Sequence record: MF327008
From: Shigella phage Sf24
Strand: one strand, 5' to 3'
Length of the DNA: 64,000 bases
Shown: positions 1 to 64,000 of the stretch, in pieces
Position numbering within the stretch: the stretch's first letter is position 1
Layout of the letters: each line of letters opens with the position of its first letter
Program-made: the position numbers and the translations under genes
The notes under the pieces: model-generated
Seen by the model: only the letters and a program-made list of their open reading frames with translations
Told to the model about the DNA's origin: nothing
The model's database searches: none

Positions 1-305
1 CAGCGAATTCGCCAAAAACTTGATAAGTCACAACAGCTGAAGTTTCCATAATTTCTTGGACAGCTTTAATAGAATCTTCGTAATTCTTTAAAATAATTTC
101 ATAACCGAAGAAATCTTCAGCAGGAAGAATCGGTCCAGTACGTTTAGCGCAAGTTACTTTATCACGCTCAATAATCAATGAGAAATTTGTGCCGTGAATC
201 TTTTCACGAGCTACCCATTCGCCGCCAGTCAATCCCAAGCTATAAAGTTTTTCAATAAATTTAGAGTTGTAATGATTTTCAAGACTGCTATACTTTTTAA
301 ACATA
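1..305 (-). CDS. rnlB: RNA ligase 2 (Rnl2), 5' portion only; gene continues past window start
   Basis: Minus-strand ATG at 303-305; translation [43 protein letters not shown]... carries the KxHGxN nucleotidyltransferase motif and matches remembered T4 Rnl2 N-terminus. Confidence 0.85.
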
Positions 306-313
306 ATTAATCC

Positions 314-592
314 TCAAAATGTAATTTCTAACCAATCACCATCACGCTGATCACTATTGACTTTAAAGCTGAATCCCTCTTTTCTCAGCCAATCACCAAT
401 TTCTTCAGTAATCAATTTATCGCGAGCAGTACAATAATAACTAAAATATGTTTTACCTTGTTCAGCTGCTTTATTAGCAAGTTCTGAAAAATCTTTAATA
501 AAACACTCTAGCTTAAACTGTTTACTTTTTAATGCTTTTTCACGTAATTGATTAGCAAAAGATTCATTTTCATAAAGATCATACTGTTCCAT
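314..592 (-). CDS. hypothetical protein, 92 aa (T4 24.x position)
   Basis: ORF in operon arrangement between rnlB and hoc; no recognisable motif. Confidence 0.55.
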   Translation of the reverse strand: MEQYDLYENESFANQLREKALKSKQFKLECFIKDFSELANKAAEQGKTYFSYYCTARDKLITEEIGDWLRKEGFSFKVNSDQRDGDWLEITF

Positions 593-794
593 TTTTCACC
601 TTTTTATTGATATGTCTTTTTCTATAGACAACTTTTTCTCGAGTTTCAAATTTATTCTTAGCAGTCATAGCTCGAGCCCATAATACAGCCACTTCTTTCG
701 CCTGTAAGTTTAATTCACGAGCAATTTCAATGAATGACTTTCCAGACTCATGAAGAGTAAACACCGCAACCTCAGTTCTCATAATCAATCTCAT
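579..794 (-). CDS. hypothetical small basic protein, 71 aa
   Basis: ORF overlapping the start of the downstream gene; position between rnlB and hoc. Confidence 0.5.
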   Translation of the reverse strand: MRLIMRTEVAVFTLHESGKSFIEIARELNLQAKEVAVLWARAMTAKNKFETREKVVYRKRHINKKVKNGTV

Positions 795-850
795 GTTATC
801 GAGTTGGTGCCATTATATACATCATTTTCTGATTGTGTTTTGTGTGCTTT

Positions 851-877
851 CAAAATGAAGAAAGGGGCCGAAGCCCC
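851..877 (-). terminator. hairpin terminator downstream of hoc
   Basis: GGGGC-CGAA-GCCCC hairpin followed on the minus strand by a T-rich tract. Confidence 0.5.
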
Positions 878-883
878 TTATGA

Positions 884-2014
884 TTATGGATAGGTATAGA
901 TGATACCAGTTTCTAAAGCAGTTTTATGGATGATGTATCCATTACGTGATTCTTGAACATCAACTTCTGGATAGTCTTTCATCATCTTCTGGAGCGTATA
1001 ACGATGCAAGTAGTACTTACTATCTGGATCGTCAGTTTTCCAATCTTTACCTTCTTCAGTCATTTTTTGGATTTCATCCATAACCCACCAGCCGCACCAG
1101 ATGTAAGCTGAAGTACGGTGTGGAAGAGGATGAACATAAGGCAATTCACCTTCCGGTTCTGGAGCAACTTTATCAGTTACCTGAACTTGACCTTCTGCTG
1201 TAATAGTTTTACTATCATAGTCAGTAGCAGTAACAGTTGCCGTAACTTCAATAGTTTGACTTCCAACAGATGATGTATCGACAGTATACACGTTAGTTGA
1301 TCCTTCTACAGGAGAAGAATCTTTCTTCCATGAATAAGCAATTTGTGCTTCTTCTGGTGCATCAGTGACATTAGCAGTAAATGTGGCCGAAGCATCTTGC
1401 TGAACATTAATAGAAGGAGGAGTCAATGCAACCTGTGGATTCATTGTCTTCTTATTAACAGTCAGTGATACTTCATTAGAAGTAACTTCTTTTGCGTCAT
1501 AATCTGTTGCTGTCACTTGGGCTACACATTTAATTCTTTTTACTCCACTTGTAGTAGGAGTATAGCTAAATGTAGCGTTAGTTGCTTCGCTCACAGGAGA
1601 ATCATCTACATGCCACTGATACGTAGCAGATGCGCCTGATGGTTGAGAAGCTAAAGCAGCAGTAAATTCAACAGCTGTTCCAATTACTCCAGCAGCGGGG
1701 CTATCAGGAGTTACAGCCAATGTAGTTGTCTGAGTTTTATTTTGAACTGTGATAGTTGTAGTAATTTCTGCTGTTTCAGCTTCAGCGTCAGGAATAGTAT
1801 TTGTTGCAACTACCTTAATGGTCTTTTGTCCAGCAGGTCCTTTTAACACATAATCAAAAGTTGCTGCTGATCCTTCTTGAGGAGCATTGTCTACACTCCA
1901 TGCATAGGTAATAGTTCCACCTCCAGTTTCACCACTGGGCGTAGCAGTAAACTGCTTAGTCTCATCTATAACTCCAGTAGGTGTTTTAGGAGTTATATCA
2001 ACTGTAAAAGCCAT
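884..2014 (-). CDS. hoc: highly immunogenic outer capsid protein Hoc (Ig-like repeats)
   Basis: 376 aa, same length as T4 Hoc; repeated Thr/Ser-rich Ig-like segments; conserved position next to inh. Confidence 0.88.
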   Translation of the reverse strand: MAFTVDITPKTPTGVIDETKQFTATPSGETGGGTITYAWSVDNAPQEGSAATFDYVLKGPAGQKTIKVVATNTIPDAEAETAEITTTITVQNKTQTTTLAVTPDSPAAGVIGTAVEFTAALASQPSGASATYQWHVDDSPVSEATNATFSYTPTTSGVKRIKCVAQVTATDYDAKEVTSNEVSLTVNKKTMNPQVALTPPSINVQQDASATFTANVTDAPEEAQIAYSWKKDSSPVEGSTNVYTVDTSSVGSQTIEVTATVTATDYDSKTITAEGQVQVTDKVAPEPEGELPYVHPLPHRTSAYIWCGWWVMDEIQKMTEEGKDWKTDDPDSKYYLHRYTLQKMMKDYPEVDVQESRNGYIIHKTALETGIIYTYP

Positions 2015-2023
2015 AAGTTATCC

Positions 2024-2704
2024 TTATTTTAATGTTACGAAAGAAGAATTACGAGTTTCACGAATTAGAACTGATCCGTCGCGATTAATGTAATAAATTA
2101 AGCTAAATAATGTTTGGTGTGCAGAAGCATGCTCAAAACTAGTTGGGTGAGATTTCCAATCCGGAGTTTCAGCGATCCATTGATAAATCCACCAAGGAAC
2201 AGTACAGAATCCTGGATTTTTTCCAATCAACTGAAGATTCGGGCTAAAGTTTTCCGGAAGAGTAAATACAGACGGCTTTTCAGATTCAATAATCTCAGCT
2301 ACAGCCTGTTCGAATTTTTCTTCAACAAAAGGAGTATCTTCAATCAAAACATCGGTATTTTCAGGAATTTTATCCGTTTCTACTACTTCAATTTTAATGT
2401 CAGATTTAACTGGAGAATCAATCAAAAGTGCTGCTTCTGGATTGACTTCTTCATCGTCATATTTTAATCCCTCTGCAGCATCAGCAGCATCAATTAAGTC
2501 TTTAATAGATAACCCATCAGTCTCTGGCATAGGTTCACTAGCGAGCTTCTGGAGAGCTTCTTCAATATCAACAACGATATTATCAAAAGATTTATTCTTT
2601 TTGACCTTTATACCAAACTGTTCAGCATATTCAGCTAATTTAGCTTTAGCTTCTTTGTTATCATCAAGAGCCTTCAGCTCTGCAATATAATCTTTATCTA
2701 TCAT
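2024..2704 (-). CDS. inh: Inh-like prohead protease inhibitor
   Basis: 226 aa acidic protein between hoc and uvsW as in T4. Confidence 0.7.
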   Translation of the reverse strand: MIDKDYIAELKALDDNKEAKAKLAEYAEQFGIKVKKNKSFDNIVVDIEEALQKLASEPMPETDGLSIKDLIDAADAAEGLKYDDEEVNPEAALLIDSPVKSDIKIEVVETDKIPENTDVLIEDTPFVEEKFEQAVAEIIESEKPSVFTLPENFSPNLQLIGKNPGFCTVPWWIYQWIAETPDWKSHPTSFEHASAHQTLFSLIYYINRDGSVLIRETRNSSFVTLK

Positions 2705-2717
2705 AATATTTCCTCAG

Positions 2718-2725
2718 TATAAATA
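2718..2725 (+). promoter_or_regulatory. late promoter -10 element TATAAATA for uvsW
   Basis: Exact TATAAATA about 30 bp upstream of the uvsW ATG. Confidence 0.7.
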
Positions 2726-2754
2726 TAGATATATTTATTACATGGTATTTAGAC

Positions 2755-4266
2755 ATGACTGACATTAAAGTACATTTTTATGATTTTAGTCACGTGAGAA
2801 TTGATTGTGAAGAAAGTACATTTCATGAACTCCGTGATTTCTTTAGCTTTGAAGCTGATGGGTATCGTTTTAATCCGAAATACAAATATGGCCACTGGGA
2901 TGGACGAATCCGTCTTTTAGATTATAATCGTCTTCTTCCATTCGGCTTAGTCGGGCAAATTAAAAAGTTCTGTGATAACTTTGGCTATAAAGCCTGGATT
3001 GACCCGCAAATTAACGAAAAAGAAGAATTATCAAGAAAAGATTTTGATGAATGGCTTTCTAAATTAGAAATCTATTCAGGAAATAAAAGAATTGAACCAC
3101 ACTGGTATCAAAAAGATGCAGTGTTCGAAGGATTAGTTAATCGTCGTAGAATTCTTAATCTTCCAACATCCGCTGGTAAATCGTTAATTCAAGCTCTGCT
3201 TGCTCGGTATTATTTGGAAAATTATGAAGGTAAAATTCTTATCATTGTTCCAACAACTGCTCTGACAACTCAGATGGCTGATGACTTTGTTGACTATCGT
3301 TTATTCAGTCATGCAATGATAAAGAAAATTGGTGGCGGAGCATCAAAAGATGATAAATATAAAAATGATGCACCAGTCGTTGTTGGTACATGGCAAACTG
3401 TAGTAAAACAACCAAAAGAATGGTTCTCACAGTTTGGAATGATGATGAATGATGAATGCCATCTTGCTACAGGAAAAAGTATTTCATCTATCATATCAGG
3501 TTTAAATAACTGCATGTTCAAATTTGGTCTATCTGGTTCATTACGTGATGGCAAAGCCAATATCATGCAGTATGTTGGAATGTTTGGTGAAATATTTAAG
3601 CCAGTAACGACTTCTAAGTTAATGGAAGATGGACAAGTAACTGAGCTAAAAATTAATAGTATTTTTCTTCGCTATCCCGATGAGTTCACTACTAAATTAA
3701 AGGGAAAAACTTATCAAGAAGAAATAAAAATTATTACGGGGCTTAGTAAAAGAAATAAATGGATCGCTAAATTAGCTATTAAGCTTGCGCAAAAAGATGA
3801 AAACGCTTTTGTCATGTTTAAACATGTATCGCACGGTAAAGCTATTTTCGATTTAATTAAAAATGAATACGATAAAGTTTATTACGTATCAGGGGAAGTT
3901 GATACCGAAACACGCAATATAATGAAAACCTTAGCTGAAAATGGTAAAGGAATAATTATAGTAGCTAGTTATGGTGTATTTTCTACTGGTATTTCAGTTA
4001 AAAATCTGCATCACGTTGTTTTAGCGCACGGTGTTAAATCAAAAATCATTGTATTGCAAACAATCGGTCGTGTATTACGTAAGCATGGTTCTAAAACAAT
4101 CGCAACAGTCTGGGACCTCATAGATGATTGCGGTGTTAAGCCAAAATCTGCTAATACGAAAAAGAAATACGTTCATTTGAACTATCTTTTAAAACATGGC
4201 ATTGATCGTATTCAGCGCTACGCAGATGAAAAATTTAATTACGTAATGAAAACAGTTAATTTATAA
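2755..4266 (+). CDS. uvsW: UvsW RNA-DNA and DNA-DNA helicase (SF2)
   Basis: 503 aa; N-terminus MTDIKVHFYDFSHVRIDCEE..., Walker A-like TSAGKS and DECH box; late promoter upstream. Confidence 0.92.
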   Translation: MTDIKVHFYDFSHVRIDCEESTFHELRDFFSFEADGYRFNPKYKYGHWDGRIRLLDYNRLLPFGLVGQIKKFCDNFGYKAWIDPQINEKEELSRKDFDEWLSKLEIYSGNKRIEPHWYQKDAVFEGLVNRRRILNLPTSAGKSLIQALLARYYLENYEGKILIIVPTTALTTQMADDFVDYRLFSHAMIKKIGGGASKDDKYKNDAPVVVGTWQTVVKQPKEWFSQFGMMMNDECHLATGKSISSIISGLNNCMFKFGLSGSLRDGKANIMQYVGMFGEIFKPVTTSKLMEDGQVTELKINSIFLRYPDEFTTKLKGKTYQEEIKIITGLSKRNKWIAKLAIKLAQKDENAFVMFKHVSHGKAIFDLIKNEYDKVYYVSGEVDTETRNIMKTLAENGKGIIIVASYGVFSTGISVKNLHHVVLAHGVKSKIIVLQTIGRVLRKHGSKTIATVWDLIDDCGVKPKSANTKKKYVHLNYLLKHGIDRIQRYADEKFNYVMKTVNL

Positions 4267-4283
4267 GGGCTTCGGCCCTTTGG
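4267..4283 (+). terminator. hairpin between uvsW and uvsW.1
   Basis: GGGC-UUCG-GCCC then UUUGG; weak T-tract. Confidence 0.4.
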
Positions 4284-4291
4284 AGAAAAAG

Positions 4292-4522
4292 ATGTTACTA
4301 GAATTTAAACAATTTCTTTATGAAGCTTCTATTGATGAATTTATGGGTAAAATTGCCTCTTGTCAAACGATAGAAGGTCTAGAAGAACTTGAAGCTTATT
4401 ATAAGAAAAGAGTTAAAGAAACTGAATTAAAAGATACTGATGACATCTCTGTGAGAGATGCTTTGGCAGGAAAAAGAGCTGAATTAGAAGATTCAGACGA
4501 TGAAGTAGAAGAAAGCTTTTAA
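4292..4522 (+). CDS. uvsW.1: UvsW.1 small acidic protein
   Basis: 76 aa from the ATG at 4292 (the supplied ORF starts at a TTG at 4280); directly follows uvsW after a hairpin. Confidence 0.75.
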   Translation: MLLEFKQFLYEASIDEFMGKIASCQTIEGLEELEAYYKKRVKETELKDTDDISVRDALAGKRAELEDSDDEVEESF

Positions 4523-4576
4523 ATTAAAAAAGGCCCAACCAAAAGGAAGGGCCAAAACTATAGACTAAAGGTCACA

Positions 4577-4744
4577 CTATAGCAAAAGTTGTGTTTCATT
4601 TAATTGTTCTTCAGAACTTTCTGAAACTGGTAGTTCTTTAATGTAATTATAGCAAGGCCCAGGATGTACAGGACCTTTGTCTGTTTCAACAACCAATGCA
4701 GAATCGATTGGAGTTTTACAGACAACACAAATCTTATCTGACAT
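4577..4744 (-). CDS. small Cys-containing protein, 55 aa (uvsY.-2 position)
   Basis: Own translation MSDKICVVCKTPIDSALVVETDKGPVHPGPCYNY...; CxxC plus a later Cys; below the supplied ORF size cut-off. Confidence 0.45.
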   Translation of the reverse strand: MSDKICVVCKTPIDSALVVETDKGPVHPGPCYNYIKELPVSESSEEQLNETQLLL

Positions 4745-4769
4745 GATTGTCTCCTCTGAATTATATATC

Positions 4770-4777
4770 TATTTATA
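4770..4777 (-). promoter_or_regulatory. candidate late promoter TATAAATA (minus strand)
   Basis: Reverse complement of tatttata; 26 bp upstream of the small ORF start at 4744. Confidence 0.45.
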
Positions 4778-4867
4778 ACCCCATCTTAAAGCGCATTTCT
4801 TGTACACGCTTTAAACATGCTTCCATTTCTGCTAAAAGTCTAAATACTTCTTTATAATTTGTCATAT

Positions 4868-5095
4868 TTACCCCATATCTCTCATATGCATATCAATGCC
4901 CATATCTTTAGAATAAAAATATTCATCAAGATATCCGGCAAATTTTCCTTTAATATAAAGGACATCTTCACCGCATGGATGGTCAGCCAGGATACGAATA
5001 TCCTGACGCTTAAGATTATGCTTTTTCATTAAGAATTGAATTTCCGTTTCAAATTCTTCTTCATAATTAAAAGCATCATCAATGCTATATCTCAT
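4868..5095 (-). CDS. hypothetical protein, 75 aa (uvsY.-1 position)
   Basis: ORF whose stop overlaps the uvsY region (ATGA-type coupling). Confidence 0.6.
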   Translation of the reverse strand: MRYSIDDAFNYEEEFETEIQFLMKKHNLKRQDIRILADHPCGEDVLYIKGKFAGYLDEYFYSKDMGIDMHMRDMG

Positions 5096-5508
5096 TATTT
5101 TCCAGCCTCAAATGCTCGCATGTCTTGAATATGCTTAATAGCAAATCCACGTGATTTAATAGCATCAAGAGCTCCGCTACAGAAATCCAATAAAATCCCC
5201 CAATACTGCAACGAGGTATCAACCTTTAAAACATCCTTATCAGCTGATAGAACTGTCTTCATTTCTGATTTCTCGTAACGATCCATACTAAATTCATCAC
5301 CATCTCCTCGTCCCGAGTAGTAGTCTAATTTAGCTTTAAGAGCAACTTTTTTCTGTGCATCAATTCTAAGCATTTCCTTTTTAATACTTGAATGCTTATT
5401 AAGCCATTTACTATATAACATCACATTATTAGCTGCTTCATACTGTAATTTAGTCGAATCTATAAACACATCTTTCTTCAATTCTTCTTGAAGATCTTCT
5501 AATCTCAT
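5095..5508 (-). CDS. uvsY: UvsY recombination mediator protein
   Basis: 137 aa, same as T4 UvsY; sequence MRLEDLQEELKKDVFIDSTKLQYEAANNV...; MotA-box middle promoter upstream. Confidence 0.92.
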   Translation of the reverse strand: MRLEDLQEELKKDVFIDSTKLQYEAANNVMLYSKWLNKHSSIKKEMLRIDAQKKVALKAKLDYYSGRGDGDEFSMDRYEKSEMKTVLSADKDVLKVDTSLQYWGILLDFCSGALDAIKSRGFAIKHIQDMRAFEAGK

Positions 5509-5548
5509 ATTGTTCTCTATTCAATTGTTATTGGATGGACTTAGATTC

Positions 5549-5575
5549 ATTATACCACGTTTTAACGTGAAGCAT
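5549..5575 (-). promoter_or_regulatory. MotA-dependent middle promoter for uvsY
   Basis: Minus strand reads ATGCTTCA (MotA box), 13 bp spacer, TGGTATAAT (extended -10). Confidence 0.75.
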
Positions 5576-5973
5576 TATACCCTATTACTGGAAGCCAGTT
5601 GTAGTTTTATCTGCTCAATATCATCAGGGTTATCGATGACTGAAAAGTGTATTTCTACTATCAGAGTATAATCATCATAAACGGGTATCACATTAACTGA
5701 TAATTTATCAATACGTGGCTCATAGTTTCTTACTGCGCTTTCGATATTGCGCTCAACCGTGTCAGCAGTAAGAGGAGTCATATTCTCAAAAAGTTGGTCA
5801 GATAAATCGCATCCAAATTCAGGGTCAAACGGTCTTGAACCTTTTCTTGTTGTAATAATTCCTAAAAGACTATTTTTAATTGACCTTAATCCAAGTGATC
5901 TTGAAACATCTTTGTCCCAATCCATTTTCATTTCTGGGTCAATGTCAGAATAAAGCTTATTAATATTTGCCAT
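5575..5973 (-). CDS. 25: baseplate wedge subunit gp25
   Basis: 132 aa, T4 gp25 length; conserved position upstream of uvsY. Confidence 0.9.
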   Translation of the reverse strand: MANINKLYSDIDPEMKMDWDKDVSRSLGLRSIKNSLLGIITTRKGSRPFDPEFGCDLSDQLFENMTPLTADTVERNIESAVRNYEPRIDKLSVNVIPVYDDYTLIVEIHFSVIDNPDDIEQIKLQLASSNRV

Positions 5974-6599
5974 TACAATAGCTCAAAGAATTCTTTGAGT
6001 CCTCTTATTACATGAGCGTGAGTTTTTCCACACTCTGGACACTTAATTGGAACAGCCAAATAAACAGTAGGCTTTAAAAGCATATCTTTTATAGCTACAA
6101 TATCTGACTCTGTGATGATAGAATATAAATCTTCCAACTCTTTTTCATTTAAGTCTTCAATTGGAATGCTTTCACCGTTAGCATGAATCGTTTCTATACA
6201 TGATACTATCATGTGGGCTATATTTTTATCATCAAAAATTTTAGGGTAATGGAACTTAATTTTAATGTCACCCAGTGTATACCAGAGGTCTTCTGGTGCA
6301 TCTATTTGTGTATGTAATAGATTTATATGGGTTGGTATTTCAGTTCCACAGGTGCACTTCCAGGAGTTTTCGTGATTAACTTCACCAAGAGAATGTGCCC
6401 ATAAATGAATCAACAATAGTTCTGATTCTTGGCGGTTTAAATCTTTTGCATTTGTGCAGTCTTTGATTAGCTTTTTAACAATTACTTCTACGGAACCATT
6501 ATTTTTGGCAGTAATAAGTTCTAGATATTCTTTAAGCGTGAATGCGCGACAATTGATTATTTTAGAACCAACTCTCACATCAAATTTGTATTCATACAT
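5973..6599 (-). CDS. 26: baseplate hub subunit gp26
   Basis: 208 aa, T4 gp26 length; divergent from gene 51 across a shared late-promoter region. Confidence 0.88.
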
Positions 6600-6620
6600 A
6601 TTTAGCTCCTTTATTTATCA

Positions 6621-6632
6621 TATTTATAAATA
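6621..6632. promoter_or_regulatory. divergent late promoters for genes 26 and 51
   Basis: TATAAATA at 6625-6632 on plus and at 6621-6628 on minus, overlapping in a near-palindrome. Confidence 0.7.
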
Positions 6633-6649
6633 GAATAAAAGGAGCATCT

Positions 6650-7399
6650 ATGGCAAATATTATTCGTTGTAAATTACCAGATGGTGTTCATCGTTTTAAA
6701 CCATTTACGGTAGAAGATTATCGAGATTTTTTGTTAGTTCGAAACGATATAGAACATCGGTCACCACAAGAACAAAAAGAAATAATTGCTGATTTAATTG
6801 CTGATTATTTTGGAGACTATCCGAAGACTTGGCAACCATTTATATTTTTGCAGGTATTTGTAGGGTCAATAGGTAAAACTAAAGTACCAGTCACATTTGT
6901 GTGTCCAAAATGTAAAAAAGAAAAGACAGTTCCATTTGAAATATATCAAAAAGAATTAAAGGAACCTGTTTTTGATGTAGCTAATGTTAAAATTAAATTA
7001 AAGTTTCCTTCTGAGTTTTATGAAAATAAAGCAAAGATGATTACTGAAAATATTCATTCTGTTCAAGTAGATGAAACATGGTATGATTGGAAGGAAATTA
7101 GCGAATCAAGTCAAATAGAACTTGTTGATGCCATCGAGATAGAAACATTAGAAAAAATTCTCGATGCAATGAATCCTATTAATTTAACATTGCATATGTC
7201 ATGCTGTAATAAGTATGTAAAAAAATACACTGATATAGTAGATGTGTTTAAGCTATTAGTTAACCCAGATGAAATATTTACTTTTTATCAAATCAATCAC
7301 ACGCTCGTAAAAAGTAATTATAGCTTAAATTCAATAATGAAAATGATTCCTGCTGAGCGCGGATTCGTATTAAAACTGATTGAGAAGGATAAACAATAA
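6650..7399 (+). CDS. 51: baseplate hub assembly catalyst gp51
   Basis: 249 aa, T4 gp51 length; first gene of the plus-strand 51-27-28-29-48-54 cluster. Confidence 0.88.
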
Positions 7400-8574
7400 T
7401 GAGTATGTTGCAACGCCCAGGATATCCAAATCTCAGCGTTAAATTATTTGATAGCTACGACGCTTGGAGTAATAATAGATTTGTTGAATTAGCTGCTACT
7501 ATTACCACATTAACTATGCGGGATTCTCTTTATGGCCGAAATGAAGGAATGCTGCAGTTTTATGATTCTAAAAATATCCATACAAAAATGGATGGAAATG
7601 AAATAATTCAGATTTCTGTAGCTAATGCAAACGATATTAATAATGTTAAAACACGAATTTATGGATGTAAGCATTTTTCCGTGTCAGTAGATTCAAAGGG
7701 TGATAACATCATTGCTATTGAATTAGGAACTATTCATTCTATAGAAAATCTTAAATTTGGCAGACCGTTTTTCTCTGATGCAGGTGAATCTATAAAGGAA
7801 ATGCTTGGTGTCATTTATCAAGATCGCACATTATTAACTCCAGCAATAAATGCTATAAATGCTTATGTTCCTGATATTCCGTGGACTAGTACATTTGAAA
7901 ATTATTTATCCTATGTAAGAGAAGTTGCTCTAGCTGTAGGAAGTGACAAATTTGTATTTGTGTGGCAAGACATCATGGGAGTTAACATGATGGACTATGA
8001 TATGATGATAAATCAAGAACCATATCCAATGATTGTCGGCGAGCCATCTTTAATAGGTCAATTCATCCAAGAATTAAAATATCCATTAGCATATGATTTC
8101 GTTTGGTTGACTAAATCGAATCCTCACAAACGTGACCCAATGAAAAACGCTACTATCTATGCGCATTCGTTTTTGGATTCTTCATTGCCAATGATTACTA
8201 CGGGAAAGGGCGAAAACTCTATTGTAGTGTCAAGGTCAGGTGCTTATTCTGAAATGACTTATAGAAATGGATATGAAGAAGCTATTCGTCTTCAGACTAT
8301 GGCGCAGTATGATGGTTACGCTAAATGTTCTACTGTCGGTAATTTTAACTTGACTCCTGGCGTTAAAATTATTTTTAATGATAGTAAAAACCAATTTAAA
8401 ACAGAATTTTACGTTGATGAAGTCATCCATGAATTATCCAATAATAATTCAGTAACTCATCTATATATGTTCACTAATGCAACGAAACTGGAAATAATAG
8501 ACCCAGTTAAGGTTAAAAATGAATTTAAATCTGATACTACCACTGAAGAAAGTAGTTCTTCCAATAAGCAATAA
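7399..8574 (+). CDS. 27: baseplate hub subunit gp27
   Basis: 391 aa, T4 gp27 length; ATGA overlap with gene 51. Confidence 0.9.
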
Positions 8575-9052
8575 AGAAGTTTCTATTCCTAAAATGGGTC
8601 TTAAACACTATAACATTTTAAAAGATGTTAAAGGTCCTGATGAAAATTTAAAACTTCTTATTGATTCTATTTGTCCGAATTTATCACCGGCAGAAGTTGA
8701 TTTCGTTTCTATTCATCTATTGGAATTTAATGGAAAGATTAAATCTCGTAAAGAAATAGATGGTTATACTTATGACATTAATGATGTTTATGTATGCCAA
8801 AGATTGGAATTTCAATACCAAGGAAATACATTTTATTTTAGACCTCCTGGAAAATTTGAACAATTTTTAACTGTAAGCGATATGTTATCCAAATGCTTGC
8901 TTAAGGTCAATGATGAAGTTAAAGAAATTAATTTTCTTGAGATGCCAGCATTCGTTTTAAAATGGGCAAATGATATTTTTACAACTTTAGCAATTCCTGG
9001 CCCTAATGGTCCAATAACCGGAATTGGCAATATTATTGGATTATTTGAATGA
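8519..9052 (+). CDS. 28: baseplate hub distal subunit gp28
   Basis: 177 aa, T4 gp28 length; overlaps the 3' end of gene 27. Confidence 0.85.
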
Positions 9053-10821
9053 AAAAGCCACAAGAAATGCAAACGATGCGTAGAAAAGTTATTTCAGATA
9101 ATAAACCAACACAGGAAGCGGCTAAATCCGCTTCCAACACTTTATCTGGACTTAACGATATATCTACGAAATTGGATGATGCTCAAGCTGCCTCTGAATT
9201 AATTGCTCAAACTGTCGAAGAAAAATCGAATGAAATAATTGGTGCAATTGACAATGTAGAAAGCGCAGTGAGTGATACTACCGCAGGTTCTGAGTTAATT
9301 GCTGAAACTGTCGAAATTGGCAACAATATTAATAAAGAAATTGGCGAATCACTCGGGAGCAAATTAGATAAATTAACGAGTTTACTAGAGCAAAAAATCC
9401 AGACAGCCGGAATTCAACAAACAGGAACTAGTTTAGCTACGGTTGAAAGCGCTATTCCTGTTAAAGTTGTTGAGGACGATACAGCTGAATCTGTGGGTCC
9501 TTTATTACCGGCTCCTGAAGCAGTTAATAATGATCCTGATGCTGATTTTTTCCCTACCCCTCAGCCAGTTGAACCTAAACAAGAATCGCCAGAAGAAAAA
9601 CAGAAAAAAGACGCATTTAACTTAAAATTATCTCAAGCTTTAGATAAATTAACGAAGACTGTTGATTTTGGATTTAAAAAATCCATTTCAATTACTGATA
9701 AAATATCAAGCATGCTATTTAAGTACACCGTCAGTGCTGCTATTGAAGCTGCTAAAATGACTGCAATGATATTGGCTGTTGTTGTTGGAATAGACCTGTT
9801 GATGGTTCATTTTAAATACTGGTCAGATAAATTTTCAAAAGCCTGGGATTTATATAGTGGCAACTTTACTAAATTCTCTAGCGAAACTGGAACATGGGGT
9901 CCTTTATTACAGAGCATCTTTAGTTCTATTGATGAAATTAAAAAATTCTGGGAAGAGGGAGATTGGGGCGGTTTGACGGTAGCTATTGTAGAAGGGCTTG
10001 GAAAGGTTCTTTATAATTTAGGAGAACTTATTCAGCTTGGAATGGCTAAATTATCTGCTGCAATTCTTCGAGTCATTCCTGGCATGAAGGATACCGCTGA
10101 TGAAGTAGAAGGAAGAGCACTAGAAAATTTCCAAAATTCTACTGGAGCATCTCTCAATAAAGAAGACCAGGAAAAAGTTGCAAATTATCAAGATAAACGA
10201 ATGAACGGAGACCTTGGTCCGATAGCAAAAGGATTAGATAAAATTGCTAATTGGAAAACTCGTGCATCTAACTGGATTCGTGGCGTTGATAATAAAGAAG
10301 CATTGACAACCGATGAAGAACGCGCAGCAGAAGAAGAAAAATTAAAGCAACTTTCACCTGAAGAAAGAAAAAATGCTTTAATGAAGGCTAATGAAGCCCG
10401 TGCCGCGATGATTCGTTTTGAAAAATATGCTGATTCAGCTGATATGAGTAAAGACTCAACGGTTAAATCAGTTGAAGCTGCCTATGAAGACCTTAAAAAA
10501 CGGATGGATGACCCGGATTTAAATAATTCACCGGCAGTTAAAAAAGAACTTGCTGCTAGATTTTCTAAAATTGATGCTACTTATCAAGAGCTCAAGAAAA
10601 ATCAGCCTAATGCCAAACCTGAAACTTCTGCTAAATCGCCAGAAGCAAAACAAGTCCAGGTAATAGAAAAGAACAAAGCACAGCAAGCTCCTGTTCAACA
10701 AGCATCTCCTTCGATCAATAATACTAATAATGTTATTAAGAAAAATACTGTCGTTCATAATATGACACCCGTAACGAGCACGACTGCTCCTGGTGTATTT
10801 GATGCGACTGGAGTTAATTAA
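9049..10821 (+). CDS. 29: baseplate hub subunit / tail length determinator gp29
   Basis: 590 aa, T4 gp29 length; extended low-complexity regions. Confidence 0.88.
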   Translation: MKKPQEMQTMRRKVISDNKPTQEAAKSASNTLSGLNDISTKLDDAQAASELIAQTVEEKSNEIIGAIDNVESAVSDTTAGSELIAETVEIGNNINKEIGESLGSKLDKLTSLLEQKIQTAGIQQTGTSLATVESAIPVKVVEDDTAESVGPLLPAPEAVNNDPDADFFPTPQPVEPKQESPEEKQKKDAFNLKLSQALDKLTKTVDFGFKKSISITDKISSMLFKYTVSAAIEAAKMTAMILAVVVGIDLLMVHFKYWSDKFSKAWDLYSGNFTKFSSETGTWGPLLQSIFSSIDEIKKFWEEGDWGGLTVAIVEGLGKVLYNLGELIQLGMAKLSAAILRVIPGMKDTADEVEGRALENFQNSTGASLNKEDQEKVANYQDKRMNGDLGPIAKGLDKIANWKTRASNWIRGVDNKEALTTDEERAAEEEKLKQLSPEERKNALMKANEARAAMIRFEKYADSADMSKDSTVKSVEAAYEDLKKRMDDPDLNNSPAVKKELAARFSKIDATYQELKKNQPNAKPETSAKSPEAKQVQVIEKNKAQQAPVQQASPSINNTNNVIKKNTVVHNMTPVTSTTAPGVFDATGVN

Positions 10822-10829
10822 GGAATAAT

Positions 10830-11924
10830 ATGGCAATTGTTAAAGAAATAACTGCTGATTTAATTAAAAAGTCCGGTGAGAAAATTTCAGCCGGACAGAG
10901 TACTAAATCAGAAGTAGCAACTAAAACATACACTGCCCAGTTTCCAACTGGGCGTGCTAGTGGTAATGACACTACAGGGGACTTCCAGGTAACAGATCTA
11001 TATAAGAATGGATTATTATTTACTGCATACAATATGTCATCTAGGGATTCTGGAAGTCTTAGATCGATGAGATCTAACTACTCTTCTTCATCTTCGAGTA
11101 TTTTAAGTACAGCTAGAAACACTATTAGTAGTACAGTATCAAAACTATCAAATGGATTAATATCAAACAATAATTCAGGAACAATAAGTAAAGCTCCTGT
11201 CGCAAACATTCTTTTACCGAGATCTAAATCTGACGTTGATACATCATCACATAGATTTAATGATGTTCAAGAAAGTCTTATCAGCAGAGGCGGAGGTACT
11301 GCTACTGGTGTGTTAAGTAATATTGCTTCAACTGCAGTATTTGGGGCACTGGAAAGTATAACACAAGGTATAATGGCTGATAATAATGAACAGATTTATA
11401 CGACAGCTAGAAGTATGTATGGCGGTGCTGAGAATAGAACTAAAGTGTTTACATGGGATTTGACTCCACGTTCAACAGAAGATTTGATGGCTATTATCAA
11501 TATCTATCAATATTTTAACTATTTTTCTTATGGTGAAACAGGCAAATCTCAATATGCTGCTGAAATAAAGGGGTATTTGGATGATTGGTATCGTTCTACG
11601 TTAATTGAACCTTTATCTCCGGAAGACGCAGCTAAAAATAAAACACTATTTGAGAAAATGACATCGAGTTTAACTAACGTTCTAGTAGTTTCAAACCCGA
11701 CAATTTGGATGGTGAAAAACTTTGGTGCAACATCTAAGTTTGATGGAAAAACGGAAATATTTGGTCCATGCCAAATACAGAGCATCAGATTTGATAAAAC
11801 ACCTAATGGTAACTTTAACGGATTAGCTATTGCTCCAAACCTCCCTAGTACATTTACTCTTGAGATTACTATGAGAGAAATTATCACGTTAAACCGTGCT
11901 TCTTTATATGCGGGGACTTTTTAA
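10830..11924 (+). CDS. 48: baseplate tail tube cap gp48
   Basis: 364 aa, T4 gp48 length; gene order. Confidence 0.88.
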   Translation: MAIVKEITADLIKKSGEKISAGQSTKSEVATKTYTAQFPTGRASGNDTTGDFQVTDLYKNGLLFTAYNMSSRDSGSLRSMRSNYSSSSSSILSTARNTISSTVSKLSNGLISNNNSGTISKAPVANILLPRSKSDVDTSSHRFNDVQESLISRGGGTATGVLSNIASTAVFGALESITQGIMADNNEQIYTTARSMYGGAENRTKVFTWDLTPRSTEDLMAIINIYQYFNYFSYGETGKSQYAAEIKGYLDDWYRSTLIEPLSPEDAAKNKTLFEKMTSSLTNVLVVSNPTIWMVKNFGATSKFDGKTEIFGPCQIQSIRFDKTPNGNFNGLAIAPNLPSTFTLEITMREIITLNRASLYAGTF

Positions 11925-12889
11925 TGTATTCTTTAGAGGAATTTAATAATCAAGCAATAAACGCAGATTTCCAACGTAATAATATGTTTAGCTGTGTTTT
12001 TGCGACAACTCCATCAACTAAAAGCTCTTCGTTGATAAATTCAATTAGCAACTTTTCTTATAATAACTTGGGTCTAAATTCAGACTGGTTAGGATTGTCT
12101 CAAGGCGATATTAATCAGGGAATTACCACGCTAATTACTGCTGGCACACAAAAACTGATAAGAAAATCAGGGGTTAGTAAATATCTTATTGGTGCCATGA
12201 GTCAACGTACAGTTCAAAGTTTATTGGGCTCATTTACAGTTGGTACATATTTAATTGACTTCTTTAATATGGCATATAATTCATCTGGATTGATGATATA
12301 CTCTGTAAAAATGCCAGAGAATAGATTATCCTATGAAACTGACTGGAATTATAACTCTCCTAATATTCGTATAACTGGGAGAGAATTGGACCCTTTGGTT
12401 ATTTCATTTAGAATGGATTCAGAAGCTTGTAACTATCGTGCGATGCAAGACTGGGTTAACTCCGTTCAAGACCCAGTAACTGGATTACGCGCTTTGCCAC
12501 AGGATGTCGAGGCAGATATTCAGGTTAATCTTCATTCTCGTAATGGATTGCCTCATACTGCGGTGATGTTCACTGGATGCATTCCAATATCAGTGAGCGC
12601 TCCTGAGTTATCATATGATGGAGATAACCAAATAACTACATTTGACGTTACTTTTGCGTATAGAGTGATGCAGGCTGGAGCAGTTGATAGGCAAGCTGCG
12701 CTTGAATGGCTTGAATCTGCTGCTATAAATGGTATTCAAAGCGTTCTCGGAAATAGTGGAGGTGTTACTGGACTATCTAATTCGCTTTCACGACTCAGTA
12801 GATTAGGGGGAACTGCAGGAAGCATTTCAAACATTAATACTATGACAGGAATTGTCAATTCGCAAAGTAAAATATTAGGAGCAATATAA
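11924..12889 (+). CDS. 54: baseplate tail tube initiator gp54
   Basis: 321 aa; overlaps gene 48 stop; followed by a strong hairpin terminator. Confidence 0.88.
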   Translation: MYSLEEFNNQAINADFQRNNMFSCVFATTPSTKSSSLINSISNFSYNNLGLNSDWLGLSQGDINQGITTLITAGTQKLIRKSGVSKYLIGAMSQRTVQSLLGSFTVGTYLIDFFNMAYNSSGLMIYSVKMPENRLSYETDWNYNSPNIRITGRELDPLVISFRMDSEACNYRAMQDWVNSVQDPVTGLRALPQDVEADIQVNLHSRNGLPHTAVMFTGCIPISVSAPELSYDGDNQITTFDVTFAYRVMQAGAVDRQAALEWLESAAINGIQSVLGNSGGVTGLSNSLSRLSRLGGTAGSISNINTMTGIVNSQSKILGAI

Positions 12890-12893
12890 CAAT

Positions 12894-12923
12894 GGGGACC
12901 TTTCGGTCCCCATATTTTTATTT
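12894..12923 (+). terminator. rho-independent terminator after gene 54
   Basis: GGGGACC-UUUC-GGUCCCC hairpin followed by AUAUUUUUAUUU. Confidence 0.7.
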
Positions 12924-13208
12924 ACGGAATGAAATAAAAGCAGCAACTGAAGCAACTAAACTGTCTTCAATATAAACCTCAATTTTTACCGGAGCTTCTG
13001 ACTCAAATTTACCTGTTACTACACCTTGGAAAATACTTTCAGTCTGTTCTGGCTTTGAAAAATTTTCAGAAGGAAAAATTCCGAACTTTTTATCTGTTCC
13101 AAAAATTTTGATAAATTCATCGTAAACTGCTTCATTAAAAGCATTATCAGCAGGAATAACGCCTTCAACTACAAGTTCTTGACCTAAAAAGCGCAAAGAA
13201 GATTTCAT
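12918..13208 (-). CDS. hypothetical early protein, 96 aa (alt.-3 position)
   Basis: ORF with GAGG Shine-Dalgarno and an early-promoter repeat immediately upstream. Confidence 0.6.
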   Translation of the reverse strand: MKSSLRFLGQELVVEGVIPADNAFNEAVYDEFIKIFGTDKKFGIFPSENFSKPEQTESIFQGVVTGKFESEAPVKIEVYIEDSLVASVAAFISFRK

Positions 13209-13239
13209 TTTGTGTTCCTCATGTTATGTCAGTAAGATT

Positions 13240-13269
13240 ACTATAACACAACACGAGGGACTTGTAAAC
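13240..13269 (-). promoter_or_regulatory. early promoter (GTTTAC -35, TATAGT -10)
   Basis: Minus strand GTTTAC-N14-GTG-T-TATAGT; part of a 53 bp repeat also found at 28499-28551. Confidence 0.65.
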
Positions 13270-15326
13270 TACATTTTGAACTTTTTAGACATTCCGTTGA
13301 TGTTAACCAAAGAAGCTAAGATTTGAGAAACTTCGTTTTCCTCTTCTTTTGATTCTTCTACAAGGAATTGATTAAATCCAGCCATTGGACGAACTTCACC
13401 AGTTTCCATCAAATGATCGCCATCATATACTGATTCTTCTAATTGCTCAGAAGGAGGAACGATTGTGCCTTCGATTAGATACTTATTATAAGCAGTTTCT
13501 TTCATCATGTACGTGCTCACTTTATTAATCTTCAGTAAAATTCCACGTGGTAGAATAACTTCAGCTTCTGATGGAAATCCTGATAAATGACCTGGAACGA
13601 TAACTTTGATTCGCTCAGCCCCTTTAATTACCATACCTACGCTAGTTTCAGCGTCTTCATTCGCATAAGCAGAGTGACTACCCATATGCATTAAATCTTC
13701 AGCATCAACTGAACCTTCTCCTTCGCCAGAAAATACTGCGCCGGAATCATCTAGAGCCATATAGTTTTTACCATGCTCACCGAAGATATTTGGTTTAAGC
13801 GATGTGGATACGAAGTTCTTGAAATAGAACATTTTATTTTCAATATTATGACGTAAAGTTTTAAAAGTAACTTCTTGTCCACGATAAAGCGTAGTTCCTG
13901 GAGGAAGAACTGAACCTTTAGCGAATGCAGAATCCATTGTCTCGATGTGTTTAATAGCTCGTTCCATGTATTCTTCACGGGTAGAATCTGGTTTACCCAA
14001 GAGGAACGAGTTCATTTCAACATATGAATCTGCACAATAATCTTCAATTACATCAGACTCAGCCTGAGTTAATCCTTTTGGAGTTACTTCGGTGCTTGCG
14101 TATTCATATGCCTGAGCAGCAGATTCATTAATCAATTTATAAATGCTATTCATGACAAATTGAATAATAGCTGTCTTTTCATCTGACGTAGCTTTAGAAC
14201 CTTTAACTAAATCATTGATAATTTTCTTAATAACATCAAAGCTATTAGAAATATTAATGTCAGCGAGATCGCTCAAAATTTTATCGGTTTTATAATCAAA
14301 AAATTCTTTATTCTTTAAATATTCTTGAGAACCTTGATATGTTATATCGCTCTGCAGTCTGATAGACGGATCACGTAAACGCGCATGGGCCAATGCAATA
14401 TGATTTCGGAAGCTTTCTAGTTCATAATCGTTAGATTTAAAACGAGAAGCACTTCTCATACCACCGATAGCTCCTTTGCTGAAGTTGGAACCAATCTGAA
14501 TAACACCAGAGTTCATTGGTCCTTCTGCTTTATATACAGGAACTTTAGATTCAAACTCTTGATATTTCTTGGCAGCGAAGCTATCACCCTGAAGTGAAGC
14601 ATCAACAGTAGAATATTGAGCTTGTGCTGCTAATCGACGACTAATTTTAGTTTTCTGAATAACAGCTTGATCCGTACGCTTATCATTTTCTAAAGCAATA
14701 GAAGCAGCAACTGCGACAGCTTTAGGAACAGCATTACCTGTTTTAACGTCTACATAAACATCACCAACCTTTGATTCAACTTTTGTGAATAACTCAGCTG
14801 AAATAGGAGGTACACCTGGAATGTCTTCTAAATTGGCATTTTTACGGTAAACCATAATATATGCGTACTTTTTATCATAGTCCCAGATTTCCTTTAAAAG
14901 AACATATCGGCCTGCTCCTTTAGTACGTACTAAACGGTCAGCAATAACTTGCATTTGACGAGCAGCGCCATTTGTTTTACTCTTTAGTACGCGGAATAAG
15001 CATGCATCAATTTTATACTGTTTCATTGTTTGAAGAGCAGTATCAAAAACAGCATTAATGGCGCCAATTGGATTTCCACCCAAGTTTTTAAGTTTAACTA
15101 ATGATAGTTTCTCATTGACACCTATCATTACGATATGCATCATTTTGTCGCCTGGCTTAACGTTTTTATTCGTATCACCGCCAGAGGTGTATGTACAAAA
15201 TCTAAATCCAGGAAGCACGCTTTCTTCACCGGCTTGAATAGCAAAAATTTGTGGTATTTTATGCTTAGGATTTAAGTTAACAACCGGCGCCGAAGCGCCG
15301 TCAAATAATTCTGTAATAAGTTCCAT
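13269..15326 (-). CDS. Alt-like ADP-ribosyltransferase paralog, 685 aa
   Basis: Shares N-terminus (MELITELFD...LNPK.KIPQIF) and domain order with the adjacent alt; R-S-E triad elements YRG, FVSTSL and SEAEVILPRG. Confidence 0.85.
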   Translation of the reverse strand: MELITELFDGASAPVVNLNPKHKIPQIFAIQAGEESVLPGFRFCTYTSGGDTNKNVKPGDKMMHIVMIGVNEKLSLVKLKNLGGNPIGAINAVFDTALQTMKQYKIDACLFRVLKSKTNGAARQMQVIADRLVRTKGAGRYVLLKEIWDYDKKYAYIMVYRKNANLEDIPGVPPISAELFTKVESKVGDVYVDVKTGNAVPKAVAVAASIALENDKRTDQAVIQKTKISRRLAAQAQYSTVDASLQGDSFAAKKYQEFESKVPVYKAEGPMNSGVIQIGSNFSKGAIGGMRSASRFKSNDYELESFRNHIALAHARLRDPSIRLQSDITYQGSQEYLKNKEFFDYKTDKILSDLADINISNSFDVIKKIINDLVKGSKATSDEKTAIIQFVMNSIYKLINESAAQAYEYASTEVTPKGLTQAESDVIEDYCADSYVEMNSFLLGKPDSTREEYMERAIKHIETMDSAFAKGSVLPPGTTLYRGQEVTFKTLRHNIENKMFYFKNFVSTSLKPNIFGEHGKNYMALDDSGAVFSGEGEGSVDAEDLMHMGSHSAYANEDAETSVGMVIKGAERIKVIVPGHLSGFPSEAEVILPRGILLKINKVSTYMMKETAYNKYLIEGTIVPPSEQLEESVYDGDHLMETGEVRPMAGFNQFLVEESKEEENEVSQILASLVNINGMSKKFKM

Positions 15327-15329
15327 GAT

Positions 15330-17426
15330 TTATCCTTGAACGAACTTGTAAGGCATGTTTGTAATATCTATGCAAGATGCAATAATTCCAAGAGATGATT
15401 CTACTTTTTGTTTAACATTTGATGAAACAAATGATGCAAAGTCAACTCTGTCTTCTATTTCAATATCACCTGTCATTGCAACTACTTCGCCGGTTTCCAT
15501 TAAATGGTCTCCATCATAGATTACCGATTCGGTGAGCTCTTCCGTGGTCATAACTTCAGCTTGAATGAGTTTTGTATTATTAGACGTGGTTCCGTCATTA
15601 TTAGAAGCATCAGTTATTTTATTAACTTTGACCATCAATCCGCGCGGTAGAATAACTTCAGCTTCTGTTGCTATTCCGAGACTTCCTGGATATACAACAT
15701 TAACTTTATGAGCTCCATCAATTGCCCATCCTATTTGAACTTTAACGTATTCAGGATTTTCTTTATACGCTCTTATTTCGTTTGGATTAATAGTTATTCC
15801 TTCTTCATTTTTATCAACTGTCAATTCATTACGAGCTTCTGGTTCTAAAAGACCAATACCAGCATGCGTAATTCCAAAACGTCCAAAAATGATAGGAGTT
15901 AAAGAAGTAGATACAAAATTTCTGAAATAGAATACTTTATTTTTAACTAATGCTTCGTATATAGGAGCAGTCATGCTTTGAGCACGATAAACTGTGATGC
16001 CTTCCGGTATGCGGTCACCATTTTCAAAAGCTGAATCTAAGTTATTTATAGCAGATTCAATTTCTTTTTCACTCATTACATCATATCGTTCTGGATTGTA
16101 ACGACCTAAAAGAAGATTATTGATGTCAGTATATCCTGAACCGCAATATTCTCTAATGCCACGCTTTTGTGATGGAGTATATTTAGAACCATCGCGGGCA
16201 ATAGTAATATCAATCATTGGACCAGCACCAATTCCAGAAAAACTGTAAATCATTCGTTTGAGGAATTTAGTTTTTGCTGCGTTCCAGGAATTTTTAGTTA
16301 TTTCTTCCCAGACTTCATCTGATTGTCCTTTACGATTTTTATTATGATTAGCAAGCCATTTATCTTTATAATCTTCAAAGAATTGATTTACAGCTGCTGC
16401 GTATTTCTCTAAACATTTTATTGAAGTAGTTGGTTCATTTTTAATTGCATTAAAAATTACTTCTTTAATTTTTTCTGAAACTTCACCGACTTGACTCATT
16501 GGAAAGAATTTATAATCATAGTGAAGTTCATCTGCCGTTCCTTCGGCAATAATTTTTGCTGCCTTAGTTTTAGAAGCTAATGAATTAATTCCAAGCTTCA
16601 TTTCTTCTGCTTCGGGAATTAAAGGTGCAGTAGCTGGTTTATTAAAATTAGCTGCTGTAGATTCATACTTCTGGAATAATTCACTTTCAAATCTAGAAGA
16701 TTCCAATGACTGACTTTGTGCAATTGCTCTACGGGAAATTTTAACTTTAACGATTACAGCTTGGTCAGAACGTTTATCGTTTTCTTGTGCAATAGATGCT
16801 GCAATTGCCTCATTTTTAGTTACTTGAGCTCCAGTATCTTTATTGATATAAACATCGCCAACTTTCGATTCAACTTTAGTAAAGAGCTCGGTACTAATTT
16901 CCGGAACTCCTGGAATGTCTTCTAGCGATACATTTTTGCGATGTATAAGAATATATGCATACTTTTTATCATAATCCCAGAGTTCCTTAAGAAGGACGTA
17001 TCTGCCACCTGAACGACTACGGATAAGTCTATCAGCAATAACTTGAATTTGTCGAGCTTGACCAGCGGTTTTAGACTTAAGAATACGAAGCATACAAGCA
17101 TCAATTTTATACTGACGCATTGTTTGCATTGCAACAGTAAAAACTGAATTGATATAATTAATTGGGCTTGGACCAAGACCTTTTAATTTAGCAATTGAAC
17201 CTTTAGCAGTTAATGTAAAAGGAACAATATGCATCATTTTATCGCCCATTTTTAAATCGCGATTAGTATCACCTCCAGATGTATAGGTACACAAACGAAA
17301 GCCTGGTTGTTCAATTGCGTCATCAACATGAACTGAAAAAATTTGCGGTATTTTCTTCTTTGGATTTAAGTTTGTAATCGGAAGAGTAGTATCTTCGTCA
17401 AATAATTCTGTAATGAGTTCCATCAT
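15330..17426 (-). CDS. alt: Alt ADP-ribosyltransferase (injected internal head protein)
   Basis: 698 aa; closest to remembered T4 Alt; ART elements VYRAQS, FVSTSL, TEAEVILPRG; late TATAAATA promoter upstream. Confidence 0.88.
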   Translation of the reverse strand: MMELITELFDEDTTLPITNLNPKKKIPQIFSVHVDDAIEQPGFRLCTYTSGGDTNRDLKMGDKMMHIVPFTLTAKGSIAKLKGLGPSPINYINSVFTVAMQTMRQYKIDACMLRILKSKTAGQARQIQVIADRLIRSRSGGRYVLLKELWDYDKKYAYILIHRKNVSLEDIPGVPEISTELFTKVESKVGDVYINKDTGAQVTKNEAIAASIAQENDKRSDQAVIVKVKISRRAIAQSQSLESSRFESELFQKYESTAANFNKPATAPLIPEAEEMKLGINSLASKTKAAKIIAEGTADELHYDYKFFPMSQVGEVSEKIKEVIFNAIKNEPTTSIKCLEKYAAAVNQFFEDYKDKWLANHNKNRKGQSDEVWEEITKNSWNAAKTKFLKRMIYSFSGIGAGPMIDITIARDGSKYTPSQKRGIREYCGSGYTDINNLLLGRYNPERYDVMSEKEIESAINNLDSAFENGDRIPEGITVYRAQSMTAPIYEALVKNKVFYFRNFVSTSLTPIIFGRFGITHAGIGLLEPEARNELTVDKNEEGITINPNEIRAYKENPEYVKVQIGWAIDGAHKVNVVYPGSLGIATEAEVILPRGLMVKVNKITDASNNDGTTSNNTKLIQAEVMTTEELTESVIYDGDHLMETGEVVAMTGDIEIEDRVDFASFVSSNVKQKVESSLGIIASCIDITNMPYKFVQG

Positions 17427-17447
17427 ATCCTCTCTAGTGTTTATTCT

Positions 17448-17455
17448 ATTTATAA
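17448..17455 (-). promoter_or_regulatory. late promoter TATAAATA for alt
   Basis: Reverse complement of tatttata, 22 bp upstream of the alt ATG. Confidence 0.6.
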
Positions 17456-17475
17456 AATTAAAGGCCCGAAGGCCT
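17451..17475 (-). terminator. hairpin terminator between the ligase operon and alt
   Basis: AGGCC-CGAA-GGCCU hairpin with A/T-rich tract on the minus strand. Confidence 0.45.
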
Positions 17476-17664
17476 TTAATAATCTATTGGTAAGAGAGTA
17501 CGATATATTTCAAACTTTGGACCTTTTTCATAGGCATCAAATGTTTCTGTGAATTTATTATAAGCATATGCATCTATAAATTCAATCATAATTTGTGATA
17601 CAGAAGTAGAAACATCTCCACCTTCTTTTTGAGCCACGACAATTGTTTCTAAGTAAGCTTTCAT
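17476..17664 (-). CDS. hypothetical protein, 62 aa
   Basis: ORF directly downstream of and overlapping the DNA ligase stop; hairpin at its 3' end. Confidence 0.5.
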   Translation of the reverse strand: MKAYLETIVVAQKEGGDVSTSVSQIMIEFIDAYAYNKFTETFDAYEKGPKFEIYRTLLPIDY

Positions 17665-19124
17665 AGACCAGTTACCTCATGAAAATCACCAAATACATCC
17701 TCGAATGTATTAGCTTTAGTTTTATCTTCACGTAAACGAATCGCAATCGGAAGAAATAATTTAACGTAATCGGTGCGGCCATCAGATTTTAACCAACCAT
17801 TGCATTCGCACTCTAGAATTTTTCCAATATAATAATTTTGGTTTTCCATAATGCGAGTACGGTCAAGTTCATGCGATTTTACACCGGCTTTATCTTTTAA
17901 GCCTGAACCAGCATTTACTTTAATTTTTCCACACTCTGATTCAAGAATAAATCCACCCGCTTTAGTAGGGTCTTTACGGTGAGGATAAATTCCTACAATT
18001 TTTAAATCAACATCAATTACTTCTTTAAATTTATAAAGATTTTTTGAACGAGCATTTTCCCATAATCCATCGATATTTTTGAGAATAATACCTTCAAGAC
18101 CTTGGTCAATATACTTTTTATAAATTACCTTAGCTTCATCTATGTTATTTACTACCTGGTTTTCAATTAAAATTACTTTATCATATCCTGATGTCATTTG
18201 TTCTAGTTTAGAAAAACGTACATCATATTTTAAACGAAACGCCGGAAGACCGTATATTTCTACCAACGGGACATAATCCCAAACCTGAAACTTCATGCAT
18301 TGAGCTTCTTTTTCAGAAATGGTTCCTTTTAAGGATTTATTGGCGATTCCATTAGAAGTAGTACGAGATTCCGCTACTTCGGCGAATTCTTTAGCTTTAC
18401 TAATTTCAGGATAAGCATCAAAAAGAAAATCTAGGCCTTCTGGTTCCTTTTTAACTTGCTCATGGTATACCAATTCGCCATCAATTAACACACCTTCTGG
18501 ATGAATCTGGCGGGCTTCAGCAGTCATTTTGATTAACTCTTCCTTAAGAAGATCTAATCCTAGATATTCATTACCAGCTCGTGATAAAAGACGAACATCA
18601 TCTAATTCATCGCCTCGGACTTCAGCAAAACACCGGGCTCCATCTGCTTTTAACTGCGCAAAGGCTGGAAACTTGATATTCTTACTAATGCCCTTTTCAT
18701 CATAAGAACTTGCCAGCATTTGAGGTTGTTCAGGAATTAAACCTGGCCAAACTTTGTTTGCAATAGATACTGAAGCACCGCATTCAAGGTCTCGCATCAT
18801 CACTCGACGCAAAACTTCAACATCATCCTTTTTACCATCAGTGATATATCCAGTTAATTCCTCAATTGCAGCATTTCCAGTCAATTTCCGAGTAGCTAAC
18901 GTGAATTCAATGAAATCAAGCATATCGGTAATGGTCAGCATTCCAAAACTCTGGGTAGCAATACCAGGTTTAGGCCATTTCTTGATATAATACTGTAACC
19001 CACGAGAATAAGTCAGACGATATACTCGTTTAAGCAATTCATTATCTTTATTCTTTTCAAGAATTGCTTGCTTCTGCTTAGTTGATCCAATAGATGCTAT
19101 TTCATTCAGAATTTTAAGAATCAT
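17661..19124 (-). CDS. 30: ATP-dependent DNA ligase gp30
   Basis: 487 aa, T4 ligase length; ligase-type lysine motif QLKADGARC. Confidence 0.92.
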   Translation of the reverse strand: MILKILNEIASIGSTKQKQAILEKNKDNELLKRVYRLTYSRGLQYYIKKWPKPGIATQSFGMLTITDMLDFIEFTLATRKLTGNAAIEELTGYITDGKKDDVEVLRRVMMRDLECGASVSIANKVWPGLIPEQPQMLASSYDEKGISKNIKFPAFAQLKADGARCFAEVRGDELDDVRLLSRAGNEYLGLDLLKEELIKMTAEARQIHPEGVLIDGELVYHEQVKKEPEGLDFLFDAYPEISKAKEFAEVAESRTTSNGIANKSLKGTISEKEAQCMKFQVWDYVPLVEIYGLPAFRLKYDVRFSKLEQMTSGYDKVILIENQVVNNIDEAKVIYKKYIDQGLEGIILKNIDGLWENARSKNLYKFKEVIDVDLKIVGIYPHRKDPTKAGGFILESECGKIKVNAGSGLKDKAGVKSHELDRTRIMENQNYYIGKILECECNGWLKSDGRTDYVKLFLPIAIRLREDKTKANTFEDVFGDFHEVTGL

Positions 19125-19390
19125 TGTTCATCCTTCAGAGTTTGATTTACAGCTCTATTATAAATCAATTCATCATTAAGCTCAGTTAAAGACCTATGAT
19201 ATGTAGTTCTAACTTTATTTCCTTGCATCCAGTGCTTGATATAAATGAAACCTTGCTCTACACATTTTTTAAAAATTCGTTCGTCTTTTTGAGCTCGGAA
19301 TTCTGGATTGCATCTAAAGAATTGATTTACGTGACCGTAATCACGCGTAGTATTACCTTCATTTTCATAAATAGTGTGAACGACAAACAT
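19121..19390 (-). CDS. hypothetical protein, 89 aa (30.1 position)
   Basis: ORF overlapping ligase start; gene order. Confidence 0.6.
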   Translation of the reverse strand: MFVVHTIYENEGNTTRDYGHVNQFFRCNPEFRAQKDERIFKKCVEQGFIYIKHWMQGNKVRTTYHRSLTELNDELIYNRAVNQTLKDEQ

Positions 19391-20229
19391 TAGAATGCTC
19401 CTTGGAAAATATTATCACCACAAGTAGGTCTATTATACAAATACTCTATGCCACCAGGTTTAATATAGTTCCATGTCTGAAACGGATGTGTCTGATATGG
19501 ATGATATAGATGATTATAAGGATTAAACCCAGGAGTTCTCCAGGTAGTGTTCCAACGAAAAGAATCATTTTTAATCATCTTTTCAATTACATCTTTTATA
19601 GCTTTTTCACTATCAAAACTTTCTTTATTTTCCTTCGGTGAAAAAAGTTTATTTTCTACATCATTCCATATATAAACTCGCTGCGCAGTTTTTGGAATAT
19701 TGTCACGCTCTCCTCGAGCCATCCAATAAACAGGAACATTTAATATTTCACTCGCATGATCGCAATGATGCGCGAGATCGTCAATATAACAAATTACGTT
19801 ATATTTCTCTTTTGCCTTTTTGAACAACTCTTCTTTTGAAGAATCATGACCACACATCATTACTTCCGAGAAGGCGCCAGGAAAAAGAGCATTCAAATTA
19901 AATTGACGATTCAACAGAGCGTCAATAGAATCACCCAATGCTGTAACAGCTACAAAATTATAATCTTCTTTTAGTTTGTTAATTACACACAGGGCATCTT
20001 TATATGGAGACAAGTAACGAATAAAATCTGATCGATTATATTTTTCAATTAACTTGACACCAAGTTCTTCATCACAATTAAAGAGTTTACCTGGAGAAAT
20101 AAATTTCTCATCTTGGATCATTTTTAAAATATGTTCTAACGGAAGATTATATTTCTGAGCAAAATAAGGAAGACCTGATTGCCAGCTTAAACAAACTCCA
20201 TCAATATCAGTTAAAATAGTAGGCTTCAT
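19390..20229 (-). CDS. HAD-superfamily hydrolase-like protein, 279 aa (30.2 position)
   Basis: N-terminal DxDG-type motif LTDIDGV typical of HAD phosphatases. Confidence 0.65.
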   Translation of the reverse strand: MKPTILTDIDGVCLSWQSGLPYFAQKYNLPLEHILKMIQDEKFISPGKLFNCDEELGVKLIEKYNRSDFIRYLSPYKDALCVINKLKEDYNFVAVTALGDSIDALLNRQFNLNALFPGAFSEVMMCGHDSSKEELFKKAKEKYNVICYIDDLAHHCDHASEILNVPVYWMARGERDNIPKTAQRVYIWNDVENKLFSPKENKESFDSEKAIKDVIEKMIKNDSFRWNTTWRTPGFNPYNHLYHPYQTHPFQTWNYIKPGGIEYLYNRPTCGDNIFQGAF

Positions 20230-20690
20230 AGAGAGTCTCTTAATAGGTTTAACACATCAATAAATTCAGCTTCGGTTAATATTGTATCATCTTTTGTTAG
20301 ACCACTAGCCATGCTGTGCTTCAAAACTTTTCCTTTCGAGGCTTGTAATGCATCGCGAAAGCCCCTGTTTTGGAACGCTGCTTCAAAATATGCATTTGTG
20401 TATAATTCTTTCCACGCTGGGGAGTATCTTGAAAACGGAACTCCAAGCCAAAAGAGGGTCCCACGGTCCTGAGCTCTAGCATAAGACCTTCCAGCTTGTT
20501 GGGCGGCAAGCCCGGATAACCCAAATATACGTCTTTGCTGTTCAACATTTTTCACCTTACATCCTTGGAGGAATCCTTCGAGACCTCCAAATTGGATACC
20601 ATCCATAACAAAAGGCCATTGGGCGAAATTACTTAATGCGCATGATGGCCATTTAAAATTGCTTCTAATCTCTAACTCAGACATTTTCAA
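20226..20690 (-). CDS. NADAR / YbiA-like (DUF1768) domain protein, 154 aa (30.3 position)
   Basis: Motifs SNFAQWPFVMDG and E-G-F-L-Q-G-C-K resemble the YbiA/NADAR signature as remembered; needs HMM confirmation. Confidence 0.55.
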   Translation of the reverse strand: MKMSELEIRSNFKWPSCALSNFAQWPFVMDGIQFGGLEGFLQGCKVKNVEQQRRIFGLSGLAAQQAGRSYARAQDRGTLFWLGVPFSRYSPAWKELYTNAYFEAAFQNRGFRDALQASKGKVLKHSMASGLTKDDTILTEAEFIDVLNLLRDSL

Positions 20691-20883
20691 TACTTATAAT
20701 TTCAACATCAGCCCAATGACCATAGCAAGGAAGACGAAATTCAACTGGCCAGTTAGGGTCCTTTTCTAATATAATAGACTGAACTTGTGGCTCTTCATAT
20801 TCATCGGTATACGGACCTTTATACGTTACTTTATATGTGACCTTAATATACTGAATTCCAAAAATCTTATTAATTATATTCAT
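20677..20883 (-). CDS. hypothetical protein, 68 aa
   Basis: ORF overlapping its neighbours in the 30.x operon. Confidence 0.5.
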   Translation of the reverse strand: MNIINKIFGIQYIKVTYKVTYKGPYTDEYEEPQVQSIILEKDPNWPVEFRLPCYGHWADVEIISIENV

Positions 20884-21077
20884 ACTAATTCCTTTAATCC
20901 GTAAATAGGAGATAATTCATCGCCCATACGAAGGTCTTCATTTCCATCTACCCAGGAAACAATATAAGCCTCTTTTATTTGAATACCACTCCATTTAAAT
21001 GGAGGTAGAACCTTAGAAATTAATCCAGGTATACCAACTCCCTTTAATTCAACAGTTTGACCTAAAAAGAATTTCAT
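20880..21077 (-). CDS. hypothetical protein, 65 aa
   Basis: ORF coupled to neighbours. Confidence 0.5.
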   Translation of the reverse strand: MKFFLGQTVELKGVGIPGLISKVLPPFKWSGIQIKEAYIVSWVDGNEDLRMGDELSPIYGLKELV

Positions 21078-21364
21078 TAGAACCTCATCTGAAAACCGTG
21101 CGATTTAACATTACCTCCGCCAATATCAGAAATGTTAATTTCGCGCGCAATTGAAGGGTCAATGTCAATTTCACGATTGAGTTTAGTGATAGCTAAAGTA
21201 TCGCGCCCATTTACAGTACGGAACTCTAAAGGACATACTACATTAACGTAGTTTTTAATCGATTCACTGGTAGGTTGCAAATGAACAGGAAGGTCTTTAG
21301 GCGCCTTTGAGAAAACCACTTCACAGAAATTTTTGCGGGTATCAAAATAAGTAGTCATAAACAT
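21077..21364 (-). CDS. hypothetical protein, 95 aa
   Basis: ORF coupled to neighbours. Confidence 0.55.
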   Translation of the reverse strand: MFMTTYFDTRKNFCEVVFSKAPKDLPVHLQPTSESIKNYVNVVCPLEFRTVNGRDTLAITKLNREIDIDPSIAREINISDIGGGNVKSHGFQMRF

Positions 21365-21405
21365 AGTATTTTCCTCAGTAAGGGGCCGAAGCCCCTCATT
21401 TTATT

Positions 21406-21771
21406 TTAAATATCAAATTCGTTAAGAACTACATCAAAGATTGCTTCAAGATGCTCAGGTTTAGCTCTGTTACTCAGAATATGACGAATCCAAGTTTTAA
21501 CCAGAAGCTTGCGATTAACGCCATTCCAGCAAGGATGAGTCCCTAAATCGCGTTGACGAAAATCATCATCCAAAGCGATTTTGAAGTTGGAACCTTCCAT
21601 TGTGATTGAAACCGTGATGCCATTTTCAAATCGCATATAAACGTAGTTAGGAGTCATATACTGTTCAATTTCGCATACTGATCCATTTTGATGTTTCCAA
21701 AGGCAAATAGTATCAATAGAACCTGCAATACCATTAGAAACATATTTACGTTCAAAGTTGATGTAGTTCAT
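21406..21771 (-). CDS. hypothetical protein, 121 aa
   Basis: ORF preceded by a promoter-like element embedded in a hairpin. Confidence 0.55.
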   Translation of the reverse strand: MNYINFERKYVSNGIAGSIDTICLWKHQNGSVCEIEQYMTPNYVYMRFENGITVSITMEGSNFKIALDDDFRQRDLGTHPCWNGVNRKLLVKTWIRHILSNRAKPEHLEAIFDVVLNEFDI

Positions 21772-21807
21772 TTTTATTCTCCGAGATGTTTAATTGCGGT
21801 ACAGGTA

Positions 21808-21837
21808 TATAATATCATATCCTGTACCAAAGTAAAC
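21808..21837 (-). promoter_or_regulatory. candidate early promoter embedded in a hairpin
   Basis: GTTTAC followed 17-18 bp later by TATTAT; flanked by inverted repeat ggtacagg / cctgtacc. Confidence 0.45.
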
Positions 21838-21839
21838 AA

Positions 21840-22172
21840 TTATTTTACTACTTTCCAGTGCTGCATGTCAAGTTTACCAACTTTTTTCATCTTCTCAATT
21901 AAGCGTTCTGCGCGTTGGCGAGCTGTAACATAATGCCATTCACCTAATTCATTTTGTTCAATTTTTCCAACGATTACTGTGTTCAATTCATAAATCCAAC
22001 CAGTAAAGAAATTATGAACTTGAATTGTAAAGGTGAAATCTGTTCCCATACCTTCTGTTGTTTCTACTTCAATAATATCACCTTCAACTGCCATTAAGAA
22101 CCACATAGTTTCATCATATTTACCGTTGAAGCATTTAGTTTTAACTGTAGCGTTCAGATTAATCGTTTTCAT
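21840..22172 (-). CDS. hypothetical protein, 110 aa
   Basis: ORF with an early-promoter motif at 22200-22229. Confidence 0.55.
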   Translation of the reverse strand: MKTINLNATVKTKCFNGKYDETMWFLMAVEGDIIEVETTEGMGTDFTFTIQVHNFFTGWIYELNTVIVGKIEQNELGEWHYVTARQRAERLIEKMKKVGKLDMQHWKVVK

Positions 22173-22199
22173 TTTATTCTCCTTTGTTTGTGTAAGATA

Positions 22200-22229
22200 A
22201 TACTATCACAAAGGAACCATACTGTAAAC
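22200..22229 (-). promoter_or_regulatory. early promoter
   Basis: Minus strand GTTTAC-N14-GTG-A-TAGTAT upstream of the 21840-22172 gene. Confidence 0.6.
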
Positions 22230-22248
22230 AACTTTGTGCAATCTTTGG

Positions 22249-22277
22249 AAAATAAAAAAGGACTCCCGAAGGAGTCC
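22249..22277 (-). terminator. rho-independent terminator
   Basis: GGACUCC-CGAA-GGAGUCC hairpin followed on the minus strand by UUUUUUAUUUU. Confidence 0.8.
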
Positions 22278-22282
22278 TCAAC

Positions 22283-22501
22283 TTATGCTTTCTGCTTACC
22301 AAAACGAGAAGCATCATCTCGAAGAACCGCACGTGCTCGGCGCATGATCTTCTCAACAGTTTGATTGATACGAGAGTTCGACCCACGCTTGTAACCAGCG
22401 CGTTTAGAATCACCAACTTTCTTTTCAACTGCTTTCTTTGCTTTAGCTTGTTTTGCCATTATAAATTCTCTTTTAAATGAAAATGCAGGACTTATTGGCA
22501 T
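22283..22501 (-). CDS. small Lys/Arg-rich protein; start may be the internal Met at 22459 (58 aa)
   Basis: ORF ending at a strong terminator hairpin (22260-22277); very basic composition. Confidence 0.5.
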   Translation of the reverse strand: MPISPAFSFKREFIMAKQAKAKKAVEKKVGDSKRAGYKRGSNSRINQTVEKIMRRARAVLRDDASRFGKQKA

Positions 22502-22704
22502 TGCCTGCGCAAGCCCTCAAGGGGAACATAGGTTTTTGAATATTTAACGACCAGGATAACCATAAACCCGTCATCATTCACATTCAAGAGGTACACCGTA
22601 AAACTGCCGGGGTCTTAAAACTATAATGATTCGCAAATCATTAATCAGACAGTTCGACGGCTCCTCGATTTTAGCTCACACTAAGGCAGTGAATCTCCAA
22701 TAAA

Positions 22705-22953
22705 TTACTTCAGTGTTACCACAAAGTGACGAACTGCTTTTCGTGCAGCAGAAGCCAGAGGCTTAGCATATTTAAGTTCATCTTTTTCCTGAAGCTCAGC
22801 AGCTAATGCAGTTTGAGCAGGATTCAGATGTTTGAAATAACGCAGGATTTCAAGAGCTTCGGCTTCAACATCAATAGATGCGCCATAGTTTTCGTGACCA
22901 TTATTCCATGCGTTTCGTTGCAGTTCAAGAGCGTGTTGTAATTGTTTAATCAT
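22705..22953 (-). CDS. rIII: rIII lysis-inhibition accessory protein
   Basis: 82 aa, T4 rIII length; sequence MIKQLQHALELQRNAWNNGHENYGASIDVEAEALEILRYF...; position before gene 31. Confidence 0.85.
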   Translation of the reverse strand: MIKQLQHALELQRNAWNNGHENYGASIDVEAEALEILRYFKHLNPAQTALAAELQEKDELKYAKPLASAARKAVRHFVVTLK

Positions 22954-23079
22954 TTAAAAATTCTCGTTAGAGATTAAAACTCGGTAGTCACGTTCTTCTG
23001 AATTTCATCTTCTTTCGACAGATCTCTCAGTTGTAGACTACCACATAGAATTGAAACTCAATTCATATTATTATTTATA

Positions 23080-23415
23080 TCACTTATAAAGACACGGAAT
23101 AGCTTTATAGTGACAGGTAACGAATTTTTGCTTAATTTCTTTTGGCTGCTTAAGACCCAGAGCTACAAAAGGATGCGGAACGTTTCGAATTTGACCAACT
23201 GGAAGAGAAGTCAAATCACCAACTTCACAGAAACCTTCAGGAACATCAGGACCAACAGAGTGAATTACACACAGTTCAGGAACTTCACCTTGAACACGTT
23301 TACCGATAATAAGTCCTGATTCTGTAACTTCTTCATCACCGGCTTGTGCAGGTTCAGAAACTAAAATAACATATTCACCGACAGCACGAATTGGTAGCTG
23401 TTGTACTTCAGACAT
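23080..23415 (-). CDS. 31: gp31 co-chaperonin (GroES analogue)
   Basis: 111 aa; sequence [30 protein letters not shown]... matches remembered T4 gp31. Confidence 0.92.
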
Positions 23416-23445
23416 CGTTTTTCCTTTTTGTTAACAGATGAATTA

Positions 23446-23470
23446 ATAATAACAAATAATTCTTAAAGCA
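23446..23470 (-). promoter_or_regulatory. candidate MotA-dependent middle promoter for gene 31
   Basis: Minus strand ATGCTTTA, 12 bp spacer, TATTAT. Confidence 0.45.
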
Positions 23471-23471
23471 T

Positions 23472-23780
23472 TTATTTACCAATAAATTGGAGTAAATGCT
23501 CAACTTTCATACCATTAACGGAAATCAATTTGTCAATAGAAAAACCTCGCCATGCACCAAGCTCAACATCAAATACTGGAATCATGTCAGTAGATTCTTT
23601 CCGAGTAGATTCAGTCAATTTACCAGTTTGCATGGTTGGCATAAAGTCTGCATCACGAGTACCTTTCATAGTACGAATAGTACCATCAGACTTTTCAAAA
23701 ACTACGTTTGAAATACCCATGGACAATTTAGTTTTCAAAATTTCACGAATTGCTACTTTTTGTTCAGTCGTCAATTTCAT
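23472..23780 (-). CDS. hypothetical protein, 102 aa (31.1 position)
   Basis: ORF; gene order. Confidence 0.55.
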   Translation of the reverse strand: MKLTTEQKVAIREILKTKLSMGISNVVFEKSDGTIRTMKGTRDADFMPTMQTGKLTESTRKESTDMIPVFDVELGAWRGFSIDKLISVNGMKVEHLLQFIGK

Positions 23781-24017
23781 TTATTTACCTATTACAGTTT
23801 TAATATGAGTTGTTCCACGTTCTTTAAGAGTGGAAAGCAACTTTTGGCATTTTTCTAAATCAGATTTCCAACTATACGGCCTATCAATACAAACCCATTC
23901 TGACTTATAATACTGTTTCCATTTAGAGAAAAAATACTTCTTATACTCTACAGCAAATGAAATGTTCTCGTTAGAATAAGAACTAATTGCTGTGAGCTGT
24001 ACCAAACGAAATTTCAT
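23781..24017 (-). CDS. hypothetical protein, 78 aa (31.2 position)
   Basis: ORF coupled to cd. Confidence 0.5.
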   Translation of the reverse strand: MKFRLVQLTAISSYSNENISFAVEYKKYFFSKWKQYYKSEWVCIDRPYSWKSDLEKCQKLLSTLKERGTTHIKTVIGK

Positions 24018-24598
24018 TATTCACCACAGAATTCGTTGATATTTTCCCAGTTTAACTTATTCAAGTTTTTCTTAGGAACATTAAACACTTCAATACCTGC
24101 ATTTCGCAGAATATCATCCCAGCCAGGTTTATTCTTATCATATGTTTCGCAATAAACCAGTTTTTTAATTCCAGATTGAGCTATGGCTTTTGCACAATCC
24201 GGACAAGGAGAAAGTGTTACATACATAGTAGCACCTTCAATTGAAGAACCGTTTCGTGCAGCAAACAAAATTGCATTTAGTTCAGCATGAATTTCATTTT
24301 TAGACGACCATTCAGAGTGAGCGCTACGATGTTCTTTCGCCAAGACAAAACGATCAGTTGAACCAAACGATACACATTCAGGCTTATGACCTTGAATGAT
24401 AGTATGTTTAGGTTTATTCAACAACCAACCTTGCTCAGCAGCATAATCACAGCAGTTCACACCACCAGCAGGTGAACCATTATATCCGGTAGAAATAATA
24501 CGTCCATTCTTTTCAATTACTGCTCCTACTTTCCAGGAGCAACATTTTGATTCTTGTGATACTAAATATGCAATTTGAAGTACTGTACTCGCTTTCAT
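24017..24598 (-). CDS. cd: dCMP deaminase
   Basis: 193 aa; zinc-binding deaminase motifs HAE and PCxxC. Confidence 0.92.
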   Translation of the reverse strand: MKASTVLQIAYLVSQESKCCSWKVGAVIEKNGRIISTGYNGSPAGGVNCCDYAAEQGWLLNKPKHTIIQGHKPECVSFGSTDRFVLAKEHRSAHSEWSSKNEIHAELNAILFAARNGSSIEGATMYVTLSPCPDCAKAIAQSGIKKLVYCETYDKNKPGWDDILRNAGIEVFNVPKKNLNKLNWENINEFCGE

Positions 24599-24933
24599 TT
24601 CATAATCACCAGATAAGCAGATTTAGCAGTTTCAACACGATAAATTTCGTGACGAAGTTTAGTTATACTTTTAATAACAGAACTAATTATATTCTGCCCA
24701 TCTTTAAAGCGGTTTTTCTTATCAATAAAAATTGCACCAGCCATCTTTTTGTGAAGCTCAACTGGATACTTCGTCACAATAATAGCATCATACACAGAAG
24801 GATGAATACTATTCACTAGAGTGTCATTCATTAAAGTTATTCTAATGAACTGTGCTGTGTCAGAGTCAAGCGCTCTATGATCGCCAGTATCATTTTCAAG
24901 ACAATTATCAATTATATCAGTTAAATTCATCAT
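24595..24933 (-). CDS. hypothetical protein, 112 aa (cd.1)
   Basis: ORF coupled to cd. Confidence 0.55.
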   Translation of the reverse strand: MMNLTDIIDNCLENDTGDHRALDSDTAQFIRITLMNDTLVNSIHPSVYDAIIVTKYPVELHKKMAGAIFIDKKNRFKDGQNIISSVIKSITKLRHEIYRVETAKSAYLVIMK

Positions 24934-25166
24934 AGTACGCCATACACCCTTTGTGCTTCAACTAATCCATCAAAATCCAATTTGAGATGTGTTATTTGGT
25001 CACCATCACCTGGATTCACAATTACTAATACTGAACGAGGAGTTTCGGTAATAACACGAACCGATGTTTCTGGAAATCGTTCAGAAACCTTATTTACCAA
25101 TTCCTGAGCAAATAGTTTAACTTTTTCTTGGAATTCTTTAACAGTAATTGGTTTTTCACTTAGCAT
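24930..25166 (-). CDS. hypothetical protein, 78 aa (cd.2)
   Basis: ORF with early-promoter motif upstream. Confidence 0.55.
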   Translation of the reverse strand: MLSEKPITVKEFQEKVKLFAQELVNKVSERFPETSVRVITETPRSVLVIVNPGDGDQITHLKLDFDGLVEAQRVYGVL

Positions 25167-25196
25167 TTTGTTTTCCTCATTTGTTTTGGTAGAGCT

Positions 25197-25226
25197 ATAA
25201 TATCACAACTCTACCAAAAAGTAAAC
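25197..25226 (-). promoter_or_regulatory. early promoter overlapping a hairpin
   Basis: Minus strand GTTTAC-N14-GTG-A-TATTAT; inverted repeat ggtagag / ctctacc spans the -10. Confidence 0.55.
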
Positions 25227-25228
25227 TA

Positions 25229-25504
25229 TTAAATTGCCTTGAATTCTGATGTCTGTGATTCAAAGCGAATATCGCCTTTGATGACTAGCTCAGCATCAAG
25301 ACCAAATACGACAATGATATGCGCGGAACCCGGATACAGCGTAATTGCAATAGAATCCACCTGGTCTGGAAGCAAAGTGTTCAATACATGAGTCACTTGA
25401 GCATGAATTCGAAGCTCGGCTGCGTTATCAAGCTTTTCAAACATATTATTAGCGATAATTTGACTAAACACTACTTCTACGATTTTAGAATAAGTCGGAA
25501 ACAT
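25229..25504 (-). CDS. hypothetical protein, 91 aa (cd.3)
   Basis: ORF. Confidence 0.55.
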   Translation of the reverse strand: MFPTYSKIVEVVFSQIIANNMFEKLDNAAELRIHAQVTHVLNTLLPDQVDSIAITLYPGSAHIIVVFGLDAELVIKGDIRFESQTSEFKAI

Positions 25505-25506
25505 AT

Positions 25507-25707
25507 TTACCTCGCATAATTTTCTTCAAGCCAATCAATAACATCCAACGCATTATCAAAAGTTGAACCATCTACTCTGTCTTCTGTTTCATAATCAAGA
25601 ACATCTAAGCCTACTCTTCCGTCAACAATAGGCCATAGACAGAATAGGTATTTCTTTTCTTTTTCAATTTTATCACAAAGACGATAAATCTTTTCTATGT
25701 TATTCAT
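25507..25707 (-). CDS. hypothetical protein, 66 aa (cd.4)
   Basis: ORF. Confidence 0.5.
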   Translation of the reverse strand: MNNIEKIYRLCDKIEKEKKYLFCLWPIVDGRVGLDVLDYETEDRVDGSTFDNALDVIDWLEENYAR

Positions 25708-25896
25708 AAGTTTTCCATGGTAAAGGCAGTTTAGTTTTCTTTACTGTTAGTTCAACATCAGGATTCTTTTCTCTCAATTTAAGACATTCCTCCCAAGCTC
25801 TGATTTCACTAGTGAATACACAAAATTGCCCATTACTAGTACCAACTAAACCACTATTTACAATAACAATAGACCAAGTTTCATGATGCCACGCCA

Positions 25897-25897
<1 letters not shown>
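25700..25897 (-). CDS. hypothetical protein, 65 aa (cd.5)
   Basis: ORF overlapping pseT stop. Confidence 0.5.
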
Positions 25898-27122
<1,225 letters not shown>

Positions 27123-27125
27123 TTA

Positions 27126-27356
27126 TTATTTCTCAACCAATGATTGAATATAATCATGCAGGTCTTTAGATGCTTTACCCCACTTATTTTGGTATTCATT
27201 TTTAAGATTAGCACGTGATTGAGCTAATAAAACATCATTAGTTGGAGGTAAAGATTCTAATCGTTGAATCTGGCGTCCATAAATCATTGCAGCCATCTCG
27301 GATTCATAAATCAATCCTTTGAGATGTTCAAATTGATGCCATGAAATCATTTGCAT
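27126..27356 (-). CDS. hypothetical protein, 76 aa
   Basis: ORF. Confidence 0.5.
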   Translation of the reverse strand: MQMISWHQFEHLKGLIYESEMAAMIYGRQIQRLESLPPTNDVLLAQSRANLKNEYQNKWGKASKDLHDYIQSLVEK

Positions 27357-27646
27357 TTATCCTCTTTTAACTCTTGGCGATAATAACATATCATAGTTTT
27401 CTGATCATGTACATATCGTTTTACATCATTAAGCCAAATACGAAATTCCTGGGAATCTTCGAATGGCATACCGACCCAAGCTTTACCATCAATAACTTTA
27501 ACTTGCCAGGATAGTTTAGCTTCATCGTATGACTTTATTTGTACTGGCCAATTAGGATGAACTGTTTCTTTCTTTACTTCTAGAGGCTTTGTCGAACAAC
27601 CAACTAGAAGACCAATAGATAATATTACTGCTGATAGTTTAATCAT
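27347..27646 (-). CDS. predicted lipoprotein, 99 aa
   Basis: N-terminal signal peptide with lipobox LLVGC. Confidence 0.55.
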   Translation of the reverse strand: MIKLSAVILSIGLLVGCSTKPLEVKKETVHPNWPVQIKSYDEAKLSWQVKVIDGKAWVGMPFEDSQEFRIWLNDVKRYVHDQKTMICYYRQELKEDKCK

Positions 27647-27996
27647 TTAGAAAGGTCCTGGATGTCTTCTGCGAACTTGTTGAAGGAGTTGTTGATTTGT
27701 TTTTCAACCAATCCTGGCTTATGAGCCACCACATCCGCCTTCTTTGCGTCTTTGCGCAGTTTTTCATTTTCACGCTCAATAGCAGCAATTGCCTCACGAT
27801 TTTTATTATTCATCGCATCAATATAATTATACTGAATTCGCAAATTATTTAATGCTAAAGCGTTTTCATTGGCCGTTTTTGTAATTTCAGTAACTGATGT
27901 TTCTAATCTTTCTACCTTATTTTTTAAAATAATAGATGTTCCGCCAAATGCTATTACAAGTAATAGCAATCCAGCTGTAAAATTACTTACATGCAT
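27643..27996 (-). CDS. membrane-anchored coiled-coil protein, 117 aa
   Basis: N-terminal hydrophobic helix followed by charged heptad-like sequence. Confidence 0.5.
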   Translation of the reverse strand: MHVSNFTAGLLLLVIAFGGTSIILKNKVERLETSVTEITKTANENALALNNLRIQYNYIDAMNNKNREAIAAIERENEKLRKDAKKADVVAHKPGLVEKQINNSFNKFAEDIQDLSK

Positions 27997-28493
27997 AAAG
28001 TTTTAATAACCTCTATAATATCGTCTTGAGAAAGACCGTTAATTAAAATATGATGTTCAGCTGGAGATTTAGAAATTTTAAAGCATGCCTCAACATCTTC
28101 TGCCATATCCGATGCACTACGATTTGGATTACTAATCCCAAGGCGGTGTTTTCCCGTCAAAGGATTAACGATGATATAGCATTTGCAGCTATTGATATGA
28201 ACATTGGGTTGAGTCTGATTAATGAACACTTCACAATCATACTTAGCGAGTTGATTTTCTAAAAAGACTTTCATCTCTTCAACCGCATCAGGAAGCATGT
28301 CACGGGCTTGCTCAAGACGACGATTTCGATATTCTTTAATGGTCGTTTTCCGCTTGACTTGCTTAGCTAAATCTTTCTTAAGATCAGTGATATATCCAAC
28401 TCGACGATTTCCTTTGAATACAGAAATCCCATCTGTAGTATCACCGTATGCTTCAACGACCATTTCAGTAGTAATAAGCTGCAAATCCATCAT
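27987..28493 (-). CDS. alc: Alc transcription terminator for cytosine-containing DNA
   Basis: 168 aa (T4 Alc 167 aa); position between the pseT.x genes and rnlA; early-promoter repeat upstream. Confidence 0.85.
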   Translation of the reverse strand: MMDLQLITTEMVVEAYGDTTDGISVFKGNRRVGYITDLKKDLAKQVKRKTTIKEYRNRRLEQARDMLPDAVEEMKVFLENQLAKYDCEVFINQTQPNVHINSCKCYIIVNPLTGKHRLGISNPNRSASDMAEDVEACFKISKSPAEHHILINGLSQDDIIEVIKTLCM

Positions 28494-28521
28494 AAAGTCC
28501 TCATGTTATGTCAGTAAGACT

Positions 28522-28551
28522 ACTATAACACAACACGAGGGACTTGTAAAC
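28522..28551 (-). promoter_or_regulatory. early promoter for alc
   Basis: Minus strand GTTTAC-N14-GTG-T-TATAGT; near-identical to the element at 13240-13269. Confidence 0.65.
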
Positions 28552-28554
28552 AGC

Positions 28555-30142
<1,588 letters not shown>

Positions 30143-30169
30143 AATAAAATGGGCCTTGCGGCCCACTCC

Positions 30170-31348
30170 TTAAAAGTATTTTTTAAAACTCATCATAACT
30201 TTATCATCAACATCATTATCAATCTGTGCTACAAGGTAAGATGACAGTTCTACTTCTTGCGGCGCGGATTGAACATTATCAGAATTAAGGTATTCACGAA
30301 TCCAAGGATATGGATGTTTAACCGGAGCATCGGTAATTGGGCATGGAAGACCACACTGTTTCATACGAGATACAGTTAAGTAATCAATAAAGCTCCACAT
30401 GCTATTTGTATTTAATCCAGGAACATCGCCATTTTTAAATAAATGAACTGCCCAATCTTTTTCTTGGCGGTTAACTTCCATGAAAATATCAACTGCTTCT
30501 TGTTCACACTCTTTGGCAATTTTAACCCATTCATCGCCGTCAGTGCCAAGTTGAAGTTGACGAATAATATATTGGGTGCCTTTAAGGTGAAGCTGCTCAT
30601 CACGAGCAATGAACTTCATAATCTTGGCATTACCTTCCATGATTTCCATGTTCTTATGGAAGTTAAAGGTACATGCGAAAGATACATAAAAACGAATAGC
30701 TTCTAAGGCATTAATAACGTGCAAACAGAGGTAAAGAGATTTCATTAACTCACGCTTCCAATATGTCTCATGCTCAATAGCATCTTCAATAACGTCTTCG
30801 TCTGCATTAATTTCTTTTTGGTATTCGATATCAGCTTTAGCGTTTTCCCAATAACGAGTTTTAATCAGAACATCATCATAATAACGTCCAATGGATTCAG
30901 CACGTTTCATAATAGCTTCATCTAATACAATTTCATCAAATACCTTCGATGGATCAGTATAAAGATTTCGCATGATATGTGTATATGAACGACTGTGAAT
31001 AGTTTCACTAAAAGTCCATGTAGCAACCCATGTATCAAGACTTGGGTCTGAAATTAACGACATAAGTACAGCAGACGGTGCACGACCCTGAATGCTATCT
31101 AGAAGTGATTGATACTTCAGGTTATTAGTAAAAATATCTTGCTGATATTGAGGAAGCTTATTAAACTGTGCAGCATCCATCATTAAGTTTACTTCTTCGG
31201 GACGCCAGAAAAATGATAATTGCTTTTCGGTCAAATCTTCAAAAACTTTATGACGTTGAATATCATAACGCGCAATACCAAGGCCTGAACCAAAAAACAT
31301 AGGTTCTTTTAAAACATCAACTGGATTTGTATTAAAAACTGTGCTCAT
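30170..31348 (-). CDS. nrdB: ribonucleotide reductase small subunit, uninterrupted
   Basis: 392 aa continuous ORF with ferritin-like fold sequence; no intron. Confidence 0.92.
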   Translation of the reverse strand: MSTVFNTNPVDVLKEPMFFGSGLGIARYDIQRHKVFEDLTEKQLSFFWRPEEVNLMMDAAQFNKLPQYQQDIFTNNLKYQSLLDSIQGRAPSAVLMSLISDPSLDTWVATWTFSETIHSRSYTHIMRNLYTDPSKVFDEIVLDEAIMKRAESIGRYYDDVLIKTRYWENAKADIEYQKEINADEDVIEDAIEHETYWKRELMKSLYLCLHVINALEAIRFYVSFACTFNFHKNMEIMEGNAKIMKFIARDEQLHLKGTQYIIRQLQLGTDGDEWVKIAKECEQEAVDIFMEVNRQEKDWAVHLFKNGDVPGLNTNSMWSFIDYLTVSRMKQCGLPCPITDAPVKHPYPWIREYLNSDNVQSAPQEVELSSYLVAQIDNDVDDKVMMSFKKYF

Positions 31349-31399
31349 AAATTTTCCACTTAGTTAATAGATAGTGACTCGTCCATGAGTCAAATTATA

Positions 31400-33664
31400 T
31401 CATAATTTACAGGATGAACAATCTTCAGCTTTTGGAGTTTCTATTTCATAATCATCAGTACCAGAACCATCACGGGTATTATGATAATAGAAATTTTTTC
31501 CGCCAAAATACCAAAAATACAAAAGGTCATCAATCATTATTGACATTGGAACCTTTCCTTTTGGAAAAATCTGCGGGTCATAGTATGTATTCGCTGAAGC
31601 TGATTGACACACCCATTTCAGCATAATAGCTACCTGCGTAAGATAAGGTTTATTACCTTTCTTAGCTAATTTCCATGTATAATCATAGAGGTCTATGTTA
31701 TGCTCAATATTGGGCACGACTTGATTAAAGGAGCCCTCTTTTGATTCTTTAACAGAGACTGGTCCACGTGGAGGCTCGATACCGTTTGTACTGTTAGAAA
31801 CTTGGGAAGATGACTCACATGGCATAAGTGCTGATAATGTGCTATTACGGATGCCAAAGAGCTTAAGGTCTTCCCGCAGCGACGACCAGTCACAAACGTA
31901 TTTTGGAGCTGCGATTTGGTCAATCTTTTTATTGTACCAGTCGATAGGTAATTCGCCTCGAGACCAACGAGTGTCTGAATAATATTCGCAAGGTCCTTTT
32001 TCTTTGGCGAGCTTAATGGATGCTTTAATGAGTCCATACTGTAATCTCTCAAATAGCTCATGTGTTAAATCGTTAGCATCTTCATAAGAAGCAAAGTTAC
32101 TTGCCAGCCAAGCTGCATAGTTAGTAACACCTACACCAAGGTTTCGACGCTTTTTAGCTTTTTCTGCTTCAGGAACTGGATATCCTTGATAATCCAAAAG
32201 ATTATCAAGAGCACGAACTTGAACTTCTGCCAATTCATTAATTTTATCTTGGTCTTGCCAGTCAAAATTATCTAGTACGAATGCAGAGAGAGTACACAAT
32301 CCAATTTCAGCATCAGGACTATTCACATCATTTGTTGGAATAGCAATTTCACAGCACAAGTTACTCTGACGAATAGGTGCCTTTTCACGAATAAACGGAG
32401 TATAGTTATTCGTATTATCAATGAACTGTACATAAATCCTTGCTGTTCCTGAGCGTTCAGTCATGAGCAATTCAAATAGTTCACGGGCTTTAATACGCTT
32501 TTTACGAATATTAGGGTCTTTTTCTGCTGCTTCATATAATTCACGGAAACGGTCTTGGTCTTTAAAATAAGAATAATAAAGCTCGCCACCCATTTCATGC
32601 GGACTGAACAAAGTAATGTAATCGTTCTTTCCGAATCGTTCCATCATTAGGTCATTCAGTTGAACGCCATAATCCATATGACGGATACGGTTTTCTTCTA
32701 CACCTTTGTTATTTTTCAAAACGAGAAGATTTTCAACTTCCAAATGCCAAATAGGATAATAAGCAGTAGCAGCGCCGCCACGAATTCCACCCTGTGAGCA
32801 TGATTTAACAGCAGTCTGAAAATGTTTCCAAAAAGGAATAACACCAGTATGACGCACTTCACCTGTGCCAATCTTAGAACCTTCGGCACGAATCATACCA
32901 ACGTTAATACCAATTCCAGCGCGTTTGGAGATATATTCAACAATTGAAGCGGAAGCCTTATTGATAGACTTTAATGAATCACCTGCCTCAATAACAACGC
33001 ATGAACTAAACTGTCGAGTCGGAGTACGACAACCAGCCATAATAGGAGTTGGCAATGAAATCTGTCGAGTAGATACTGCTTCATAAAAACGAATAACATG
33101 TTTTAATCTATCAACAGGTTCATCTTGATGCAGTGCCATTCCAATAGTCATAAATGCAAACTGTGGAGTTTCATAAATTTGACCAGTGGTTTTATCTTTA
33201 ACTAGATATTTTTCTTTTAATTGCATCGCCCCGGAATAAGTAAATTCCATATCCCGCTCATGCTTAATTTTTGATTCTAAAAATGTAATTTCTTCTGCTG
33301 AATATTTTGACAATAATTCAGGGTCGTATTTACCTTCATTTACACAGTAAGAAATATGGTCAATAAATGAACGTGGTTCATACTGCCCGTAAACATGCTT
33401 ACGAAGAGCAAACATTAAACAACGTGCAGCTACATATTGGTAATCAGGCTCTTCAACCGAAATAGAATTCGCAGCGGCCTTAATGACAATAGTTTGAATG
33501 TCATCAGTTGTCATTCCATCACGGAGATATGATTTAATATTTTCATATAATTCATAAGGATCTACAGATGTTCCTTCAGCTGCCCAAGATAAAACTTTAA
33601 TAATTTTTTGTGGGTCAAAGCTCTGAGAAACACCACTACTTTTGATAACATTAATTAATTGCAT
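31400..33664 (-). CDS. nrdA: ribonucleotide reductase large subunit
   Basis: 754 aa, T4 NrdA length; class I RNR sequence. Confidence 0.93.
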   Translation of the reverse strand: MQLINVIKSSGVSQSFDPQKIIKVLSWAAEGTSVDPYELYENIKSYLRDGMTTDDIQTIVIKAAANSISVEEPDYQYVAARCLMFALRKHVYGQYEPRSFIDHISYCVNEGKYDPELLSKYSAEEITFLESKIKHERDMEFTYSGAMQLKEKYLVKDKTTGQIYETPQFAFMTIGMALHQDEPVDRLKHVIRFYEAVSTRQISLPTPIMAGCRTPTRQFSSCVVIEAGDSLKSINKASASIVEYISKRAGIGINVGMIRAEGSKIGTGEVRHTGVIPFWKHFQTAVKSCSQGGIRGGAATAYYPIWHLEVENLLVLKNNKGVEENRIRHMDYGVQLNDLMMERFGKNDYITLFSPHEMGGELYYSYFKDQDRFRELYEAAEKDPNIRKKRIKARELFELLMTERSGTARIYVQFIDNTNNYTPFIREKAPIRQSNLCCEIAIPTNDVNSPDAEIGLCTLSAFVLDNFDWQDQDKINELAEVQVRALDNLLDYQGYPVPEAEKAKKRRNLGVGVTNYAAWLASNFASYEDANDLTHELFERLQYGLIKASIKLAKEKGPCEYYSDTRWSRGELPIDWYNKKIDQIAAPKYVCDWSSLREDLKLFGIRNSTLSALMPCESSSQVSNSTNGIEPPRGPVSVKESKEGSFNQVVPNIEHNIDLYDYTWKLAKKGNKPYLTQVAIMLKWVCQSASANTYYDPQIFPKGKVPMSIMIDDLLYFWYFGGKNFYYHNTRDGSGTDDYEIETPKAEDCSSCKL

Positions 33665-33981
33665 AAGTCCTCAACTTGAAAATCGTCTTTAAACAATCGG
33701 TTAACTATATGAGCTATTATATCACCATGACACGGCTTTGGTTTACATGTGCATCCTAGCCTCATTCCACGTAAAGGCTCTAAATGTGCTTTAGTTATTT
33801 CTCCGGATTTAATTCGACGTATAAAATCTTTTTTGAATAATTCAATGGCAGCCTCCCGGCTGCCAGCATCTTTACCGACGTAATTTCCCCAAAATGTACC
33901 GCGGTGAATATTAACATCAAAGTCGGATTTGTATTTATTCACTACCCGGCATAGACGGCCCACGCTGGAATAATTCGTCAT
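33655..33981 (-). CDS. hypothetical protein, 108 aa (nrdA.1)
   Basis: ORF overlapping nrdA start. Confidence 0.55.
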
Positions 33982-34198
33982 ATTGTTTTTCCGTTAATAC
34001 AGTAATATCATAGTAACAATCGGAAGAAGTTTTAACTGTGGAAATTTTATTATCAAAATACTCACGAGTCATTTTATGAGTATAGTATTTTTTACCATAA
34101 ATGGTAATAGGCTGTTCTGGTCCTGGAACTTCTAACTCGCTTGGGTTAGGAAGTGTAAAAAGAACAACGCCAGAAGTATCTTTAAATCGTAAAATCAT
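33935..34198 (-). CDS. hypothetical protein, 87 aa (nrdA.2)
   Basis: ORF coupled to td. Confidence 0.5.
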
Positions 34199-35055
34199 AT
34201 TGCCATTTTCCCTTTAATTACTGGATGCGATTCATAATTTTCAAGGATAAAATCTTTCGGTTTCATGTATTCAGTTAACCAGTAAAGCTGTGTTTCGGTG
34301 TCACAATTTCCAAACTCTATAGGCCAATCAATTTTAAGTTCACATAGTTCTTTAGGCTCACGACGTAAAATTTCTTTACATTGTGCAGTATGATTCATAT
34401 AGATGTGAGTATTACCGCCAGAAAATATCAAATCTCCTGGGATAAGATTACACATCTTAGCCACAATATGCGTCAAGGCAGCGTACGAGGCAATGTTGAA
34501 TGGCAAGCCCAAGAAAACATCTACACTTCTTTGGTACCATTGTAAATCAAGATAACCATTACGCACATTAAACTGATAGAACATATGACAGGGCGGTAAT
34601 GCCATTTGATTGATTTCAGCTGGATTCCATGCTGAAACGATTTGACGTCGATCAGTTGGTAATTTTTTAATACGATCAATAGTTTCAACTAATTGATCCA
34701 CACCACCGAAATCACGCCATTGTTTACCGTATATAGGACCAAGTTCACCACTATGATATCCTAGGTCTTTAGCCTGGTTTTCATAGTTATCGTCCCAAAT
34801 AGTTTTACCTTGAATAAGACTACCATGAGTGCGAAGACGTAAATCATTAACATTGGTAGAACCGGAAATAAACCATAGAAGCTCAGCAATGCATGCATTC
34901 CAGGCGAGCTTTTTAGTTGTTACTGCAGGAAAACCTTTAGTTAAATCCCAGCGTAATTTAGTACCGAACAAAGCAATTGTTCCTGTGCCTGTTCGGTCAT
35001 CGGTTTCATAGCCATTTTCAAAAATGTCTTTAATTAAATCTTGGTATTGTTTCAT
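34195..35055 (-). CDS. td: thymidylate synthase, uninterrupted
   Basis: 286 aa continuous ORF; active-site PPCH motif; no intron. Confidence 0.93.
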
Positions 35056-35099
35056 TTAGTACCTTATATAAATTATAATACACTTTATGAAGCTAATAA

Positions 35100-35459
35100 T
35101 TAATACGGTTTAGCATCAAATTTTCTCTCAATTTCAGGCGTGAAATATAATTCTTTACCGCGTTTGGAAAAGCGACCAATAATATGATAATTATTCTCAT
35201 CAAACGTAATATTACCAATATCCATAGCTTTCAACCAAATATCGATATTTCTATCCAGCTTTATGTCAAAATTCCAATACGGAGAACTATTACCGAAAAT
35301 ACTGCAAGCGGATTCAGTGAAACAACTGCTATAAATCTTGTCTTTAGGAACTACTAATTGATAGACACCTTTAATAAACTGAGGACCCTGCCACTTTGGC
35401 TGTTTCGCGTCTTTTTCTAATAAAATAGGGTAATAATTAAAATTCATATTTTCCGCCAC
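35100..35459 (-). CDS. hypothetical protein, 119 aa, inserted between frd and td
   Basis: Complete ORF filling the frd-td gap; no recognisable domain. Confidence 0.6.
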   Translation of the reverse strand: MAENMNFNYYPILLEKDAKQPKWQGPQFIKGVYQLVVPKDKIYSSCFTESACSIFGNSSPYWNFDIKLDRNIDIWLKAMDIGNITFDENNYHIIGRFSKRGKELYFTPEIERKFDAKPY

Positions 35460-35467
35460 GCGTTATT

Positions 35468-36294
<827 letters not shown>

Positions 36295-36305
36295 ATTATC
36301 TCCTA

Positions 36306-36638
36306 TTAAAAAGGATCAGGAACATATCCACTAGCTTTAATCATTTTAACTAATGTTACCATTCCTTTGTTAACTGCTTGTGAGATTTCATCAAAAACTT
36401 CATCATTAAAAAGTTCTAGCACACCCTTCTGAACTTTTAATTTACAGCCAACAATTTCGTCATCGCCTATAGTAAATTCATTACCACCAATTCCACCGAA
36501 AAACTTAATTACACCAGTTAACTGTCTTCCACGAGAATATGGGTCGTGTGATAAAGTAATATGAGTCACCCCGGGTACAGTTTTAAATTGGCAGCGAATA
36601 TTTACTTGTGAAATTCCAGTTACATGAATGTCAGACAT
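36306..36638 (-). CDS. hypothetical protein, 110 aa (frd.x)
   Basis: ORF. Confidence 0.55.
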   Translation of the reverse strand: MSDIHVTGISQVNIRCQFKTVPGVTHITLSHDPYSRGRQLTGVIKFFGGIGGNEFTIGDDEIVGCKLKVQKGVLELFNDEVFDEISQAVNKGMVTLVKMIKASGYVPDPF

Positions 36639-36648
36639 AATATTTTCC

Positions 36649-36891
36649 TCAAATAGACTTTTTCACAATTTTCCAATCAGCTTTAAACTGATCAACGTCA
36701 GAATGATAAATCCAGAATCCTGCGCTTTCTCCATCCTCATAAAGAGGGCATCTATCACATTCATCTTCCCATCCCATATCACGCAAAAGATGTTCAGCTT
36801 TTTCAACAAGTTCAGAATCTTTACCGATGATATTAAAATACCATTTACCTTTAACTTCCGAATCTTTGATGCTCTGACGTTGTAATCTCAT
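36649..36891 (-). CDS. hypothetical protein, 80 aa (frd.x)
   Basis: ORF. Confidence 0.55.
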   Translation of the reverse strand: MRLQRQSIKDSEVKGKWYFNIIGKDSELVEKAEHLLRDMGWEDECDRCPLYEDGESAGFWIYHSDVDQFKADWKIVKKSI

Positions 36892-37000
36892 TTTATTCTC
36901 CTTAGCAAGCTTTAATCAAAAGATATAAACAGACCAACATAACTGCTGCCATAATATAAGGTGCGAACATTTTCTTTTCTCCATTAGTTTTGATAGGGTA

Positions 37001-37030
37001 ATAGTATCACACTACTACCCTTCTGTAAAC
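37001..37030 (-). promoter_or_regulatory. early promoter
   Basis: Minus strand GTTTAC-N14-GTG-A-TACTAT; a 22-codon hydrophobic ORF (36902-36970) with GGAG Shine-Dalgarno lies downstream. Confidence 0.55.
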
Positions 37031-37410
37031 TACTTTTTGAAAGTTTTTCGCAAAAGTTCAATGATTTCATCTACATTGTTTTCGTCAACAATGCAGTGAA
37101 TTTTTGTTACGCCAGAAACCTTGTCTTTGACTTCATCTTCTTCAGAAGTCGGTTCTTTATACTCACGAAAACAATGAAATTCATCTTCGCAAATTTCTAA
37201 AAGTCTATCTTTGAGGTAAAAATGCTTTCCATTTGCGCATTCAATGTGTTTTACTGCTTTATATCCATTAGCGACGGAAACTTCTTTAACTTCAAACCAT
37301 CCGCCATTCTCTCGAATGGCTTTAACTATTGATGAATTAGAACGTGGGCTATAATTAATAAATGTATCAATAAGTCTTGGAACAAGTTCATACTTTTTAC
37401 CGGTATACAT
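37030..37410 (-). CDS. hypothetical protein, 126 aa
   Basis: ORF. Confidence 0.55.
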   Translation of the reverse strand: MYTGKKYELVPRLIDTFINYSPRSNSSIVKAIRENGGWFEVKEVSVANGYKAVKHIECANGKHFYLKDRLLEICEDEFHCFREYKEPTSEEDEVKDKVSGVTKIHCIVDENNVDEIIELLRKTFKK

Positions 37411-37454
37411 TACGGTTTCCTCATTTTAATAGGGGCTTGATAGCCCCTTGATAA

Positions 37455-37682
37455 TTATTGTTCAATCAATCCCATGTAAAATTCTGCGTCTTCAGAATCC
37501 ATGCCATCACAATATTCATTAGCCATAAAGCGGGTGAGGTCTTCAAGAGGACCTTCAATAACGATTTGAATACTCCAAAACTTAGAATCTTGCACGCTTG
37601 TGATACTAAGTTCAGGATAACGATTACGAATAATTTCTTCAATATATTCAAAATCAACGATGTCAATATCAACTTTAGCCAT
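37455..37682 (-). CDS. hypothetical acidic protein, 75 aa
   Basis: Start moved to MAKVDIDIV... because the supplied 96-aa ORF runs through the early-promoter motif; GAGGA Shine-Dalgarno. Confidence 0.5.
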
Positions 37683-37725
37683 ATTATTTTCCTCTTTAAT
37701 CATCAGCAGTATTGCCGATAGTTGT

Positions 37726-37755
37726 ATAGTACCACGGAAGAACAAGGATGTAAAC
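37726..37755 (-). promoter_or_regulatory. early promoter with A/T-rich upstream element
   Basis: Minus strand GTTTAC-N14-GTG-G-TACTAT; A/T tract at 37756-37785. Confidence 0.6.
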
Positions 37756-37780
37756 CGTTTTGTGAAAAAAATTTTTGAAA

Positions 37781-37805
37781 TAAAAAGGGGACCTCTAGGG
37801 TCCCC
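37781..37805 (-). terminator. gene 32 terminator
   Basis: GGGGACC-UCUA-GGGUCCCC hairpin followed on the minus strand by UUUUUA. Confidence 0.7.
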
Positions 37806-37827
37806 AATTAATTAGTAATATAATCTA

Positions 37828-38733
37828 TTAAAGGTCATTCAAAAGGTCATCCAGGTCCGTGTCATCAGCACTAGATGAACTACCAGAGCTTGAGCTCATA
37901 AAATCATCTTCAGTTTTTGTATTGAAGTCATCAACATTGAATGCATCCAAATCATCAGCAACTTTATCAGCTTTCTTAGCAGCAGTTGCAGCGGCACCGC
38001 CCATCACAGCAGTTCCCATAACTTGACCGAATTTAGTATTCAGTTCTTCAAACGATTTGAATTTATCTTTAGAAGTCATTTCAGAAAGGTCAACCATTTG
38101 TTCGAACAGTTCTTTCTGGAAAGATTCATCGTCAATGTTTGGAATCGCAGATTGATTCAGGAATTTAGATTCGTCGTAGTTACTAAATCCAGAAACTTGT
38201 TTAACTTTCAGTACAAAGTTAGCACCTTCCCACGGACAAGTTACATCAACCGGAGTTTCACCCATTTCAACATCAACTGCAATCATTGCATTGATTTTAT
38301 CCCAGATTTTCTTACCGAAACGGTATTTAAATACTTTACCTTCATTTTCTGGAGCAGCTGGGTCTTTTACAACAAGAATGTTAGCCCAGTAAGAAGTTTT
38401 ACGTTTAACAAGACCGTATTCTTTATTGTCAGTGTTGTACAAATCATTTTTACTGATATACTGACATACTGGGCAAGAATCGTAATCACCATGGGTAGAT
38501 GAACATGTTTCAATATACCATTTACCATTTTTCTTGAAACCGTGATTTACAAGAATTGCGAATGGTGCTTGTTCATCATTTTTAGACGGAAGAAAACGAA
38601 TTACTGCTTGACCGTTACCCGCATTATCGAGTTTCAGTTTCCACTCGCCTTTATCTTCAGAAGAAAAACCTTTATTGCCATTCAGTTTAGCCATTTGTGC
38701 AGCAAGTTCAGCAGTAGATTTACGTTTAAACAT
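37828..38733 (-). CDS. 32: single-stranded DNA-binding protein gp32
   Basis: 301 aa; acidic C-terminal tail; conserved translational operator upstream; terminator downstream. Confidence 0.93.
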
Positions 38734-38800
38734 TTTATTTCCTTTTTAACTTAATTTAATTAACAGTTGGTGCTATGACACTTTACCTCATAGCTGGCAT
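38734..38800 (-). promoter_or_regulatory. gene 32 autoregulatory translational operator
   Basis: mRNA-sense sequence ...AUGAGGUAAAGUGUCAUAGCACCAACUGUUAAUUAAAUUAAGUUAAAAAGGAAAUAAAAUG matches the remembered T4 operator (pseudoknot plus UUAAA repeats). Confidence 0.7.
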
Positions 38801-39420
38801 AATTTGCAATACTCTGGGTCTTCGAGAGGTATCCAACCTGAGTTGAAATACTTTACCATCGATTTAGCAGTTGTATCAGTTATATTTATATTACCTTTAA
38901 CTCTTCGCCATCCAGGAGTTTTACCGTACAGATTAGAGGATAATAATAACACATAATTCTCATAAGCAATATGAGATAATTTCCAAGACTCTATATTAGC
39001 TCGTGATGTTTTCCAAGGTCTAAAATCGTCACGGTTCATATAATTAGCCAATCTCATATGCTCTCTAACTTCCGGGTCTTTGGCTGGATGAGTTTCACCA
39101 CTCACACCAAATCCACCACCAGCATATACCAGATTAAAATAGTCTGGATTATCTCTGGCATTTACTTCAAGTTGGTATTTTCGTTCTTCTTCAATAACAT
39201 CCAAGTCATCATCAATTTGAATTATTTTAACACTCGGTTTTTGAAGCATTAGCGCATTCAAAAATCTTTTTTGTTTACATGAGCTCCAGTATTCCTTTCC
39301 GGAAGAGTCATATATTATTCCGTTCTCAAATGAGCAATTTAATTTACTACCGATATAGTAGTATGGTGGAGTCTTATTTTTGACACGGTCTTCAAATGTA
39401 AACCAATATACTATATTCAT
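38788..39420 (-). CDS. segG: GIY-YIG homing endonuclease-like protein (SegG-like)
   Basis: 210 aa; N-terminal IVYW...PPYYYIGSK resembles the GIY-(10-11)-YIG motif; lies between genes 59 and 32 where I recall T4 segG. Confidence 0.65.
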   Translation of the reverse strand: MNIVYWFTFEDRVKNKTPPYYYIGSKLNCSFENGIIYDSSGKEYWSSCKQKRFLNALMLQKPSVKIIQIDDDLDVIEEERKYQLEVNARDNPDYFNLVYAGGGFGVSGETHPAKDPEVREHMRLANYMNRDDFRPWKTSRANIESWKLSHIAYENYVLLLSSNLYGKTPGWRRVKGNINITDTTAKSMVKYFNSGWIPLEDPEYCKLCQL

Positions 39421-39421
39421 A

Positions 39422-40075
39422 TCAATACTTACAAGATTTCACAGTTTCAATGAAAACATTTTTAGCTTTCTGTGAATCAATATTTAAAATTTTTCTATAA
39501 GCCTTTAACTTTATAGAATAATTATTCCAGACTAAATTATCAGTCTGTTCATCATGTTTATCAATTATATTTAAAAATGAATCAAGCAAGATAAACGTCT
39601 CAAACGAAATTATGTTCGATTGCAGAAGTTTAAAAATATAACTTGATTGAACTTTTGGATTATACTCAAAGATTTCTTTAAAAGCAGAAACTTCAACTTT
39701 TTTACTAAAATAATAAATGTTGCGAATATCTTCTTCAAACTTAAATTTAATTTGCTTTAAGCGTCCGATATATTCACGATAAAACACAAGTGCATCAGCG
39801 TCAGAGATGTCACCAATCCAAGCATCTTGGTTAGCAACCAAATTGCTTATAAAGATTAAAGCAAGTTCCTTTAATTTATATTTTTCTGATAACTTCTGGA
39901 AAAAATACTTATCCCTTCGCTTTTGATAAGCGGCATCAGACACCCGCATGCACCAATTATACTTAATAACATCATACTTTCCATTCATATGCTGTTTTAT
40001 CATTAAGTATAATTTATAAACTGATTTACCATCAATGTATCTTTCACCACCAGCAGGCATGCGGAGTTTAATCAT
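39422..40075 (-). CDS. 59: gp59 helicase loader
   Basis: 217 aa, T4 gp59 length; sequence MIKLRMPAGGERYIDGKSVYKLY... Confidence 0.9.
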   Translation of the reverse strand: MIKLRMPAGGERYIDGKSVYKLYLMIKQHMNGKYDVIKYNWCMRVSDAAYQKRRDKYFFQKLSEKYKLKELALIFISNLVANQDAWIGDISDADALVFYREYIGRLKQIKFKFEEDIRNIYYFSKKVEVSAFKEIFEYNPKVQSSYIFKLLQSNIISFETFILLDSFLNIIDKHDEQTDNLVWNNYSIKLKAYRKILNIDSQKAKNVFIETVKSCKY

Positions 40076-40410
40076 AGCAGAAAATCTAATGTATTAGTTT
40101 TTTCACAACGAACAACAGAAGGACGTAAAAGATTTTCGTCGATAGCTTCTGACTGAATTTTTTCAATTATACCCGAAGGAATAAATTTAGCAAATTGAGT
40201 TTCAGGAATAGAATTTTCTTCTAAGAACGCTGTTGTAGCTTCAAGATAACTCATTCCAAACTCTTCTACCATTTTTTCAATAATAAATCCATTTTCTTGG
40301 CGGTCAAGAAGCTTTGCTATTTCATCCTTTTCTTTCTTAATTGAAAGTTCTTTTTCTGAAAGACCGGTCTCATCGACCGGACGAATATCATTTAGAGAAA
40401 ACTGTGTCAT
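40072..40410 (-). CDS. 33: gp33 late transcription co-activator
   Basis: 112 aa from MTQFSLNDIRPVDETG...; the supplied ORF starts three codons upstream. Confidence 0.85.
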   Translation of the reverse strand: MTQFSLNDIRPVDETGLSEKELSIKKEKDEIAKLLDRQENGFIIEKMVEEFGMSYLEATTAFLEENSIPETQFAKFIPSGIIEKIQSEAIDENLLRPSVVRCEKTNTLDFLL

Positions 40411-40657
40411 AAAGTTCAACTACCTCTTCAGTTTCAGCTTCAAACACATCACGGTTATCTTTATGATACAAAGCTAACAGACGATTAAACATCTTACCAT
40501 CAACGCCAAGTTCATCTTTGGCACGAATTCGAATATCTTTAATCAATTCATTATAACCAGAAATTTTCAGTTTATGATCAGATGCTTCTTTAATAAATTT
40601 AGCTAAGTCTTCGCCATGGATAGCTTCATCAAATTCAACCATTTCTTTTTTAGCCAT
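40388..40657 (-). CDS. dsbA: DsbA double-stranded DNA-binding protein
   Basis: 89 aa, T4 DsbA length; position between rnh and 33. Confidence 0.85.
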   Translation of the reverse strand: MAKKEMVEFDEAIHGEDLAKFIKEASDHKLKISGYNELIKDIRIRAKDELGVDGKMFNRLLALYHKDNRDVFEAETEEVVELYDTVFSK

Positions 40658-40665
40658 TATTCACC

Positions 40666-41583
40666 TCAAAATTCATTAATGCTATTAGTTAATTTAGAAA
40701 GACCCGCTTTTACAAAATATGAATAAATTTTGCCACGCGGTGGTAATTTATATGAATTATAGTAATTCACAATGTTTGAAGCAATATTATCAGGAATATA
40801 ATCAAAATCAATTAGAACTAAATTTTCTTTATAACGATTATATTCAGATTCAGTGAGAAGCACCTTAGCTTGCTCACGGTCATTAGCAATAGCTTCAACA
40901 ATAGAGGTTTTCATTGAAGGAGTTCGTTCACCTTCAACTCTAGTAAACCAAAAGTCAGACCGTACTTTAACTGAAGCAACGTTATCCTTTTTGTCACCTT
41001 TAAGGATTTTAGTCATACAGTCAATTTCAGCAGAACCGCTTTTAATTTTAACCCATTTCTTGTGCATCGGTGACCATTGCTTAACATTTGGGTATTTATG
41101 AAGTTGAGTAAAGTCACCATCCGATGAAATGATTAAAATCTTGTGTCCTTCTAAAGAGAACTTTTTAACAAGAACAGCAATATGGTCATCTGCTTCATAC
41201 TTATCAATATCCATAACAATGTATGGCATATAAGCTTTCAATTCATCTATAACTTTATGACTGGATTCAAAATAACCTTCCCAGTCCCAAGTAGATTCTT
41301 CTCGTGCTTTTCCACGGTTTTTCTTATAATAATAAGCAAAATCACGACGCCAATATCCAGATTTCGCGTTATCAATACACAATACAATTTTAGTGTATCC
41401 AAGAGCTTTTGCTTTTTTGACATTAAACTTAATTGAGTTCAATATCAAATGACGAACCATTGATAAATTAATTTTTTCTTTATCTGGAAAGTTTACCAAA
41501 GCAGTTGAAAGCGCAATTTGACTAAAGTCAATTAAGCAGATTCCTTCTTTGTAATCTTCATCCAGCATCATTTCTAAATCCAT
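40666..41583 (-). CDS. rnh: RNase H (5'-3' exonuclease, FEN-like)
   Basis: 305 aa from MDLEMMLDEDYKEGICLIDF...; early promoter with TATAAT -10 upstream. Confidence 0.9.
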   Translation of the reverse strand: MDLEMMLDEDYKEGICLIDFSQIALSTALVNFPDKEKINLSMVRHLILNSIKFNVKKAKALGYTKIVLCIDNAKSGYWRRDFAYYYKKNRGKAREESTWDWEGYFESSHKVIDELKAYMPYIVMDIDKYEADDHIAVLVKKFSLEGHKILIISSDGDFTQLHKYPNVKQWSPMHKKWVKIKSGSAEIDCMTKILKGDKKDNVASVKVRSDFWFTRVEGERTPSMKTSIVEAIANDREQAKVLLTESEYNRYKENLVLIDFDYIPDNIASNIVNYYNSYKLPPRGKIYSYFVKAGLSKLTNSINEF

Positions 41584-41612
41584 ATGAACCTCGTTCAATT
41601 AGTGAGATTTCT

Positions 41613-41642
41613 ATTATATACCATCCGAATCTTAAAGTAAAC
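41613..41642 (-). promoter_or_regulatory. early promoter for rnh
   Basis: Minus strand GTTTAC, 18 bp spacer ending in TGG, then TATAAT. Confidence 0.6.
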
Positions 41643-41645
41643 AAG

Positions 41646-41653
41646 TATAAATA
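41646..41653 (+). promoter_or_regulatory. late promoter TATAAATA for gene 34
   Basis: Exact TATAAATA 35 bp upstream of the gene 34 ATG. Confidence 0.75.
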
Positions 41654-41687
41654 CTTATTATTGAAAACACAATAGGAGCCCGGGAGA

Positions 41688-44600
41688 ATGGCCGAGATTA
41701 AAAGAAAGTTCAGAGCAGAAGACGGTCTGGACGCAGGTGGTGATAAAATAATCAACGTAGCTTTAGCTGATCGTGCCGTAGGAACTGACGGTGTTAACGT
41801 TGATTACTTAATTCAAGAAAACACAGTTCAACAATATGATCCAACTCGTGGATATTTAAAAGATTTTGTAATCATTTATGATAACCGCTTTTGGGCTGCT
41901 ATAAATGATATTCCAAAACCAGCAGGAGCTTTTAATAGCGGACGCTGGAGAGCATTACGTACTGATGCTAACTGGATTACAGTCTCATCTGGTTCATATC
42001 AATTAAAATCTGGTGAAGCTATTTCGGTTAACACTGCAGCTGGTAATGATATTACATTTACTTTACCATCTACTCCAATTGACGGTGATACTATCGTTCT
42101 CCAAGATATTGGAGGAAAACCTGGAGTTAACCAAGTTTTAATTGTAGCTCCAGTACAAAGTATTGTAAACTTTAGAGGTGAACAGGTACGTTCAGTACTA
42201 ATGACTCATCCAAAGTCACAGCTAGTTTTAATTTTTAGTAATCGTCTGTGGCAAATGTATGTTGCTGATTATAGTAGAGAAGCTATAGTTGTAACACCAG
42301 CAAGTCTCTATCAGGCGCAATCTAATGATTTTATCGTACGTAGATTTACTTCTGCTGCACCAATTAATGTTAAACTTCCAAGATTTGCTAATCATGGCGA
42401 TATTATTAATTTCGTTGATTTAGATAAACTGAATCCACTTTATCATACAATTGTTACTACATACGATGAAACGACTTCAGTACAAGAAGTTGGAACTCAT
42501 TCCATTGAAGGCCGTACATCGATTGACGGTTTCTTGATGTTTGATGATAATGAGAAATTGTGGAGATTGTTTGACGGGGATAGTAAAGCACGTTTACGTA
42601 TCATAACGACTAATTCAAATATTCGTCCAAACGAAGAAGTTATGGTATTTGGTGCAAATAACGGAACAACTCAAACGATTGAGCTTCAGCTTCCAACTAA
42701 TATTTCTGTTGGTGATACTGTTAAAATTTCCATGAATTACATGAGAAAAGGACAAACAGTTAAAATCAAAGCTGCAGGTGAAGATAAAATTGCTTCTTCA
42801 GTTCAATTGCTGCAATTCCCAAAACGTTCAGAATATCCGCCTGAAGCTGAGTGGGTTACAGTTCAAGAATTAGTTTTTAACGGTGAAACTAATTATGTTC
42901 CAGTTTTACAGCTTGCTTATATAGAAGATTCTGATGGAAAATACTGGGTTGTACAGCAAAATGTTCCAACCGTAGAAAGAGTAGATTCTTTAAATGATTC
43001 TACTAGAGCAAGATTAGGCGTGATTGCTTTAGCTACACAAGCGCAAGCTAATGTCGATTTAGAAAATTCTCCGCAAAAAGAATTAGCAATTACTCCAGAA
43101 ACATTAGCTAACCGTACTGCTACAGAAACTCGTAGAGGTATCGCAAGAATAGCAACTACTGCTCAAGTGAATCAGAACACCACATTCTCTTTTGCTGATG
43201 ATATTATCATTACTCCTAAAAAGCTGAATGAAAGAACTGCTACAGAAACTCGTAGAGGTGTTGCTGAAATTGCTACGCAACAGGAAACTAATGCAGGTAC
43301 TGATGATACTACAATCATCACTCCTAAAAAGCTTCAAGCTCGACAAGGTTCTGAATCATTATCAGGTATTGTAACCTTTGTATCTACCGCGGGAGCTACT
43401 CCAGCTTCTAGTCGTGAATTAAATGGTACAAACGTTTATAATAAAAACACTAATAATTTAGTTGTTTCGCCTAAAGCTCTAGATCAGTATAAAGCTACTC
43501 CAACGCAGCAAGGTGCAGTAATTTTAGCAGTTGAAAGTGAAGTAATTGCTGGACAGAGCCAAGAAGGATGGGCAAATGCGGTTGTAACGCCAGAAACGTT
43601 ACATAAAAAGACATCAACTGATGGAAGAATTGGATTAATTGAAATTGCTACACAGTCTGAAGTTAATACAGGAACTGATTATACTCGTGCAGTCACTCCT
43701 AAAACTTTAAATGATCGTAAAGCAACTGAAAGTTTAAGTGGTATAGCAGAAATAGCAACACAAGTTGAATTCGACGCAGGCGTCGACGATACTCGTATCT
43801 CTACACCATTAAAAATTAAAACCAGATTTAATAGTACTGATCGTACTTCTGTTGTTGCTCTATCTGGATTAGTTGAATCAGGAACTCTCTGGGACCATTA
43901 TACCCTTAATATTCTTGAAGCAAATGAGACACAGCGTGGTACACTTCGTGTGGCTACACAAGTTGAAGCTGCTGCAGGAACATTAGATAATGTTTTAATA
44001 ACTCCTAAAAAGCTTTTAGGTACTAAATCTACCGAATCGCAGGAAGGTGTTATTAAAGTTGCAACACAAACTGAAACTGTTGCTGGTACATCATCTAATA
44101 CTGCTGTATCTCCAAAGAATTTAAAATGGATCGTGCAGAGCGAACCTACTTGGGCAGCTACAACGGCTATAAGAGGATTTGTTAAAACTTCTTCTGGTTC
44201 TATTACTTTCGTTGGTAATGATACTGTTGGTTCAACACAACCTTTAGAATCATATGAAAAAAATAGCTATGCTATATCTCCATATGAATTAAACAGAGTA
44301 TTAGCTAACTATTTACCATTAAAAGCCAAAGCAGTTGATAGTAATTTACTCGATGGTCTAGATTCACTCCAGTTCATTCGTAGGGACATCGCCCAGACAG
44401 TTAATGGATCACTAACCTTAACGCAACAAACGAATCTGAGTGCCCCTCTTGTATCATCTAGTACTGCTACGTTTGGTGGATCAGTTTCTGCTAATAGTAC
44501 ATTGACTATTTCTAACACAGGAACAGCTACTCGACTGATTTTTGAAAAAGGACCTCAGACTGGAACAAATCCGGCTCAAACGATGACTATCAGAGTTTGG

Positions 44601-45557
44601 GGAAATGAGTTTGGAGGTGGTTCTGATACATCACGTTCAACTGTATTTGAAGTTGGTGATGAAACGTCTAATCACTTCTATTCGCAACGTAATAAAGCTG
44701 GTAATATTGTTTTCAGTATTAATGGTACTGTAATGCCAATAAATGTGAATGCTTCGGGTTCATTGAATGCTAATGGTGTTGCAACATTTGGTAGTTCTGT
44801 TACTGCTAATGGTGAATTCATCAGTAAATCAGCAAATGCTTTTAGAGCAATAAATGGTGATTACGGATTCTTCATTCGTAATGATGGTGGAAACACCTAT
44901 TTCATGTTAACTGCTTCTGGTGATCAAACTGGTGGATTTAATGGATTAAGACCTTTAGCAATAAACAATACATCAGGTCAAGTTACAATCGGTGAAGGAT
45001 TAATTGCAGCAAAAGGTGTTACGATAAATTCTGGTGGTTTGACTGTTAACTCGAGAATTCGTTCTCAAGGTTCTAAAACTGCTGATTTATATACTCGTGC
45101 TCCTACTGCTGATACAGTCGGATTCTGGTCAATTGACATTAATGATTCAGCTACATACAACCAATTCCCTGGTTATTTTAAAATGGTTGAAAAAACTAAT
45201 GAAGTGACTGGGCTTCCATACTTAGAACGTGGTGAAGAAGTTAAATCTCCTGGTACTTTGACTCAGTTTGGTAATACTCTTGATTCACTTTACCAAGATT
45301 GGATTACTTATCCAATAACTCCTGAAGCACGTACAACCCGTTGGACACGTACTTGGCAGAAGAATAAAAATTCATGGTCAAGTTTTGTCCAAGTATTTGA
45401 TGGTGGAAACCCTCCTCAACCTTCTGATATTGGTGCTTTACCTTCTGATAATGCAATAATCGGAAACTTGACAATAAGGGATTTCTTAAGGATTGGTAAC
45501 GTCCGCATTATTCCAGATCCTGTGACTAAATCAGTTAAATTCGAGTGGATTGAATAA
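41688..45557 (+). CDS. 34: long tail fibre proximal subunit gp34
   Basis: 1289 aa, T4 gp34 length; late promoter TATAAATA at 41646-41653; repeated ATETRRG / ATQ.E motifs. Confidence 0.93.
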   Translation: MAEIKRKFRAEDGLDAGGDKIINVALADRAVGTDGVNVDYLIQENTVQQYDPTRGYLKDFVIIYDNRFWAAINDIPKPAGAFNSGRWRALRTDANWITVSSGSYQLKSGEAISVNTAAGNDITFTLPSTPIDGDTIVLQDIGGKPGVNQVLIVAPVQSIVNFRGEQVRSVLMTHPKSQLVLIFSNRLWQMYVADYSREAIVVTPASLYQAQSNDFIVRRFTSAAPINVKLPRFANHGDIINFVDLDKLNPLYHTIVTTYDETTSVQEVGTHSIEGRTSIDGFLMFDDNEKLWRLFDGDSKARLRIITTNSNIRPNEEVMVFGANNGTTQTIELQLPTNISVGDTVKISMNYMRKGQTVKIKAAGEDKIASSVQLLQFPKRSEYPPEAEWVTVQELVFNGETNYVPVLQLAYIEDSDGKYWVVQQNVPTVERVDSLNDSTRARLGVIALATQAQANVDLENSPQKELAITPETLANRTATETRRGIARIATTAQVNQNTTFSFADDIIITPKKLNERTATETRRGVAEIATQQETNAGTDDTTIITPKKLQARQGSESLSGIVTFVSTAGATPASSRELNGTNVYNKNTNNLVVSPKALDQYKATPTQQGAVILAVESEVIAGQSQEGWANAVVTPETLHKKTSTDGRIGLIEIATQSEVNTGTDYTRAVTPKTLNDRKATESLSGIAEIATQVEFDAGVDDTRISTPLKIKTRFNSTDRTSVVALSGLVESGTLWDHYTLNILEANETQRGTLRVATQVEAAAGTLDNVLITPKKLLGTKSTESQEGVIKVATQTETVAGTSSNTAVSPKNLKWIVQSEPTWAATTAIRGFVKTSSGSITFVGNDTVGSTQPLESYEKNSYAISPYELNRVLANYLPLKAKAVDSNLLDGLDSLQFIRRDIAQTVNGSLTLTQQTNLSAPLVSSSTATFGGSVSANSTLTISNTGTATRLIFEKGPQTGTNPAQTMTIRVWGNEFGGGSDTSRSTVFEVGDETSNHFYSQRNKAGNIVFSINGTVMPINVNASGSLNANGVATFGSSVTANGEFISKSANAFRAINGDYGFFIRNDGGNTYFMLTASGDQTGGFNGLRPLAINNTSGQVTIGEGLIAAKGVTINSGGLTVNSRIRSQGSKTADLYTRAPTADTVGFWSIDINDSATYNQFPGYFKMVEKTNEVTGLPYLERGEEVKSPGTLTQFGNTLDSLYQDWITYPITPEARTTRWTRTWQKNKNSWSSFVQVFDGGNPPQPSDIGALPSDNAIIGNLTIRDFLRIGNVRIIPDPVTKSVKFEWIE

Positions 45558-45565
45558 GAGGTATT

Positions 45566-46681
45566 ATGGAAAAATTTATGGCAGAGTTTGGACAAGGATA
45601 TGTCCAAACGCCATTTTTATCGGAAAGCAATTCAGTAAGATATAAAATAAGTATAGCGGGTTCTTGCCCGCTTTCTACTGCAGGGCCTTATGTTAAATTT
45701 CAAGATAATCCTATTGGAAGTCAAACATTTAATGCAGGTCTTCATTTGAGAGTTTTTGATCCTACATCAGGAGCGTTAGTCGATAGTAAATCATACGCAT
45801 TTTCATCATCTAACGATACGACATCATCTGCTTTTATTGATTTTATGAATTCTATTTCATCTAATAGAATAGTTGCTATATTAACAAGTGGAAAAGTTAA
45901 TTTCCCTCCTGAAGTAGTTTCTTGGTTAAGAACAGCAGGAACATCTGCTTTTCCATCTGATGCTATATTATCTAGATTTGATGTTTCATACGCAGCTTTT
46001 TACACTTCAGTAAAACGGGCAATCGCGTTAGAACACGTTAAATTAAGTAATAGAAAAAGCACAGATGATTATCAAACTATACTAGATGTAGTATTTGATA
46101 GCATAGAAGATGTTGGAGCAACAGGTTTTCCAAAAAGAACTTATGAAAGCGTTGAACAATTTATGTCAGCAGTTGGTGGAACAAATAATGAAATAGCGCG
46201 TTTACCTACTTCAGCTGCAATAAGTAAACTTTCTGACTACAATTTAATTCCTGGCGATGTTCTTTATCTTAAAGCACAGTTATACGCTGACGCAGATTTA
46301 TTAGCGTTAGGAACTACTAATATTTCAATTCGTTTTTATAACTCATCAAACGGATATATTTCTTCAACCCAAGCTGAATTTACAGGACAGGCTGGATCTT
46401 GGGAATTAAAAGAGGATTATGTGGTTGTTCCAGAAAATGCAGTTGGATTTACGATATATGCACAGAGAACTGCTCAAGCAGGACAAGGCGGCATGCGAAA
46501 TTTAAGCTTTTCTGAAGTATCAAGAAATGGTGGAATTTCAAAACCCGCCGAGTTTGGTGTTAATGGTATTAGAGTTAATTATGTCTGTGAATCTGCTTCA
46601 CCTCCTGATATAATGGTACTTCCAACACAATCGTCTACAAATACTGGAAAAGTTTTTGGACAAGAATTTAGAGAAGTTTAA
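45566..46681 (+). CDS. 35: long tail fibre hinge protein gp35
   Basis: 371 aa; gene order; terminator downstream. Confidence 0.9.
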   Translation: MEKFMAEFGQGYVQTPFLSESNSVRYKISIAGSCPLSTAGPYVKFQDNPIGSQTFNAGLHLRVFDPTSGALVDSKSYAFSSSNDTTSSAFIDFMNSISSNRIVAILTSGKVNFPPEVVSWLRTAGTSAFPSDAILSRFDVSYAAFYTSVKRAIALEHVKLSNRKSTDDYQTILDVVFDSIEDVGATGFPKRTYESVEQFMSAVGGTNNEIARLPTSAAISKLSDYNLIPGDVLYLKAQLYADADLLALGTTNISIRFYNSSNGYISSTQAEFTGQAGSWELKEDYVVVPENAVGFTIYAQRTAQAGQGGMRNLSFSEVSRNGGISKPAEFGVNGIRVNYVCESASPPDIMVLPTQSSTNTGKVFGQEFREV

Positions 46682-46686
46682 ATTGA

Positions 46687-46711
46687 GGGAGCCTCCGGGC
46701 TCCCTTTTTCT
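46687..46711 (+). terminator. rho-independent terminator after gene 35
   Basis: GGGAGCC-UCC-GGGCUCCC hairpin followed by UUUUUCUUU. Confidence 0.75.
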
Positions 46712-46712
46712 T

Positions 46713-46720
46713 TATAAATA
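46713..46720 (+). promoter_or_regulatory. late promoter TATAAATA for gene 36
   Basis: Exact TATAAATA 24 bp upstream of the gene 36 ATG, just after the gene 35 terminator. Confidence 0.75.
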
Positions 46721-46743
46721 TTACTAAAATAAAGGGGCATACA

Positions 46744-47409
46744 ATGGCTGATTTAAAAGTAGGTTCAACAACTGGAGGCTCTGTCATTTGGCATCAAGGA
46801 AATTTTCCATTGAATCCAGCCGGTGACGATGTACTCTATAAATCATTTAAAATATATACAGAATATAATAAACCACAAGCAGCTGATAACGATTTCGTTT
46901 CTAAAGCTAATGGTGGTACTTACGCTTCAAAGGTAACATTTAACGGTGGCGTGCAAATACCATATGCTATAAACAATACAAACCAAAGCGGTATTTTTCC
47001 TGGTAATGGTGATGCTGCTACTTTTGCTACAGCAAATATTGATATTGTTTCATGGTATGGAATTGGTTTTAAATCATCACAAGGATCTGCAGGTAGAACT
47101 GTAGTAATTAATGCACGTAATGGTGATATTAGCACAAAAGGCGTTGTATCTGCTTCAGGACAAGTAAGAAGCGATATGACTGCTCCAGTTGCAGCAAATG
47201 ATCTCACAAGAAAAGATTATGTTGATGGAGCAATAAATATTGTTACGGATAACGCAAATTCACGTGTATTGCGTAGAGGCGATACTATGACTGGAAATTT
47301 AACAGCTCCAAACTTTTTCTCACAGAATCCAGCGTCTCAACCTTCACATGTTCCACGATTTGATCAAATTGTTATTAAGGATTCTGTTCAAGATTTCGGC
47401 TATTATTAA
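46744..47409 (+). CDS. 36: long tail fibre distal connector gp36
   Basis: 221 aa, T4 gp36 length; late promoter at 46713-46720. Confidence 0.9.
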
Positions 47410-47417
47410 GAGGACTT

Positions 47418-50400
47418 ATGGCTACTTTAAAACAAATACAATTTAAAAGAAGCAAAACTGCAGGTCAACGCCCTGCTGCTTCAGTATTAGCCGAAGGTGA
47501 ATTGGCTATAAACTTAAAAGACCGTACTCTTTTTACTAAAGATGACTCGGGAAATATTATTGATTTAAGCATTTCTGCCGGTGGTAACATTAGTGGAAAT
47601 ATTACTCAAAATGGTGATTATTTACAAAACGGCACGTATAATCTTAATGGAAATCAGTTTGTTTATGCAGGAAAGTATATTGAATTCTTGCCAAAAACTG
47701 CTGGAAATGGTGCTTGGGCAAATCAGCACACAAATAAAGCTCCAATTTTCACCGATTTGAGTTCAACTACTTCAACTTCTGAATATCATCCGCTAATTAA
47801 ACAACGTTATAAAGATGGAACGTTTTCATTAGGGACTTTAGTTTCTGAAGGCTCAATGAAGATACACTATATCGATGAAACTGGCACTTCAAAATATTGG
47901 ACTTTCCGACGTGATGGTGGTTTTGTTGTTGATAGTGGTAGTTTAACTGTTACTGCTGGAAACATATCTGCTTCAGGCAATATTAATTCGGCATCAGGGG
48001 TTGTTTCAGCTCCTCAAATTAATACAAAAACCATTGTTTTAGATACAAAAGCATTTGGACAATATGATTCGCAGTCATTAGTTCAGTATGTTTATCCTGG
48101 CACAGGTGAAACAAACGGTATAAACTATCTTCGTAAAGTTCGCGCAAAATCAGGTGGTACAATTTATCATGAAATAGCTTCAGCTCAAACTGGAAAAAGC
48201 GATGAAATTTCGTGGTGGACTGGAAATACAGCCGTTAATAAACAAATGGGTCTTCGTAATGATGGTGCAATGGTATTACGTCGTTCACTTGCTATTGGCA
48301 CAATTACTACAGATGAAAACGTAAATAACTATGGATCTGCTGGAGCAATGGGAGAAAAATACATTGTTCTTGGAGATGCGTCAACTGGACTAGCTTATAA
48401 AAAGACAGGAGTTTATGACTTAGTTGGTAGTGGTTTATCTGTTGCTTCTATCACTCCCGACAGTTTCCGTAGTACGCGTAAAGCAATTTTTGGACGTTCT
48501 GAAGACCAAGGCGGTACATGGCTTCTTCCTGGTCAAAACGCTGCTCTTCTTTCAGTTCGTACAGATATTGATCAAAATAATAACGGTGATGGTCAAACTC
48601 ATATTGGATATAATAGTAACAGCAAGTTTTATCATTATTTTAGAGGCAGAGGCCGAATGGCTGTTGGAATGGCTGAAGGTCTTATTGTTGAGCCTGGAAT
48701 TTTAGATATTAAAACTGGTTCAAATACTGTTTCTATTAGAGCTGATGGCGGAATTTCATCTACTCAGCGTCTTTCATTGCAGAATGGTATATTTTTATCT
48801 TCTGATGGAAATAACAACGGTATATCGTTTAAAGCTTCTAGCAGTATAGATGGAACTAAAACTCTTAATTGGGATGCTGGTACTCGTGCAGGTCAAAACA
48901 AAAATACAGTAATTTTAAAAGCATGGGGAAATTCATTTAATACAAGTGGTGGAACTGATAGACATACTGTATTTGAAGTTTCTGATTCACAAGGATACTA
49001 CTTTTATGCTCAACGTACTACCCCTGCATCCGGTCAAACAGTAGGTCCTATTAATTTTAAATTTAATGGTACTGTAGAAACCGGTCATATCAATGGATTA
49101 GGTAATATTACTTTATCTGGGGCAGTTATAGCAGATTCTGCTAATATTAAAGGACCGCTAAAAATATCTAATGCTAATACAGCTGATGCTTTTAGAATAT
49201 GGAACGCTGAATATGGAGCCATTTTCCGTCGTTCAGAAACATCATTGCATATTATTCCTACACTTAAAGATGCAGGGGAAAATGGTGGAATAAGTAATCT
49301 TCGCCCATTAAGTATTGATCTTTCAAACGGATTTGTGCAAATGCATCATTCTCTTTCTGTGGGGAATACAGTAAGAACGAATGGATTGTTTGCTGTGGAT
49401 ACTTCAGCTGCTCTTGTTGCAATTAACAGTCACTCTCGTGTTAATGCTAATTTCAGAATGCAATTAGGACAATCATCTTATATTGATGCTGAATGTACTG
49501 ACGCTGTGCGCCCTGCTGGAGCCGGTTCTTTTGCTTCGCAAAATAACGAAAACGTCCGTGCCCCATTCTATATGAATATAGATAGAACTGATACAAGCAC
49601 TTATGTTCCTATTGTGAAACAAAGATACGTGCAAAATAATAGTTGCTATTCTATTGGTACTTTAATTAATGGTGGTAACTTTAGAGTTCATTATCATGAA
49701 GGTGGCGATGGTAGTTCTACAGGCGTAGTTATAAAAGATTTAGGATGGGAATTTAATAAAAACGGTGATTTTTATTCTCCTGGTAAATTAGGCGCTGGAA
49801 ATATTAGAATAGGTACTGATGGTAATATCACGGGTGGTTCTGGTAACTTTGCTAACTTGAATACAACTTTAAACCGTAAAGTTAATTCTGGTTTTATTAC
49901 TTATGGAGCAACTGCAGGTTGGTACAAGTTTGCAACAGTAACAATGCCTCAAGCTACATCAACCGTTTCAATTACAGTCACTGGCGGAAATGGATTTAAT
50001 TCTGGATCATTTAATCAGTGCGCAATTTCTGAAATTGTTCTTCGTACAGGAAACAATAATCCTAAAGGATTAAATGCTGTTCTATATAGAAGAGGACTAA
50101 ATTCATTTAGAGATATTGCTTGGGTTAATACATCTGGTGATACATATGACATTTATGTTAATATGGGAACATATGCTAATCAGTTGATATTTAACTATAG
50201 TTCTGTTGATAATGCCACAGTTCAAATTATTGGCGCATTCAGTTCAGCTCAAAATCCTGTTGATGCATTGCCAGAAACATATGTTAAAGGTCAGGTAGCA
50301 GATGTATTGACTAACTTAGTTGATTCTGGAAAAACGAAGCGTTTTGTTGCTGAATCTGAAATAGCTATTAATAATCAAACTGGATTACGTATTACGAGTA

Positions 50401-51281
50401 ATGGTGATAAATCTGGTTCAAATTCAGTATTATTCAGAAATGATGGATCAGCGTTTTATATTCTTTTAACAGATAAAAACGCAGCAGATGGAAATACGAC
50501 TGCCACAGAAGGAGATTGGAATGGTAAACGTCCTTTCCAAATTAATATGACTTCTGGTGAAGTAACATTCGGAAATAATATTAATATTTATGGAAACGGA
50601 AGCATTACTTGGACAAAAGCCGGAGCAAACCCTAGAAATATGAGAATATTTCATGCAGGTGATGCTTCTCGTGGTAACCGTATTGAAATCGCAGATGATA
50701 CTAATTATATTGCTTACTTTGAAAAAACTCCAGGTGGAGCTAACCGCTTTGTAGTTAATGGTGCTACTGTAGCTGGTGTTAATCAAATGAATTCATTTGG
50801 TATTAACATCAATAACGCGCTTGGTGGAAATAGTATAGCATTTGGTGATAATGACACGGGTATTAAGCAAAACGGCGATGGATTATTAGACATTTATGCG
50901 AATGGTGTGCAAACGTTCCGTTTCCAAAACGGTGATTTGTACTCATATAAAAATATAAATGCCCCAAACGTTTATATTCGTTCTGATATTCGCTTAAAAT
51001 CTAATTTCAAACCTATCGAAAATGCGCTTGATAAAGTTGAAAAACTTACTGGTGTCATTTATGATAAAGCTGAATACATCGGTGGAGAGGCAATTGAAAC
51101 TGAAGCGGGTATTGTGGCTCAAACGTTACAAGACGTTTTACCAGAAGCTGTCCGTGAAACAGAAGACAGCAAGGGTAATAAAATACTCACTGTTTCTTCT
51201 CAAGCCCAGATTGCTCTTCTGGTTGAAGCTGTGAAAACGCTTTCTTCTCGTGTAAAAGAACTTGAATCTAAACTTATGTAA
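47418..51281 (+). CDS. 37: long tail fibre distal subunit gp37 with C-terminal intramolecular-chaperone-like domain
   Basis: 1287 aa; C-terminal ~99 aa from SDIRLKS (nt 50982) resembles the autoproteolytic chaperone domains of tail fibres and spikes. Confidence 0.88.
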
Positions 51282-51282
51282 A

Positions 51283-51310
51283 AGAGGGCTTCGGCCCTCT
51301 AAGGATTTTT
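51283..51310 (+). terminator. hairpin terminator after gene 37
   Basis: AGAGGGC-UUCG-GCCCUCU hairpin; T-tract begins 5 nt later. Confidence 0.5.
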
Positions 51311-51311
51311 A

Positions 51312-52097
51312 ATGGCAATTGTAGGTGTTCCTGGCTGGATTGGTGAATCTGCCGTGAATGAAACAGGACAGCGTTGGATGGATGCTGCAATGAGAGCAGT
51401 CCGTGTTTCAGTTCCCGGTTGGATGAGCTCAATGGCCGGACAATCTAAAGAAGTATATTATAGCATTGGTGCTAGTAATTCTTATAATAAAGATACATTA
51501 ATAAACTGGATAAAAGCACAAGGGTCCACGCCTGTTGTTATTACTATTACAGGAAATATCGTTTCTTCATCAGCGGGTCAACCATGTTTAGATTTTCCTA
51601 GTTCATTAACTAACTCATATGTAACGCTTAATATTAATTCGGGTGTACATGTCTGGGGTCGTGGTGGTAATGGCGGAAATAATTCTGCAGGTGGCGCAGG
51701 TGGTACTGCTATAAACAATGCAATAGGAACCAGATTACGTATTAACAACAATGGGGTTATTGCAGGTGGAGGCGGCGGCGGCGGTGGCGGATACTATTCT
51801 CCTTTTTCACAAATGAAATTAACCTTTGGGGGTGGTGGCGGTCGTCCATTTGGTGCTGCTGGCGGGTCTGCTAATATGGAACAGGGCGCTACTGCTGGTA
51901 CTATTTCTGCACCTGGTAAAGGGTCTGTCAATGGTATCTATAATGGCGGGAATGGCGGTGATGCTGGTGCCGCAGGTGGTAAATGTAATATTCGTGGGCA
52001 AGGATCAGAATATAACGGCGGTGCGGCCGGTAAAGCTGTTACTGGTAATGCTCCAACTTGGACTAAGGTTGGTACAATATATGGTTCAAGAGTATAA
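51312..52097 (+). CDS. 38: T2-type gp38 receptor-binding adhesin (glycine-rich motifs)
   Basis: 261 aa; several Gly-rich blocks (GRGGNGGNNSAGGAGG, GGGGGGGGGY, GGGGGRPFGAAGG) separated by variable segments. Confidence 0.85.
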   Translation: MAIVGVPGWIGESAVNETGQRWMDAAMRAVRVSVPGWMSSMAGQSKEVYYSIGASNSYNKDTLINWIKAQGSTPVVITITGNIVSSSAGQPCLDFPSSLTNSYVTLNINSGVHVWGRGGNGGNNSAGGAGGTAINNAIGTRLRINNNGVIAGGGGGGGGGYYSPFSQMKLTFGGGGGRPFGAAGGSANMEQGATAGTISAPGKGSVNGIYNGGNGGDAGAAGGKCNIRGQGSEYNGGAAGKAVTGNAPTWTKVGTIYGSRV

Positions 52098-52129
52098 TTT
52101 TTGAATAAATATCCTTAAAAGGAGGGTTT

Positions 52130-52786
52130 ATGGCAGCACCTAGAATATCATTTTCGCCCTCTGATATTCTATTTGGTGTTCTAGATCGCTTGTTCAAAGA
52201 TAACGCTACCGGGAAAGTTCTTGCTTCCCGGGTAGCTGTCGTAATTCTTTTATTTATGATGGCGATTGTTTGGTATAGGGGAGATAGTTTCTTTGAGTAC
52301 TATAAGCAATCAAAGTATGAAACATACAGTGAAATTATTGAAAAGGAAAGAAATGCACGCTTTGAATCTGTCGCCCTGGAACAACTCCAGATAGTTCATA
52401 TATCATCTGAGGCAGACTTTAGTGCGGTGTATTCTTTCCGCCCTAAAAACTTAAACTATTTTGTTGATATTATAGCATACGAAGGAAGATTACCTTCAAC
52501 AATAACTGAAAAATCACTTGGAGGATATCCTGTTGATAAAACTATGGATGAATATATAGTTCATTTAAATGGACGTCATTATTATTCTGACTCAAAATTT
52601 GCTTTTTTACCAACTAAAAAGCCTACTCCCGAAATAAACTACATGTACAGTTGTCCATATTTTAATTTGGATAATATCTATGCTGGAACGATAACCATGT
52701 ACTGGTATAGAAATGATCATATAAGTAATGACCGCCTTGAATCAATATGCGCTCAGGCGGCCAGAATATTAGGAAGGGCTAAATAA
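52130..52786 (+). CDS. t: holin T
   Basis: 218 aa; single N-terminal transmembrane segment and large C-terminal domain; matches remembered T4 holin. Confidence 0.92.
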   Translation: MAAPRISFSPSDILFGVLDRLFKDNATGKVLASRVAVVILLFMMAIVWYRGDSFFEYYKQSKYETYSEIIEKERNARFESVALEQLQIVHISSEADFSAVYSFRPKNLNYFVDIIAYEGRLPSTITEKSLGGYPVDKTMDEYIVHLNGRHYYSDSKFAFLPTKKPTPEINYMYSCPYFNLDNIYAGTITMYWYRNDHISNDRLESICAQAARILGRAK

Positions 52787-53059
52787 TTATTTGTTCGTAT
52801 ACATCTCTAGATATCGATATACACCCTCAAAACCCTCGTTGAATTCGTCGATGAGGGTTTTCTTATCTTCTTGAGTTAATTCAGAAACAATTTTACGGAA
52901 TGAATTCTGATTCAACTTTCTACCTTCATGCGTTACTCCAATCTCATTCAGAAATGCAATAAAATTAGCACGATTCTCAACAATATCTTCTCGGGAAAAT
53001 TTAATCAAAATAGACGCAACAGTAATAATTTCACGAACTGTATCAATATTTTTATTCAT
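52787..53059 (-). CDS. asiA: AsiA anti-sigma-70 protein
   Basis: 90 aa; sequence MNKNIDTVREIITVASILIKFSREDIVENRANFIAFLNEIG... Confidence 0.92.
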   Translation of the reverse strand: MNKNIDTVREIITVASILIKFSREDIVENRANFIAFLNEIGVTHEGRKLNQNSFRKIVSELTQEDKKTLIDEFNEGFEGVYRYLEMYTNK

Positions 53060-53071
53060 TAACTATACCAC

Positions 53072-53224
53072 TCAATTAGTTGACTTTGTTATAATATCAT
53101 CAGACGCTTGATTTGTAAACTGGTCTGTGTTATTTTCTTCAAAAATTTTTTCTACGAATTCCTTGAACGACTCGCGTTCCTGAGCTACATTATGCTCGAT
53201 TACCTTTTCAAGATTATGACTCAT
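53072..53224 (-). CDS. small acidic protein, 50 aa
   Basis: Own translation MSHNLEKVIEHNVAQERESFKEFVEKIFEEN...; start overlaps the arn stop; contains the asiA promoter. Confidence 0.4.
   Translation of the reverse strand: MSHNLEKVIEHNVAQERESFKEFVEKIFEENNTDQFTNQASDDIITKSTN
53091..53120 (-). promoter_or_regulatory. early promoter for asiA
   Basis: Minus strand GTTTAC-N14-ATG-A-TATTAT. Confidence 0.55.
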
Positions 53225-53499
53225 TCGAAATAATCTTCAATTTCGTAATCATGGACGTAAATCATTATAGTTTTTAATACATCATCAATACTTTTTCCTG
53301 GAGCTGGAATTACGTAAAAATATCCTGCTTTTGAGAGGTCTTTATAAGTTCCAATCAAGAAATCATTATTCTCAAGATGTAGTTCTTCAACTAATTCATT
53401 AACAATTGAGTGGTATAAATTTGGTAGAAACTTATATAGCTTTTCTAGAATATCAATTTTGATTGTGTATTGAACCACGGATTGAGAATCAATAATCAT
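53221..53499 (-). CDS. arn: Arn anti-restriction protein (McrBC inhibitor)
   Basis: 92 aa, T4 Arn length; position next to asiA. Confidence 0.8.
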   Translation of the reverse strand: MIIDSQSVVQYTIKIDILEKLYKFLPNLYHSIVNELVEELHLENNDFLIGTYKDLSKAGYFYVIPAPGKSIDDVLKTIMIYVHDYEIEDYFE

Positions 53500-53582
53500 A
53501 GACCTTCCCCTTATGTTTCTGTTTGCGATTAGATTCTTTAAACGCTTTCTTCTTATCCTTATGAACAGAAGCTTTATTAAAA

Positions 53583-53801
53583 TTATGTTTTGCGACTAAA
53601 TTGTTCATAGTGCTGAATTACCTCTCTCAAACATTTGCATGTGAATGAAAACTTTTTAGCTACACCACATTCAAATATATGTTCTCTTAAATCGCGTGTG
53701 TCAGTATATCCCATCTCAACGATAAAATGCCGTATTAGATTTTTATCTTTATCATTGAGAGAATTAAAATAATCGGATTTTGAATTAATTTCCCTGGCCA
53801 A
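53583..53801 (-). CDS. hypothetical protein, 72 aa
   Basis: ORF. Confidence 0.5.
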   Translation of the reverse strand: MAREINSKSDYFNSLNDKDKNLIRHFIVEMGYTDTRDLREHIFECGVAKKFSFTCKCLREVIQHYEQFSRKT

Positions 53802-54081
53802 ATTGAATCACCTTCAGTTGACGTTTTAATTCTTTTATCATTTCTTCGTTCATCGCAATATAAAGATCGCGTAAAGCAGGTTTTAGCATGTCATTTATTA
53901 TAGAACTAAATGGACACACATAATCTTTTCCTACAAGCTTTTTGGTGAATTCCATATCACAGAACTTAAATCCCGGCTCATTGGCATAAATTCCCCAATT
54001 AGTTGACATCATTTTATTAGCATATTCCAGTGCCTGGATTTGATTCATAATTCCATCAATTTGAAACTTTTTAATATTCAT
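53785..54081 (-). CDS. hypothetical protein, 98 aa
   Basis: ORF. Confidence 0.5.
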   Translation of the reverse strand: MNIKKFQIDGIMNQIQALEYANKMMSTNWGIYANEPGFKFCDMEFTKKLVGKDYVCPFSSIINDMLKPALRDLYIAMNEEMIKELKRQLKVIQFGQGN

Positions 54082-54542
54082 TAGTAAAGGTCCTCAGAGT
54101 AAAGTTCTTTTTCACTACCACCACGTTCAATACGTACTTGTCCAGCGTAAGTTGCAATAATCATTGCTTCTTCACGTGTCCAATAATTACTATATTGGTC
54201 AATAAACCCTTGGTCATCATCACAAACTTGTTGAGTAACTAATTGAGGTTTAACTACATCTAAAACTTCTGCCATATCTTTAGAATAATGACGAGCACCT
54301 GGAATAATAAGAGTTCGTCCATCTTTTAATTTAAAACGGTTGGCTGCACAGACAATTCGTCGTTGATACTTTTGGTTTTCATCCCAATATGCAGGCTGCC
54401 AACAGATTTCAGGAACTTCTTTCAGAATATCTTCTTCTGTGCATTTATAACCATGCGCTTTAAATTTTTCAACAAGACTTTCTGGAGTTTCACGAGATAA
54501 AGGAACATTCAGCATTTTTAAACGATTAATAAATGGGTTCAT
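54081..54542 (-). CDS. hypothetical protein, 153 aa
   Basis: ORF, ATGA coupling. Confidence 0.55.
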
Positions 54543-54868
54543 TTAAACCATCCTTTAATACGTTGCCACAAAGTTTTCTGCTGAGCTTTGTTAACACCAA
54601 TTGAACGAATAACCGGTTGAGATTCCTGGAATTCTTTATAATCGGCAAGGTAAATTTCGTAAGCTGCATCCGTAAATGAACTTATCGCTGCCATAAAATT
54701 ATTGCGAATACCTACTGGAGCATCTTTACTTTCACGAATAATCATGTATTTACCAGTCTTAATCTTTACGATAGTTCCAAGATAAGCTCCGTGGTACCAA
54801 ATATCCCAACCCTCTTGAGTAGGTTCTGCGCAACGACGAAGTTCATTAACAATTTCTAACTTGTTCAT
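54539..54868 (-). CDS. hypothetical protein, 109 aa (motA.1 position)
   Basis: ORF. Confidence 0.55.
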
Positions 54869-54878
54869 TATTTATTCC

Positions 54879-55514
54879 TCACAGTTCAGATGCTACAGTG
54901 ATTACAGCTTCAATGTTTTCTGCCGAGCGTTTAATGTCAAGATACACATTACCGTTTTTAGCGATTTTACATGACATTCCGATGTCAGTAAATTTCTGAA
55001 TATGATGTTCCATCATTTTGTATCCAAAAATTCGCATGTTTCCATTGTTGTTAATTTCAAAATTGCGAATTCCGTGAGTGCGTTTTTCTAAAATAGCGAG
55101 ATAGTTACTGCGATAAGTTTCAACCTTTTTAAGAACAAATCCATTTTCATCTAAAAGTTTTAACATGAGGTCTTTATCTTCTTCCATATCGGAAGTAATC
55201 TCGCGAGCTTTACGAGTTGCTCGTTTTTTCAGTAGTTCCGGAGCATTTTCTTGTGCGTATAAAGTTGCTGCATTTGAAATAATATCCTGAGCTTCACCAG
55301 TAATGATTAATCCATCACCAGATTTCTCCACCAGGCCTTTTTTAATCAATACCCCAATATTACTATTAACTACTGCGTTACCTAAATCTGGATGCACCTC
55401 ACGAACTTCTGCGGCTGTAATGAAATCTTTCTTAGCAATAGTAATTAAAATCGCAGCTGTTTTTTCATTCAGAACATCGTTAGAAGCTTTGATGATGTAA
55501 GTTACTTTAGACAT
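54879..55514 (-). CDS. motA: MotA middle-transcription activator
   Basis: 211 aa, T4 MotA length; early promoter and terminator upstream. Confidence 0.92.
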   Translation of the reverse strand: MSKVTYIIKASNDVLNEKTAAILITIAKKDFITAAEVREVHPDLGNAVVNSNIGVLIKKGLVEKSGDGLIITGEAQDIISNAATLYAQENAPELLKKRATRKAREITSDMEEDKDLMLKLLDENGFVLKKVETYRSNYLAILEKRTHGIRNFEINNNGNMRIFGYKMMEHHIQKFTDIGMSCKIAKNGNVYLDIKRSAENIEAVITVASEL

Positions 55515-55555
55515 TTTCTAATCTCCGTAATTCTGTATCAGTAGTTGATAGTTGT

Positions 55556-55585
55556 ATAGTACCACAGTATGCTTTGGTTGTAAAC
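55556..55585 (-). promoter_or_regulatory. early promoter for motA
   Basis: Minus strand GTTTAC-N14-GTG-G-TACTAT with A/T-rich upstream element; near-identical to elements at 37726 and 59367. Confidence 0.65.
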
Positions 55586-55610
55586 CGTTTTGTGAAAAAA
55601 TTTTTGAAAT

Positions 55611-55636
55611 AAAAAAGGGAGAGCCGAGGCTCTCCC
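55611..55636 (-). terminator. rho-independent terminator upstream of the motA promoter
   Basis: GGGAGAGCC / GGCUCUCCC hairpin followed on the minus strand by UUUUUU. Confidence 0.65.
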
Positions 55637-55641
55637 TAAAA

Positions 55642-55791
55642 TTACTGCTCAAACGCGATAACTATCGTGATAACACGTTGAATTCCGAACGCAAGAAGAC
55701 CTCCTGCTACGGCTGGAACAACACCTAAACCAGCCAGTAAAATGCTACCGGATACTAATGCAGCGCTTGTAATACCTATGAATGGACTCAT
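55642..55791 (-). CDS. small hydrophobic protein, 49 aa
   Basis: Own translation MSPFIGITSAALVSGSILLAGLGVVPAVAGG...; start overlaps gene 52 stop (ATGA). Confidence 0.4.
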   Translation of the reverse strand: MSPFIGITSAALVSGSILLAGLGVVPAVAGGLLAFGIQRVITIVIAFEQ

Positions 55792-57116
55792 TTGATTTCC
55801 TCTAAATCTTTGGTGTATTCTGTAACTACATCAGTAGTTTTCCAATATTCGTTTTCTTCTTTTTTAGCTTTAGCTTCTTCAGCAAGTTTCTTTGCTTCAT
55901 CAGAAGTCATATGAAAAATATTCATACCAACTAGTTTATCAACATAAGAAGAATACATCTCAATTTTAGAAAGTTCTTCGGTCAGTTCTTTACGAGTTTT
56001 ACCCTGTACAACAATTTCACCTGAAATTACTTTCTTAATGAAATGTGCCTTGGCAAAGGCTAAACGAAAAGCTGACTCAGTTTCTTTGATTTTGTTATCA
56101 ATTCGTTTTTGGACATAAGTTTTACGAATTTCAACAAAGTCTTTAATTAAATCGACTACGTTATCGTAAACTTGTAGTTTTCCTTTCTCATTAATAACCG
56201 TAATATTCTGAGAACGACGCTCAATCAACCCGAAGTCTTTCATAATTTTTGCATGGCGTTCTTCTTCATTATCGCTCAAAGAATATTCTTTACGGAATTT
56301 AACTTTGAAGCCAAAACCATGCTCACCACAAGCATCATCCCACGTAATGAAGCCTTTATCTTCAAGCGGGTCTAAGATTTTACTCACATAAGTTTCACGA
56401 TCATACTTATACGGAATCTCAGTGATATGCATTTGAGTTCGTGAAGTAAACTTGTACGTTCCACGAATTTCATATTGACCGTCAATTTCAACGACTTCAC
56501 CGCGAAATTCTGGGAATTCTACCTTCGGTTTAGTTACTTTCTTTCCTTGAAGAGCTTGCAATACAGCTTTCTTGACAGAAGAAACGCTATGAGGAAGAAT
56601 GTAAGTTGCATAACCAGTTGCAATACCGGAAACACCGTTAAGAAGAACAGTAGGAATAATAGGCAAATAGAAAGCAGGCGGAATGTGTTCTTTATCTTGA
56701 TGTACCGGAGCATATTCAGTATCTTTATATACGTTATAGAAATTTTTACTTACACGAGCAAAAATATAACGACTTGCCGCTGCTTTTTGAACGGTACGAG
56801 AACCAAAGTTTCCTTGACCATCTAACAGAGGAAAGTTATTATTCCAAGTATTAGCCATCAAAGCACCTGCGTCTTGTGCAGAGTTTTCACCATGATGATA
56901 TCCAAGGTCTGCTACACCACCTGCAATAGAAGCGAGTTTGTGAAACTTATCTTTATTTCCTCGTGCCAAATCAAGAGCTCGAGAAATAACAAATCGTTGA
57001 ACTGGCTTAAATCCATCAATCATATTTGGGATAGCACGATTTTCAACCGTGTACATAGCATAAGCCAATGCTTCATTATCAATGATACTTTTTAAATCGC
57101 GATTATTCAGTTGCAT
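55788..57116 (-). CDS. 52: DNA topoisomerase II medium subunit gp52
   Basis: 442 aa, T4 gp52 length; type II topoisomerase breakage-reunion sequence. Confidence 0.92.
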   Translation of the reverse strand: MQLNNRDLKSIIDNEALAYAMYTVENRAIPNMIDGFKPVQRFVISRALDLARGNKDKFHKLASIAGGVADLGYHHGENSAQDAGALMANTWNNNFPLLDGQGNFGSRTVQKAAASRYIFARVSKNFYNVYKDTEYAPVHQDKEHIPPAFYLPIIPTVLLNGVSGIATGYATYILPHSVSSVKKAVLQALQGKKVTKPKVEFPEFRGEVVEIDGQYEIRGTYKFTSRTQMHITEIPYKYDRETYVSKILDPLEDKGFITWDDACGEHGFGFKVKFRKEYSLSDNEEERHAKIMKDFGLIERRSQNITVINEKGKLQVYDNVVDLIKDFVEIRKTYVQKRIDNKIKETESAFRLAFAKAHFIKKVISGEIVVQGKTRKELTEELSKIEMYSSYVDKLVGMNIFHMTSDEAKKLAEEAKAKKEENEYWKTTDVVTEYTKDLEEIK

Positions 57117-57120
57117 AAAT

Positions 57121-57261
57121 TTACCATACTAGTGAATGTAGTGCCATAATAACATCAGAAATGAAAAGCACGACTTGAATTAATCCGAACATTACTCCAT
57201 AATATAGTGCTACCAATAAAGTAGCAAGGGCTAATGAATAGCCCAAGATTTTCTTAATCAT
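57121..57261 (-). CDS. small membrane peptide, 46 aa
   Basis: Own translation MIKKILGYSLALATLLVALYYGVMFGLIQVVLF...; start overlaps ac stop. Confidence 0.4.
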   Translation of the reverse strand: MIKKILGYSLALATLLVALYYGVMFGLIQVVLFISDVIMALHSLVW

Positions 57262-57412
57262 TAGTAGATAACAACACAAATGTTAAATATGCACACATAC
57301 CCTGGGCTAAAGCTTGTGAAAACACACTGCTAGCATCGATACAGATAGTTAAAACACATGCTACTATCCAACAAATAAATGAAATAACTCCTAATAATTT
57401 TGCGATATTCAT
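57254..57412 (-). CDS. ac: Ac acridine-sensitivity membrane protein
   Basis: 52 aa hydrophobic peptide MNIAKLLGVISFICWIVACVLTICIDASSV... directly upstream of stp. Confidence 0.65.
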   Translation of the reverse strand: MNIAKLLGVISFICWIVACVLTICIDASSVFSQALAQGMCAYLTFVLLSTND

Positions 57413-57419
57413 ATTTTCC

Positions 57420-57500
57420 TCACTGGCGTCCGAAGACGCCTTTGTTTTTAAGATTGTTACGATAGAACTGCATCACATGTTCGTTATGGAAATTACTCAT
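57420..57500 (-). CDS. stp: Stp peptide (activator of host PrrC anticodon nuclease)
   Basis: 26 aa; own translation [26 protein letters not shown] differs from remembered T4 Stp at one position. Confidence 0.85.
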
Positions 57501-57666
57501 ACACACCACACATTTTGCATAAACGTTCAAAACAGATAAATCCGCCACCTACACACATCACGACAGCCACATTATCATTAAGAGGTAGACCTAAAGCCGT
57601 AAAGATTCCAGTCAATGTGAATAAGGCTAAAACTAATAGGTAACCCATTACAAATAGAGCTTTCAT
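57493..57666 (-). CDS. small hydrophobic protein, 57 aa
   Basis: Own translation [30 protein letters not shown]...; start overlaps ndd stop (TAATG), stop overlaps stp start. Confidence 0.4.
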
Positions 57667-58124
57667 TAGTATGCCTGCAAAACAAATTTAAAGTTATCAG
57701 CCAACATACGGTTCATTTCTTCAAGTGTTTGATACTCAGAATGATGATTACGAGTAAACGCTAAAGCTAACTGACCTTTTCCAAATCCTGTCGTCAAAGG
57801 TTTCATCTTAGAAGCAGGAAGATAAAATACTGCATATGGAACATTGTTATTTGCAATAGTACGCGCAAGCTGAGACCGACGTTGACGAATATGACTTAGA
57901 ACTGCGCTGAATCCTTGCTTAGAACGTTGATTACCTACATAAAATCGTGCAGACACACATGGATTACTAAATGGACGACCATCTAATTTACTTACTAAAA
58001 AGTAAAATCCAGGTTTAGATAAAATATCTTTATGTGGAACTCCCAAAAACCATTCACCACCCTTGATTGTACCAATAACAGTAGCACCTGCATCATTCAG
58101 ATCAGTAACAGTCATATATTTCAT
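57666..58124 (-). CDS. ndd: Ndd nucleoid disruption protein
   Basis: 152 aa; sequence [28 protein letters not shown]... Confidence 0.9.
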
Positions 58125-58182
58125 ATTAATTTCCTCTAAATTATTTTCTACTCCAAGGCCGCATGAATACGCGGCCGATAAA

Positions 58183-58398
58183 TTAATCGTCGCAGTCGAC
58201 GCTCAATTCCCAAAACTCTTCTACAGTATAAGTTTCAGTATCATTTTCAATACAGAAACGTTCATTACTGTTATTTGTTAAAGTAGCATTAACTGTCGGT
58301 TTCTCGCTAGTGCTCTTAAGAGGTGAAATACGAATTAACTGATCACCGTTATCTAAACAAAAAATTTCACCAACTTTTACATCTTTAAAACTTTTCAT
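58183..58398 (-). CDS. hypothetical protein, 71 aa
   Basis: ORF. Confidence 0.5.
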
Positions 58399-58513
58399 AA
58401 TTCACCTCAAGGAGTATAAAATCCAAATGCAGTTGTTGACCATCCCATCCAATATGGAAAATTTGCACCAATGTAAAACATAAGAATATAAAACCAAATG
58501 TTTAGTAAATTCA

Positions 58514-58732
58514 TTATTTTACACCATTCCAAATTGTTTCAACTACAGATTTTAAGCCATTTTGATGAATGTCCATTCCGACTACCGCCATCAAATAGAT
58601 TCCAACTACAACTGAACCTAAGGCAAAAATCAGCATGAAAATGAATAAAGCCGGAAAAATATTATCGAAAAACCATTCAATAAATGTAAAAGCACTGCGT
58701 TTACGCTTCATATTTTCCTCACATAAATCCAA
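58514..58732 (-). CDS. hypothetical membrane protein, 72 aa
   Basis: ORF with two hydrophobic segments. Confidence 0.5.
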   Translation of the reverse strand: MDLCEENMKRKRSAFTFIEWFFDNIFPALFIFMLIFALGSVVVGIYLMAVVGMDIHQNGLKSVVETIWNGVK

Positions 58733-58832
58733 AGTAAGCGTTTAATACATCAATCATTAAAACGATTGGGAATATACTCAAAACTACTAGTATTATAACT
58801 ACATTCCATATAGCTTTAATAATCTTTTTCAT
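58719..58832 (-). CDS. small membrane peptide, 37 aa
   Basis: Start set at MKKIIKAIWNVVIIL... because the longer supplied ORF runs through the early-promoter motif at 58861-58890. Confidence 0.4.
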   Translation of the reverse strand: MKKIIKAIWNVVIILVVLSIFPIVLMIDVLNAYFGFM

Positions 58833-58860
58833 TTTCTGTTCCTCCGTAGTTGATAGGGTA

Positions 58861-58890
58861 ATAATACCACAGAGGAACAGTCTTGTAAAC
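58861..58890 (-). promoter_or_regulatory. early promoter
   Basis: Minus strand GTTTAC-N14-GTG-G-TATTAT. Confidence 0.55.
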
Positions 58891-59075
58891 AACTTTTTTA
58901 AAAATATTCGTAATAAATGTGAATACCAACTACTACTGCTGAAACTTGCGCAACCCACCACGCACAAGCAATAAGCACAGAATTCAAAATTTTCATAATA
59001 ACCTCATCACAAAAGTAAATGTTAAACAAATTAATGGAATACTAATTAACCAAACGAAACACCACCATAATGAAC

Positions 59076-59339
59076 TCATAGTTCAATCTCAGCGATTTCC
59101 AAGTGTTTTTGTTTTATTGCCTTTTTAACACAATCATGGACTAAATATGACCATGAATCATTATATTCTCCATTAACTAATCGTTGGAGATCTTCACGTG
59201 ATGATAAGTAAGGTTGATCTGATTCCCATTTTGATAAAAATACTGCAGTAAAAATATCTCCTTCATCTGTAGTTGAAGTCGTAAATGCAATAAATTCACC
59301 GGTAATTTTATGTTTAGCGTAATAAAATTTAAATTTCAT
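59076..59339 (-). CDS. hypothetical protein, 87 aa
   Basis: ORF with early-promoter motif upstream. Confidence 0.5.
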   Translation of the reverse strand: MKFKFYYAKHKITGEFIAFTTSTTDEGDIFTAVFLSKWESDQPYLSSREDLQRLVNGEYNDSWSYLVHDCVKKAIKQKHLEIAEIEL

Positions 59340-59366
59340 TTTTACTCCTCCGTAGCTGATAGTTGT

Positions 59367-59396
59367 ATAGTACCACGGTCCTTGTGGTATGTAAAC
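59367..59396 (-). promoter_or_regulatory. early promoter
   Basis: Minus strand GTTTAC-N14-GTG-G-TACTAT upstream of the 59076-59339 gene. Confidence 0.6.
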
Positions 59397-59412
59397 CGTT
59401 TTGTGAAAATTT

Positions 59413-59970
59413 TTAAATGGAAAGATACCATCCGTTGTAGTTGCTTTTTCTTACAACCTTACGAAGGTCTTCTCTATCACCGATGAACTTCGGAGTGTAC
59501 TGGATGACACCTGGGTGAATTTCTTTAGTGTTGAATATAATTATACAGTCAGCGACCTGATGATTCAGAATGGGCCCTAGATTTATTCCAGAACCATATG
59601 GATACTCTCCGCTGCATCCTGTTGTTACAGAAATCCAACGTGAGTCAGTTTGATGTGTCTTAACTTCTACACGAAGCCCGCAGTATCTTGGATGCGCCAA
59701 TACATCCCATGCGTATGTATACGGGTCATTAACATCCTCTTGGCCTTTGTTAACATATCCGCTTAGCCAATCTGCTACAAAAAACTCTGCGTACACCGCG
59801 ATACGACATCTTTCAATAACTTCTGCTTTATCCTGATTTGGATTTTGTTTTAAAGAGTATCTTGCTGTATCAGCAATTTTGACCTTCATTTCACTAGTCA
59901 AGTCATTGTTCGATAGGGTAAATGTCGGAATCTGAAATAGTCTCTGTAAACCCGGATTCGTTTTCTGCAT
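59413..59970 (-). CDS. denB: endonuclease IV
   Basis: 185 aa, T4 DenB length; sequence MQKTNPGLQRLFQIPTFTLSNNDL... Confidence 0.9.
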   Translation of the reverse strand: MQKTNPGLQRLFQIPTFTLSNNDLTSEMKVKIADTARYSLKQNPNQDKAEVIERCRIAVYAEFFVADWLSGYVNKGQEDVNDPYTYAWDVLAHPRYCGLRVEVKTHQTDSRWISVTTGCSGEYPYGSGINLGPILNHQVADCIIIFNTKEIHPGVIQYTPKFIGDREDLRKVVRKSNYNGWYLSI

Positions 59971-60232
59971 TTAGACTTTCCTTTTTACCGCTGAGATAAG
60001 CGTTATATACTTTAAGAGTGCCGTAATAAATTCGGTCATTTTCATCTAAAGACTCACGGTCAAGTTCATCGAGTTCCTTTTTATCCATGACTATAACATC
60101 ATTGCAGTAAAGAAACCCAAGTTTTTCGTGACCAAACTCAAATTTATTGCAATACACAATATTAGCGTGATGATTACCGTGCAGTTTAATCTCTTTTATG
60201 TCGGAATCACCGATATTCATACAATAAATCAT
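59903..60232 (-). CDS. hypothetical protein, 109 aa; its 5' end lies in the first copy of the tandem duplication
   Basis: ORF MIYCMNIGDSDIKEIKLHGNHHANIVYCNKFEFGHEK... Confidence 0.5.
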   Translation of the reverse strand: MIYCMNIGDSDIKEIKLHGNHHANIVYCNKFEFGHEKLGFLYCNDVIVMDKKELDELDRESLDENDRIYYGTLKVYNAYLSGKKESLNAENESGFTETISDSDIYPIEQ

Positions 60233-60497
60233 AATTTTTCCTTAAAACAAAAGGGCCGAAGCCCCTTATTTTTATTTGAATTGTGCAATTCTTTTTTCTA
60301 AACAATCTGCGTAAGATTTCATTGAGATGAACTGTGAAAGCAGTAATTCTTGCTACTATAACATCATTGCAGTAAAGAAACCCAAGTTTTTCGTGACCAA
60401 ACTCAAATTTATTGCAATACACAATATTAGCGTGATGATTACCGTGCAGTTTAATCTCTTTTATGTCGGAATCACCGATATTCATACAATAAATCAT
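60207..60497 (-). pseudogene. duplicated 5' fragment of the preceding gene, frameshifted at the repeat junction
   Basis: First 48 codons identical to the 59903-60232 ORF; the frame then reads through the copied terminator hairpin. Confidence 0.5.
60242..60276. terminator. bidirectional hairpin terminator (copy 1 of duplicated element)
   Basis: GGGCC-GAA-GCCCC hairpin flanked by A-rich and T-rich tracts. Confidence 0.55.
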
Positions 60498-60506
60498 AAT
60501 TTTTCC

Positions 60507-60541
60507 TTAAAACAAAAGGGCCGAAGCCCCTTATTTTTATT
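60507..60541. terminator. bidirectional hairpin terminator (copy 2)
   Basis: Identical to 60242-60276; lies after the 64-aa ORF. Confidence 0.55.
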
Positions 60542-60731
60542 TGAATTGTGCAATTCTTTTTTCTAAACAATCTGCGTAAGATTTCATTGAGATGAACTGT
60601 GAAAGCAGTAATTCTTGCTCAACTTCATTAATCGTTAGAAACTTTGTGCTTTCTAAAAATTTGCTCAGTGCATTAATTTTGAGCATTAATTGATCGTATT
60701 CTTCTTTTACTCGTGCTTGATAACCTAACAT
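60537..60731 (-). CDS. hypothetical protein, 64 aa
   Basis: ORF downstream of rIIB; its last ~27 codons lie in the second copy of the duplication. Confidence 0.5.
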   Translation of the reverse strand: MLGYQARVKEEYDQLMLKINALSKFLESTKFLTINEVEQELLLSQFISMKSYADCLEKRIAQFK

Positions 60732-60760
60732 AATTTTCCTTAGTTAAGGGCCGAAGCCCC

Positions 60761-61699
60761 TTATTTAAATTGTTCAGTAACGTCTTCAACTACTTCGTAT
60801 TGGCAAGTACGCATTTTAGCATCGTTGTAATCAATCGGAATTGATACTACATCGCGAGGATGTACTTTAACTTTTACAACTCGGCTGGTTGAACTACCAA
60901 AGTGACGAATATAAGATTTAGAACACACATGCAGACCACGAGAACAAGTTTGTGTATCATCGTCATTCACACGAGTACGTGGCATTTTAACTACTTTACC
61001 AGGACTGTTATCAAAAGTATTTGAATGACAGTCAAAGTAATTACTACGAACTACTTTCCAAGCATAGAAGTAGCCATCTTCTGTAATTTCAATATCGTTT
61101 GCTACCAAGAAATCAAAGAGTCGAGATACCGCTTTTTGGCTCGGGTTTTCCAGCAGATTTTCCAAGAACGGAAAATAAAATTCAAAGTTTTCACCTTTTT
61201 CCATCGAATCGAGAATACGATCAACTAAACCAGACCGCAATTCAATATTTTGATAGAACAAGCTTCCACCTTCAATTCGAACATCACCGGAAATATATTT
61301 TTCAACAGCGCGACGAACGTTAATTTTTTGTGCTGCTTCTTCCAATTTATCTGCAACAAGCAGATTAAGAATTTCCTGGAAGTTTGAATGAGTATTAGGA
61401 GTTGCGTTATAAGTTACACCGTCAACAGTAATTGAAATGAATTTTTTAGATGCATTCCAAATAATGTCAGATTTAGCAACTGGAGCAATAACTGCATCGC
61501 TATTAACTTTAACTGTAATATCACCGCTAATAGTAACTTTAGGGCGTTTAGCTTCTTCAGCATTTTTCAAAACACGACGGATTGTGTCAACCGATACATC
61601 CTTCCAATAAGCCAATTCCTGTTGGGTGTAATTACCGCTTGAATACAGTTTAACAATTTCAGCTTGTTCGTTTTTGGTCAGGCATTTAATATTGTACAT
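60761..61699 (-). CDS. rIIB: rIIB protein
   Basis: 312 aa, T4 rIIB length; sequence MYNIKCLTKNEQAEIVKLYSSGNYTQQELA... Confidence 0.92.
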   Translation of the reverse strand: MYNIKCLTKNEQAEIVKLYSSGNYTQQELAYWKDVSVDTIRRVLKNAEEAKRPKVTISGDITVKVNSDAVIAPVAKSDIIWNASKKFISITVDGVTYNATPNTHSNFQEILNLLVADKLEEAAQKINVRRAVEKYISGDVRIEGGSLFYQNIELRSGLVDRILDSMEKGENFEFYFPFLENLLENPSQKAVSRLFDFLVANDIEITEDGYFYAWKVVRSNYFDCHSNTFDNSPGKVVKMPRTRVNDDDTQTCSRGLHVCSKSYIRHFGSSTSRVVKVKVHPRDVVSIPIDYNDAKMRTCQYEVVEDVTEQFK

Positions 61700-61710
61700 A
61701 ATTTTCCTTA

Positions 61711-63888
61711 TTAGGCCGCAAGGGCCTTCATAGTTTTAGCGATTTGGGAAACTTCATCATCACTTAAAGAGCTGCGATATCCGATGAAGTCGGAAACAAT
61801 ACGGAATTTCTTGGTAAACTCAGCAACCATTTTATCACTGTTTTTTGAAGCATTATTTGATAATACATCAAAAAGATTAGTTACTGTCCAGATGTCATGA
61901 CCGATGGTATCTTTTCCACCGTTGAAATATACACCCTGTAATGAACTAACCATATTAGCGAGTCGTGTATATTCTTCAGAAACTTCATCTACACTGAAGT
62001 ACTTCATCATAAAATCTAGCTCAGGATACTTGATAATTTTATCAATATATCGTTTAGCTGAACTTGAATAACCTACGTACTTATCATAATCTACATCATC
62101 AAAAGCATCTACATATAAATCACGCAAAGCTTCAAAAATACATTGGCACTGACCGAGTTCTTTTACCTTTTTCTGTAAAAGCGGACGAATAACATAAAAT
62201 TCATTAATGCCAATAAGATTAGCCATACGAATCAAAATATTCATAGATGGATGACAAAGCGATGTAGTACCATCCATAGAGAAAATATCAGAACGATGCA
62301 TATACGCTACATAACCAGTAATTTCATCTGCTTCTGATGTGAGCGTAAATAGTTCCTCTTTTTCCCAGCGTCCGTCTTTAATTTCAAACTTAAATGCTGT
62401 AGCAGCTTTAGGACGAGGAGCTTTACTTTTAACTACCTTTGGAATATAACTTTTAACCAAAGCTTCAATTTCTGACAAATAGTGAATGTTAACTTCATCA
62501 CTTTCAAACATTGCCATAATATCAGGTAGTAAATCAATCTGCGATTCTACTTCCGGATTAATAAACAGAAGACGCTCATTGTGATGAATATTCAAAGTGT
62601 TATTAAATTCACTATCATCTAGCGCATGTGCTAATCCACGGACAATATTAACACGATTTTTAATATTATCAATAACGATATTAATTTTTGTTGTATTAAT
62701 ACCAAACAGACGATAACTTGATGCAACGGCTGAAGTTTCATGACTTTGCTTAATGCGTTTCAGTCGAGGGTCAAGATTTACTTCATACACCACGCCTGCA
62801 TTACATAACTTACTGTCAGGTTCAAACATGCTCTGCATCTTCTTATATGACAGATTTTTAGTCGTGAATTTGACTGAATTACTAATCATATAATCTCGAG
62901 CAGAATAGCCCATTTTCATTAACTCGCGATACGTATGGCGAGGAGATGTAGATTCTTTAAATCGTTTTACATCTTCATTAAATGCTTTCTCACTAAGCTC
63001 TTTAACTCGTTCAATAATATTTTTACGAGTACGATCATCCAATGAAAGAGCTTCACGTGATGGAGCAATATCAAGTGAACCCATTGGAAACTTAATGTAA
63101 TTTACTTCATTGCGAATGCTTAGCCAGTTACGGTCTCTAATAACACCATCGATAGGATAAACAATACCGCCATAGATAGCATATAATCCACCACGATCAG
63201 GCCAGTATCTTTCTGGATTTACACCGTAATAGTCATCAAAATCCGGAAAATAATCAATTTCGCGGTCAAGACCATTAATGATAGCTAAATCTTTGAAAGG
63301 TCGCATGATATAAGAAACTTCATAAGCAAAGTTTCTAAAGTCTTTTTCTTCAACTGGAACTACGATTTCAATACCAGTTTTATCATCTGGACCCATTTCT
63401 TTTACGAATGTAGGTTTAATCTGTGGACCATCACCATCCATGTAAGCTACATAACCACGAATTTCACCTTTATGATACGAAGTAATACTAAATGTATCAG
63501 TATAACTAAACGGAGATTTAGAACCTAAACCAAATCCGCCAATGAAATCGTTAGATTCAGCCTTAGATGAACTGAAGTATGAATTATACAAACCAGGAGA
63601 ATTATCATCACCCTGAATATCAAAATCACTCATACCCGGACCAAAATCTCGGCAAACAAATCGTGGATCTAAACGTCCAGGAACTTGAATGATAAATTTT
63701 TCAGGATTTCCATTGAGAGCATGGGCATCAATCATGTTGGTAATCAATTCACGAACAACTGCGCGAATCTTATTTGTATACAAATCAGATGATAAGATTT
63801 TAAATACTTTAGGAGATGCTGTGATGCTAAATGCTTTTGATTTAGAACCATTACCAAGAATTGTTTCTTTTTCAGTGGTGATAATCAT
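61711..63888 (-). CDS. rIIA: rIIA protein
   Basis: 725 aa, T4 rIIA length; GHKL-type ATPase-like N-terminal region. Confidence 0.92.
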
Positions 63889-63898
63889 AATTTCCTCA

Positions 63899-64000
63899 TT
63901 AATTCATATTACGCTTAATAACTTCAGCAACTTCTAGTAGTTCGTCTTTAGTTGCGGTGTCGGATTGAATTTTATCTCTAATATCTTTAAAGCGGTTTTT
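63899..64000 (-). CDS. 3' end of topoisomerase II large-subunit gene (60/39 region); gene continues past window end
   Basis: Open frame ending ...[16 protein letters not shown]-stop just upstream of rIIA; assigned by position only. Confidence 0.45.

Follow-up and report, generated by a model that had tools for sequence, protein, structure and literature searches.

T4-type phages carry promoter-early stem-loop (PeSL) cassettes (Arbiol et al. 2010, PMC2839356; Comeau et al. 2014, PMC4122927), in which a strong early promoter of the sigma-70-like type (in PST/T4, TTTACW-N17-TAYWAT) is combined with a stem-loop situated between the -35 and -10 elements or overlapping the -10, with G-T pairs noted in the stems (PMC2839356). 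PeSLs recur within a genome and have been linked to cassette exchange; they were described mainly in hyperplastic regions adjoining ORFans, and the published function of their stem-loop is transcription termination or attenuation, translation not being discussed. A promoter inside a hairpin is also known from the T4-type late genes e, soc, 49, I-TevI/II/III, segB and Aeh1 mobE (PMC3014915, PMC2988022). In these, the Shine-Dalgarno sequence (SD) and/or the AUG is sequestered in long read-through transcripts, while transcripts from the gene's own promoter, which lies inside the 5'-arm region, are translated. All of these genes are late, with a nested late promoter, TATAAATA, and are silenced on early transcripts.

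We analyzed a 64-kb stretch of DNA from Shigella phage Sf24 (the window), in which a 54-nt cassette is present twice on the minus strand, at 13216-13269 (copy A, upstream of alt.-3) and at 28498-28551 (copy B, upstream of alc in the rnlA-alc intergenic region). The copies are identical at 53 of 54 positions and read GTTTACA-AGTCCCTCGTGTTGTGT-TATAGT-A[A/G]TCTTACTGACATAAC-ATGAGGA; the sole mismatch (13238/28520, A versus G on the minus strand) falls inside the hairpin loop described below. The original prediction of a near-identical 53-bp repeat with one difference was right about the pair and the single mismatch and one base short in length, the last A of the GAGGA SD having been left outside. 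Comparing the window against itself gave exactly two copies, of 54 rather than 53 nt. When either half of the element was searched for with up to 3 mismatches, exactly two matches were found in the window, against 0.00 expected from 100 shuffles. Homology ends sharply on both sides of the 54 nt, and the pair stands out from other early-promoter-like families within the window, which are only 60-80% alike.

Each copy precedes a gene on the minus strand. Copy A serves alt.-3 (12918-13208), whose 96-aa product is 100% identical to T4 Alt.-3, and copy B serves alc (27987-28493), an inhibitor of host transcription with two in-frame ATGs, at 28493 and 28490, the second of which is used in the T4 annotation. 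Both consensus scan and gene positions agree with the view, put forward before, that each copy is an early-type sigma-70 promoter with a short leader and a GAGGA SD, located before the 96-aa ORF and alc. In the scan, each copy has TTTACA-17-TATAGT, a TG ahead of the -10 and a score of 10 of 12 matches. The -35 hexamer TTTACA lies at 13263-13268 in copy A (GTTTACA when 13269 is included) and at 28545-28550 in copy B, and the extended -10, TGT followed by TATAGT, at 13240-13248 (at the top of the predicted hairpin) and 28522-28530. From sigma-70 geometry, transcription is predicted to start at 13233 in copy A, an A that is the 7th nucleotide after the -10, and at 28515 in copy B. Both copies have the sequence features of a T4-type early sigma-70 promoter (Pe), i.e., a -35 (G)TTTACA, a 17-nt spacer, TGn and a -10 TAnnnT. 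They resemble the T4 Pe 'uber' UP/-35/TGn/-10 promoters (Hinton 2010, PMC2988021) in the GTTTACA -35, the 17-nt spacer, TGn and TATAGT, and further in the A/T-rich upstream DNA and the early downstream genes. However, promoter recognition leaves unexplained the near-identity of the 17-nt spacer and 17-nt leader, and their complementarity to each other.

This complementarity had escaped the original prediction, which had the promoter parts right and missed the pairing. By fold prediction, the promoter spacer of each copy is complementary to the leader and SD. In copy A, the 5' arm CCUCGUGUUGUGUU (13245-13258) is promoter spacer with the anti-SD CCUC, and the 3' arm GACAUAACAUGAGG (13217-13230) includes most of the SD (GAGGA, 13216-13220); in copy B, the arms are at 28527-28540, again promoter spacer with anti-SD, and 28499-28512, again with most of the SD (GAGGA, 28498-28502). 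For both copies, 71-nt and 121-nt minus-strand RNAs are predicted to form a hairpin of 14 bp plus 4 bp (18 bp) in which the SD is paired, with free energies of -23 and -26.2 kcal/mol for the 71-nt RNAs (z = -4.6 to -4.9; 0 of 200 shuffles as stable). The GAGG of the SD is predicted to be paired in transcripts coming from upstream. Of the -10, only the first base falls within the 14-nt 5' arm of the main stem, which is otherwise upstream of it, and the predicted promoter RNA lacks this arm; the leader from the predicted-start region is unstructured (z about 0). We consider that pairing of the spacer with the leader and SD would best explain why spacer and leader are conserved beyond the promoter hexamers.

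Opening the ribosome-binding site (RBS) in read-through RNA is predicted to cost 20.6 kcal/mol for alc and 18.1 for alt.-3, compared with 1.7-10.4 for the region's other 28 gene starts. RNA started at the promoter needs 4.7 kcal/mol for alc and 2.1 for alt.-3, values that are robust to a shift of the start by 2 nt either way. With the same measure, the experimentally validated hairpin of T4 gene e gave 16.1 versus 0.7-4.7. The pairing probability of the SD was set aside in favor of opening energy, as it was misleading, reaching 0.96 for alt.-3's own transcript through a weak 5-bp helix. Given a leader of only 22-25 nt, coverage of the SD is almost a geometric consequence of building the hairpin from the whole spacer. 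At two other promoters of the window (25226 and 21837) a hairpin covers the -10 and stops short of the SD.

We propose that each copy is a PeSL-type composite, in which a strong sigma-70 early promoter would be nested in an RNA hairpin, the 5' arm being the -35/-10 spacer with its anti-SD CCUC and the 3' arm nucleotides 4-17 of the leader with the SD. RNA entering from rnlA into alc, or from the alt-like gene into alt.-3, would carry both arms, fold and hide the RBS, and these genes would be translated poorly or not at all from it; RNA from the nested promoter would start past the -10, without the whole 5' arm, and its RBS would be open. Since the RBS would be hidden only in read-through RNA, production of Alc and Alt.-3 would depend on their own early promoter and be shielded from middle and late read-through. 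We infer the transcription start, hairpin formation in vivo and translational silencing from this geometry and the predicted folds, and regard it as fairly probable that a nested-promoter hairpin cassette gates translation of alc and alt.-3, and that the alc cassette was copied to alt.-3 in the Tequatrovirus ancestor. If correct, this would offer a simple cis explanation for a strictly early Alc, a host-shutoff factor, and for the small Alt.-3: both would be kept early even though their genes lie directly downstream of middle- and late-transcribed genes with no terminator between. It would also mean that, in engineering alc or alt.-3, changes made in the spacer of the promoter may affect how read-through RNA is translated.

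The copies have the layout of a PeSL unit: an upstream stop codon comes 0-4 nt ahead of GTTTACA, and the predicted start is followed within 25 nt by the SD and ATG. The 18-bp hairpin (z about -4.7) encloses the -10, as in the subclass 'overlapping the -10 box'. The cassette occurs in two copies per genome, and cassettes differ among genera at alt.-3 and, in NHEP10, at alc. Unlike PeSLs of hyperplastic regions, the alc site is syntenic over many genera. The published role of the stem-loop suggests another reading, in which the hairpin is the terminator or attenuator half of a PeSL that stops or lowers transcription from rnlA or alt, the nested promoter restarts it, and covering of the SD is a by-product. 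The subclasses with a stem-loop between -35 and -10 or overlapping the -10 were defined by Arbiol et al. 2010 (PMC2839356), and a stem-loop of another phage, RB49, lowered downstream lacZ as much as the rrnB T1 terminator in a transcriptional fusion (PMC2839356); the window and other genera also have hairpins that cover the -10 but not the SD. Here, in contrast, there is no T-run after either copy (the tails are GAGGAACACAAAAUG and GAGGACUUUAUGAUG), neither copy has the form of an intrinsic terminator (a G+C-rich stem-loop with a U-run after it), a terminator scan flagged neither copy, and the 3' arm is SD; in about 10 lineages the stem is closed at its base by exactly the SD and its complement. 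We judge termination or attenuation as the main role to be unlikely, though the stem-loop may attenuate transcription without a T-run, and the two readings are not mutually exclusive. The cassette type itself has already been described; the idea that it may confine translation to RNA from the gene's own early promoter is new, and, if true, would give the PeSL stem-loop a second, testable function.

Occlusion of the RBS would work as in the e/soc/49/I-TevI class, with which the element shares a predicted sequestration of the SD in read-through RNA and a promoter inside the hairpin, and the predicted energetics are comparable to those of gene e (18-21 versus 16 kcal/mol). Nevertheless, it would not be a member of that class as described, because an early sigma-70 promoter is nested here and early genes follow it; the class is defined by a late promoter and a late gene, and the RNAs silenced here would be upstream read-through, including middle and late RNA, a reversal of the order in time. 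If true, the textbook T4 mechanism of a promoter inside an RBS-hiding hairpin would extend from late to early genes. A wider version holds that alc across many Straboviridae genera, and alt.-3 in Tequatrovirus by way of a copied cassette, are under an early-promoter-in-hairpin translational insulator with the timing of e/soc/49/I-TevI reversed, and that a sizeable subclass of PeSL stem-loops (including one at 22180-22229 of the window) are RBS occluders and not terminators; to this we give a little less than an even chance.

Two further roles were set aside for the leader and the stem. Cleavage by RegB was discarded, as GGAG is absent from the leader. For translational coupling, the upstream stops are 11-17 nt before the first paired base, a distance at which a ribosome that terminates there could probably not open the stem.

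The genes upstream of both copies are potential sources of read-through RNA. The rnlA gene (RNA ligase 1, gene 63; 28555-29715, minus strand) lies upstream of copy B, and its TAA stop is 4 nt before GTTTACA. Upstream of copy A is an alt-like ADP-ribosyltransferase gene of 685 aa (an ORF at 13269-15326, minus strand), whose TAG stop (13269-13271) overlaps the G of GTTTACA. T4 has alt.-1/alt.-2 remnants where the window has this full second alt-like gene adjoining copy A. According to published omics, T4 alc and alt.-3 have early RNA and early protein; among the co-linear upstream genes, alt has middle RNA and late protein, alt.-1/-2 have middle RNA, and rnlA has early RNA and late protein. T4 Alt.-3 is dispensable, and alt.-3 has been studied recently with regard to escape from the CmdTAC defence system. 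The terminator scan found no terminator-like site between upstream gene and cassette at either copy. About 24 nt upstream of the first alt-like gene, the late-promoter motif TATAAATA (17447-17454, minus strand) is a likely source of late transcripts running through to alt.-3, as a motif match whose count across the window is no higher than chance; no minus-strand terminator-like site was found between it and alt.-3. A bidirectional terminator-like hairpin flagged by the scan between gene 54 and alt.-3 (12892-12913, both strands) ends the alt.-3 transcription unit.

We compared the cassettes at alc across genera. In 10 lineages (Tequatro-, Gelderland-, Karam-, Jiaoda-, Roskilde-, Braga-, Dhaka-, Kanagawa-, Winkler- and Biquartavirus) opening the RBS costs 9.5-21.5 kcal/mol in read-through RNA versus 0.8-4.7 in promoter-initiated RNA, and the spacer and leader sequences vary yet stay complementary. 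When halves were swapped among 12 lineages, cognate pairs had a mean of -18.9 kcal/mol versus -10.8 for chimeras; the cognate mean was reached by 0 of 20,000 permutations, and the cognate partner was the best in 9 of 12. In a gapless alignment of four genera, 92.6% of cells pair and 4 of 17 pairs are changed on both sides, with a covariation score of 0.284 versus 0.140 for shuffled alignments (0 of 500 as high) and only 40-52% pairing for slid partners. MAFFT with RNAalifold predicted no structure for nine alc cassettes; because the anti-SD register differs between genera, this result was not counted against the structure and the swap test was used. A covariance model built from four genera matched the Tequatrovirus, Jiaodavirus and Dhakavirus hairpins, and its alignment was left out of the pair counts because registers were inconsistent and antisense strands matched too. 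The opening contrast at alc is absent in five lineages (NHEP10, Tegunavirus, Providencia PSTCR6, Acj9 and Aes012). In Tegunavirus and PSTCR6 the hairpin encloses the -10 and ends short of the SD; because such hairpins exist there and at 25226 and 21837, those over the -10 may be selected for something besides hiding the SD.

The antisense matches bear on a possible role of the inverted repeat in DNA, or in either strand, as a protein-binding palindrome over the -10, a cruciform or a preferred recombination site for exchanging cassettes. Stems outside Tequatrovirus are almost purely Watson-Crick, their antisense folds about as well (sense -20.2 versus antisense -18.6 kcal/mol, p = 0.27), and crossovers in PeSL recombination were mapped within or adjoining stem-loops (PMC2839356). 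The Tequatrovirus stem, however, contains three G.U pairs, with a sense strand 6-9 kcal/mol more stable than the antisense, its natural variants move among G.U, A-U and C-G in ways that are neutral only in sense-strand RNA, and no candidate binding protein is known, which makes a DNA-level role highly unlikely. The covarying, interrupted 18-bp stem at a gene junction could also be an element of RNA processing or stability, i.e., an RNase III-type site splitting rnlA or alt from alc or alt.-3 mRNA, or a protective 3'-end barrier, since such stems are typical exonuclease barriers. Neither complementarity to the SD nor an enclosed promoter is required for such an element. Rfam 15 gave no match at gathering score, only chance-level matches of 13-21 bits versus gathering scores of 50-140; the sole one overlapping the element was MIR6140 (20 bits versus 140). 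We assign this possibility a very small probability.

The same two loci are occupied by both copies in about 498 GenBank Tequatrovirus records, T4 included, and the repeat is not a recent or unstable feature. The interval between them holds DNA ligase (gene 30), the gene 31 co-chaperonin, cd, pseT and both alt-like genes, all of which a deletion would take out; since genes 30 and 31 are regarded as essential in T4, such a deletion should not yield viable phage. That the pair is merely a duplicated strong promoter with incidental self-complementarity, mainly of interest, as the original prediction stressed, as a substrate for deletion or duplication, is scarcely probable. Recombination between directly repeated, nearly identical 54-bp stretches is possible in T4-type phages, mini-circles formed between PeSLs are on record (PMC2839356), and the variants G16A and T27C are common to both copies within L197 and L198, a hint of occasional copy-to-copy exchange. 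Against this stand the interval's gene content, the fixed positions, the fold z of about -4.7 and the lineage-specific complementarity.

Within Tequatrovirus, stem variants change G.U to A-U, C-G to U.G and A-U to G.U, with one full compensatory path, C15-G50 to U.G and then U-A. Of eight within-genus stem changes, five keep the pair (P = 0.009-0.16 depending on transition bias), which is suggestive only. These within-genus variant statistics are weak; a metagenome scan gave at least five Tequatrovirus copies among the matches listed.

As to the origin of the alt.-3 copy, the Tequatrovirus cassette looks like those at alc in sister genera (..TTGTGT / TTAC..AAC..ATGAGGA), and an alc-type cassette is present at alt.-3 only in Tequatrovirus, on which ground alc is the probable source of the alt.-3 cassette. 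In six other genera the spacer at alt.-3 belongs to a different family. The alt.-3 promoters of Mosig-, Marfa-, Moon-, Kagamiyama- and Gaprivervirus-like phages have only their ends in common with the Tequatrovirus cassette and carry a CAC-NGGAN-GTG palindrome in the spacer. The alc cassette would be ancestral, with its inner ~37 nt copied onto the alt.-3 promoter in the Tequatrovirus ancestor, probably by gene conversion between short ends already common to both promoters (GTTTACAAG and CATGAGGA); both direction and mechanism are deduced from the cassette sequences. This would be a concrete case of regulatory-cassette copying, from alc to alt.-3, at the base of a genus. The NHEP10 lineage carries the other, alt.-3-type cassette at alc, and this swap, together with the difference at alt.-3 between Tequatrovirus and the six genera, supports the promoter-cassette shuffling envisaged in the original prediction and fits the PeSL concept.

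The window is a segment of a Tequatrovirus (T4-like) genome, with Citrobacter phage PhiZZ23 being 97.6% identical over 4 kb. The predicted two-locus repeat was recovered at 13216-13269 (copy A) and 28498-28551 (copy B), which are identical at 53 of 54 positions; its real size is 54 nt, one base more than the original prediction had stated. When each half of the element was searched with up to 3 mismatches, exactly two matches were found in the window compared to 0 expected, and the homology between the copies ends sharply on either side. The remaining early-promoter-like repeat families of the window are just 60-80% alike. On the minus strand the element reads GTTTACA / AGTCCCTCGTGTTGTGT / TATAGT / A[A/G]TCTTACTGACATAAC / ATGAGGA, i.e., the -35, a 17-nt spacer with a terminal TGT, the -10, a 17-nt leader segment and the Shine-Dalgarno (SD). 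A consensus scan read the -35, spacer and -10 in both copies, in agreement with the proposed promoter, leader and SD before a 96-aa ORF and before alc. The former corresponds to T4 Alt.-3 (12918-13208, minus) and lies 3' of copy A, and alc (27987-28493, minus) lies 3' of copy B. The alc start has two adjacent in-frame ATGs (28488-28493); the mechanical ORF list begins at the first, and the second is favoured by SD spacing (7 nt) and used in the T4 annotation.

Across GenBank, the 54-mer was found at 995 places in 498 phage records, essentially two per genome, and all matches belonged to Tequatrovirus-type phages (92.6-100% identity). T4 itself carries both copies, 5' of alt.-3 and of alc, which differ from each other at one position, other than the position that differs between the Sf24 copies. 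Since these Tequatrovirus-type genomes, T4 included, carry the pair, it is a long-standing feature that is fixed in the genus rather than a rearrangement peculiar to Sf24. The pair is a genus-wide early-promoter cassette of the promoter-early stem-loop (PeSL) type: like PeSLs, the Sf24 element combines an early promoter with a stem-loop overlapping the -10, extends from stop codon to SD/ATG, and is repeated. PeSLs, including those of PST/T4, reach from the stop codon to the SD and ATG, are repeated and mediate cassette shuffling, and their stem-loop has been read as a terminator or attenuator, with translation undiscussed (Arbiol et al. 2010, PMC2839356; Comeau et al. 2014, PMC4122927). In Sf24 no T-run follows the cassette hairpins, which are thus not terminator-like, and a terminator scan of the window revealed no terminator-like site between the upstream gene and the cassette at either copy.

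A promoter alone leaves the conservation of spacer and leader unexplained; the spacer, however, proves complementary to the leader. The predicted fold of the minus-strand RNA has a 14-bp stem, a 2-nt bulge, a 4-bp apical stem and an AUCU loop, in which the 5' arm is the promoter spacer (CCUCGUGUUGUGUU), the 3' arm (GACAUAACAUGAGG) includes the SD, and the -10 lies at the top. The 71-nt RNAs gave fold energies of -23 and -26.2 kcal/mol, with z = -4.6 to -4.9 for 71- and 121-nt RNAs and none of 200 shuffles folding equally well. The predicted transcription starts, 13233 and 28515 (the 7th nt past the -10; about 123057 and 136300 in T4), fall downstream of the main 14-nt 5' arm, the pairing partner of the SD, and promoter-initiated RNA would therefore be unable to form the hairpin; this RNA was predicted to be unstructured (z about 0). 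On read-through RNA, which enters the cassette from the upstream gene, opening the ribosome-binding site (RBS; from -16 to +4 relative to the start codon) would cost 20.6 kcal/mol for alc and 18.1 kcal/mol for alt.-3, in contrast to 4.7 and 2.1 kcal/mol on RNA from the nested promoter, values unaffected by a 2-nt shift of the start in either direction. The remaining 28 gene starts of the same 16.7-kb region cost 1.7-10.4 kcal/mol. The same measure gave 16.1 vs 0.7-4.7 kcal/mol for T4 gene e, whose RBS hairpin lowers translation about 100-fold on long transcripts.

To assess whether the hairpin is under selection, the rnlA-alc intergenic region was obtained from 16 further lineages, in which rnlA-alc synteny and an early promoter are conserved. 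Complementarity between the spacer and the SD-containing leader recurs across the Tevenvirinae genera with different sequences, examples of spacer/leader pairs being TCTCCATTTGGTT/AACCAAATGGAGA in Karamvirus, TCCTCATTTCGTT/AACGAAATGAGGA in Winklervirus, TCCTCATCAG/CTGATGAGGA in Jiaodavirus and AACCTCTCATTTTT/AAAATGAGAGGTT in Bragavirus. Ten lineages showed opening costs at alc of 9.5-21.5 kcal/mol for read-through vs 0.8-4.7 kcal/mol for promoter-initiated RNA. In an alignment-free swap test, each 5' half was joined to each 3' half across 12 lineages; cognate pairs averaged -18.9 and chimeras -10.8 kcal/mol, permuting the partners 20,000 times never reached the cognate mean, and for nine of the 12 lineages the cognate partner ranked first. 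A gapless four-genus alignment had 92.6% of cells paired, both partners altered in 4 of 17 pairs and a covariation score of 0.284 vs 0.140 in shuffles (0/500), and sliding the partners reduced pairing to just 40-52%. Stem variants within Tequatrovirus include G.U to A-U (in both copies), C-G to U.G and A-U to G.U, and one phage completes the path C-G to U.G to U-A, its SD also becoming AAGGA; three variants break a pair. Pairing is kept in five of eight changes (P = 0.009-0.16), which as a sign of selection is only suggestive. Overall, the predicted hiding of the RBS on read-through RNA is well supported, both computationally and comparatively.

Copy A follows a full-length alt-like gene, with the G of GTTTACA forming part of its TAG stop, and copy B follows rnlA, which stops 4 nt before the cassette. 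A late-promoter motif match, TATAAATA, is located roughly 24 nt 5' of the first alt-like gene. Published time-course omics of T4 classify alc and alt.-3 as early RNA and early protein, and, among the genes co-linear with and upstream of them, alt and denA as middle RNA and late protein, alt.-1/-2 as middle RNA, and rnlA as early RNA and late protein. This timing is what insulation of alc and alt.-3 from read-through would produce, although it is not proof. Alt.-3 is uncharacterised and dispensable, and mutants with a C-terminal extension escape the CmdTAC defence system. The window encodes two full-length tandem Alt-like ADP-ribosyltransferases (13269-15326 and about 15330-17423); at the same place T4 has one alt and the truncated remnants alt.-1 and alt.-2, noted in its record as an old partial duplication of alt.

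The proposed mechanism matches the one known from hairpins of T4 late genes (e, soc, 49, I-TevI and others). According to reviews (PMC3014915, PMC2988022), every known case is a late gene whose nested promoter is also late, and alc goes unmentioned; at alc and alt.-3, in contrast, the nested promoter is early. In the openly accessible literature, no report that the RBS of alc or alt.-3 is occluded was found, and no Rfam family matches the element. The nesting of an early promoter in a covarying hairpin that putatively hides the RBS on read-through RNA is what distinguishes the cassette, and this property is apparently new to the literature.

The contrast between read-through and promoter-initiated RNA is absent at alc in NHEP10, Tegunavirus TG1, Providencia PSTCR6, Acj9 and Aes012, and in TG1 and PSTCR6 a strong hairpin around the -10 ends 5-6 nt before the SD. 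Within the window, a hairpin formed by spacer and leader covers the -10 at five of 10 early-promoter-like sites, with the SD inside it at three (alc, alt.-3 and the 22229 promoter) and outside at two (25226 and 21837). The hairpins without the SD (TG1, PSTCR6, 25226, 21837) make -10 hairpins a broader class, for which SD hiding may be neither the sole nor the primary role. Stems outside Tequatrovirus are nearly all Watson-Crick and show no significant difference between sense and antisense stability (p = 0.27); the case for strand specificity therefore depends on the Tequatrovirus stem, with its three G.U pairs and its variants.

The third hairpin-nested early promoter (22180-22229, minus; GTTTACA-N17-TAGTAT) has a spacer, UCCUUUGU, that pairs with the SD region ACAAAGGA of ORF 21840-22172, and its hairpin was independently recovered by an alc-derived covariance model. 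The two sites with the SD outside a strong stem lie at about 25179-25226 (minus; UUUUGGUAGAG../..CUCUACCAAAA) and about 21790-21837 (minus; GGUACAGG../..CCUGUACC), a design shared by the alc sites of Tegunavirus and Providencia phage PSTCR6. A small palindrome, CAC-(A/T)GGA(A/C/T)-GTG, recurs in the -35/-10 spacer of several early promoters: at about 59396 (minus) in the window, before alt.-3 in five other genera and before alc in NHEP10 (comparison sequences L191-L193, L196, L007-L010 and L059). Two Gaprivervirus-like IMG/VR contigs (L008, 263-427; L009, 350-514) have, directly 5' of full alc, a short ORF whose product is similar to the N-terminal ~55 residues of Alc. This ORF has a promoter of its own within a terminator hairpin, and an anti-SD (GGTTCC) lies in the stretch that separates the -10 from the predicted start.

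The repeat had also been proposed as a substrate for deletion or duplication and as a sign of promoter-cassette shuffling. The interval between the copies contains two alt-like genes, gene 30 (DNA ligase), rIII, gene 31, cd, pseT and alc, some of which are treated as essential in the T4 literature. A deletion between the copies would therefore remove these genes, and with the arrangement fixed genus-wide, an active source of viable deletions is not supported. Shuffling as an evolutionary process is supported, as cassette types differ by genus at alt.-3 and in NHEP10 at alc. The Tequatrovirus cassette is similar to those found at alc in sister genera, with ..TTGTGT preceding the -10 and TTAC..AAC..ATGAGGA following it. 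Promoters of the same geometry at alt.-3 in RB69 (Mosigvirus), VAC36 (Marfavirus), CF1 (Moonvirus), EcS1 (Kagamiyamavirus) and Gaprivervirus-like contigs belong to another spacer family with a small CAC-NGGAN-GTG palindrome, hide the RBS weakly (5-8 kcal/mol) and share only the ends GTTTACAAG and (A)CATGAGGA with the Tequatrovirus element. The simplest reading is that in the Tequatrovirus ancestor the alt.-3 cassette was replaced by the inner ~37 nt of the alc cassette, probably through conversion between these micro-homologies; NHEP10 is the reverse case, its alc being preceded by a cassette of the palindrome type. Most genomes have private substitutions that are not the same in the two copies. 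G16A is present in both copies of the divergent phages vB_ECOLIGBLB0003 and teqhal, and T27C in both copies of the former, a pattern suggestive of either occasional conversion between the copies or parallel selection that favours a stronger A-U pair.

Other repeats in the window include an exact 265-nt tandem duplication (60090-60354 and 60355-60619, 100% identical), each unit of which contains a terminator-like hairpin, GGGCCGAAGCCCC (60246-60275 and 60511-60540), with related hairpins at 858, 21376 and 60741. Several imperfect direct-repeat families (46-68 nt, 61-82% alike) occupy 43025-44099, apparently within one coding region, which is suggestive of a repeat-containing structural gene.

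Follow-up and report, generated by a model that had tools for sequence, protein, structure and literature searches.

The locus examined here, from the Shigella phage Sf24 (record MF327008; the 64,000-nucleotide stretch analysed is referred to as the window), carries two complete genes for the Alt ADP-ribosyltransferase, one behind the other. The initial annotation took T4 to have a single intact alt, which is correct according to the T4 annotation, and suggested that the second copy may be a diversified injected effector with targets of its own.

The tandem pair and its expression signals

In the list of open reading frames, the pair appears as two minus-strand frames, of 698 aa (15330-17426) and 685 aa (13269-15326), whose coordinates match exactly the two head-to-tail, full-length paralogs initially placed at 13269-17426; both copies are intact. 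The elements of the locus are the following.

17476..17664, minus strand: alt.1 (62 aa), the upstream neighbour (Pfam PF24647, E = 7.5e-29)
17460..17477, minus strand: GC-rich hairpin AAAGGCCTTCGGGCCTTT, directly 3' of the alt.1 stop codon, read from the sequence
17447..17454, minus strand: match to the T4 late-promoter consensus, TATAAATA, 24 nt upstream of the likely alt1 start
15330..17426, minus strand: alt1, the T2-type allele of T4 alt (maximal open reading frame of 698 aa)
15324..15337, minus strand: alt1-alt2 junction, AAGGA-TAA-ATC-ATG, with a 3-nt spacer, read from the sequence
13269..15326, minus strand: alt2, the second Alt paralog (685 aa), intact counterpart of T4 alt.-1 plus alt.-2
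13240..13269, minus strand: early-promoter-like site (GTTTACA, 17 nt, TATAGT), a consensus match only
12918..13208, minus strand: alt.-3 (96 aa, DUF5498), the downstream neighbour (Pfam PF17602, E = 1.4e-64)

The pair is thus flanked by gene 30/alt.1 and alt.-3/gene 54 and preceded by the putative late promoter. The alt.1 gene separates alt1 from the DNA ligase gene 30, a position for which the T4 annotation was also consulted, and alt.-3, by its Pfam family and the T4 annotation, is not an ADP-ribosyltransferase. The alt1 frame opens with two consecutive ATG codons, preceded by a Shine-Dalgarno sequence (GAGAGGA, 17434-17428, minus strand); the spacing of this element and the annotations of T2, T4 and T6 indicate that translation probably starts at the second ATG (17423), giving 697 aa. 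Hence, of the two lengths first assigned, 685 aa stands and 698 aa is that of the maximal frame. The spacer, given as 4 bp, is in fact of 3 nt (ATC), from the alt1 stop codon (TAA, 15332-15330) to the alt2 start codon (ATG, 15326-15324). The Shine-Dalgarno sequence of alt2 lies within the final codons of alt1, with which it shares the reading frame; T2 and DalCa have exactly this junction, and both junctions of the three-gene array of phage fDHCT2 have the same architecture.

Regarding expression, TATAAATA is found only six times on the minus strand across the 64-kb window, and its position is kept in T2, DalCa and T4; given the established T4 late-promoter consensus, it would act as a late promoter driving both alt1 and alt2, and translation of alt2 would begin from a separate ribosome-binding site located in the last codons of alt1. 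The hairpin AAAGGCCTTCGGGCCTTT is conserved in the same three phages and, in the case of DalCa, its counterpart carries the annotation of a rho-independent terminator; a simple terminator scan did not flag it in the window. It is probably the terminator that closes the upstream early unit. The early-promoter-like site overlaps the alt2 stop codon and extends past it, ahead of alt.-3.

The T4 stump and the prevalence of alt2

Alignment with T4 accounts for the single intact gene of that phage. The T4 genes alt.-1 (NP_049810) and alt.-2 (NP_049809) correspond to residues 1 to about 55 and 63 to about 118 of Alt2, respectively, with ~95% DNA identity. Positions 5105-5455 of the T4 sequence (L001) align to window positions 14979-15330 with one 1-nt gap, positions 2630-5113 align to 10800-13288 with 97% identity, and the alt2 segment between them is absent from T4.

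13289..14978, minus strand: alt2 segment missing in T4, 1,690 bp (blastn and alignment of the window with T4)

The ends of this segment carry a 9-bp short repeat, CTAAA(G/A)AGT. The T4 stump therefore combines a 1-nt deletion in a run of A, which shifts the frame, with a 1,690-bp deletion between the repeats, and alt2, which is neither frameshifted nor deleted in the window, is the intact form of the gene annotated as alt.-1/alt.-2. The annotation of T4 describes the stump as 'an old duplication of the first part of alt'; the alignments show that, contrary to this description, it is a truncated full-length paralog.

Full-length matches at least 80% identical to the 685-aa protein are present in 401 phage records, with T2 and T6 among them, and 390 records match at 95-99% identity. 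The 5-kb region aligns over at least 80% of its length in 367 of 543 records, and the T4-type deletion junction appears in only 91 of 498 (T4 and 90 others, roughly 18%). Two alt genes are annotated in each of T2 and T6. The alt genes of T2, T4 and T6 were reportedly the subject of work by Koch and Ruger in 1994. Two intact copies are thus the ordinary arrangement, found in about 80% of T4-like coliphages, with T4 as the exception; the presence of a second copy is not unusual, an outcome that the initial annotation had itself named as counting against its reading. Nor is the pair new: GenBank records label it 'Alt-like RNA polymerase ADP-ribosyltransferase (x2)', alt_1/alt_2 or alt.-2, and it is mentioned in two papers (PMC1524935, 2006; PMC13600099, 2026).

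Compared with T2, DalCa and Sso113, alt2 has a dN/dS ratio of 0.02-0.05, and dN is low in each of its four modules; the gene is under strong purifying selection. It is not diversifying at present and, of the two genes, is the better conserved, as is also seen in the narrow identity range across records. We considered a decaying pseudogene and rejected it on this ratio, the intact reading frame and the invariant catalytic residues described below. The absence of Alt2 from T4 and 90 other records indicates that the protein is dispensable on at least some hosts. Judged by sequence comparison, the duplication is old, a class-matched copy being found in the fDHCT2 array.

Catalytic core, divergent regions and prohead-protease motifs

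The pairwise alignment of Alt1 and Alt2, which the initial annotation had recommended, gives 41% identity from end to end (BLASTP, E = 2e-163), a likeness that is not due to chance over the full length, and the two are full-length paralogs. Both match phrog_802, the family of T4 Alt, end to end (E = 5e-273 for Alt1 and 1e-255 for Alt2). The resemblance is distributed unevenly, with 68% identity in the N-terminal module, 16% in the central regions and 34% in the ADP-ribosyltransferase (ART) domains. Sliding identity is 59-76% over residues 1-245, in agreement with the common N-terminus (MELITELFD...KIPQIF) noticed at the outset, and 8-21% over residues ~246-424. The divergent centre, initially placed at about residues 230-450, is therefore real, but divergence extends beyond it: identity is about 6% in the loop that links STS to ExE, and 36-40% in the C-terminal tail.

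Both proteins exceed the curated cut-off (23.4 bits) of the Pfam family ADPrib_exo_Tox (PF03496), the C3/VIP2-like R-S-ExE mono-ADP-ribosyltransferases, with 129.8 bits for Alt1 and 73.4 bits for Alt2. Their catalytic sets are arranged in the right order, R480, S505-T-S and E587-A-E589 in Alt1 (697-aa numbering) and YR482, S507-T-S509 and E587-A-E589 in Alt2, and the arginine, STS and ExE residues are invariant across a 21-sequence family alignment. The C-terminal R-S-E core is thus complete in both paralogs, and the 685-aa protein does not lack the triad, a defect that the initial annotation had considered. The structural model of Alt2 shows a complete Vis/C3-like transferase fold. The ExE motif, which is only a predictor of specificity, suggests that both enzymes would modify arginine. 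Searches of other collections were less informative: Alt2 had no match at E <= 1 in the PDB sequence search, neither protein was matched in NCBIfam, and the Alt2 centre (residues 236-420) had, among 1.84 billion representative proteins, one match at E <= 0.001, which is itself Alt-like, so that the centre offers no functional clue.

It could be argued that Alt2 is a pseudoenzyme, a structural component of the head core without catalytic activity, kept for packaging or as a scaffold, since Alt has been portrayed as both enzyme and core protein (PMC11404850) and the Pfam score of Alt2 is below that of Alt1 (73 vs 130 bits), which also counts against our main reading. We regard this as highly improbable: R482, S507, S509, E587 and E589 do not vary within the family alignment, dN in the ART domain is no higher than in the rest of Alt2, and the modelled fold is complete.

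Published mass spectrometry shows that T4 Alt is cleaved at ITE-6 and LTE-619 to a 68.2-kDa product (PMC5694885), a mass that we reproduced by calculation, and its N-terminal module, propeptide and C-terminal site accompany prohead incorporation and processing by gp21 (PMC5694885, PMC9958956). The corresponding motifs are ITE6 and LTE632 in Alt1 and ITE6 and LEE631 in Alt2. Both proteins start MELITE/L, and ELTE632/SV of Alt1 and QLEE631/SV of Alt2 align with LTE619/SV of T4; this is motif presence only, and the L/I-x-E motif is short and also found at other places in both proteins. The Alt2 model is disordered from residue 630 on, exactly at the predicted C-terminal cut. An alternative C-terminal site, YDGDHLME/TGE, was dropped, because T4 Alt is cut seven residues upstream, at LTE-619 (PMC5694885). 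This invariant motif consequently falls inside the removed propeptide. A natural chimera in phage SCS4, made of the N-terminal 150 residues of Alt1 and the body of Alt2, implies that the modules are interchangeable.

These features also bear on whether Alt2 is active but not injected, that is, made late and acting only in the producing cell, as ModA and ModB act after their synthesis. Expression from a late promoter would permit such a role, and the presence of Alt2 in the virion is predicted from sequence motifs. But Alt2 retains the full N-terminal module and the MELITE propeptide, together with the C-terminal L-x-E site and the conserved tail, and its modules appear exchangeable with those of Alt1, which makes this alternative improbable.

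Proposed role and comparison with known systems

The retention of the gp21 motifs, the purifying selection and the Vis/C3-like fold of the model suggest that Alt2 is most likely a second packaged and injected arginine ADP-ribosyltransferase. More generally, we consider it likely that the normal Tequatrovirus alt locus comprises two genes, transcribed late as an array, for anciently duplicated forms of a head-packaged, injected mono-ADP-ribosyltransferase with differing targets. In such a model, the Alt1 and Alt2 precursors (about 76-78 kDa) would enter the prohead core, where the gp21 prohead protease would cut after ITE6 and after the L-x-E motif at residue 631 or 632, leaving mature proteins of ~69-70 kDa; these would be injected alongside the DNA and modify arginines of host proteins by NAD+-dependent ADP-ribosylation. 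We infer different target sets for the two enzymes, as their centres and STS-ExE loops, the divergent recognition regions, are essentially unrelated and their ART domains only 34% identical. The initial proposal, that of an injected effector whose targets differ, is a reasonable hypothesis in view of the catalytic set and the protease motifs kept at both ends, although its unusual or diversifying character does not hold. Literature searches, including virion proteomics and functional work, found no experimental study of this second paralog; PMC7917993 and PMC12373910 offered nothing of relevance.

A simpler explanation would be that Alt2 is a redundant copy, packaged and active, which shares its host targets with Alt1 (RNA polymerase alpha among others) and simply raises the injected dose. 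The two proteins are indeed alike in architecture, processing motifs and catalytic residues, their genes are predicted to be co-transcribed, and T4 thrives without Alt2. We nevertheless find it unlikely, given the low identity of the ART domains, central regions and STS-ExE loop, the class-specific orthologs kept across genera (Alt2 with fDHCT2 a1, Alt1 with a3) and the purifying selection on both genes in about 400 genomes, unexpected for pure redundancy.

Extending the reading of two enzymes with differing targets, the alt locus might tentatively be seen as a modular array of effector cassettes. Each genome would have its own N-terminal packaging module, kept similar among its copies, whereas the centre-plus-ART cassettes, which would fall into at least three or four old classes, would be exchanged between phage genera and come and go by unequal recombination; Alt2 would in that case be an injected effector in its own right, possibly directed against host defences. 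In another setting, evasion of type I Mokosh is restored by T4 Alt but not by the Bas37 Alt variant (preprint 10.1101/2025.11.20.689424), so that Alt variants are functionally non-equivalent there. If the cassette array were correct, the textbook picture of T4 would under-report the injected proteins of typical T-even phages. Nearly all knowledge of injected phage ADP-ribosyltransferases comes from T4, which belongs to the ~18% minority of its genus without the second enzyme. As a genome feature the pair is ordinary and already annotated; the conserved and apparently functional Alt2 of T2, T6 and ~400 other records is a candidate injected effector, an experimental lead rather than a discovery, which could help to account for phage-specific differences in host takeover or defence evasion.

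The closest known system is T4 Alt itself (gpAlt, NP_049811; 682 aa), with the same locus (gene 30/alt.1 to alt.-3/gene 54), late promoter and gp21 motifs, and with the four parts common to all three proteins: the N-terminal module, the helical centre, the R-S-ExE ART domain and the C-terminal propeptide. Alt1 is 72% identical to it overall, from about 100% in the N-terminal module (1-235) and 95% in the C-terminal tail to 65% in the ART domain and 33% in the centre, and roughly 430 bp of alt1 (16188-16616) have no detectable DNA similarity to T4 alt. In contrast, alt1 shares 97-99% identity with T2 alt (X69893), and likewise with that of many other phages, and is an allele of T4 alt of the T2 type. 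For Alt2, overall identity to T4 Alt is only 41%; the full-length genes labelled 'alt.-2' in T2, T6 and RB32 are the same gene as alt2. Those of T2 and T6 encode 685 aa, with 98% identity between the T2 and window copies.

The IME08/JS10-like three-gene arrays (alt_3, alt_2 and alt_1 in fDHCT2) are likewise tandem, in-frame, spaced by 3 nt and placed at the same locus. The fDHCT2 a3 protein pairs with Alt1 (ART domain 95% identical) and a1 with Alt2 (58%), whereas the extra class a2 is absent from the window and the N-terminal modules are genus-specific, only 41-44% identical to ours. ModA and ModB of T4 are proteins of about 200 aa that are not known to have a packaging module, from which Alt1 and Alt2 differ in their 420-residue N-terminal extension and their propeptides. 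ModA and ModB share with the Alt proteins the R-S-E clade of phage mono-ADP-ribosyltransferases, which includes Alt/VIP2 and Mod (PMC5512222, PMC9503650), and are reported to be active only after synthesis in the infected cell, not injected (PMC5512222). Finally, sequence identity is only 14-26% to the Vis toxin (4xzj), the C3 exoenzymes and the Certhrax, VIP2 and iota-like binary toxin A components; unlike these toxins, the Alt proteins contain an insertion of 40-60 residues that separates STS from ExE, and carry a phage-specific N-terminal module and helical centre for which homologs were detected only within the Alt family.

Layout of the alt locus and frequency of the gene pair

Between 12.9 and 19.1 kb the window carries the alt locus of a T4-like phage (genus Tequatrovirus), and the baseplate genes 54 and 48 converge on it from beyond the terminator at 12892-12913.

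Features of the alt locus
17661-19124, minus strand, DNA ligase gene 30
17476-17664, minus strand, alt.1 (62 aa; Pfam PF24647)
15330-17426, minus strand, alt1, ORF of 698 aa
13269-15326, minus strand, alt2, ORF of 685 aa
12918-13208, minus strand, alt.-3 (96 aa, DUF5498)
12892-12913, bidirectional terminator after alt.-3

PF24647, 'Phage blade protein', covers the full length of the 62-aa alt.1 product (E = 7.5e-29). The initial annotation was correct in describing two tandem full-length paralogs of the ADP-ribosyltransferase Alt, since Alt1 and Alt2 are 41% identical across their full length (E = 2e-163), both match Pfam ADPrib_exo_Tox far over threshold, and phrog_802 ('Alt-like RNA polymerase ADP-ribosyltransferase') matches each of them end to end. 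The sizes given, 685 and 698 aa, hold for the ORFs, although the upstream protein probably has 697 aa: its ORF opens with ATG ATG, a Shine-Dalgarno sequence (GAGAGGA) lies 1 nt from the first and 4 nt from the second, and the T2, T4 and T6 annotations start Alt at the second (MELITE...), so that both the spacing and the annotations favour this start.

Megablast with the 5-kb region matched 543 phage records, 367 of which cover at least 80% of it, and many matched records name the products 'Alt-like RNA polymerase ADP-ribosyltransferase (x2)' or use the gene names alt_1/alt_2. A full-length Alt2 match at 80% identity or more was found by tblastn in 401 records (95-99% in 390 of them). The T4-type deletion was scored with a 181-nt probe spanning the T4 junction. 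Only 91 of 498 records match this probe without interruption, the others showing it split; among the 91 are re-sequenced T4 genomes as well as natural isolates (JEP6, SG1, slur03 and LH2, for example). The pair of 697 and 685 aa is present in both T2 (PV958097) and T6 (MH550421), the T6 record labeling the second gene 'apparent insertion in alt.-2; also similar to alt'. These counts, together with the T2 and T6 records, show that both alt genes are intact in about four in five Tequatrovirus-like records and that T4 is the outlier, a deletion variant. The second copy is thus not the unusual feature that had been implied: both paralogs are intact in most T-even genomes, and the pair is their ordinary, already annotated standard state. 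The two-gene arrangement is known from papers as well as from GenBank annotations. The T4 genes alt.-1 and alt.-2 have been described as paralogous duplications of alt, with a full-length duplicate in phage 44RR (Nolan et al. 2006, PMC1524935), and a Tequatrovirus with two Alt-like paralogs of 43.29% identity has been reported with an interpretation of functional divergence (2026, PMC13600099).

The two genes relative to T2 and T4

T4 alt has its ortholog in alt1, a T2-type allele that is 97-99% identical to T2 alt (X69893) and to about 290 other records. Alt1 and T4 Alt share 72% identity overall, with 98-100% in N-terminal residues 1-250, about 95% in the C-terminal tail, 65% in the ART domain (the C-terminal transferase part) and 33% in the centre. 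Within the part of alt1 encoding the centre, no DNA similarity to T4 was detected over window 16188-16616 (about 430 bp); the adjoining sequence is 96% identical to T4 alt towards the N-terminus and 79% towards the other end. The genus holds at least two Alt1 alleles, the T2 type in ~319 records and the T4 type, which falls among the 212 records at 60-80% identity.

The alt2 gene is the intact form of T4 alt.-1 and alt.-2, which align with Alt2 from residue 1 to about 55 and from residue 63 to about 118, respectively. T4 DNA differs from the window by a 1-nt deletion in an A-run, which shifts the frame and hence splits alt.-1 from alt.-2, and by a 1,690-bp deletion of window 13289-14978, whose ends sit in copies of the short repeat CTAAA(G/A)AGT at codons 116-118 and at the last alt2 codons. 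The T4 annotation takes this stump for an old duplicate of the start of alt, but comparison with alt2 shows it to be a full-length paralog that was truncated.

An early-promoter-like site, GTTTACA-17 nt-TATAGT, at 13240-13269, precedes alt.-3 and overlaps the alt2 stop codon, and the T4 alt.-2 stump reads through its sequence. T4 can escape the CmdTAC defence system through C-terminal extensions of Alt.-3 (PMC11618068).

Expression, probable packaging and catalytic residues

The late-promoter consensus TATAAATA is found at 17454-17447, after the hairpin that follows alt.1, and is kept in T2, DalCa and T4. The alt1-alt2 junction shows no promoter of alt2's own, and a Shine-Dalgarno sequence (AAGGA) lies six nucleotides ahead of the alt2 ATG. 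The simplest reading of these signals is that the two genes would be co-transcribed, their translation being either independent or coupled. TATAAATA recurs on the coding strand inside alt1 (window 16043-16050, nt 1374 of alt1, ~720 nt upstream of alt2); this further copy is present in T2, absent from the T4-type allele, and probably incidental. Both genes are in the same frame and have between them TAA and one codon (ATC; window 15324-15337), a spacer of 3 nt (TAA-ATC-ATG) rather than the 4 bp initially counted. The junction pattern CAAGG(A/G)TAAAT(N)ATGGAA is also present at both junctions of the three-gene array of phage fDHCT2. Stop readthrough would yield a hypothetical fusion of ~1,383 aa.

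T4 Alt belongs to the prohead core, in about 40 copies, and is trimmed by the prohead protease gp21 (PMC9958956), with cuts mapped by mass spectrometry at ITE-6 and LTE-619 that leave a 68.2-kDa protein (PMC5694885), a mass that we reproduced from the T4 sequence. Alt1 and Alt2 have the N-terminus MELITE/L in common (slash, predicted cut), their N-terminal modules are 68% identical, and their aligned candidate C-terminal gp21 sites, ELTE632/SV and QLEE631/SV, both fit the L-x-E rule, with predicted mature masses of 70.1 and 69.1 kDa. Alt2 therefore probably resembles T4 Alt in being packaged in the prohead and injected. The motif YDGDxLMETGE (window 13401-13433, encoding Alt2 residues 632-642, and the corresponding stretch of alt1) is nearly invariant across genera in all Alt paralogs examined, with H, R, A or V at position 5. 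It falls in the propeptide cleaved by gp21 from the C-terminus of T4 Alt, where the model predicts disorder; docking to the scaffold core or holding the enzyme inactive are possible roles.

Residues R482, S507, S509, E587 and E589 of Alt2 are invariant in a 21-member alignment (42-95% identity to Alt2). ADP-ribosylation by T4 Alt is lost on the change 'E577A' (PMC11404850). In the NC_000866 translation the catalytic ExE motif has its glutamates at E574 and E576 and is followed by Val at 577, so the published E577 is presumably the second of them, with numbering offset by one. Compared with its T2, DalCa and vB_SsoM_113 orthologs, alt2 has a dS of 0.13-0.21, a dN of 0.003-0.009, low in all four modules, and a dN/dS of 0.02-0.05. 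An AlphaFold2 model of Alt2 (pLDDT 76.5, pTM 0.69) has an alpha/beta N-terminal domain (~11-200), a helical centre (~200-470), a C-terminal ART domain and a disordered tail, where confidence is lost from residue 630, at the predicted C-terminal gp21 cut.

Paralog classes and proposed functional divergence

Phage vB_EcoM_SCS4 (ON506924.1, 3501-5561) has at this locus a lone alt gene of 686 aa, a chimera that matches Alt1 at 100% identity up to about residue 150 and Alt2 at 96-100% from there on. It looks like the product expected of unequal recombination between tandem paralogs and, since it joins an Alt1 N-terminus to an Alt2 body, indicates interchangeable N-terminal modules.

Phage fDHCT2 (OR427838.1, 6001-12261) carries three tandem in-frame alt genes (694, 681 and 707 aa, 3-nt spacers), whose products resemble those of IME08 and JS10. 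The first matches Alt1 (66% in the centre, 95% in the ART domain) and the last Alt2 (45% and 58%). These class-matched genes show the Alt1 and Alt2 classes to be old. Despite its ART domain, the first protein shares only 44% identity with Alt1 in the N-terminal module. Centre and ART domain cluster by paralog class across genera, whereas N-terminal modules cluster by genome (67-88% identity within fDHCT2, 68% within the window, 41-44% between them), which may reflect the exchange of cassettes between genera or else a concerted evolution of these modules.

The claimed divergence of the central regions is borne out (16% identity between Alt1 and Alt2), although it extends to the STS-ExE loop and the C-terminal tail. 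The ART domains are 34% identical, the 40-residue segment between the catalytic STS and ExE motifs about 6%, and the stretch before ExE, equivalent to the ARTT loop of C3-like enzymes, reads GHLSGFPSEAE in Alt2 and GSLGIATEAE in Alt1. A search of 1.84 billion representative proteins detected no relative of the Alt2 centre beyond the Alt family. Distinct classes have been retained over the long term under purifying selection, which argues against simple redundancy. The part of the initial proposal that survives is plausible, with Alt2 as a second injected effector distinct in function from Alt1; the searchable literature yielded no experiments on it in this role. A 2025 preprint (10.1101/2025.11.20.689424), whose subject is variants of Alt rather than the second paralog, describes that evasion of type I Mokosh needs T4 Alt, for which the Bas37 Alt variant is no substitute, so sequence variants of Alt can differ in function.

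Follow-up and report, generated by a model that had tools for sequence, protein, structure and literature searches.

The closest described relative of the protein treated here is gp30.3 of phage T4. Johannesman et al. (Nat Commun 2025, PMC11825919) have characterised it under the new name AdfN (anti-DarT factor NADAR). [quoted passage not shown] The purified protein strips ADP-ribose from DarT1-modified DNA and is ineffective against the thymidine-specific DarTG2, while each of the substitutions E36A and K43A impairs it and truncation of the C-terminus weakens it (PMC11825919). In vitro T4 gp30.3 hydrolyses guanosine-ADPr and not thymidine-ADPr (Toxins 2024, PMC11125620); the methods of that paper list the T4 NADAR construct as 'residues 1-208', as against the 152 aa of the T4 annotation. 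A T4 transposon screen adds that insertions in 30.3/adfN are completely lost on a DarTG1 host and that the gene is not required on E. coli K-12 hosts that lack DarTG1 (bioRxiv 10.1101/2025.11.20.689424).

T4 AdfN does not rescue uninfected E. coli from the toxicity of DarT1 and rescues non-T-even phages only partly, and its full effect appears only during T-even infection, even with the unmodified DNA of T4-GT7 (PMC11825919, PMC11125620). The protein has been reported to need an unidentified T-even factor (PMC11825919), and its full effect in T-even infection only points to a T-even co-factor or context. [quoted passage not shown]

The window analysed here comprises 64,000 nucleotides of Shigella phage Sf24 (MF327008), and the ORF of interest is found on its minus strand at 20226..20690, with 154 aa when read from the TTG given in the ORF list. 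In a preliminary description this ORF had been proposed to encode a NADAR/YbiA-like protein situated near a HAD hydrolase, a ligase and Alt genes. The ORF is a conserved gene, matched by Pfam PF08010 and PHROG 652 and with homologues found by tblastn, and both the ligase (17661..19124) and the Alt genes (13269..17426) are located nearby as described. When comparing the gene order with that of T4 (NC_000866), the same succession was found, namely Alt (15330..17426), alt.1, ligase gp30 (17661..19124), 30.1 (DUF3045), 30.2, 30.3 and 30.4, continuing past 30.4 with 30.5, 30.6, 30.7, 30.8 and then rIII and gp31, which identifies the ORF as T4 gene 30.3. A 2.5-kb piece around the ORF shows 99.7% identity to Shigella phage Sf25 and 97-98% identity to hundreds of Tequatrovirus genomes.

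In Sf24 two Alt-like ADP-ribosyltransferase genes, both of full length, stand in tandem, at 13269..15326 and 15330..17426 (both on the minus strand), encoding 685 and 698 aa respectively. The two paralogues are 41% identical (E=2e-163). T4 has one alt gene together with the short remnants alt.-1 and alt.-2, annotated as an old partial duplication, so that an intact second copy is kept in Sf24 where T4 has relics.

T4 annotates a gp30.3 of 152 aa beginning with MSELEIR, which corresponds here to the ATG at 20684..20682. In view of both this annotation and the alignment of the family the TTG at 20690 was rejected as start, being probably two codons (six bases) too early, and the true start is most likely this ATG. 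The 154-aa product first described is thus a real ORF whose start was probably set two codons upstream of the proper one, and the coding sequence of adfN, a NADAR-superfamily DNA ADP-ribosylglycohydrolase by orthology, extends over 20226..20684 on the minus strand (152 aa plus stop; residue numbers below refer to the ATG). The gene lies within a tightly packed array of genes on the same strand; at its start it overlaps the 30.4 stop within ATGTCTGA (20677..20684, minus strand) and its stop overlaps the start of 30.2 in an ATGA (20226..20229, minus strand), and both overlaps, read from the sequence and the ORF ends, may provide translational coupling. In another frame inside adfN a 75-aa ORF is open at 20321..20548 (minus strand), exactly in the position of T4 30.3', which is annotated in T4 as translated out of frame from within gene 30.3.

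Scans of the region 17400..23600 gave 25 promoter-like sites where 22.3 were expected and three terminator-like sites where 3.6 were expected, in neither case above chance, and no claim about transcription units is therefore made beyond the tight packing of the genes. The individual sites include a near-consensus σ70-like promoter at 21842..21871 (minus strand), in the 3' end of 30.8 and upstream of 30.7, with TTGACA, an 18-nt spacer and TAAAAT (11 of 12 matches), and a GC-rich hairpin with a T-run at 22258..22279 (minus strand), just downstream of a 30.9-like ORF. Both may be of chance origin, the regional counts not exceeding those of shuffled sequence.

A search against Pfam placed the product in PF08010 (Phage_30_3) with E=3.1e-69 and 231.5 bits, as against a cut-off of 36, covering positions 1-138 of the 138 in the profile, and PHROG 652 was matched with E=2.4e-51. 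The latter profile has 296 positions, only 126-272 of which are covered by gp30.3, and PHROG 652 thus takes in longer proteins with an N-terminal part that is absent from gp30.3. The product is 100% identical to its copy in Sf25 and 97% identical (148 of 152 residues) to T4 gp30.3, with four conservative substitutions (K11R, F104I, R106K and M125I). With tblastn, homologues were found in 1509 of 50,697 phage records, mostly Straboviridae of Escherichia, Klebsiella, Aeromonas, Acinetobacter and Vibrio and a few outside this family, for example in Rhizobium RL38J1 (Pootjesviridae) and Ralstonia RSP15 (Ackermannviridae). In most database records the gene is labelled hypothetical. Several database clusters of close relatives contain proteins of reduced length (83-126 aa) or proteins fused with domains of neighbouring genes (PF11097, PF06919, PF06019), an indication that adfN alleles with a frameshift or truncation, as in RB69, are no rarity in T4-like phages; phages carrying a truncated adfN might be sensitive to DarTG1.

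To address the relation to the NADAR proteins, an alignment of 47 gp30.3 homologues, reaching down to 35% identity, was used together with the sequence of the window protein itself. When run alone against Pfam, the window protein gave no match to PF08719 (NADAR) at E<=1, the matches being PF08010 and, spuriously, DUF724 (E=0.24); a single-sequence phmmer search of PDB returned only a chance match (3rjz, E=0.76), and neither gp30.3 nor gp30.2 matched any model of NCBIfam or PADLOC. The link to NADAR consequently needs profiles or structure. PF08719 is matched by seven of the 47 family members when searched singly (best E=1.5e-7), and when the family HMM was run against PDB the sole meaningful match was E. 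coli YbiA (2b3w, E=0.0018), extending across SNFA...DG...E.F.Q..KF. Alignment of the family profile with YbiA of MG1655 in hhalign gave a probability of 94.6% and E=6.6e-8, so that the comparison with PF08719 proposed in the preliminary description is positive by way of the family, the window protein alone being without a match.

An AlphaFold2 model, built on the family alignment without the T4 row, showed a mean pLDDT of 93.8 and a pTM of 0.89, and when run through Foldseek against PDB its top three matches were 2b3w (YbiA), 8bau (a Phytophthora NADAR with ADP-ribose) and 8bat (a DarG1-type NADAR of Geobacter lovleyi), all of them NADAR structures, while the rest had E>2. The confident model, the matches to NADAR structures only and the profile evidence together make the NADAR fold unambiguous, and the structural comparison with YbiA that had been suggested thereby comes out in favour of the original guess.

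The motifs on which that guess was founded are both present, SNFAQWPFVMDG spanning residues 18-29 and EGFLQGCK (E.F.Q..K) residues 36-43. The latter begins with the catalytic Glu36 of the pattern E-x-F-x-Q-x-x-K (codon GAA, 20577..20579, minus strand), which is invariant in the 47 members and aligns with the Glu of the YbiA motif, and ends with the catalytic Lys43 (codon AAG, 20556..20558, minus strand), likewise invariant in the family and aligned with the YbiA motif. With its fold, the profile link and these residues, gp30.3 belongs to the NADAR superfamily. Directly after the last strand of the model (residues 120-122) stands His123 (codon CAC, 20316..20318, minus strand), which is invariant and marks the phage gp30.3 branch; His123, the match to PF08010, the orthology with T4 and the full length of the product place the protein in the gp30.3/AdfN-T4 branch. 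The last 15 codons (residues 138-152, 20229..20273, minus strand) encode a C-terminal helix, 138-151 in the model, which is intact; residues 126-152 are identical to T4 and no frameshift interrupts the 152 aa. In RB69 a frameshift removes the last 15 residues and the allele is defective (PMC11825919), from which it follows that the integrity of this helix matters.

The ORF is thus very probably the adfN gene of a Tequatrovirus, encoding an anti-DarTG1 ADP-ribosylglycohydrolase of NADAR fold. An eraser acting against DarT-type toxins of the host, as had been guessed, is experimentally established for the 97%-identical T4 AdfN (PMC11825919, PMC11125620 and bioRxiv 10.1101/2025.11.20.689424), and by analogy with that protein the enzyme activity, the guanine specificity and the counter-defence phenotype would hold for Sf24 as well, where the allele is expected to behave like T4 AdfN. 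In a host carrying DarTG1 the DarT1 toxin would ADP-ribosylate guanines in the phage DNA and block its replication; AdfN, made from the co-directional and tightly packed gene block, would then use Glu36, Lys43 and the phage-specific His123 to cleave the N-glycosidic bond between ADP-ribose and guanine. Removal of ADP-ribose from guanine would restore replicable phage DNA, and the stand-alone 152-aa enzyme would in effect serve as an orphan antitoxin carried by the phage. The preliminary description, from motifs alone, had reached a function that is already published. Since both the enzyme with its substrate and its part in counter-defence appeared in print in 2024-2025, no new biology is presented here; what changes is that a label of 'hypothetical protein' in the window is replaced by a named function with experimental backing. 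Sf24 is predicted to resist DarTG1 like T4 and T2 and unlike RB69, which bears on the prediction of host range and on the design of phage therapy.

The downstream neighbour, gene 30.2 (19390..20229, minus strand; 279 aa), encodes a HAD-superfamily hydrolase-like protein with a core of residues 1-200 followed by a disordered C-terminal tail, and is 97% identical to T4 gp30.2. No Pfam match was obtained, and a single-sequence phmmer search of PDB gave only a chance match (1kps, E=1.4), while the family profile matched a 5'(3')-deoxyribonucleotidase (2jao) weakly, with E=0.045. The alignment of the family showed D8 and D10 (the DxD of DIDGV) and K132 to be invariant and D150 and D151 nearly so. 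In the AlphaFold2 model residues 1-200 are confident, with a core pLDDT above 90, and Foldseek returned 108 matches in PDB at E<=1e-3; the 50 of these that were listed all belong to the HAD superfamily or are enzymes derived from such a protein by engineering, and 5'(3')-deoxyribonucleotidases are among them. The HAD-like neighbour with a DIDGV motif that had been pointed out is accordingly a real ORF with a Rossmann-like HAD fold, having the DxD, the Lys and the acidic motif IV. The C-terminal third of the protein (19390..19800, minus strand; residues ~200-279) falls below a pLDDT of 55 from about residue 225 and is rich in aromatic residues, Pro and Asn (WNTTWRTPGFNPYNHLYHPYQTHPFQTWNY), and as many homologues have only about 200-220 aa the tail is a variable appendage.

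The closeness of the two genes raises the alternative that AdfN and gp30.2 form a two-enzyme module, in which gp30.2 is the T-even factor needed or processes released ADP-ribose or a phosphorylated product. For a factor of the kind reported for AdfN-T4 (PMC11825919) the HAD-like gene next door is a candidate that would be cheap to test, and the fold of its product is, among the matches listed, closest to nucleotidases and phosphatases; if the proposal were true, gp30.2 could keep AdfN stable or bring it to its place of action, or else remove a product that is phosphorylated or derived from ADP-ribose. The ATGA shared by the two genes fits such a module, but start/stop overlaps are the rule along the whole T4 gene array and so carry no specific signal for this pair. 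The order 30.3-30.2-ligase is kept in distant Straboviridae (Acinetobacter phage Kimel, Citrobacter phage Maroon and Aeromonas phage phiWae14), and when records are grouped by the first word of the organism name the spread of the two genes is nearly identical, with 1509 records for gp30.3 and 1438 for gp30.2 in the phage database (77 and 77 in Aeromonas, 69 and 69 in Acinetobacter); such co-distribution would, however, be seen for any pair of genes that Straboviridae conserve. Against a module stand the homologues of gp30.3 in Vibrio Schizotequatrovirus, Rhizobium RL38J1 and Ralstonia RSP15, which have no 30.2 within 5 kb, and Vibrio phage R11Z, where 30.3 and 30.2 are ~12 kb apart. An obligatory partnership of gp30.2 with AdfN was downgraded on these grounds. 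The joint action of the HAD-like protein and the NADAR protein that the preliminary description had envisaged finds no support, as 30.3 occurs without a nearby 30.2 and adfN alone restores RB69 (PMC11825919), and the one gene that the text of the transposon screen gives as lost on DarTG1 is 30.3/adfN (bioRxiv 10.1101/2025.11.20.689424). We therefore consider the two-enzyme module very unlikely, and hold out just as slight a chance that gp30.2 is the T-even-specific factor for full AdfN-T4 activity; 30.3 and 30.2 would then make up a counter-defence module of two components. The pairing of 30.3 with 30.2 looks like inherited T4-type gene order.

It is likewise highly improbable that the main role of gp30.3 is another than countering DarT1, be it as a YbiA-like N-glycosidase of riboflavin intermediates, as an eraser balancing Alt, ModA and ModB or as an eraser of RNA ADP-ribosylation. 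In favour of such roles are the fold and motif that gp30.3 has in common with YbiA and the presence of two Alt ADP-ribosyltransferase genes at a distance of 3-7 kb. The known targets of Alt, ModA and ModB, however, are protein arginines and not guanine. Against such roles stand also the invariant His in place of the last-strand Glu of the YbiA family (PMC11125620), the all-or-none DarTG1 phenotype in T4 and T2 (PMC11825919) and the dispensability of adfN on E. coli K-12 without DarTG1 (bioRxiv 10.1101/2025.11.20.689424).

As a predicted anti-DarTG1 ADP-ribosylglycohydrolase, Sf24 gp30.3 compares most closely with its ortholog T4 AdfN, with which it shares the length of 152 aa, the slot between 30.4 and 30.2, the residues E36, K43 and H123 and the intact C-terminal helix; the Sf24 allele differs at the four substituted positions. 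With E. coli YbiA (2b3w) and PF08719 (DUF1768) the identity is only 19-21%, and the last-strand Glu that defines the YbiA family is an invariant His in gp30.3, which is therefore not a YbiA-family enzyme. YbiA, whose gene lies next to dinG, has a housekeeping function as N-glycosidase of riboflavin intermediates. When compared with DarG1 (e.g. the Geobacter lovleyi NADAR 8bat and the NADAR of E. coli C7), which it resembles in action although AdfN is used by the phage, gp30.3 lacks the N-terminal extension, its fold starting at residue 3, and has His123 in place of the catalytic last-strand Asp; nor does a DarT gene lie beside it, the neighbours being 30.4 and 30.2 and the PADLOC models giving no match. 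These three differences set it apart from a DarG1 antitoxin, and in uninfected cells T4 AdfN is no substitute for DarG1 (PMC11825919, PMC11125620). AdfN-Bas32 and AdfN-Bas60, from T5-like and Vequintavirinae phages, are likewise phage-borne NADAR proteins that counter DarTG1 but, according to their description, they belong to other NADAR clades, were independently acquired and work without the T-even context (PMC11825919).

Follow-up and report, generated by a model that had tools for sequence, protein, structure and literature searches.

The arrangement in which a processed gp37 carries a gp38 adhesin is the classic one of phages T2 and T6, and has been in the literature since 1986-87. The passage of PMC3157838 that cites Drexler (1986) describes C-terminal proteolytic processing of T2 and T6 gp37, followed by capping with gp38. 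In the S16 complex 6F45, gp38 meets the gp37 beta-helix at its base and is docked on the gp37 trimer through three Trp residues (PMC6851490). For the self-cleaving relatives of the gp37 C-terminus, it has been reported that the catalytic dyad S587/K592 of MyRF is equivalent to S911/K916 of endoNF, and that MyRF is cleaved at P586|S587, immediately ahead of the Ser (PMC8326128).

We analyzed a 64,000-nt stretch of DNA from Shigella phage Sf24 (MF327008; hereafter, the window). Genes 37 and 38 in this window very probably encode the distal half of a Tequatrovirus long tail fibre and its tip adhesin in the T2/T6 configuration, with Tsx as the predicted receptor. The module is already known: it is an ordinary, well-studied T-even receptor-recognition tip, and its alleles are already in GenBank. 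The lengths of gp37 and gp38 given in a first-pass annotation, which was made from the letters alone, agreed exactly with the ORF list (Table 1). The gene order is 34-35-36-37-38-t, the same as in PinkRuby and SholemSchwarzbard, and ORF coordinates together with Pfam show gene 38 immediately flanked by gene 37 and the holin gene t. Scanning all 64,000 nt for Rfam families and tRNAs gave no matches.

Table 1. Coordinates, in the window, of the features of the gene 37-38 module and its surroundings.
Feature	Position	Strand	Remarks
TATAAATA, T4-type late-promoter consensus	46713..46720	+	upstream of gene 36
gp37 ORF	47418-51281	+	1287 aa; start ATG; Shine-Dalgarno GAGGA
gp37 mature part (predicted), aa 1-1188	47418..50981	+	trimeric distal half-fibre shaft and gp38-carrying tip; predicted 127.1 kDa
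gp37 intramolecular chaperone / Peptidase_S74 domain, aa 1189-1287	50982..51281	+	10.8 kDa; PF13884
GC-rich hairpin, UUCG tetraloop (AGAGGGC-UUCG-GCCCUCU)	51283..51300	+	terminator-like scan; between gp37 stop and gp38 ribosome-binding site
gp38 ORF	51312-52097	+	261 aa; start ATG; Shine-Dalgarno AAGGA
gp38 N-terminal attachment domain, aa 1-46	51312..51449	+	PF21721; Trp9, Trp22, Trp37; predicted docking on trimeric gp37 tip
gp38 central beta-helix segment, aa 47-115	51450..51656	+	holds recombination junction and S86, A88, Q90, S102; alignment to 6F45_D
gp38 specificity region	51657..52016	+	seven-adhesin alignment and Trojet nomenclature (PMC3157838)
gp38 GRM1	51657-51704	+	
gp38 beta-helix rung	51705-51764	+	
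gp38 GRM2 (G9)	51765-51791	+	
gp38 HVS2, aa 161-172	51792-51827	+	
gp38 GRM3	51828-51866	+	
gp38 HVS3, aa 186-211	51867-51944	+	
gp38 GRM4	51945-51980	+	
gp38 HVS4, aa 224-235	51981-52016	+	
gp38 GRM5 and conserved C-terminal strand, aa 236-261, with stop codon	52017..52097	+	
T holin gene t	52130-52786		PF11031, E = 5e-116; directly downstream of gp38

Full-length gp37 was assigned to PHROG 1699, 'long tail fiber protein distal subunit' (E = 0), and was 99.3% identical in amino acids to PinkRuby gp37, with no indels. Its identity to T4 gp37 was 54%, over an alignment restricted to T4 aa 1-849, and it lacks the His-rich receptor-binding needle of T4. Residues 441-657 are homologous to the trimerisation domain of gp34, and the tip (aa 1122-1188) showed 95.5% identity to Bas39, 82% to T2 and 16% to T6. 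At the C-terminus, the first-pass annotation had pointed to a segment of about 99 aa starting with SDIRLKS and had likened it to autoproteolytic intramolecular chaperone domains. We found the motif at aa 1189-1195, with its first base at nt 50982 and 99 residues counted from S1189, and the Peptidase_S74 model (PF13884) began exactly at this Ser, covering aa 1189-1246 (model 1-58/58, E = 1.1e-14, 54.8 bits against a curated Pfam cut-off of 22 bits). A phmmer search of the PDB, performed with full-length gp37 and with its 109-aa C-terminus, recovered only S16 gp37 (6F45_A, E = 1.6e-5) and the MyRF ICA (7DC3, E = 0.001); the endosialidase IMC 3GW6 and T5 pb1 were not recovered, and the link to endoNF is thus based on the shared Pfam family and the account in PMC8326128. 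These matches, with the SDxRxK motif in register, uphold the proposed resemblance. By eye, the last ~35 aa of gp37 had a helical appearance; domains of this family are trimeric and close in a triple alpha-helical coiled coil.

SDIRLK aligned with the motifs A/S-D-L-R-A-K of 7DC3 and SDRRIK of 6F45_A. Its S, D, R and K were observed to be invariant among six T2-type gp37 proteins (T2, T6, Bas39, Bas45 and S16 being those compared with the window), and the last 99 aa were 98% identical to those of T2 gp37. Lys1194 lies five residues past Ser1189, the spacing found in both endoNF and MyRF. From the residue roles described in PMC8326128, and thus by homology, we predict that a Ser1189-Lys1194 dyad would cut gp37 between R1188 and S1189.

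gp38 matched two Pfam families, each with a curated cut-off of 25 bits: GP38 (PF05268; E = 1e-71, 241.3 bits, model 1-218/218) and Gp38_N (PF21721; E = 8e-18, 64.6 bits, model 1-40/40, aa 1-42). Scores so far above the cut-offs, for Peptidase_S74 as well as for the two gp38 families, speak against chance matches. It was assigned to PHROG 2056 (E = 1.7e-104), was homologous over its full length to the solved S16 adhesin 6F45_D (E = 1.6e-48, 45-50% identity) and also matched 9V85, the receptor-binding domain of PP01 gp38 (E = 8e-33). BLASTP against T4 gp38 showed no similarity, returning a spurious 23-aa segment at E = 20. These results agree with the earlier view that gp38 is an adhesin of the T2/T6 type and not a chaperone of the T4 type. 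In addition, the stretch 151-GGGGGGGG-158 of S16, which is PGII helix 3, aligned to aa 152-160 of the window protein. Based on this aligned G-run and on the full-length homology to 6F45_D and 9V85, we infer that gp38 would adopt a polyglycine-II sandwich fold.

Two other readings of these proteins were considered, each concerning what remains in the mature virion. In one, the S74-like domain of gp37 would be an inactive relic that stays uncleaved in the mature fibre. The cleavage is only predicted here, and mutations near the cleavage site lower cleavage efficiency in some homologues (PMC8326128). However, the two catalytic residues are intact, as is the motif around them, and neither varies among divergent gp37 proteins of the T2 type, the domain is nearly that of T2, a type reported to be cleaved before capping, and three copies of a 99-aa domain would presumably occupy the surface at the base of the gp37 beta-helix where gp38 docks in 6F45, so that we regard retention as extremely improbable. 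In the other reading, gp38 would be a T4-type assembly chaperone outside the virion, and gp37 itself would bind the receptor. What speaks for this is confined to annotation strings in public records of the same allele (teqsoen, teqhal, RB18 and T6 MH550421). Against it stand the high-scoring hits of gp38 to adhesin families and to two adhesins of solved structure, a gp37 that is without the T4 needle and whose alignment to T4 gp37 ends at T4 aa 849, and a T4 RefSeq note that calls the gp38 of the T2 subfamily unrelated to that of T4 and the adhesin. The T4-type identity was rejected at BLASTP E = 20, and we give this reading next to no weight.

The first-pass annotation had proposed an alignment of gp38 with known adhesins to map its variable segments, and we ran it on seven adhesins, including that of S16. 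W9, W22 and W37 were invariant in all of them, and the attachment domain (aa 1-46) was 97.8% identical to that of T2 and 65% to that of T6. The poly-glycine blocks noticed earlier were also found, namely G9 (152-160), G5 (173-177) and nine GG pairs, with non-Gly segments between them. Gly makes up 22.5% of gp38, and 36% (45/125) of aa 116-240. The GGN codons account for a local peak in GC content (0.46 vs ~0.36) and in GC skew at 51500-51999. The Gly columns at 116-131, 152-158, 173-185, 213-222 and 236-240 were invariant, whereas the segments 161-172, 186-211 and 224-235 varied with receptor type among the Tsx-, FadL-, OmpA- and OmpC-typed adhesins. This pattern is what would be expected if, as had been suggested, the segments between the Gly blocks are the variable part that probably determines specificity. 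GRM5 and the C-terminal strand were conserved, with GGAAG, A242, V243, P248, W250, V253 and G254 invariant.

We then considered the receptor. Direct comparison revealed 0 differences in HVS2, HVS3, HVS4 and all GRMs between the window gp38 and those of FriedrichMiescher (Bas39) and JK38. The receptor of Bas39 was determined experimentally as Tsx (BASEL supplementary file 5, phage table); a literature search pairing Bas39 with Tsx gave no match, and the typing comes from that file. JK38 was typed as Tsx/Kdo by RB-TnSeq (bioRxiv 10.64898/2026.04.02.716166). Since HVS2-4 are identical to those of two Tsx-typed phages, we predict, by homology, that the primary receptor is the nucleoside channel Tsx, an outer-membrane protein of E. 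coli, and not FadL, the receptor of T2. The specificity half of gp38 was 79% identical to that of T6, the classical Tsx phage, vs 56% to that of T2. The label 'T2-type' given in the first-pass annotation therefore holds for the gp37 C-terminus and the gp38 attachment domain, but not for the Gly-rich specificity half, which is T6-like. Similarity in itself is a weak predictor of the receptor, because a single HVS substitution (Q206L) suffices to switch it from OmpF to OmpW (bioRxiv 10.64898/2026.04.02.716166), PST and T6 are told apart by three residues (PMC3157838), and the adhesin of Bas45, which is OmpA-typed, is 85% identical overall to the window gp38 and has the same N-terminal half. The Tsx call therefore rests on the exact identity of HVS2-4.

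The same observations bear on the possibility that this architecture recognizes a receptor other than Tsx, or Tsx plus others: OmpA, or a dual Tsx/OmpA/LPS specificity like that of PST. Recognition would then be altered by a different gp37 context or by the five residues at which the window gp38 differs from both Bas39 and JK38 (S86, A88, Q90, S102 and A137). It is known, as noted above, that minor alterations of gp38 can switch or widen specificity, and the closeness of the Bas45 adhesin points in the same direction. Regions other than the HVSs, among them the N-terminus of gp38, may aid OmpA recognition by PST, and A137 falls between GRM1 and GRM2, a stretch counted as HVS1 by Trojet et al. 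(PMC3157838). On the other hand, every HVS2-4 residue and every GRM is shared with two independently Tsx-typed phages, engineered swaps have shown that gp38 from HVS2 onward is enough to switch the porin (bioRxiv 10.64898/2026.04.02.716166), and the alignment to 6F45_D places four of these five residues in the body of the beta-helix, a long way from the distal loops. A receptor other than, or additional to, Tsx is thus unlikely, and Tsx remains our prediction.

The module had been described as a mosaic tip on a T4-like backbone, and this was clearly visible: the flanks were 96-100% identical to T4 in nucleotides, and the tip was unalignable to T4. The borders of the module stood, and they are refined by an additional junction inside gp38, at about codon 80 (gene nt ~240, window ~51550). 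We counted 65 nucleotide differences between the window gp38 and that of PinkRuby, every one of them past nt 240, and 17 differences from that of SholemSchwarzbard. By sequence comparison, then, the block of gp35, gp37 and the N-terminal part of gp38 is PinkRuby-like, the remainder of gp38 resembles that of SholemSchwarzbard, and the flanking backbone is shared by all T-evens. It has been reported that function requires the N-terminus of gp38 to be compatible with the gp37 tip (PMC12892980). Because the junction sits at gp38 nt ~240, these two parts were co-inherited here, which is consistent with that need. The locus is a natural case of the modular exchange of Trojet et al., remade by engineering in 2026, in which the tip and the attachment domain travel together and the specificity half is swapped. 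The five residues S86, A88, Q90, S102 and A137 would have been brought in by this recombination and might tune host range outside HVS2-4, for example towards Tsx loop variants or an extra receptor. We consider this very unlikely; if true, the beta-helix body would contribute to specificity.

We also examined expression signals around genes 36-38. We take TATAAATA to be the late-promoter consensus from knowledge of T4. Exact matches occurred at only two sites in the fibre cluster, one before gene 34 (41646) and one upstream of gene 36, and the latter is likely the start of a late transcript of genes 36-37-38. Over the window as a whole, the motif was about as frequent as chance would predict (11 observed vs 9.7 expected), and therefore the assignment rests on position and on knowledge of T4. 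A scan for sigma-70 promoters was uninformative (49 matches vs 43 expected). The hairpin between gp37 and gp38 had a folding energy of -13.4 kcal/mol (z = -2.07), which was equalled by 6/200 shuffles, and it may act as an RNA stabiliser or a partial terminator.

Taken as a whole, the module would work as follows. In the gp37 precursor of 137.9 kDa, S1189-M1287 would serve as an intramolecular chaperone that gathers three chains and drives them to fold into the trimeric beta-helical fibre. After correct folding of the trimer, the Ser1189-Lys1194 dyad would cut at R1188|S1189, and the 10.8-kDa fragment would depart. A single gp38 of 25.8 kDa would then cap the freshly exposed trimeric tip through W9, W22 and W37, a 3:1 stoichiometry predicted by homology. 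The Gly-rich motifs would form the polyglycine-II sandwich, and the HVS2-4 loops would point distally and contact the host receptor.

The module raises no new question, and its value lies mostly in annotation: a receptor call for Tsx, a predicted processing site at R1188|S1189 and a segment map of the adhesin. Possible uses are host-range engineering and the choice of phages for cocktails. In public GenBank records the adhesin is often mislabelled with the T4-type name 'distal long tail fiber assembly catalyst'.

Among the closest known systems is PinkRuby (PP925839), in which the entire 4680-nt module is 98.2% identical in nucleotides. The gp38 of SholemSchwarzbard (PP925840) is 99.6% identical in amino acids, with K169R as the sole difference, whereas its gp37 is a different allele with ~81% nucleotide identity over the 3' part only. 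In FriedrichMiescher (Bas39, MZ501066) and Shigella phage JK38 (MK962755), gp38 is likewise 261 aa long with an identical attachment domain, and differs by the substitutions S86Q, A88T, Q90V, S102A and A137G; nucleotide identity is 93%, the differences being mostly synonymous (47/56 vs Bas39). The gp37 of Bas39 is only 67% identical in amino acids. T6 gp38 (261 aa) aligns without gaps, with HVS2-4 77-83% identical but an N-terminal half only 44.5% identical. T6 gp37 (994 aa) is mostly unalignable, although an S74 domain (IRSDSRLK) forms its C-terminal end as well, with a 42% identical IMC. T2 (FadL/OmpF) is the prototype of gp37 processing and of the gp38 adhesin, and its gp37 (1341 aa) is 62% identical overall. 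Its HVS2, HVS3 and HVS4 are only 0%, 23% and 20% identical, so that a receptor unlike that of T2 is expected. The S16 (gp37)3-gp38 complex (6F45) and PP01 (9V85) have gp38 proteins homologous over the full length at about 50% identity, in which the Trp triad, the GRMs and the G-run align, and there is homology at the C-terminus of gp37, SDxRxK included; both adhesins bind OmpC, and their HVS loops are unlike those of the window in sequence and length. Finally, the endoNF IMC (3GW6) and MyRF ICA (7DC3) belong to the same Pfam family, have the same Ser-Lys spacing and lie C-terminal to a trimeric beta-helical fibre, but they are remote in sequence, and their passengers are a sialidase and a transcription factor, respectively, where here it is a tail fibre.

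Genes 34-35-36-37-38 and the T holin form a canonical T-even long-tail-fibre cluster, in which gp37, the distal long-tail-fibre protein, and gp38, the Gly-rich tip adhesin, occupy exactly the open reading frames that the first-pass annotation had assigned to them. Within this cluster, TATAAATA occurs at two sites only, one ahead of gene 34 (41646) and one ahead of gene 36 (46713), positions that would loosely fit a late transcript covering 36-37-38. The interval separating the gp37 stop codon from the ribosome-binding site of gp38 contains a GC-rich hairpin with a UUCG tetraloop (51283-51300; -13.4 kcal/mol, z -2.07) immediately 3' of the stop, and another GC-rich tetraloop hairpin, with a UCCG loop, was found at 46685-46706, immediately 3' of the gp35 stop codon. 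We also observed that aa 58-126 of gp35 match the Pfam family ILEI (interleukin-like EMT inducer, PF15711; E 1.5e-8, 35.5 bits, cut-off 27), an unexpected family name for the fibre hinge protein.

Features of the fibre cluster and segments of gp38; Gly-rich motifs (GRM) and variable segments (HVS) follow Trojet's nomenclature (PMC3157838), and identities are those of the window's gp38 to its T2 and T6 counterparts
Feature	Window (nt)	Strand	gp38 (aa)	T2 identity	T6 identity	Remarks
gp34	41688-45557					neighbour in fibre cluster
gp35	45566-46681					neighbour of gene 37
gp36						neighbour of gene 37; PF03903
Gene 37	47418-51281	+				1287 aa; ATG start, good ribosome-binding site
Gene 38	51312-52097	+				261 aa; ATG start, good ribosome-binding site
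T holin						directly downstream of gene 38; PF11031, E 5e-116
gp38 N-terminus			1-46	97.8%	65%	
gp38 specificity half			111-261	56%	79%	
GRM1			116-131			
Beta-helix rung			132-151			
GRM2			152-160			
HVS2			161-172	0%	83%	
GRM3			173-185			
HVS3			186-211	23%	77%	
GRM4			212-223			
HVS4			224-235	20%	83%	
GRM5 and conserved C-terminus			236-261			

The gp37 terminus had been likened to autoproteolytic intramolecular chaperones from SDIRLKS onward. This motif occupies gp37 aa 1189-1195 (first base nt 50982), leaving 99 residues to the C-terminus, and the Pfam Peptidase_S74 model ('chaperone of endosialidase') starts at the very same serine (aa 1189-1246, model 1-58/58; 54.8 bits, cut-off 22 bits). 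With S-D-x-R-x-K in register in both cases, the last 109 residues match gp37 in the S16 (gp37)3-gp38 structure (6F45_A, E 1.6e-5) as well as the autoprocessing intramolecular-chaperone domain of MyRF (7DC3, E 0.001). The motif's S, D, R and K are invariant in an alignment of the gp37 C-termini of the window, T2, Bas39 (FriedrichMiescher, MZ501066), Bas45, T6 and S16, even though identity over the domain falls to 42% for T6 and 28% for S16; the 99-aa fragments of T2 and the window share 98% identity. In MyRF, S587 and K592 correspond to the endoNF catalytic dyad S911/K916, and mass spectrometry showed that cleavage takes place directly N-terminal of the serine, between P586 and S587 (PMC8326128). 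By transfer, we predict that gp37 is cut between R1188 and S1189, for which the computed products would be a mature gp37 of 127.1 kDa and a fragment of exactly 99 aa and 10.8 kDa. T4 gp37, in contrast, has no S74 domain and ends in a His-rich needle, and the window's gp37 can be aligned to it through T4 aa 849 only. We also noted that gp37 aa 441-657 are homologous to the gp34 C-terminal trimerisation domain (Pfam Gp34_trimer, E 9e-11; PDB 4UXE, E 2e-14) and share 27% identity with aa 906-1196 of the window's own gp34.

The gp38 protein is of the adhesin type and not the T4 chaperone, as had been proposed: it scores 241 bits against Pfam GP38 and 64.6 bits against Gp38_N, matches PHROG 2056 (E 1.7e-104), a family named 'tail fiber protein; host specificity', and also the solved S16 adhesin over its full length (6F45_D, E 1.6e-48) and the receptor-binding domain of PP01 gp38 (9V85, E 8e-33), whereas BLASTP with the window's gp38 found no similarity to T4 gp38 (E = 20). 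The glycine blocks are also present: aa 152-160 form a G9 run and aa 173-177 a G5 run, and there are nine GG pairs besides. Gly makes up 22.5% of the protein and 36% of aa 116-240, and its GGN codons account for the local peak of GC and GC skew at 51500-51999. The G9 run is aligned with PGII helix 3 of S16 (151-GGGGGGGG-158). W9, W22 and W37 are the counterparts of the three Trp through which the S16 adhesin docks on the trimer of gp37 (PMC6851490), and none of them varies among the seven adhesins aligned. In public records, adhesin-type gp38 (teqsoen MN895436, teqhal MN895435, RB18 MH553563, T6 MH550421, vB_Eco_*) is labelled 'distal long tail fiber assembly catalyst' or 'tail assembly protein', which carries the function of the T4 chaperone over to an unrelated protein. 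The record of Shigella phage Sf25 (MF327009) divides gp38 into two pieces, each labelled 'tail fiber/host adhesion protein', and the match to it falls into two segments, which suggests a frameshift or assembly error in that record.

The window belongs to a Tequatrovirus, whose closest relative over nt 30000-54000 is Sf25 (97.7% identity), with Escherichia phage PinkRuby (PP925839) at 95.4%. We calculated identity in 200-nt windows against T6, Bas39, T2, T4 and PinkRuby, and the profile bore out the idea of a mosaic tip on a T4-like backbone, with conserved flanks and a divergent fibre-tip region. The N-terminal two-thirds of gp34, and all sequence from the holin on, match all five phages at 94-100% identity; the exception is nt 41800-42400, where identity to T6 alone drops to 74-86%. 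Across nucleotides 45600-51400 (gp35, gp36 and gp37), identity to PinkRuby is ~100%, whereas the other four phages reach 58-92% or cannot be aligned. Over the final ~700 nt of gp37, the sequence becomes similar to T2 and Bas39 (88-99%). The first 240 nt of gp38 show no differences from PinkRuby and the remaining 546 nt show 65, while the whole gene differs from that of Escherichia phage SholemSchwarzbard (PP925840) at only 17 nt; this pattern places a recombination junction near codon 80 (window about 51550). With the junction at this position, the attachment domain of gp38 has stayed with the gp37 tip, and the specificity half has had a different history, in agreement with experiments showing that T2 gp37 requires a T2-type gp38 N-terminus (PMC12892980). 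Most nucleotide differences in gp38 are synonymous (54/65 against PinkRuby, 47/56 against Bas39), and therefore the exchanged segments differ very little in the protein they specify. Separately, the C-terminal third of gp34 (~44000-45500) shows 64-92% nt identity to these phages, with one exception of 96% to T2, between gp34 flanks of 94-100%, and is a mosaic patch of its own.

Judged by segment identities, gp38 is chimeric relative to the classical T2 and T6 types. The gp38 proteins of Bas39 and Shigella phage JK38 (MK962755) are identical to one another, and just five positions (S86Q, A88T, Q90V, S102A and A137G) set them apart from that of the window, none of which lies within HVS2-4 or any GRM. 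The primary receptor of Bas39 is Tsx (BASEL supplementary file 5 phage table, PMC8594841), and JK38 was typed Tsx/Kdo by RB-TnSeq (bioRxiv 10.64898/2026.04.02.716166). On the basis of this loop identity, the predicted primary receptor is Tsx. The adhesin of Bas45, which is OmpA-typed, shares 85% overall identity but differs exactly in HVS2-4, in line with Lutz et al. (PMC12032242), in whose work OmpA adhesins of type 1 lie near the Tsx group. A gp38 swap from HVS2 onward suffices to switch porin (bioRxiv 10.64898/2026.04.02.716166), and single HVS substitutions can also switch receptors (PMC3157838; bioRxiv 10.64898/2026.04.02.716166), so that exact loop identity, not overall similarity, carries the argument for Tsx. 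Taken together, these results confirm what the first-pass annotation observed and support its interpretation.

Elsewhere, the whole window (1-64000) contains no Rfam family at gathering score and no tRNAs, and therefore no group I introns. A 392-aa ORF at 30170-31348, adjoining a 754-aa nrdA-sized ORF, appears uninterrupted and, from its size and position, is presumably nrdB. Between arn and arn.2 lies a 72-aa ORF with a TTG start (53583-53801, - strand), a slot that holds a 104-aa gene in T6 but only a 43-aa ORF in Bas39 and PinkRuby; it resembles a small gene that is variable or in decay.

The module type reportedly goes back to Henning's laboratory (1986-89), and everything about it is already known: structures are available (6F45, 9V85), Pfam and PHROG both have families for it, and its receptors have been typed systematically. 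GenBank already holds these specific gp37 and gp38 alleles at at least 99% aa identity, and a gp38 relative is detectable by tblastn in 757 of 50,697 phage records, 27 of them with at least 95% identity. The sole feature specific to the window is that a gp37 of the PinkRuby type is paired with a gp38 specificity half of the SholemSchwarzbard type, which is routine T-even mosaicism.
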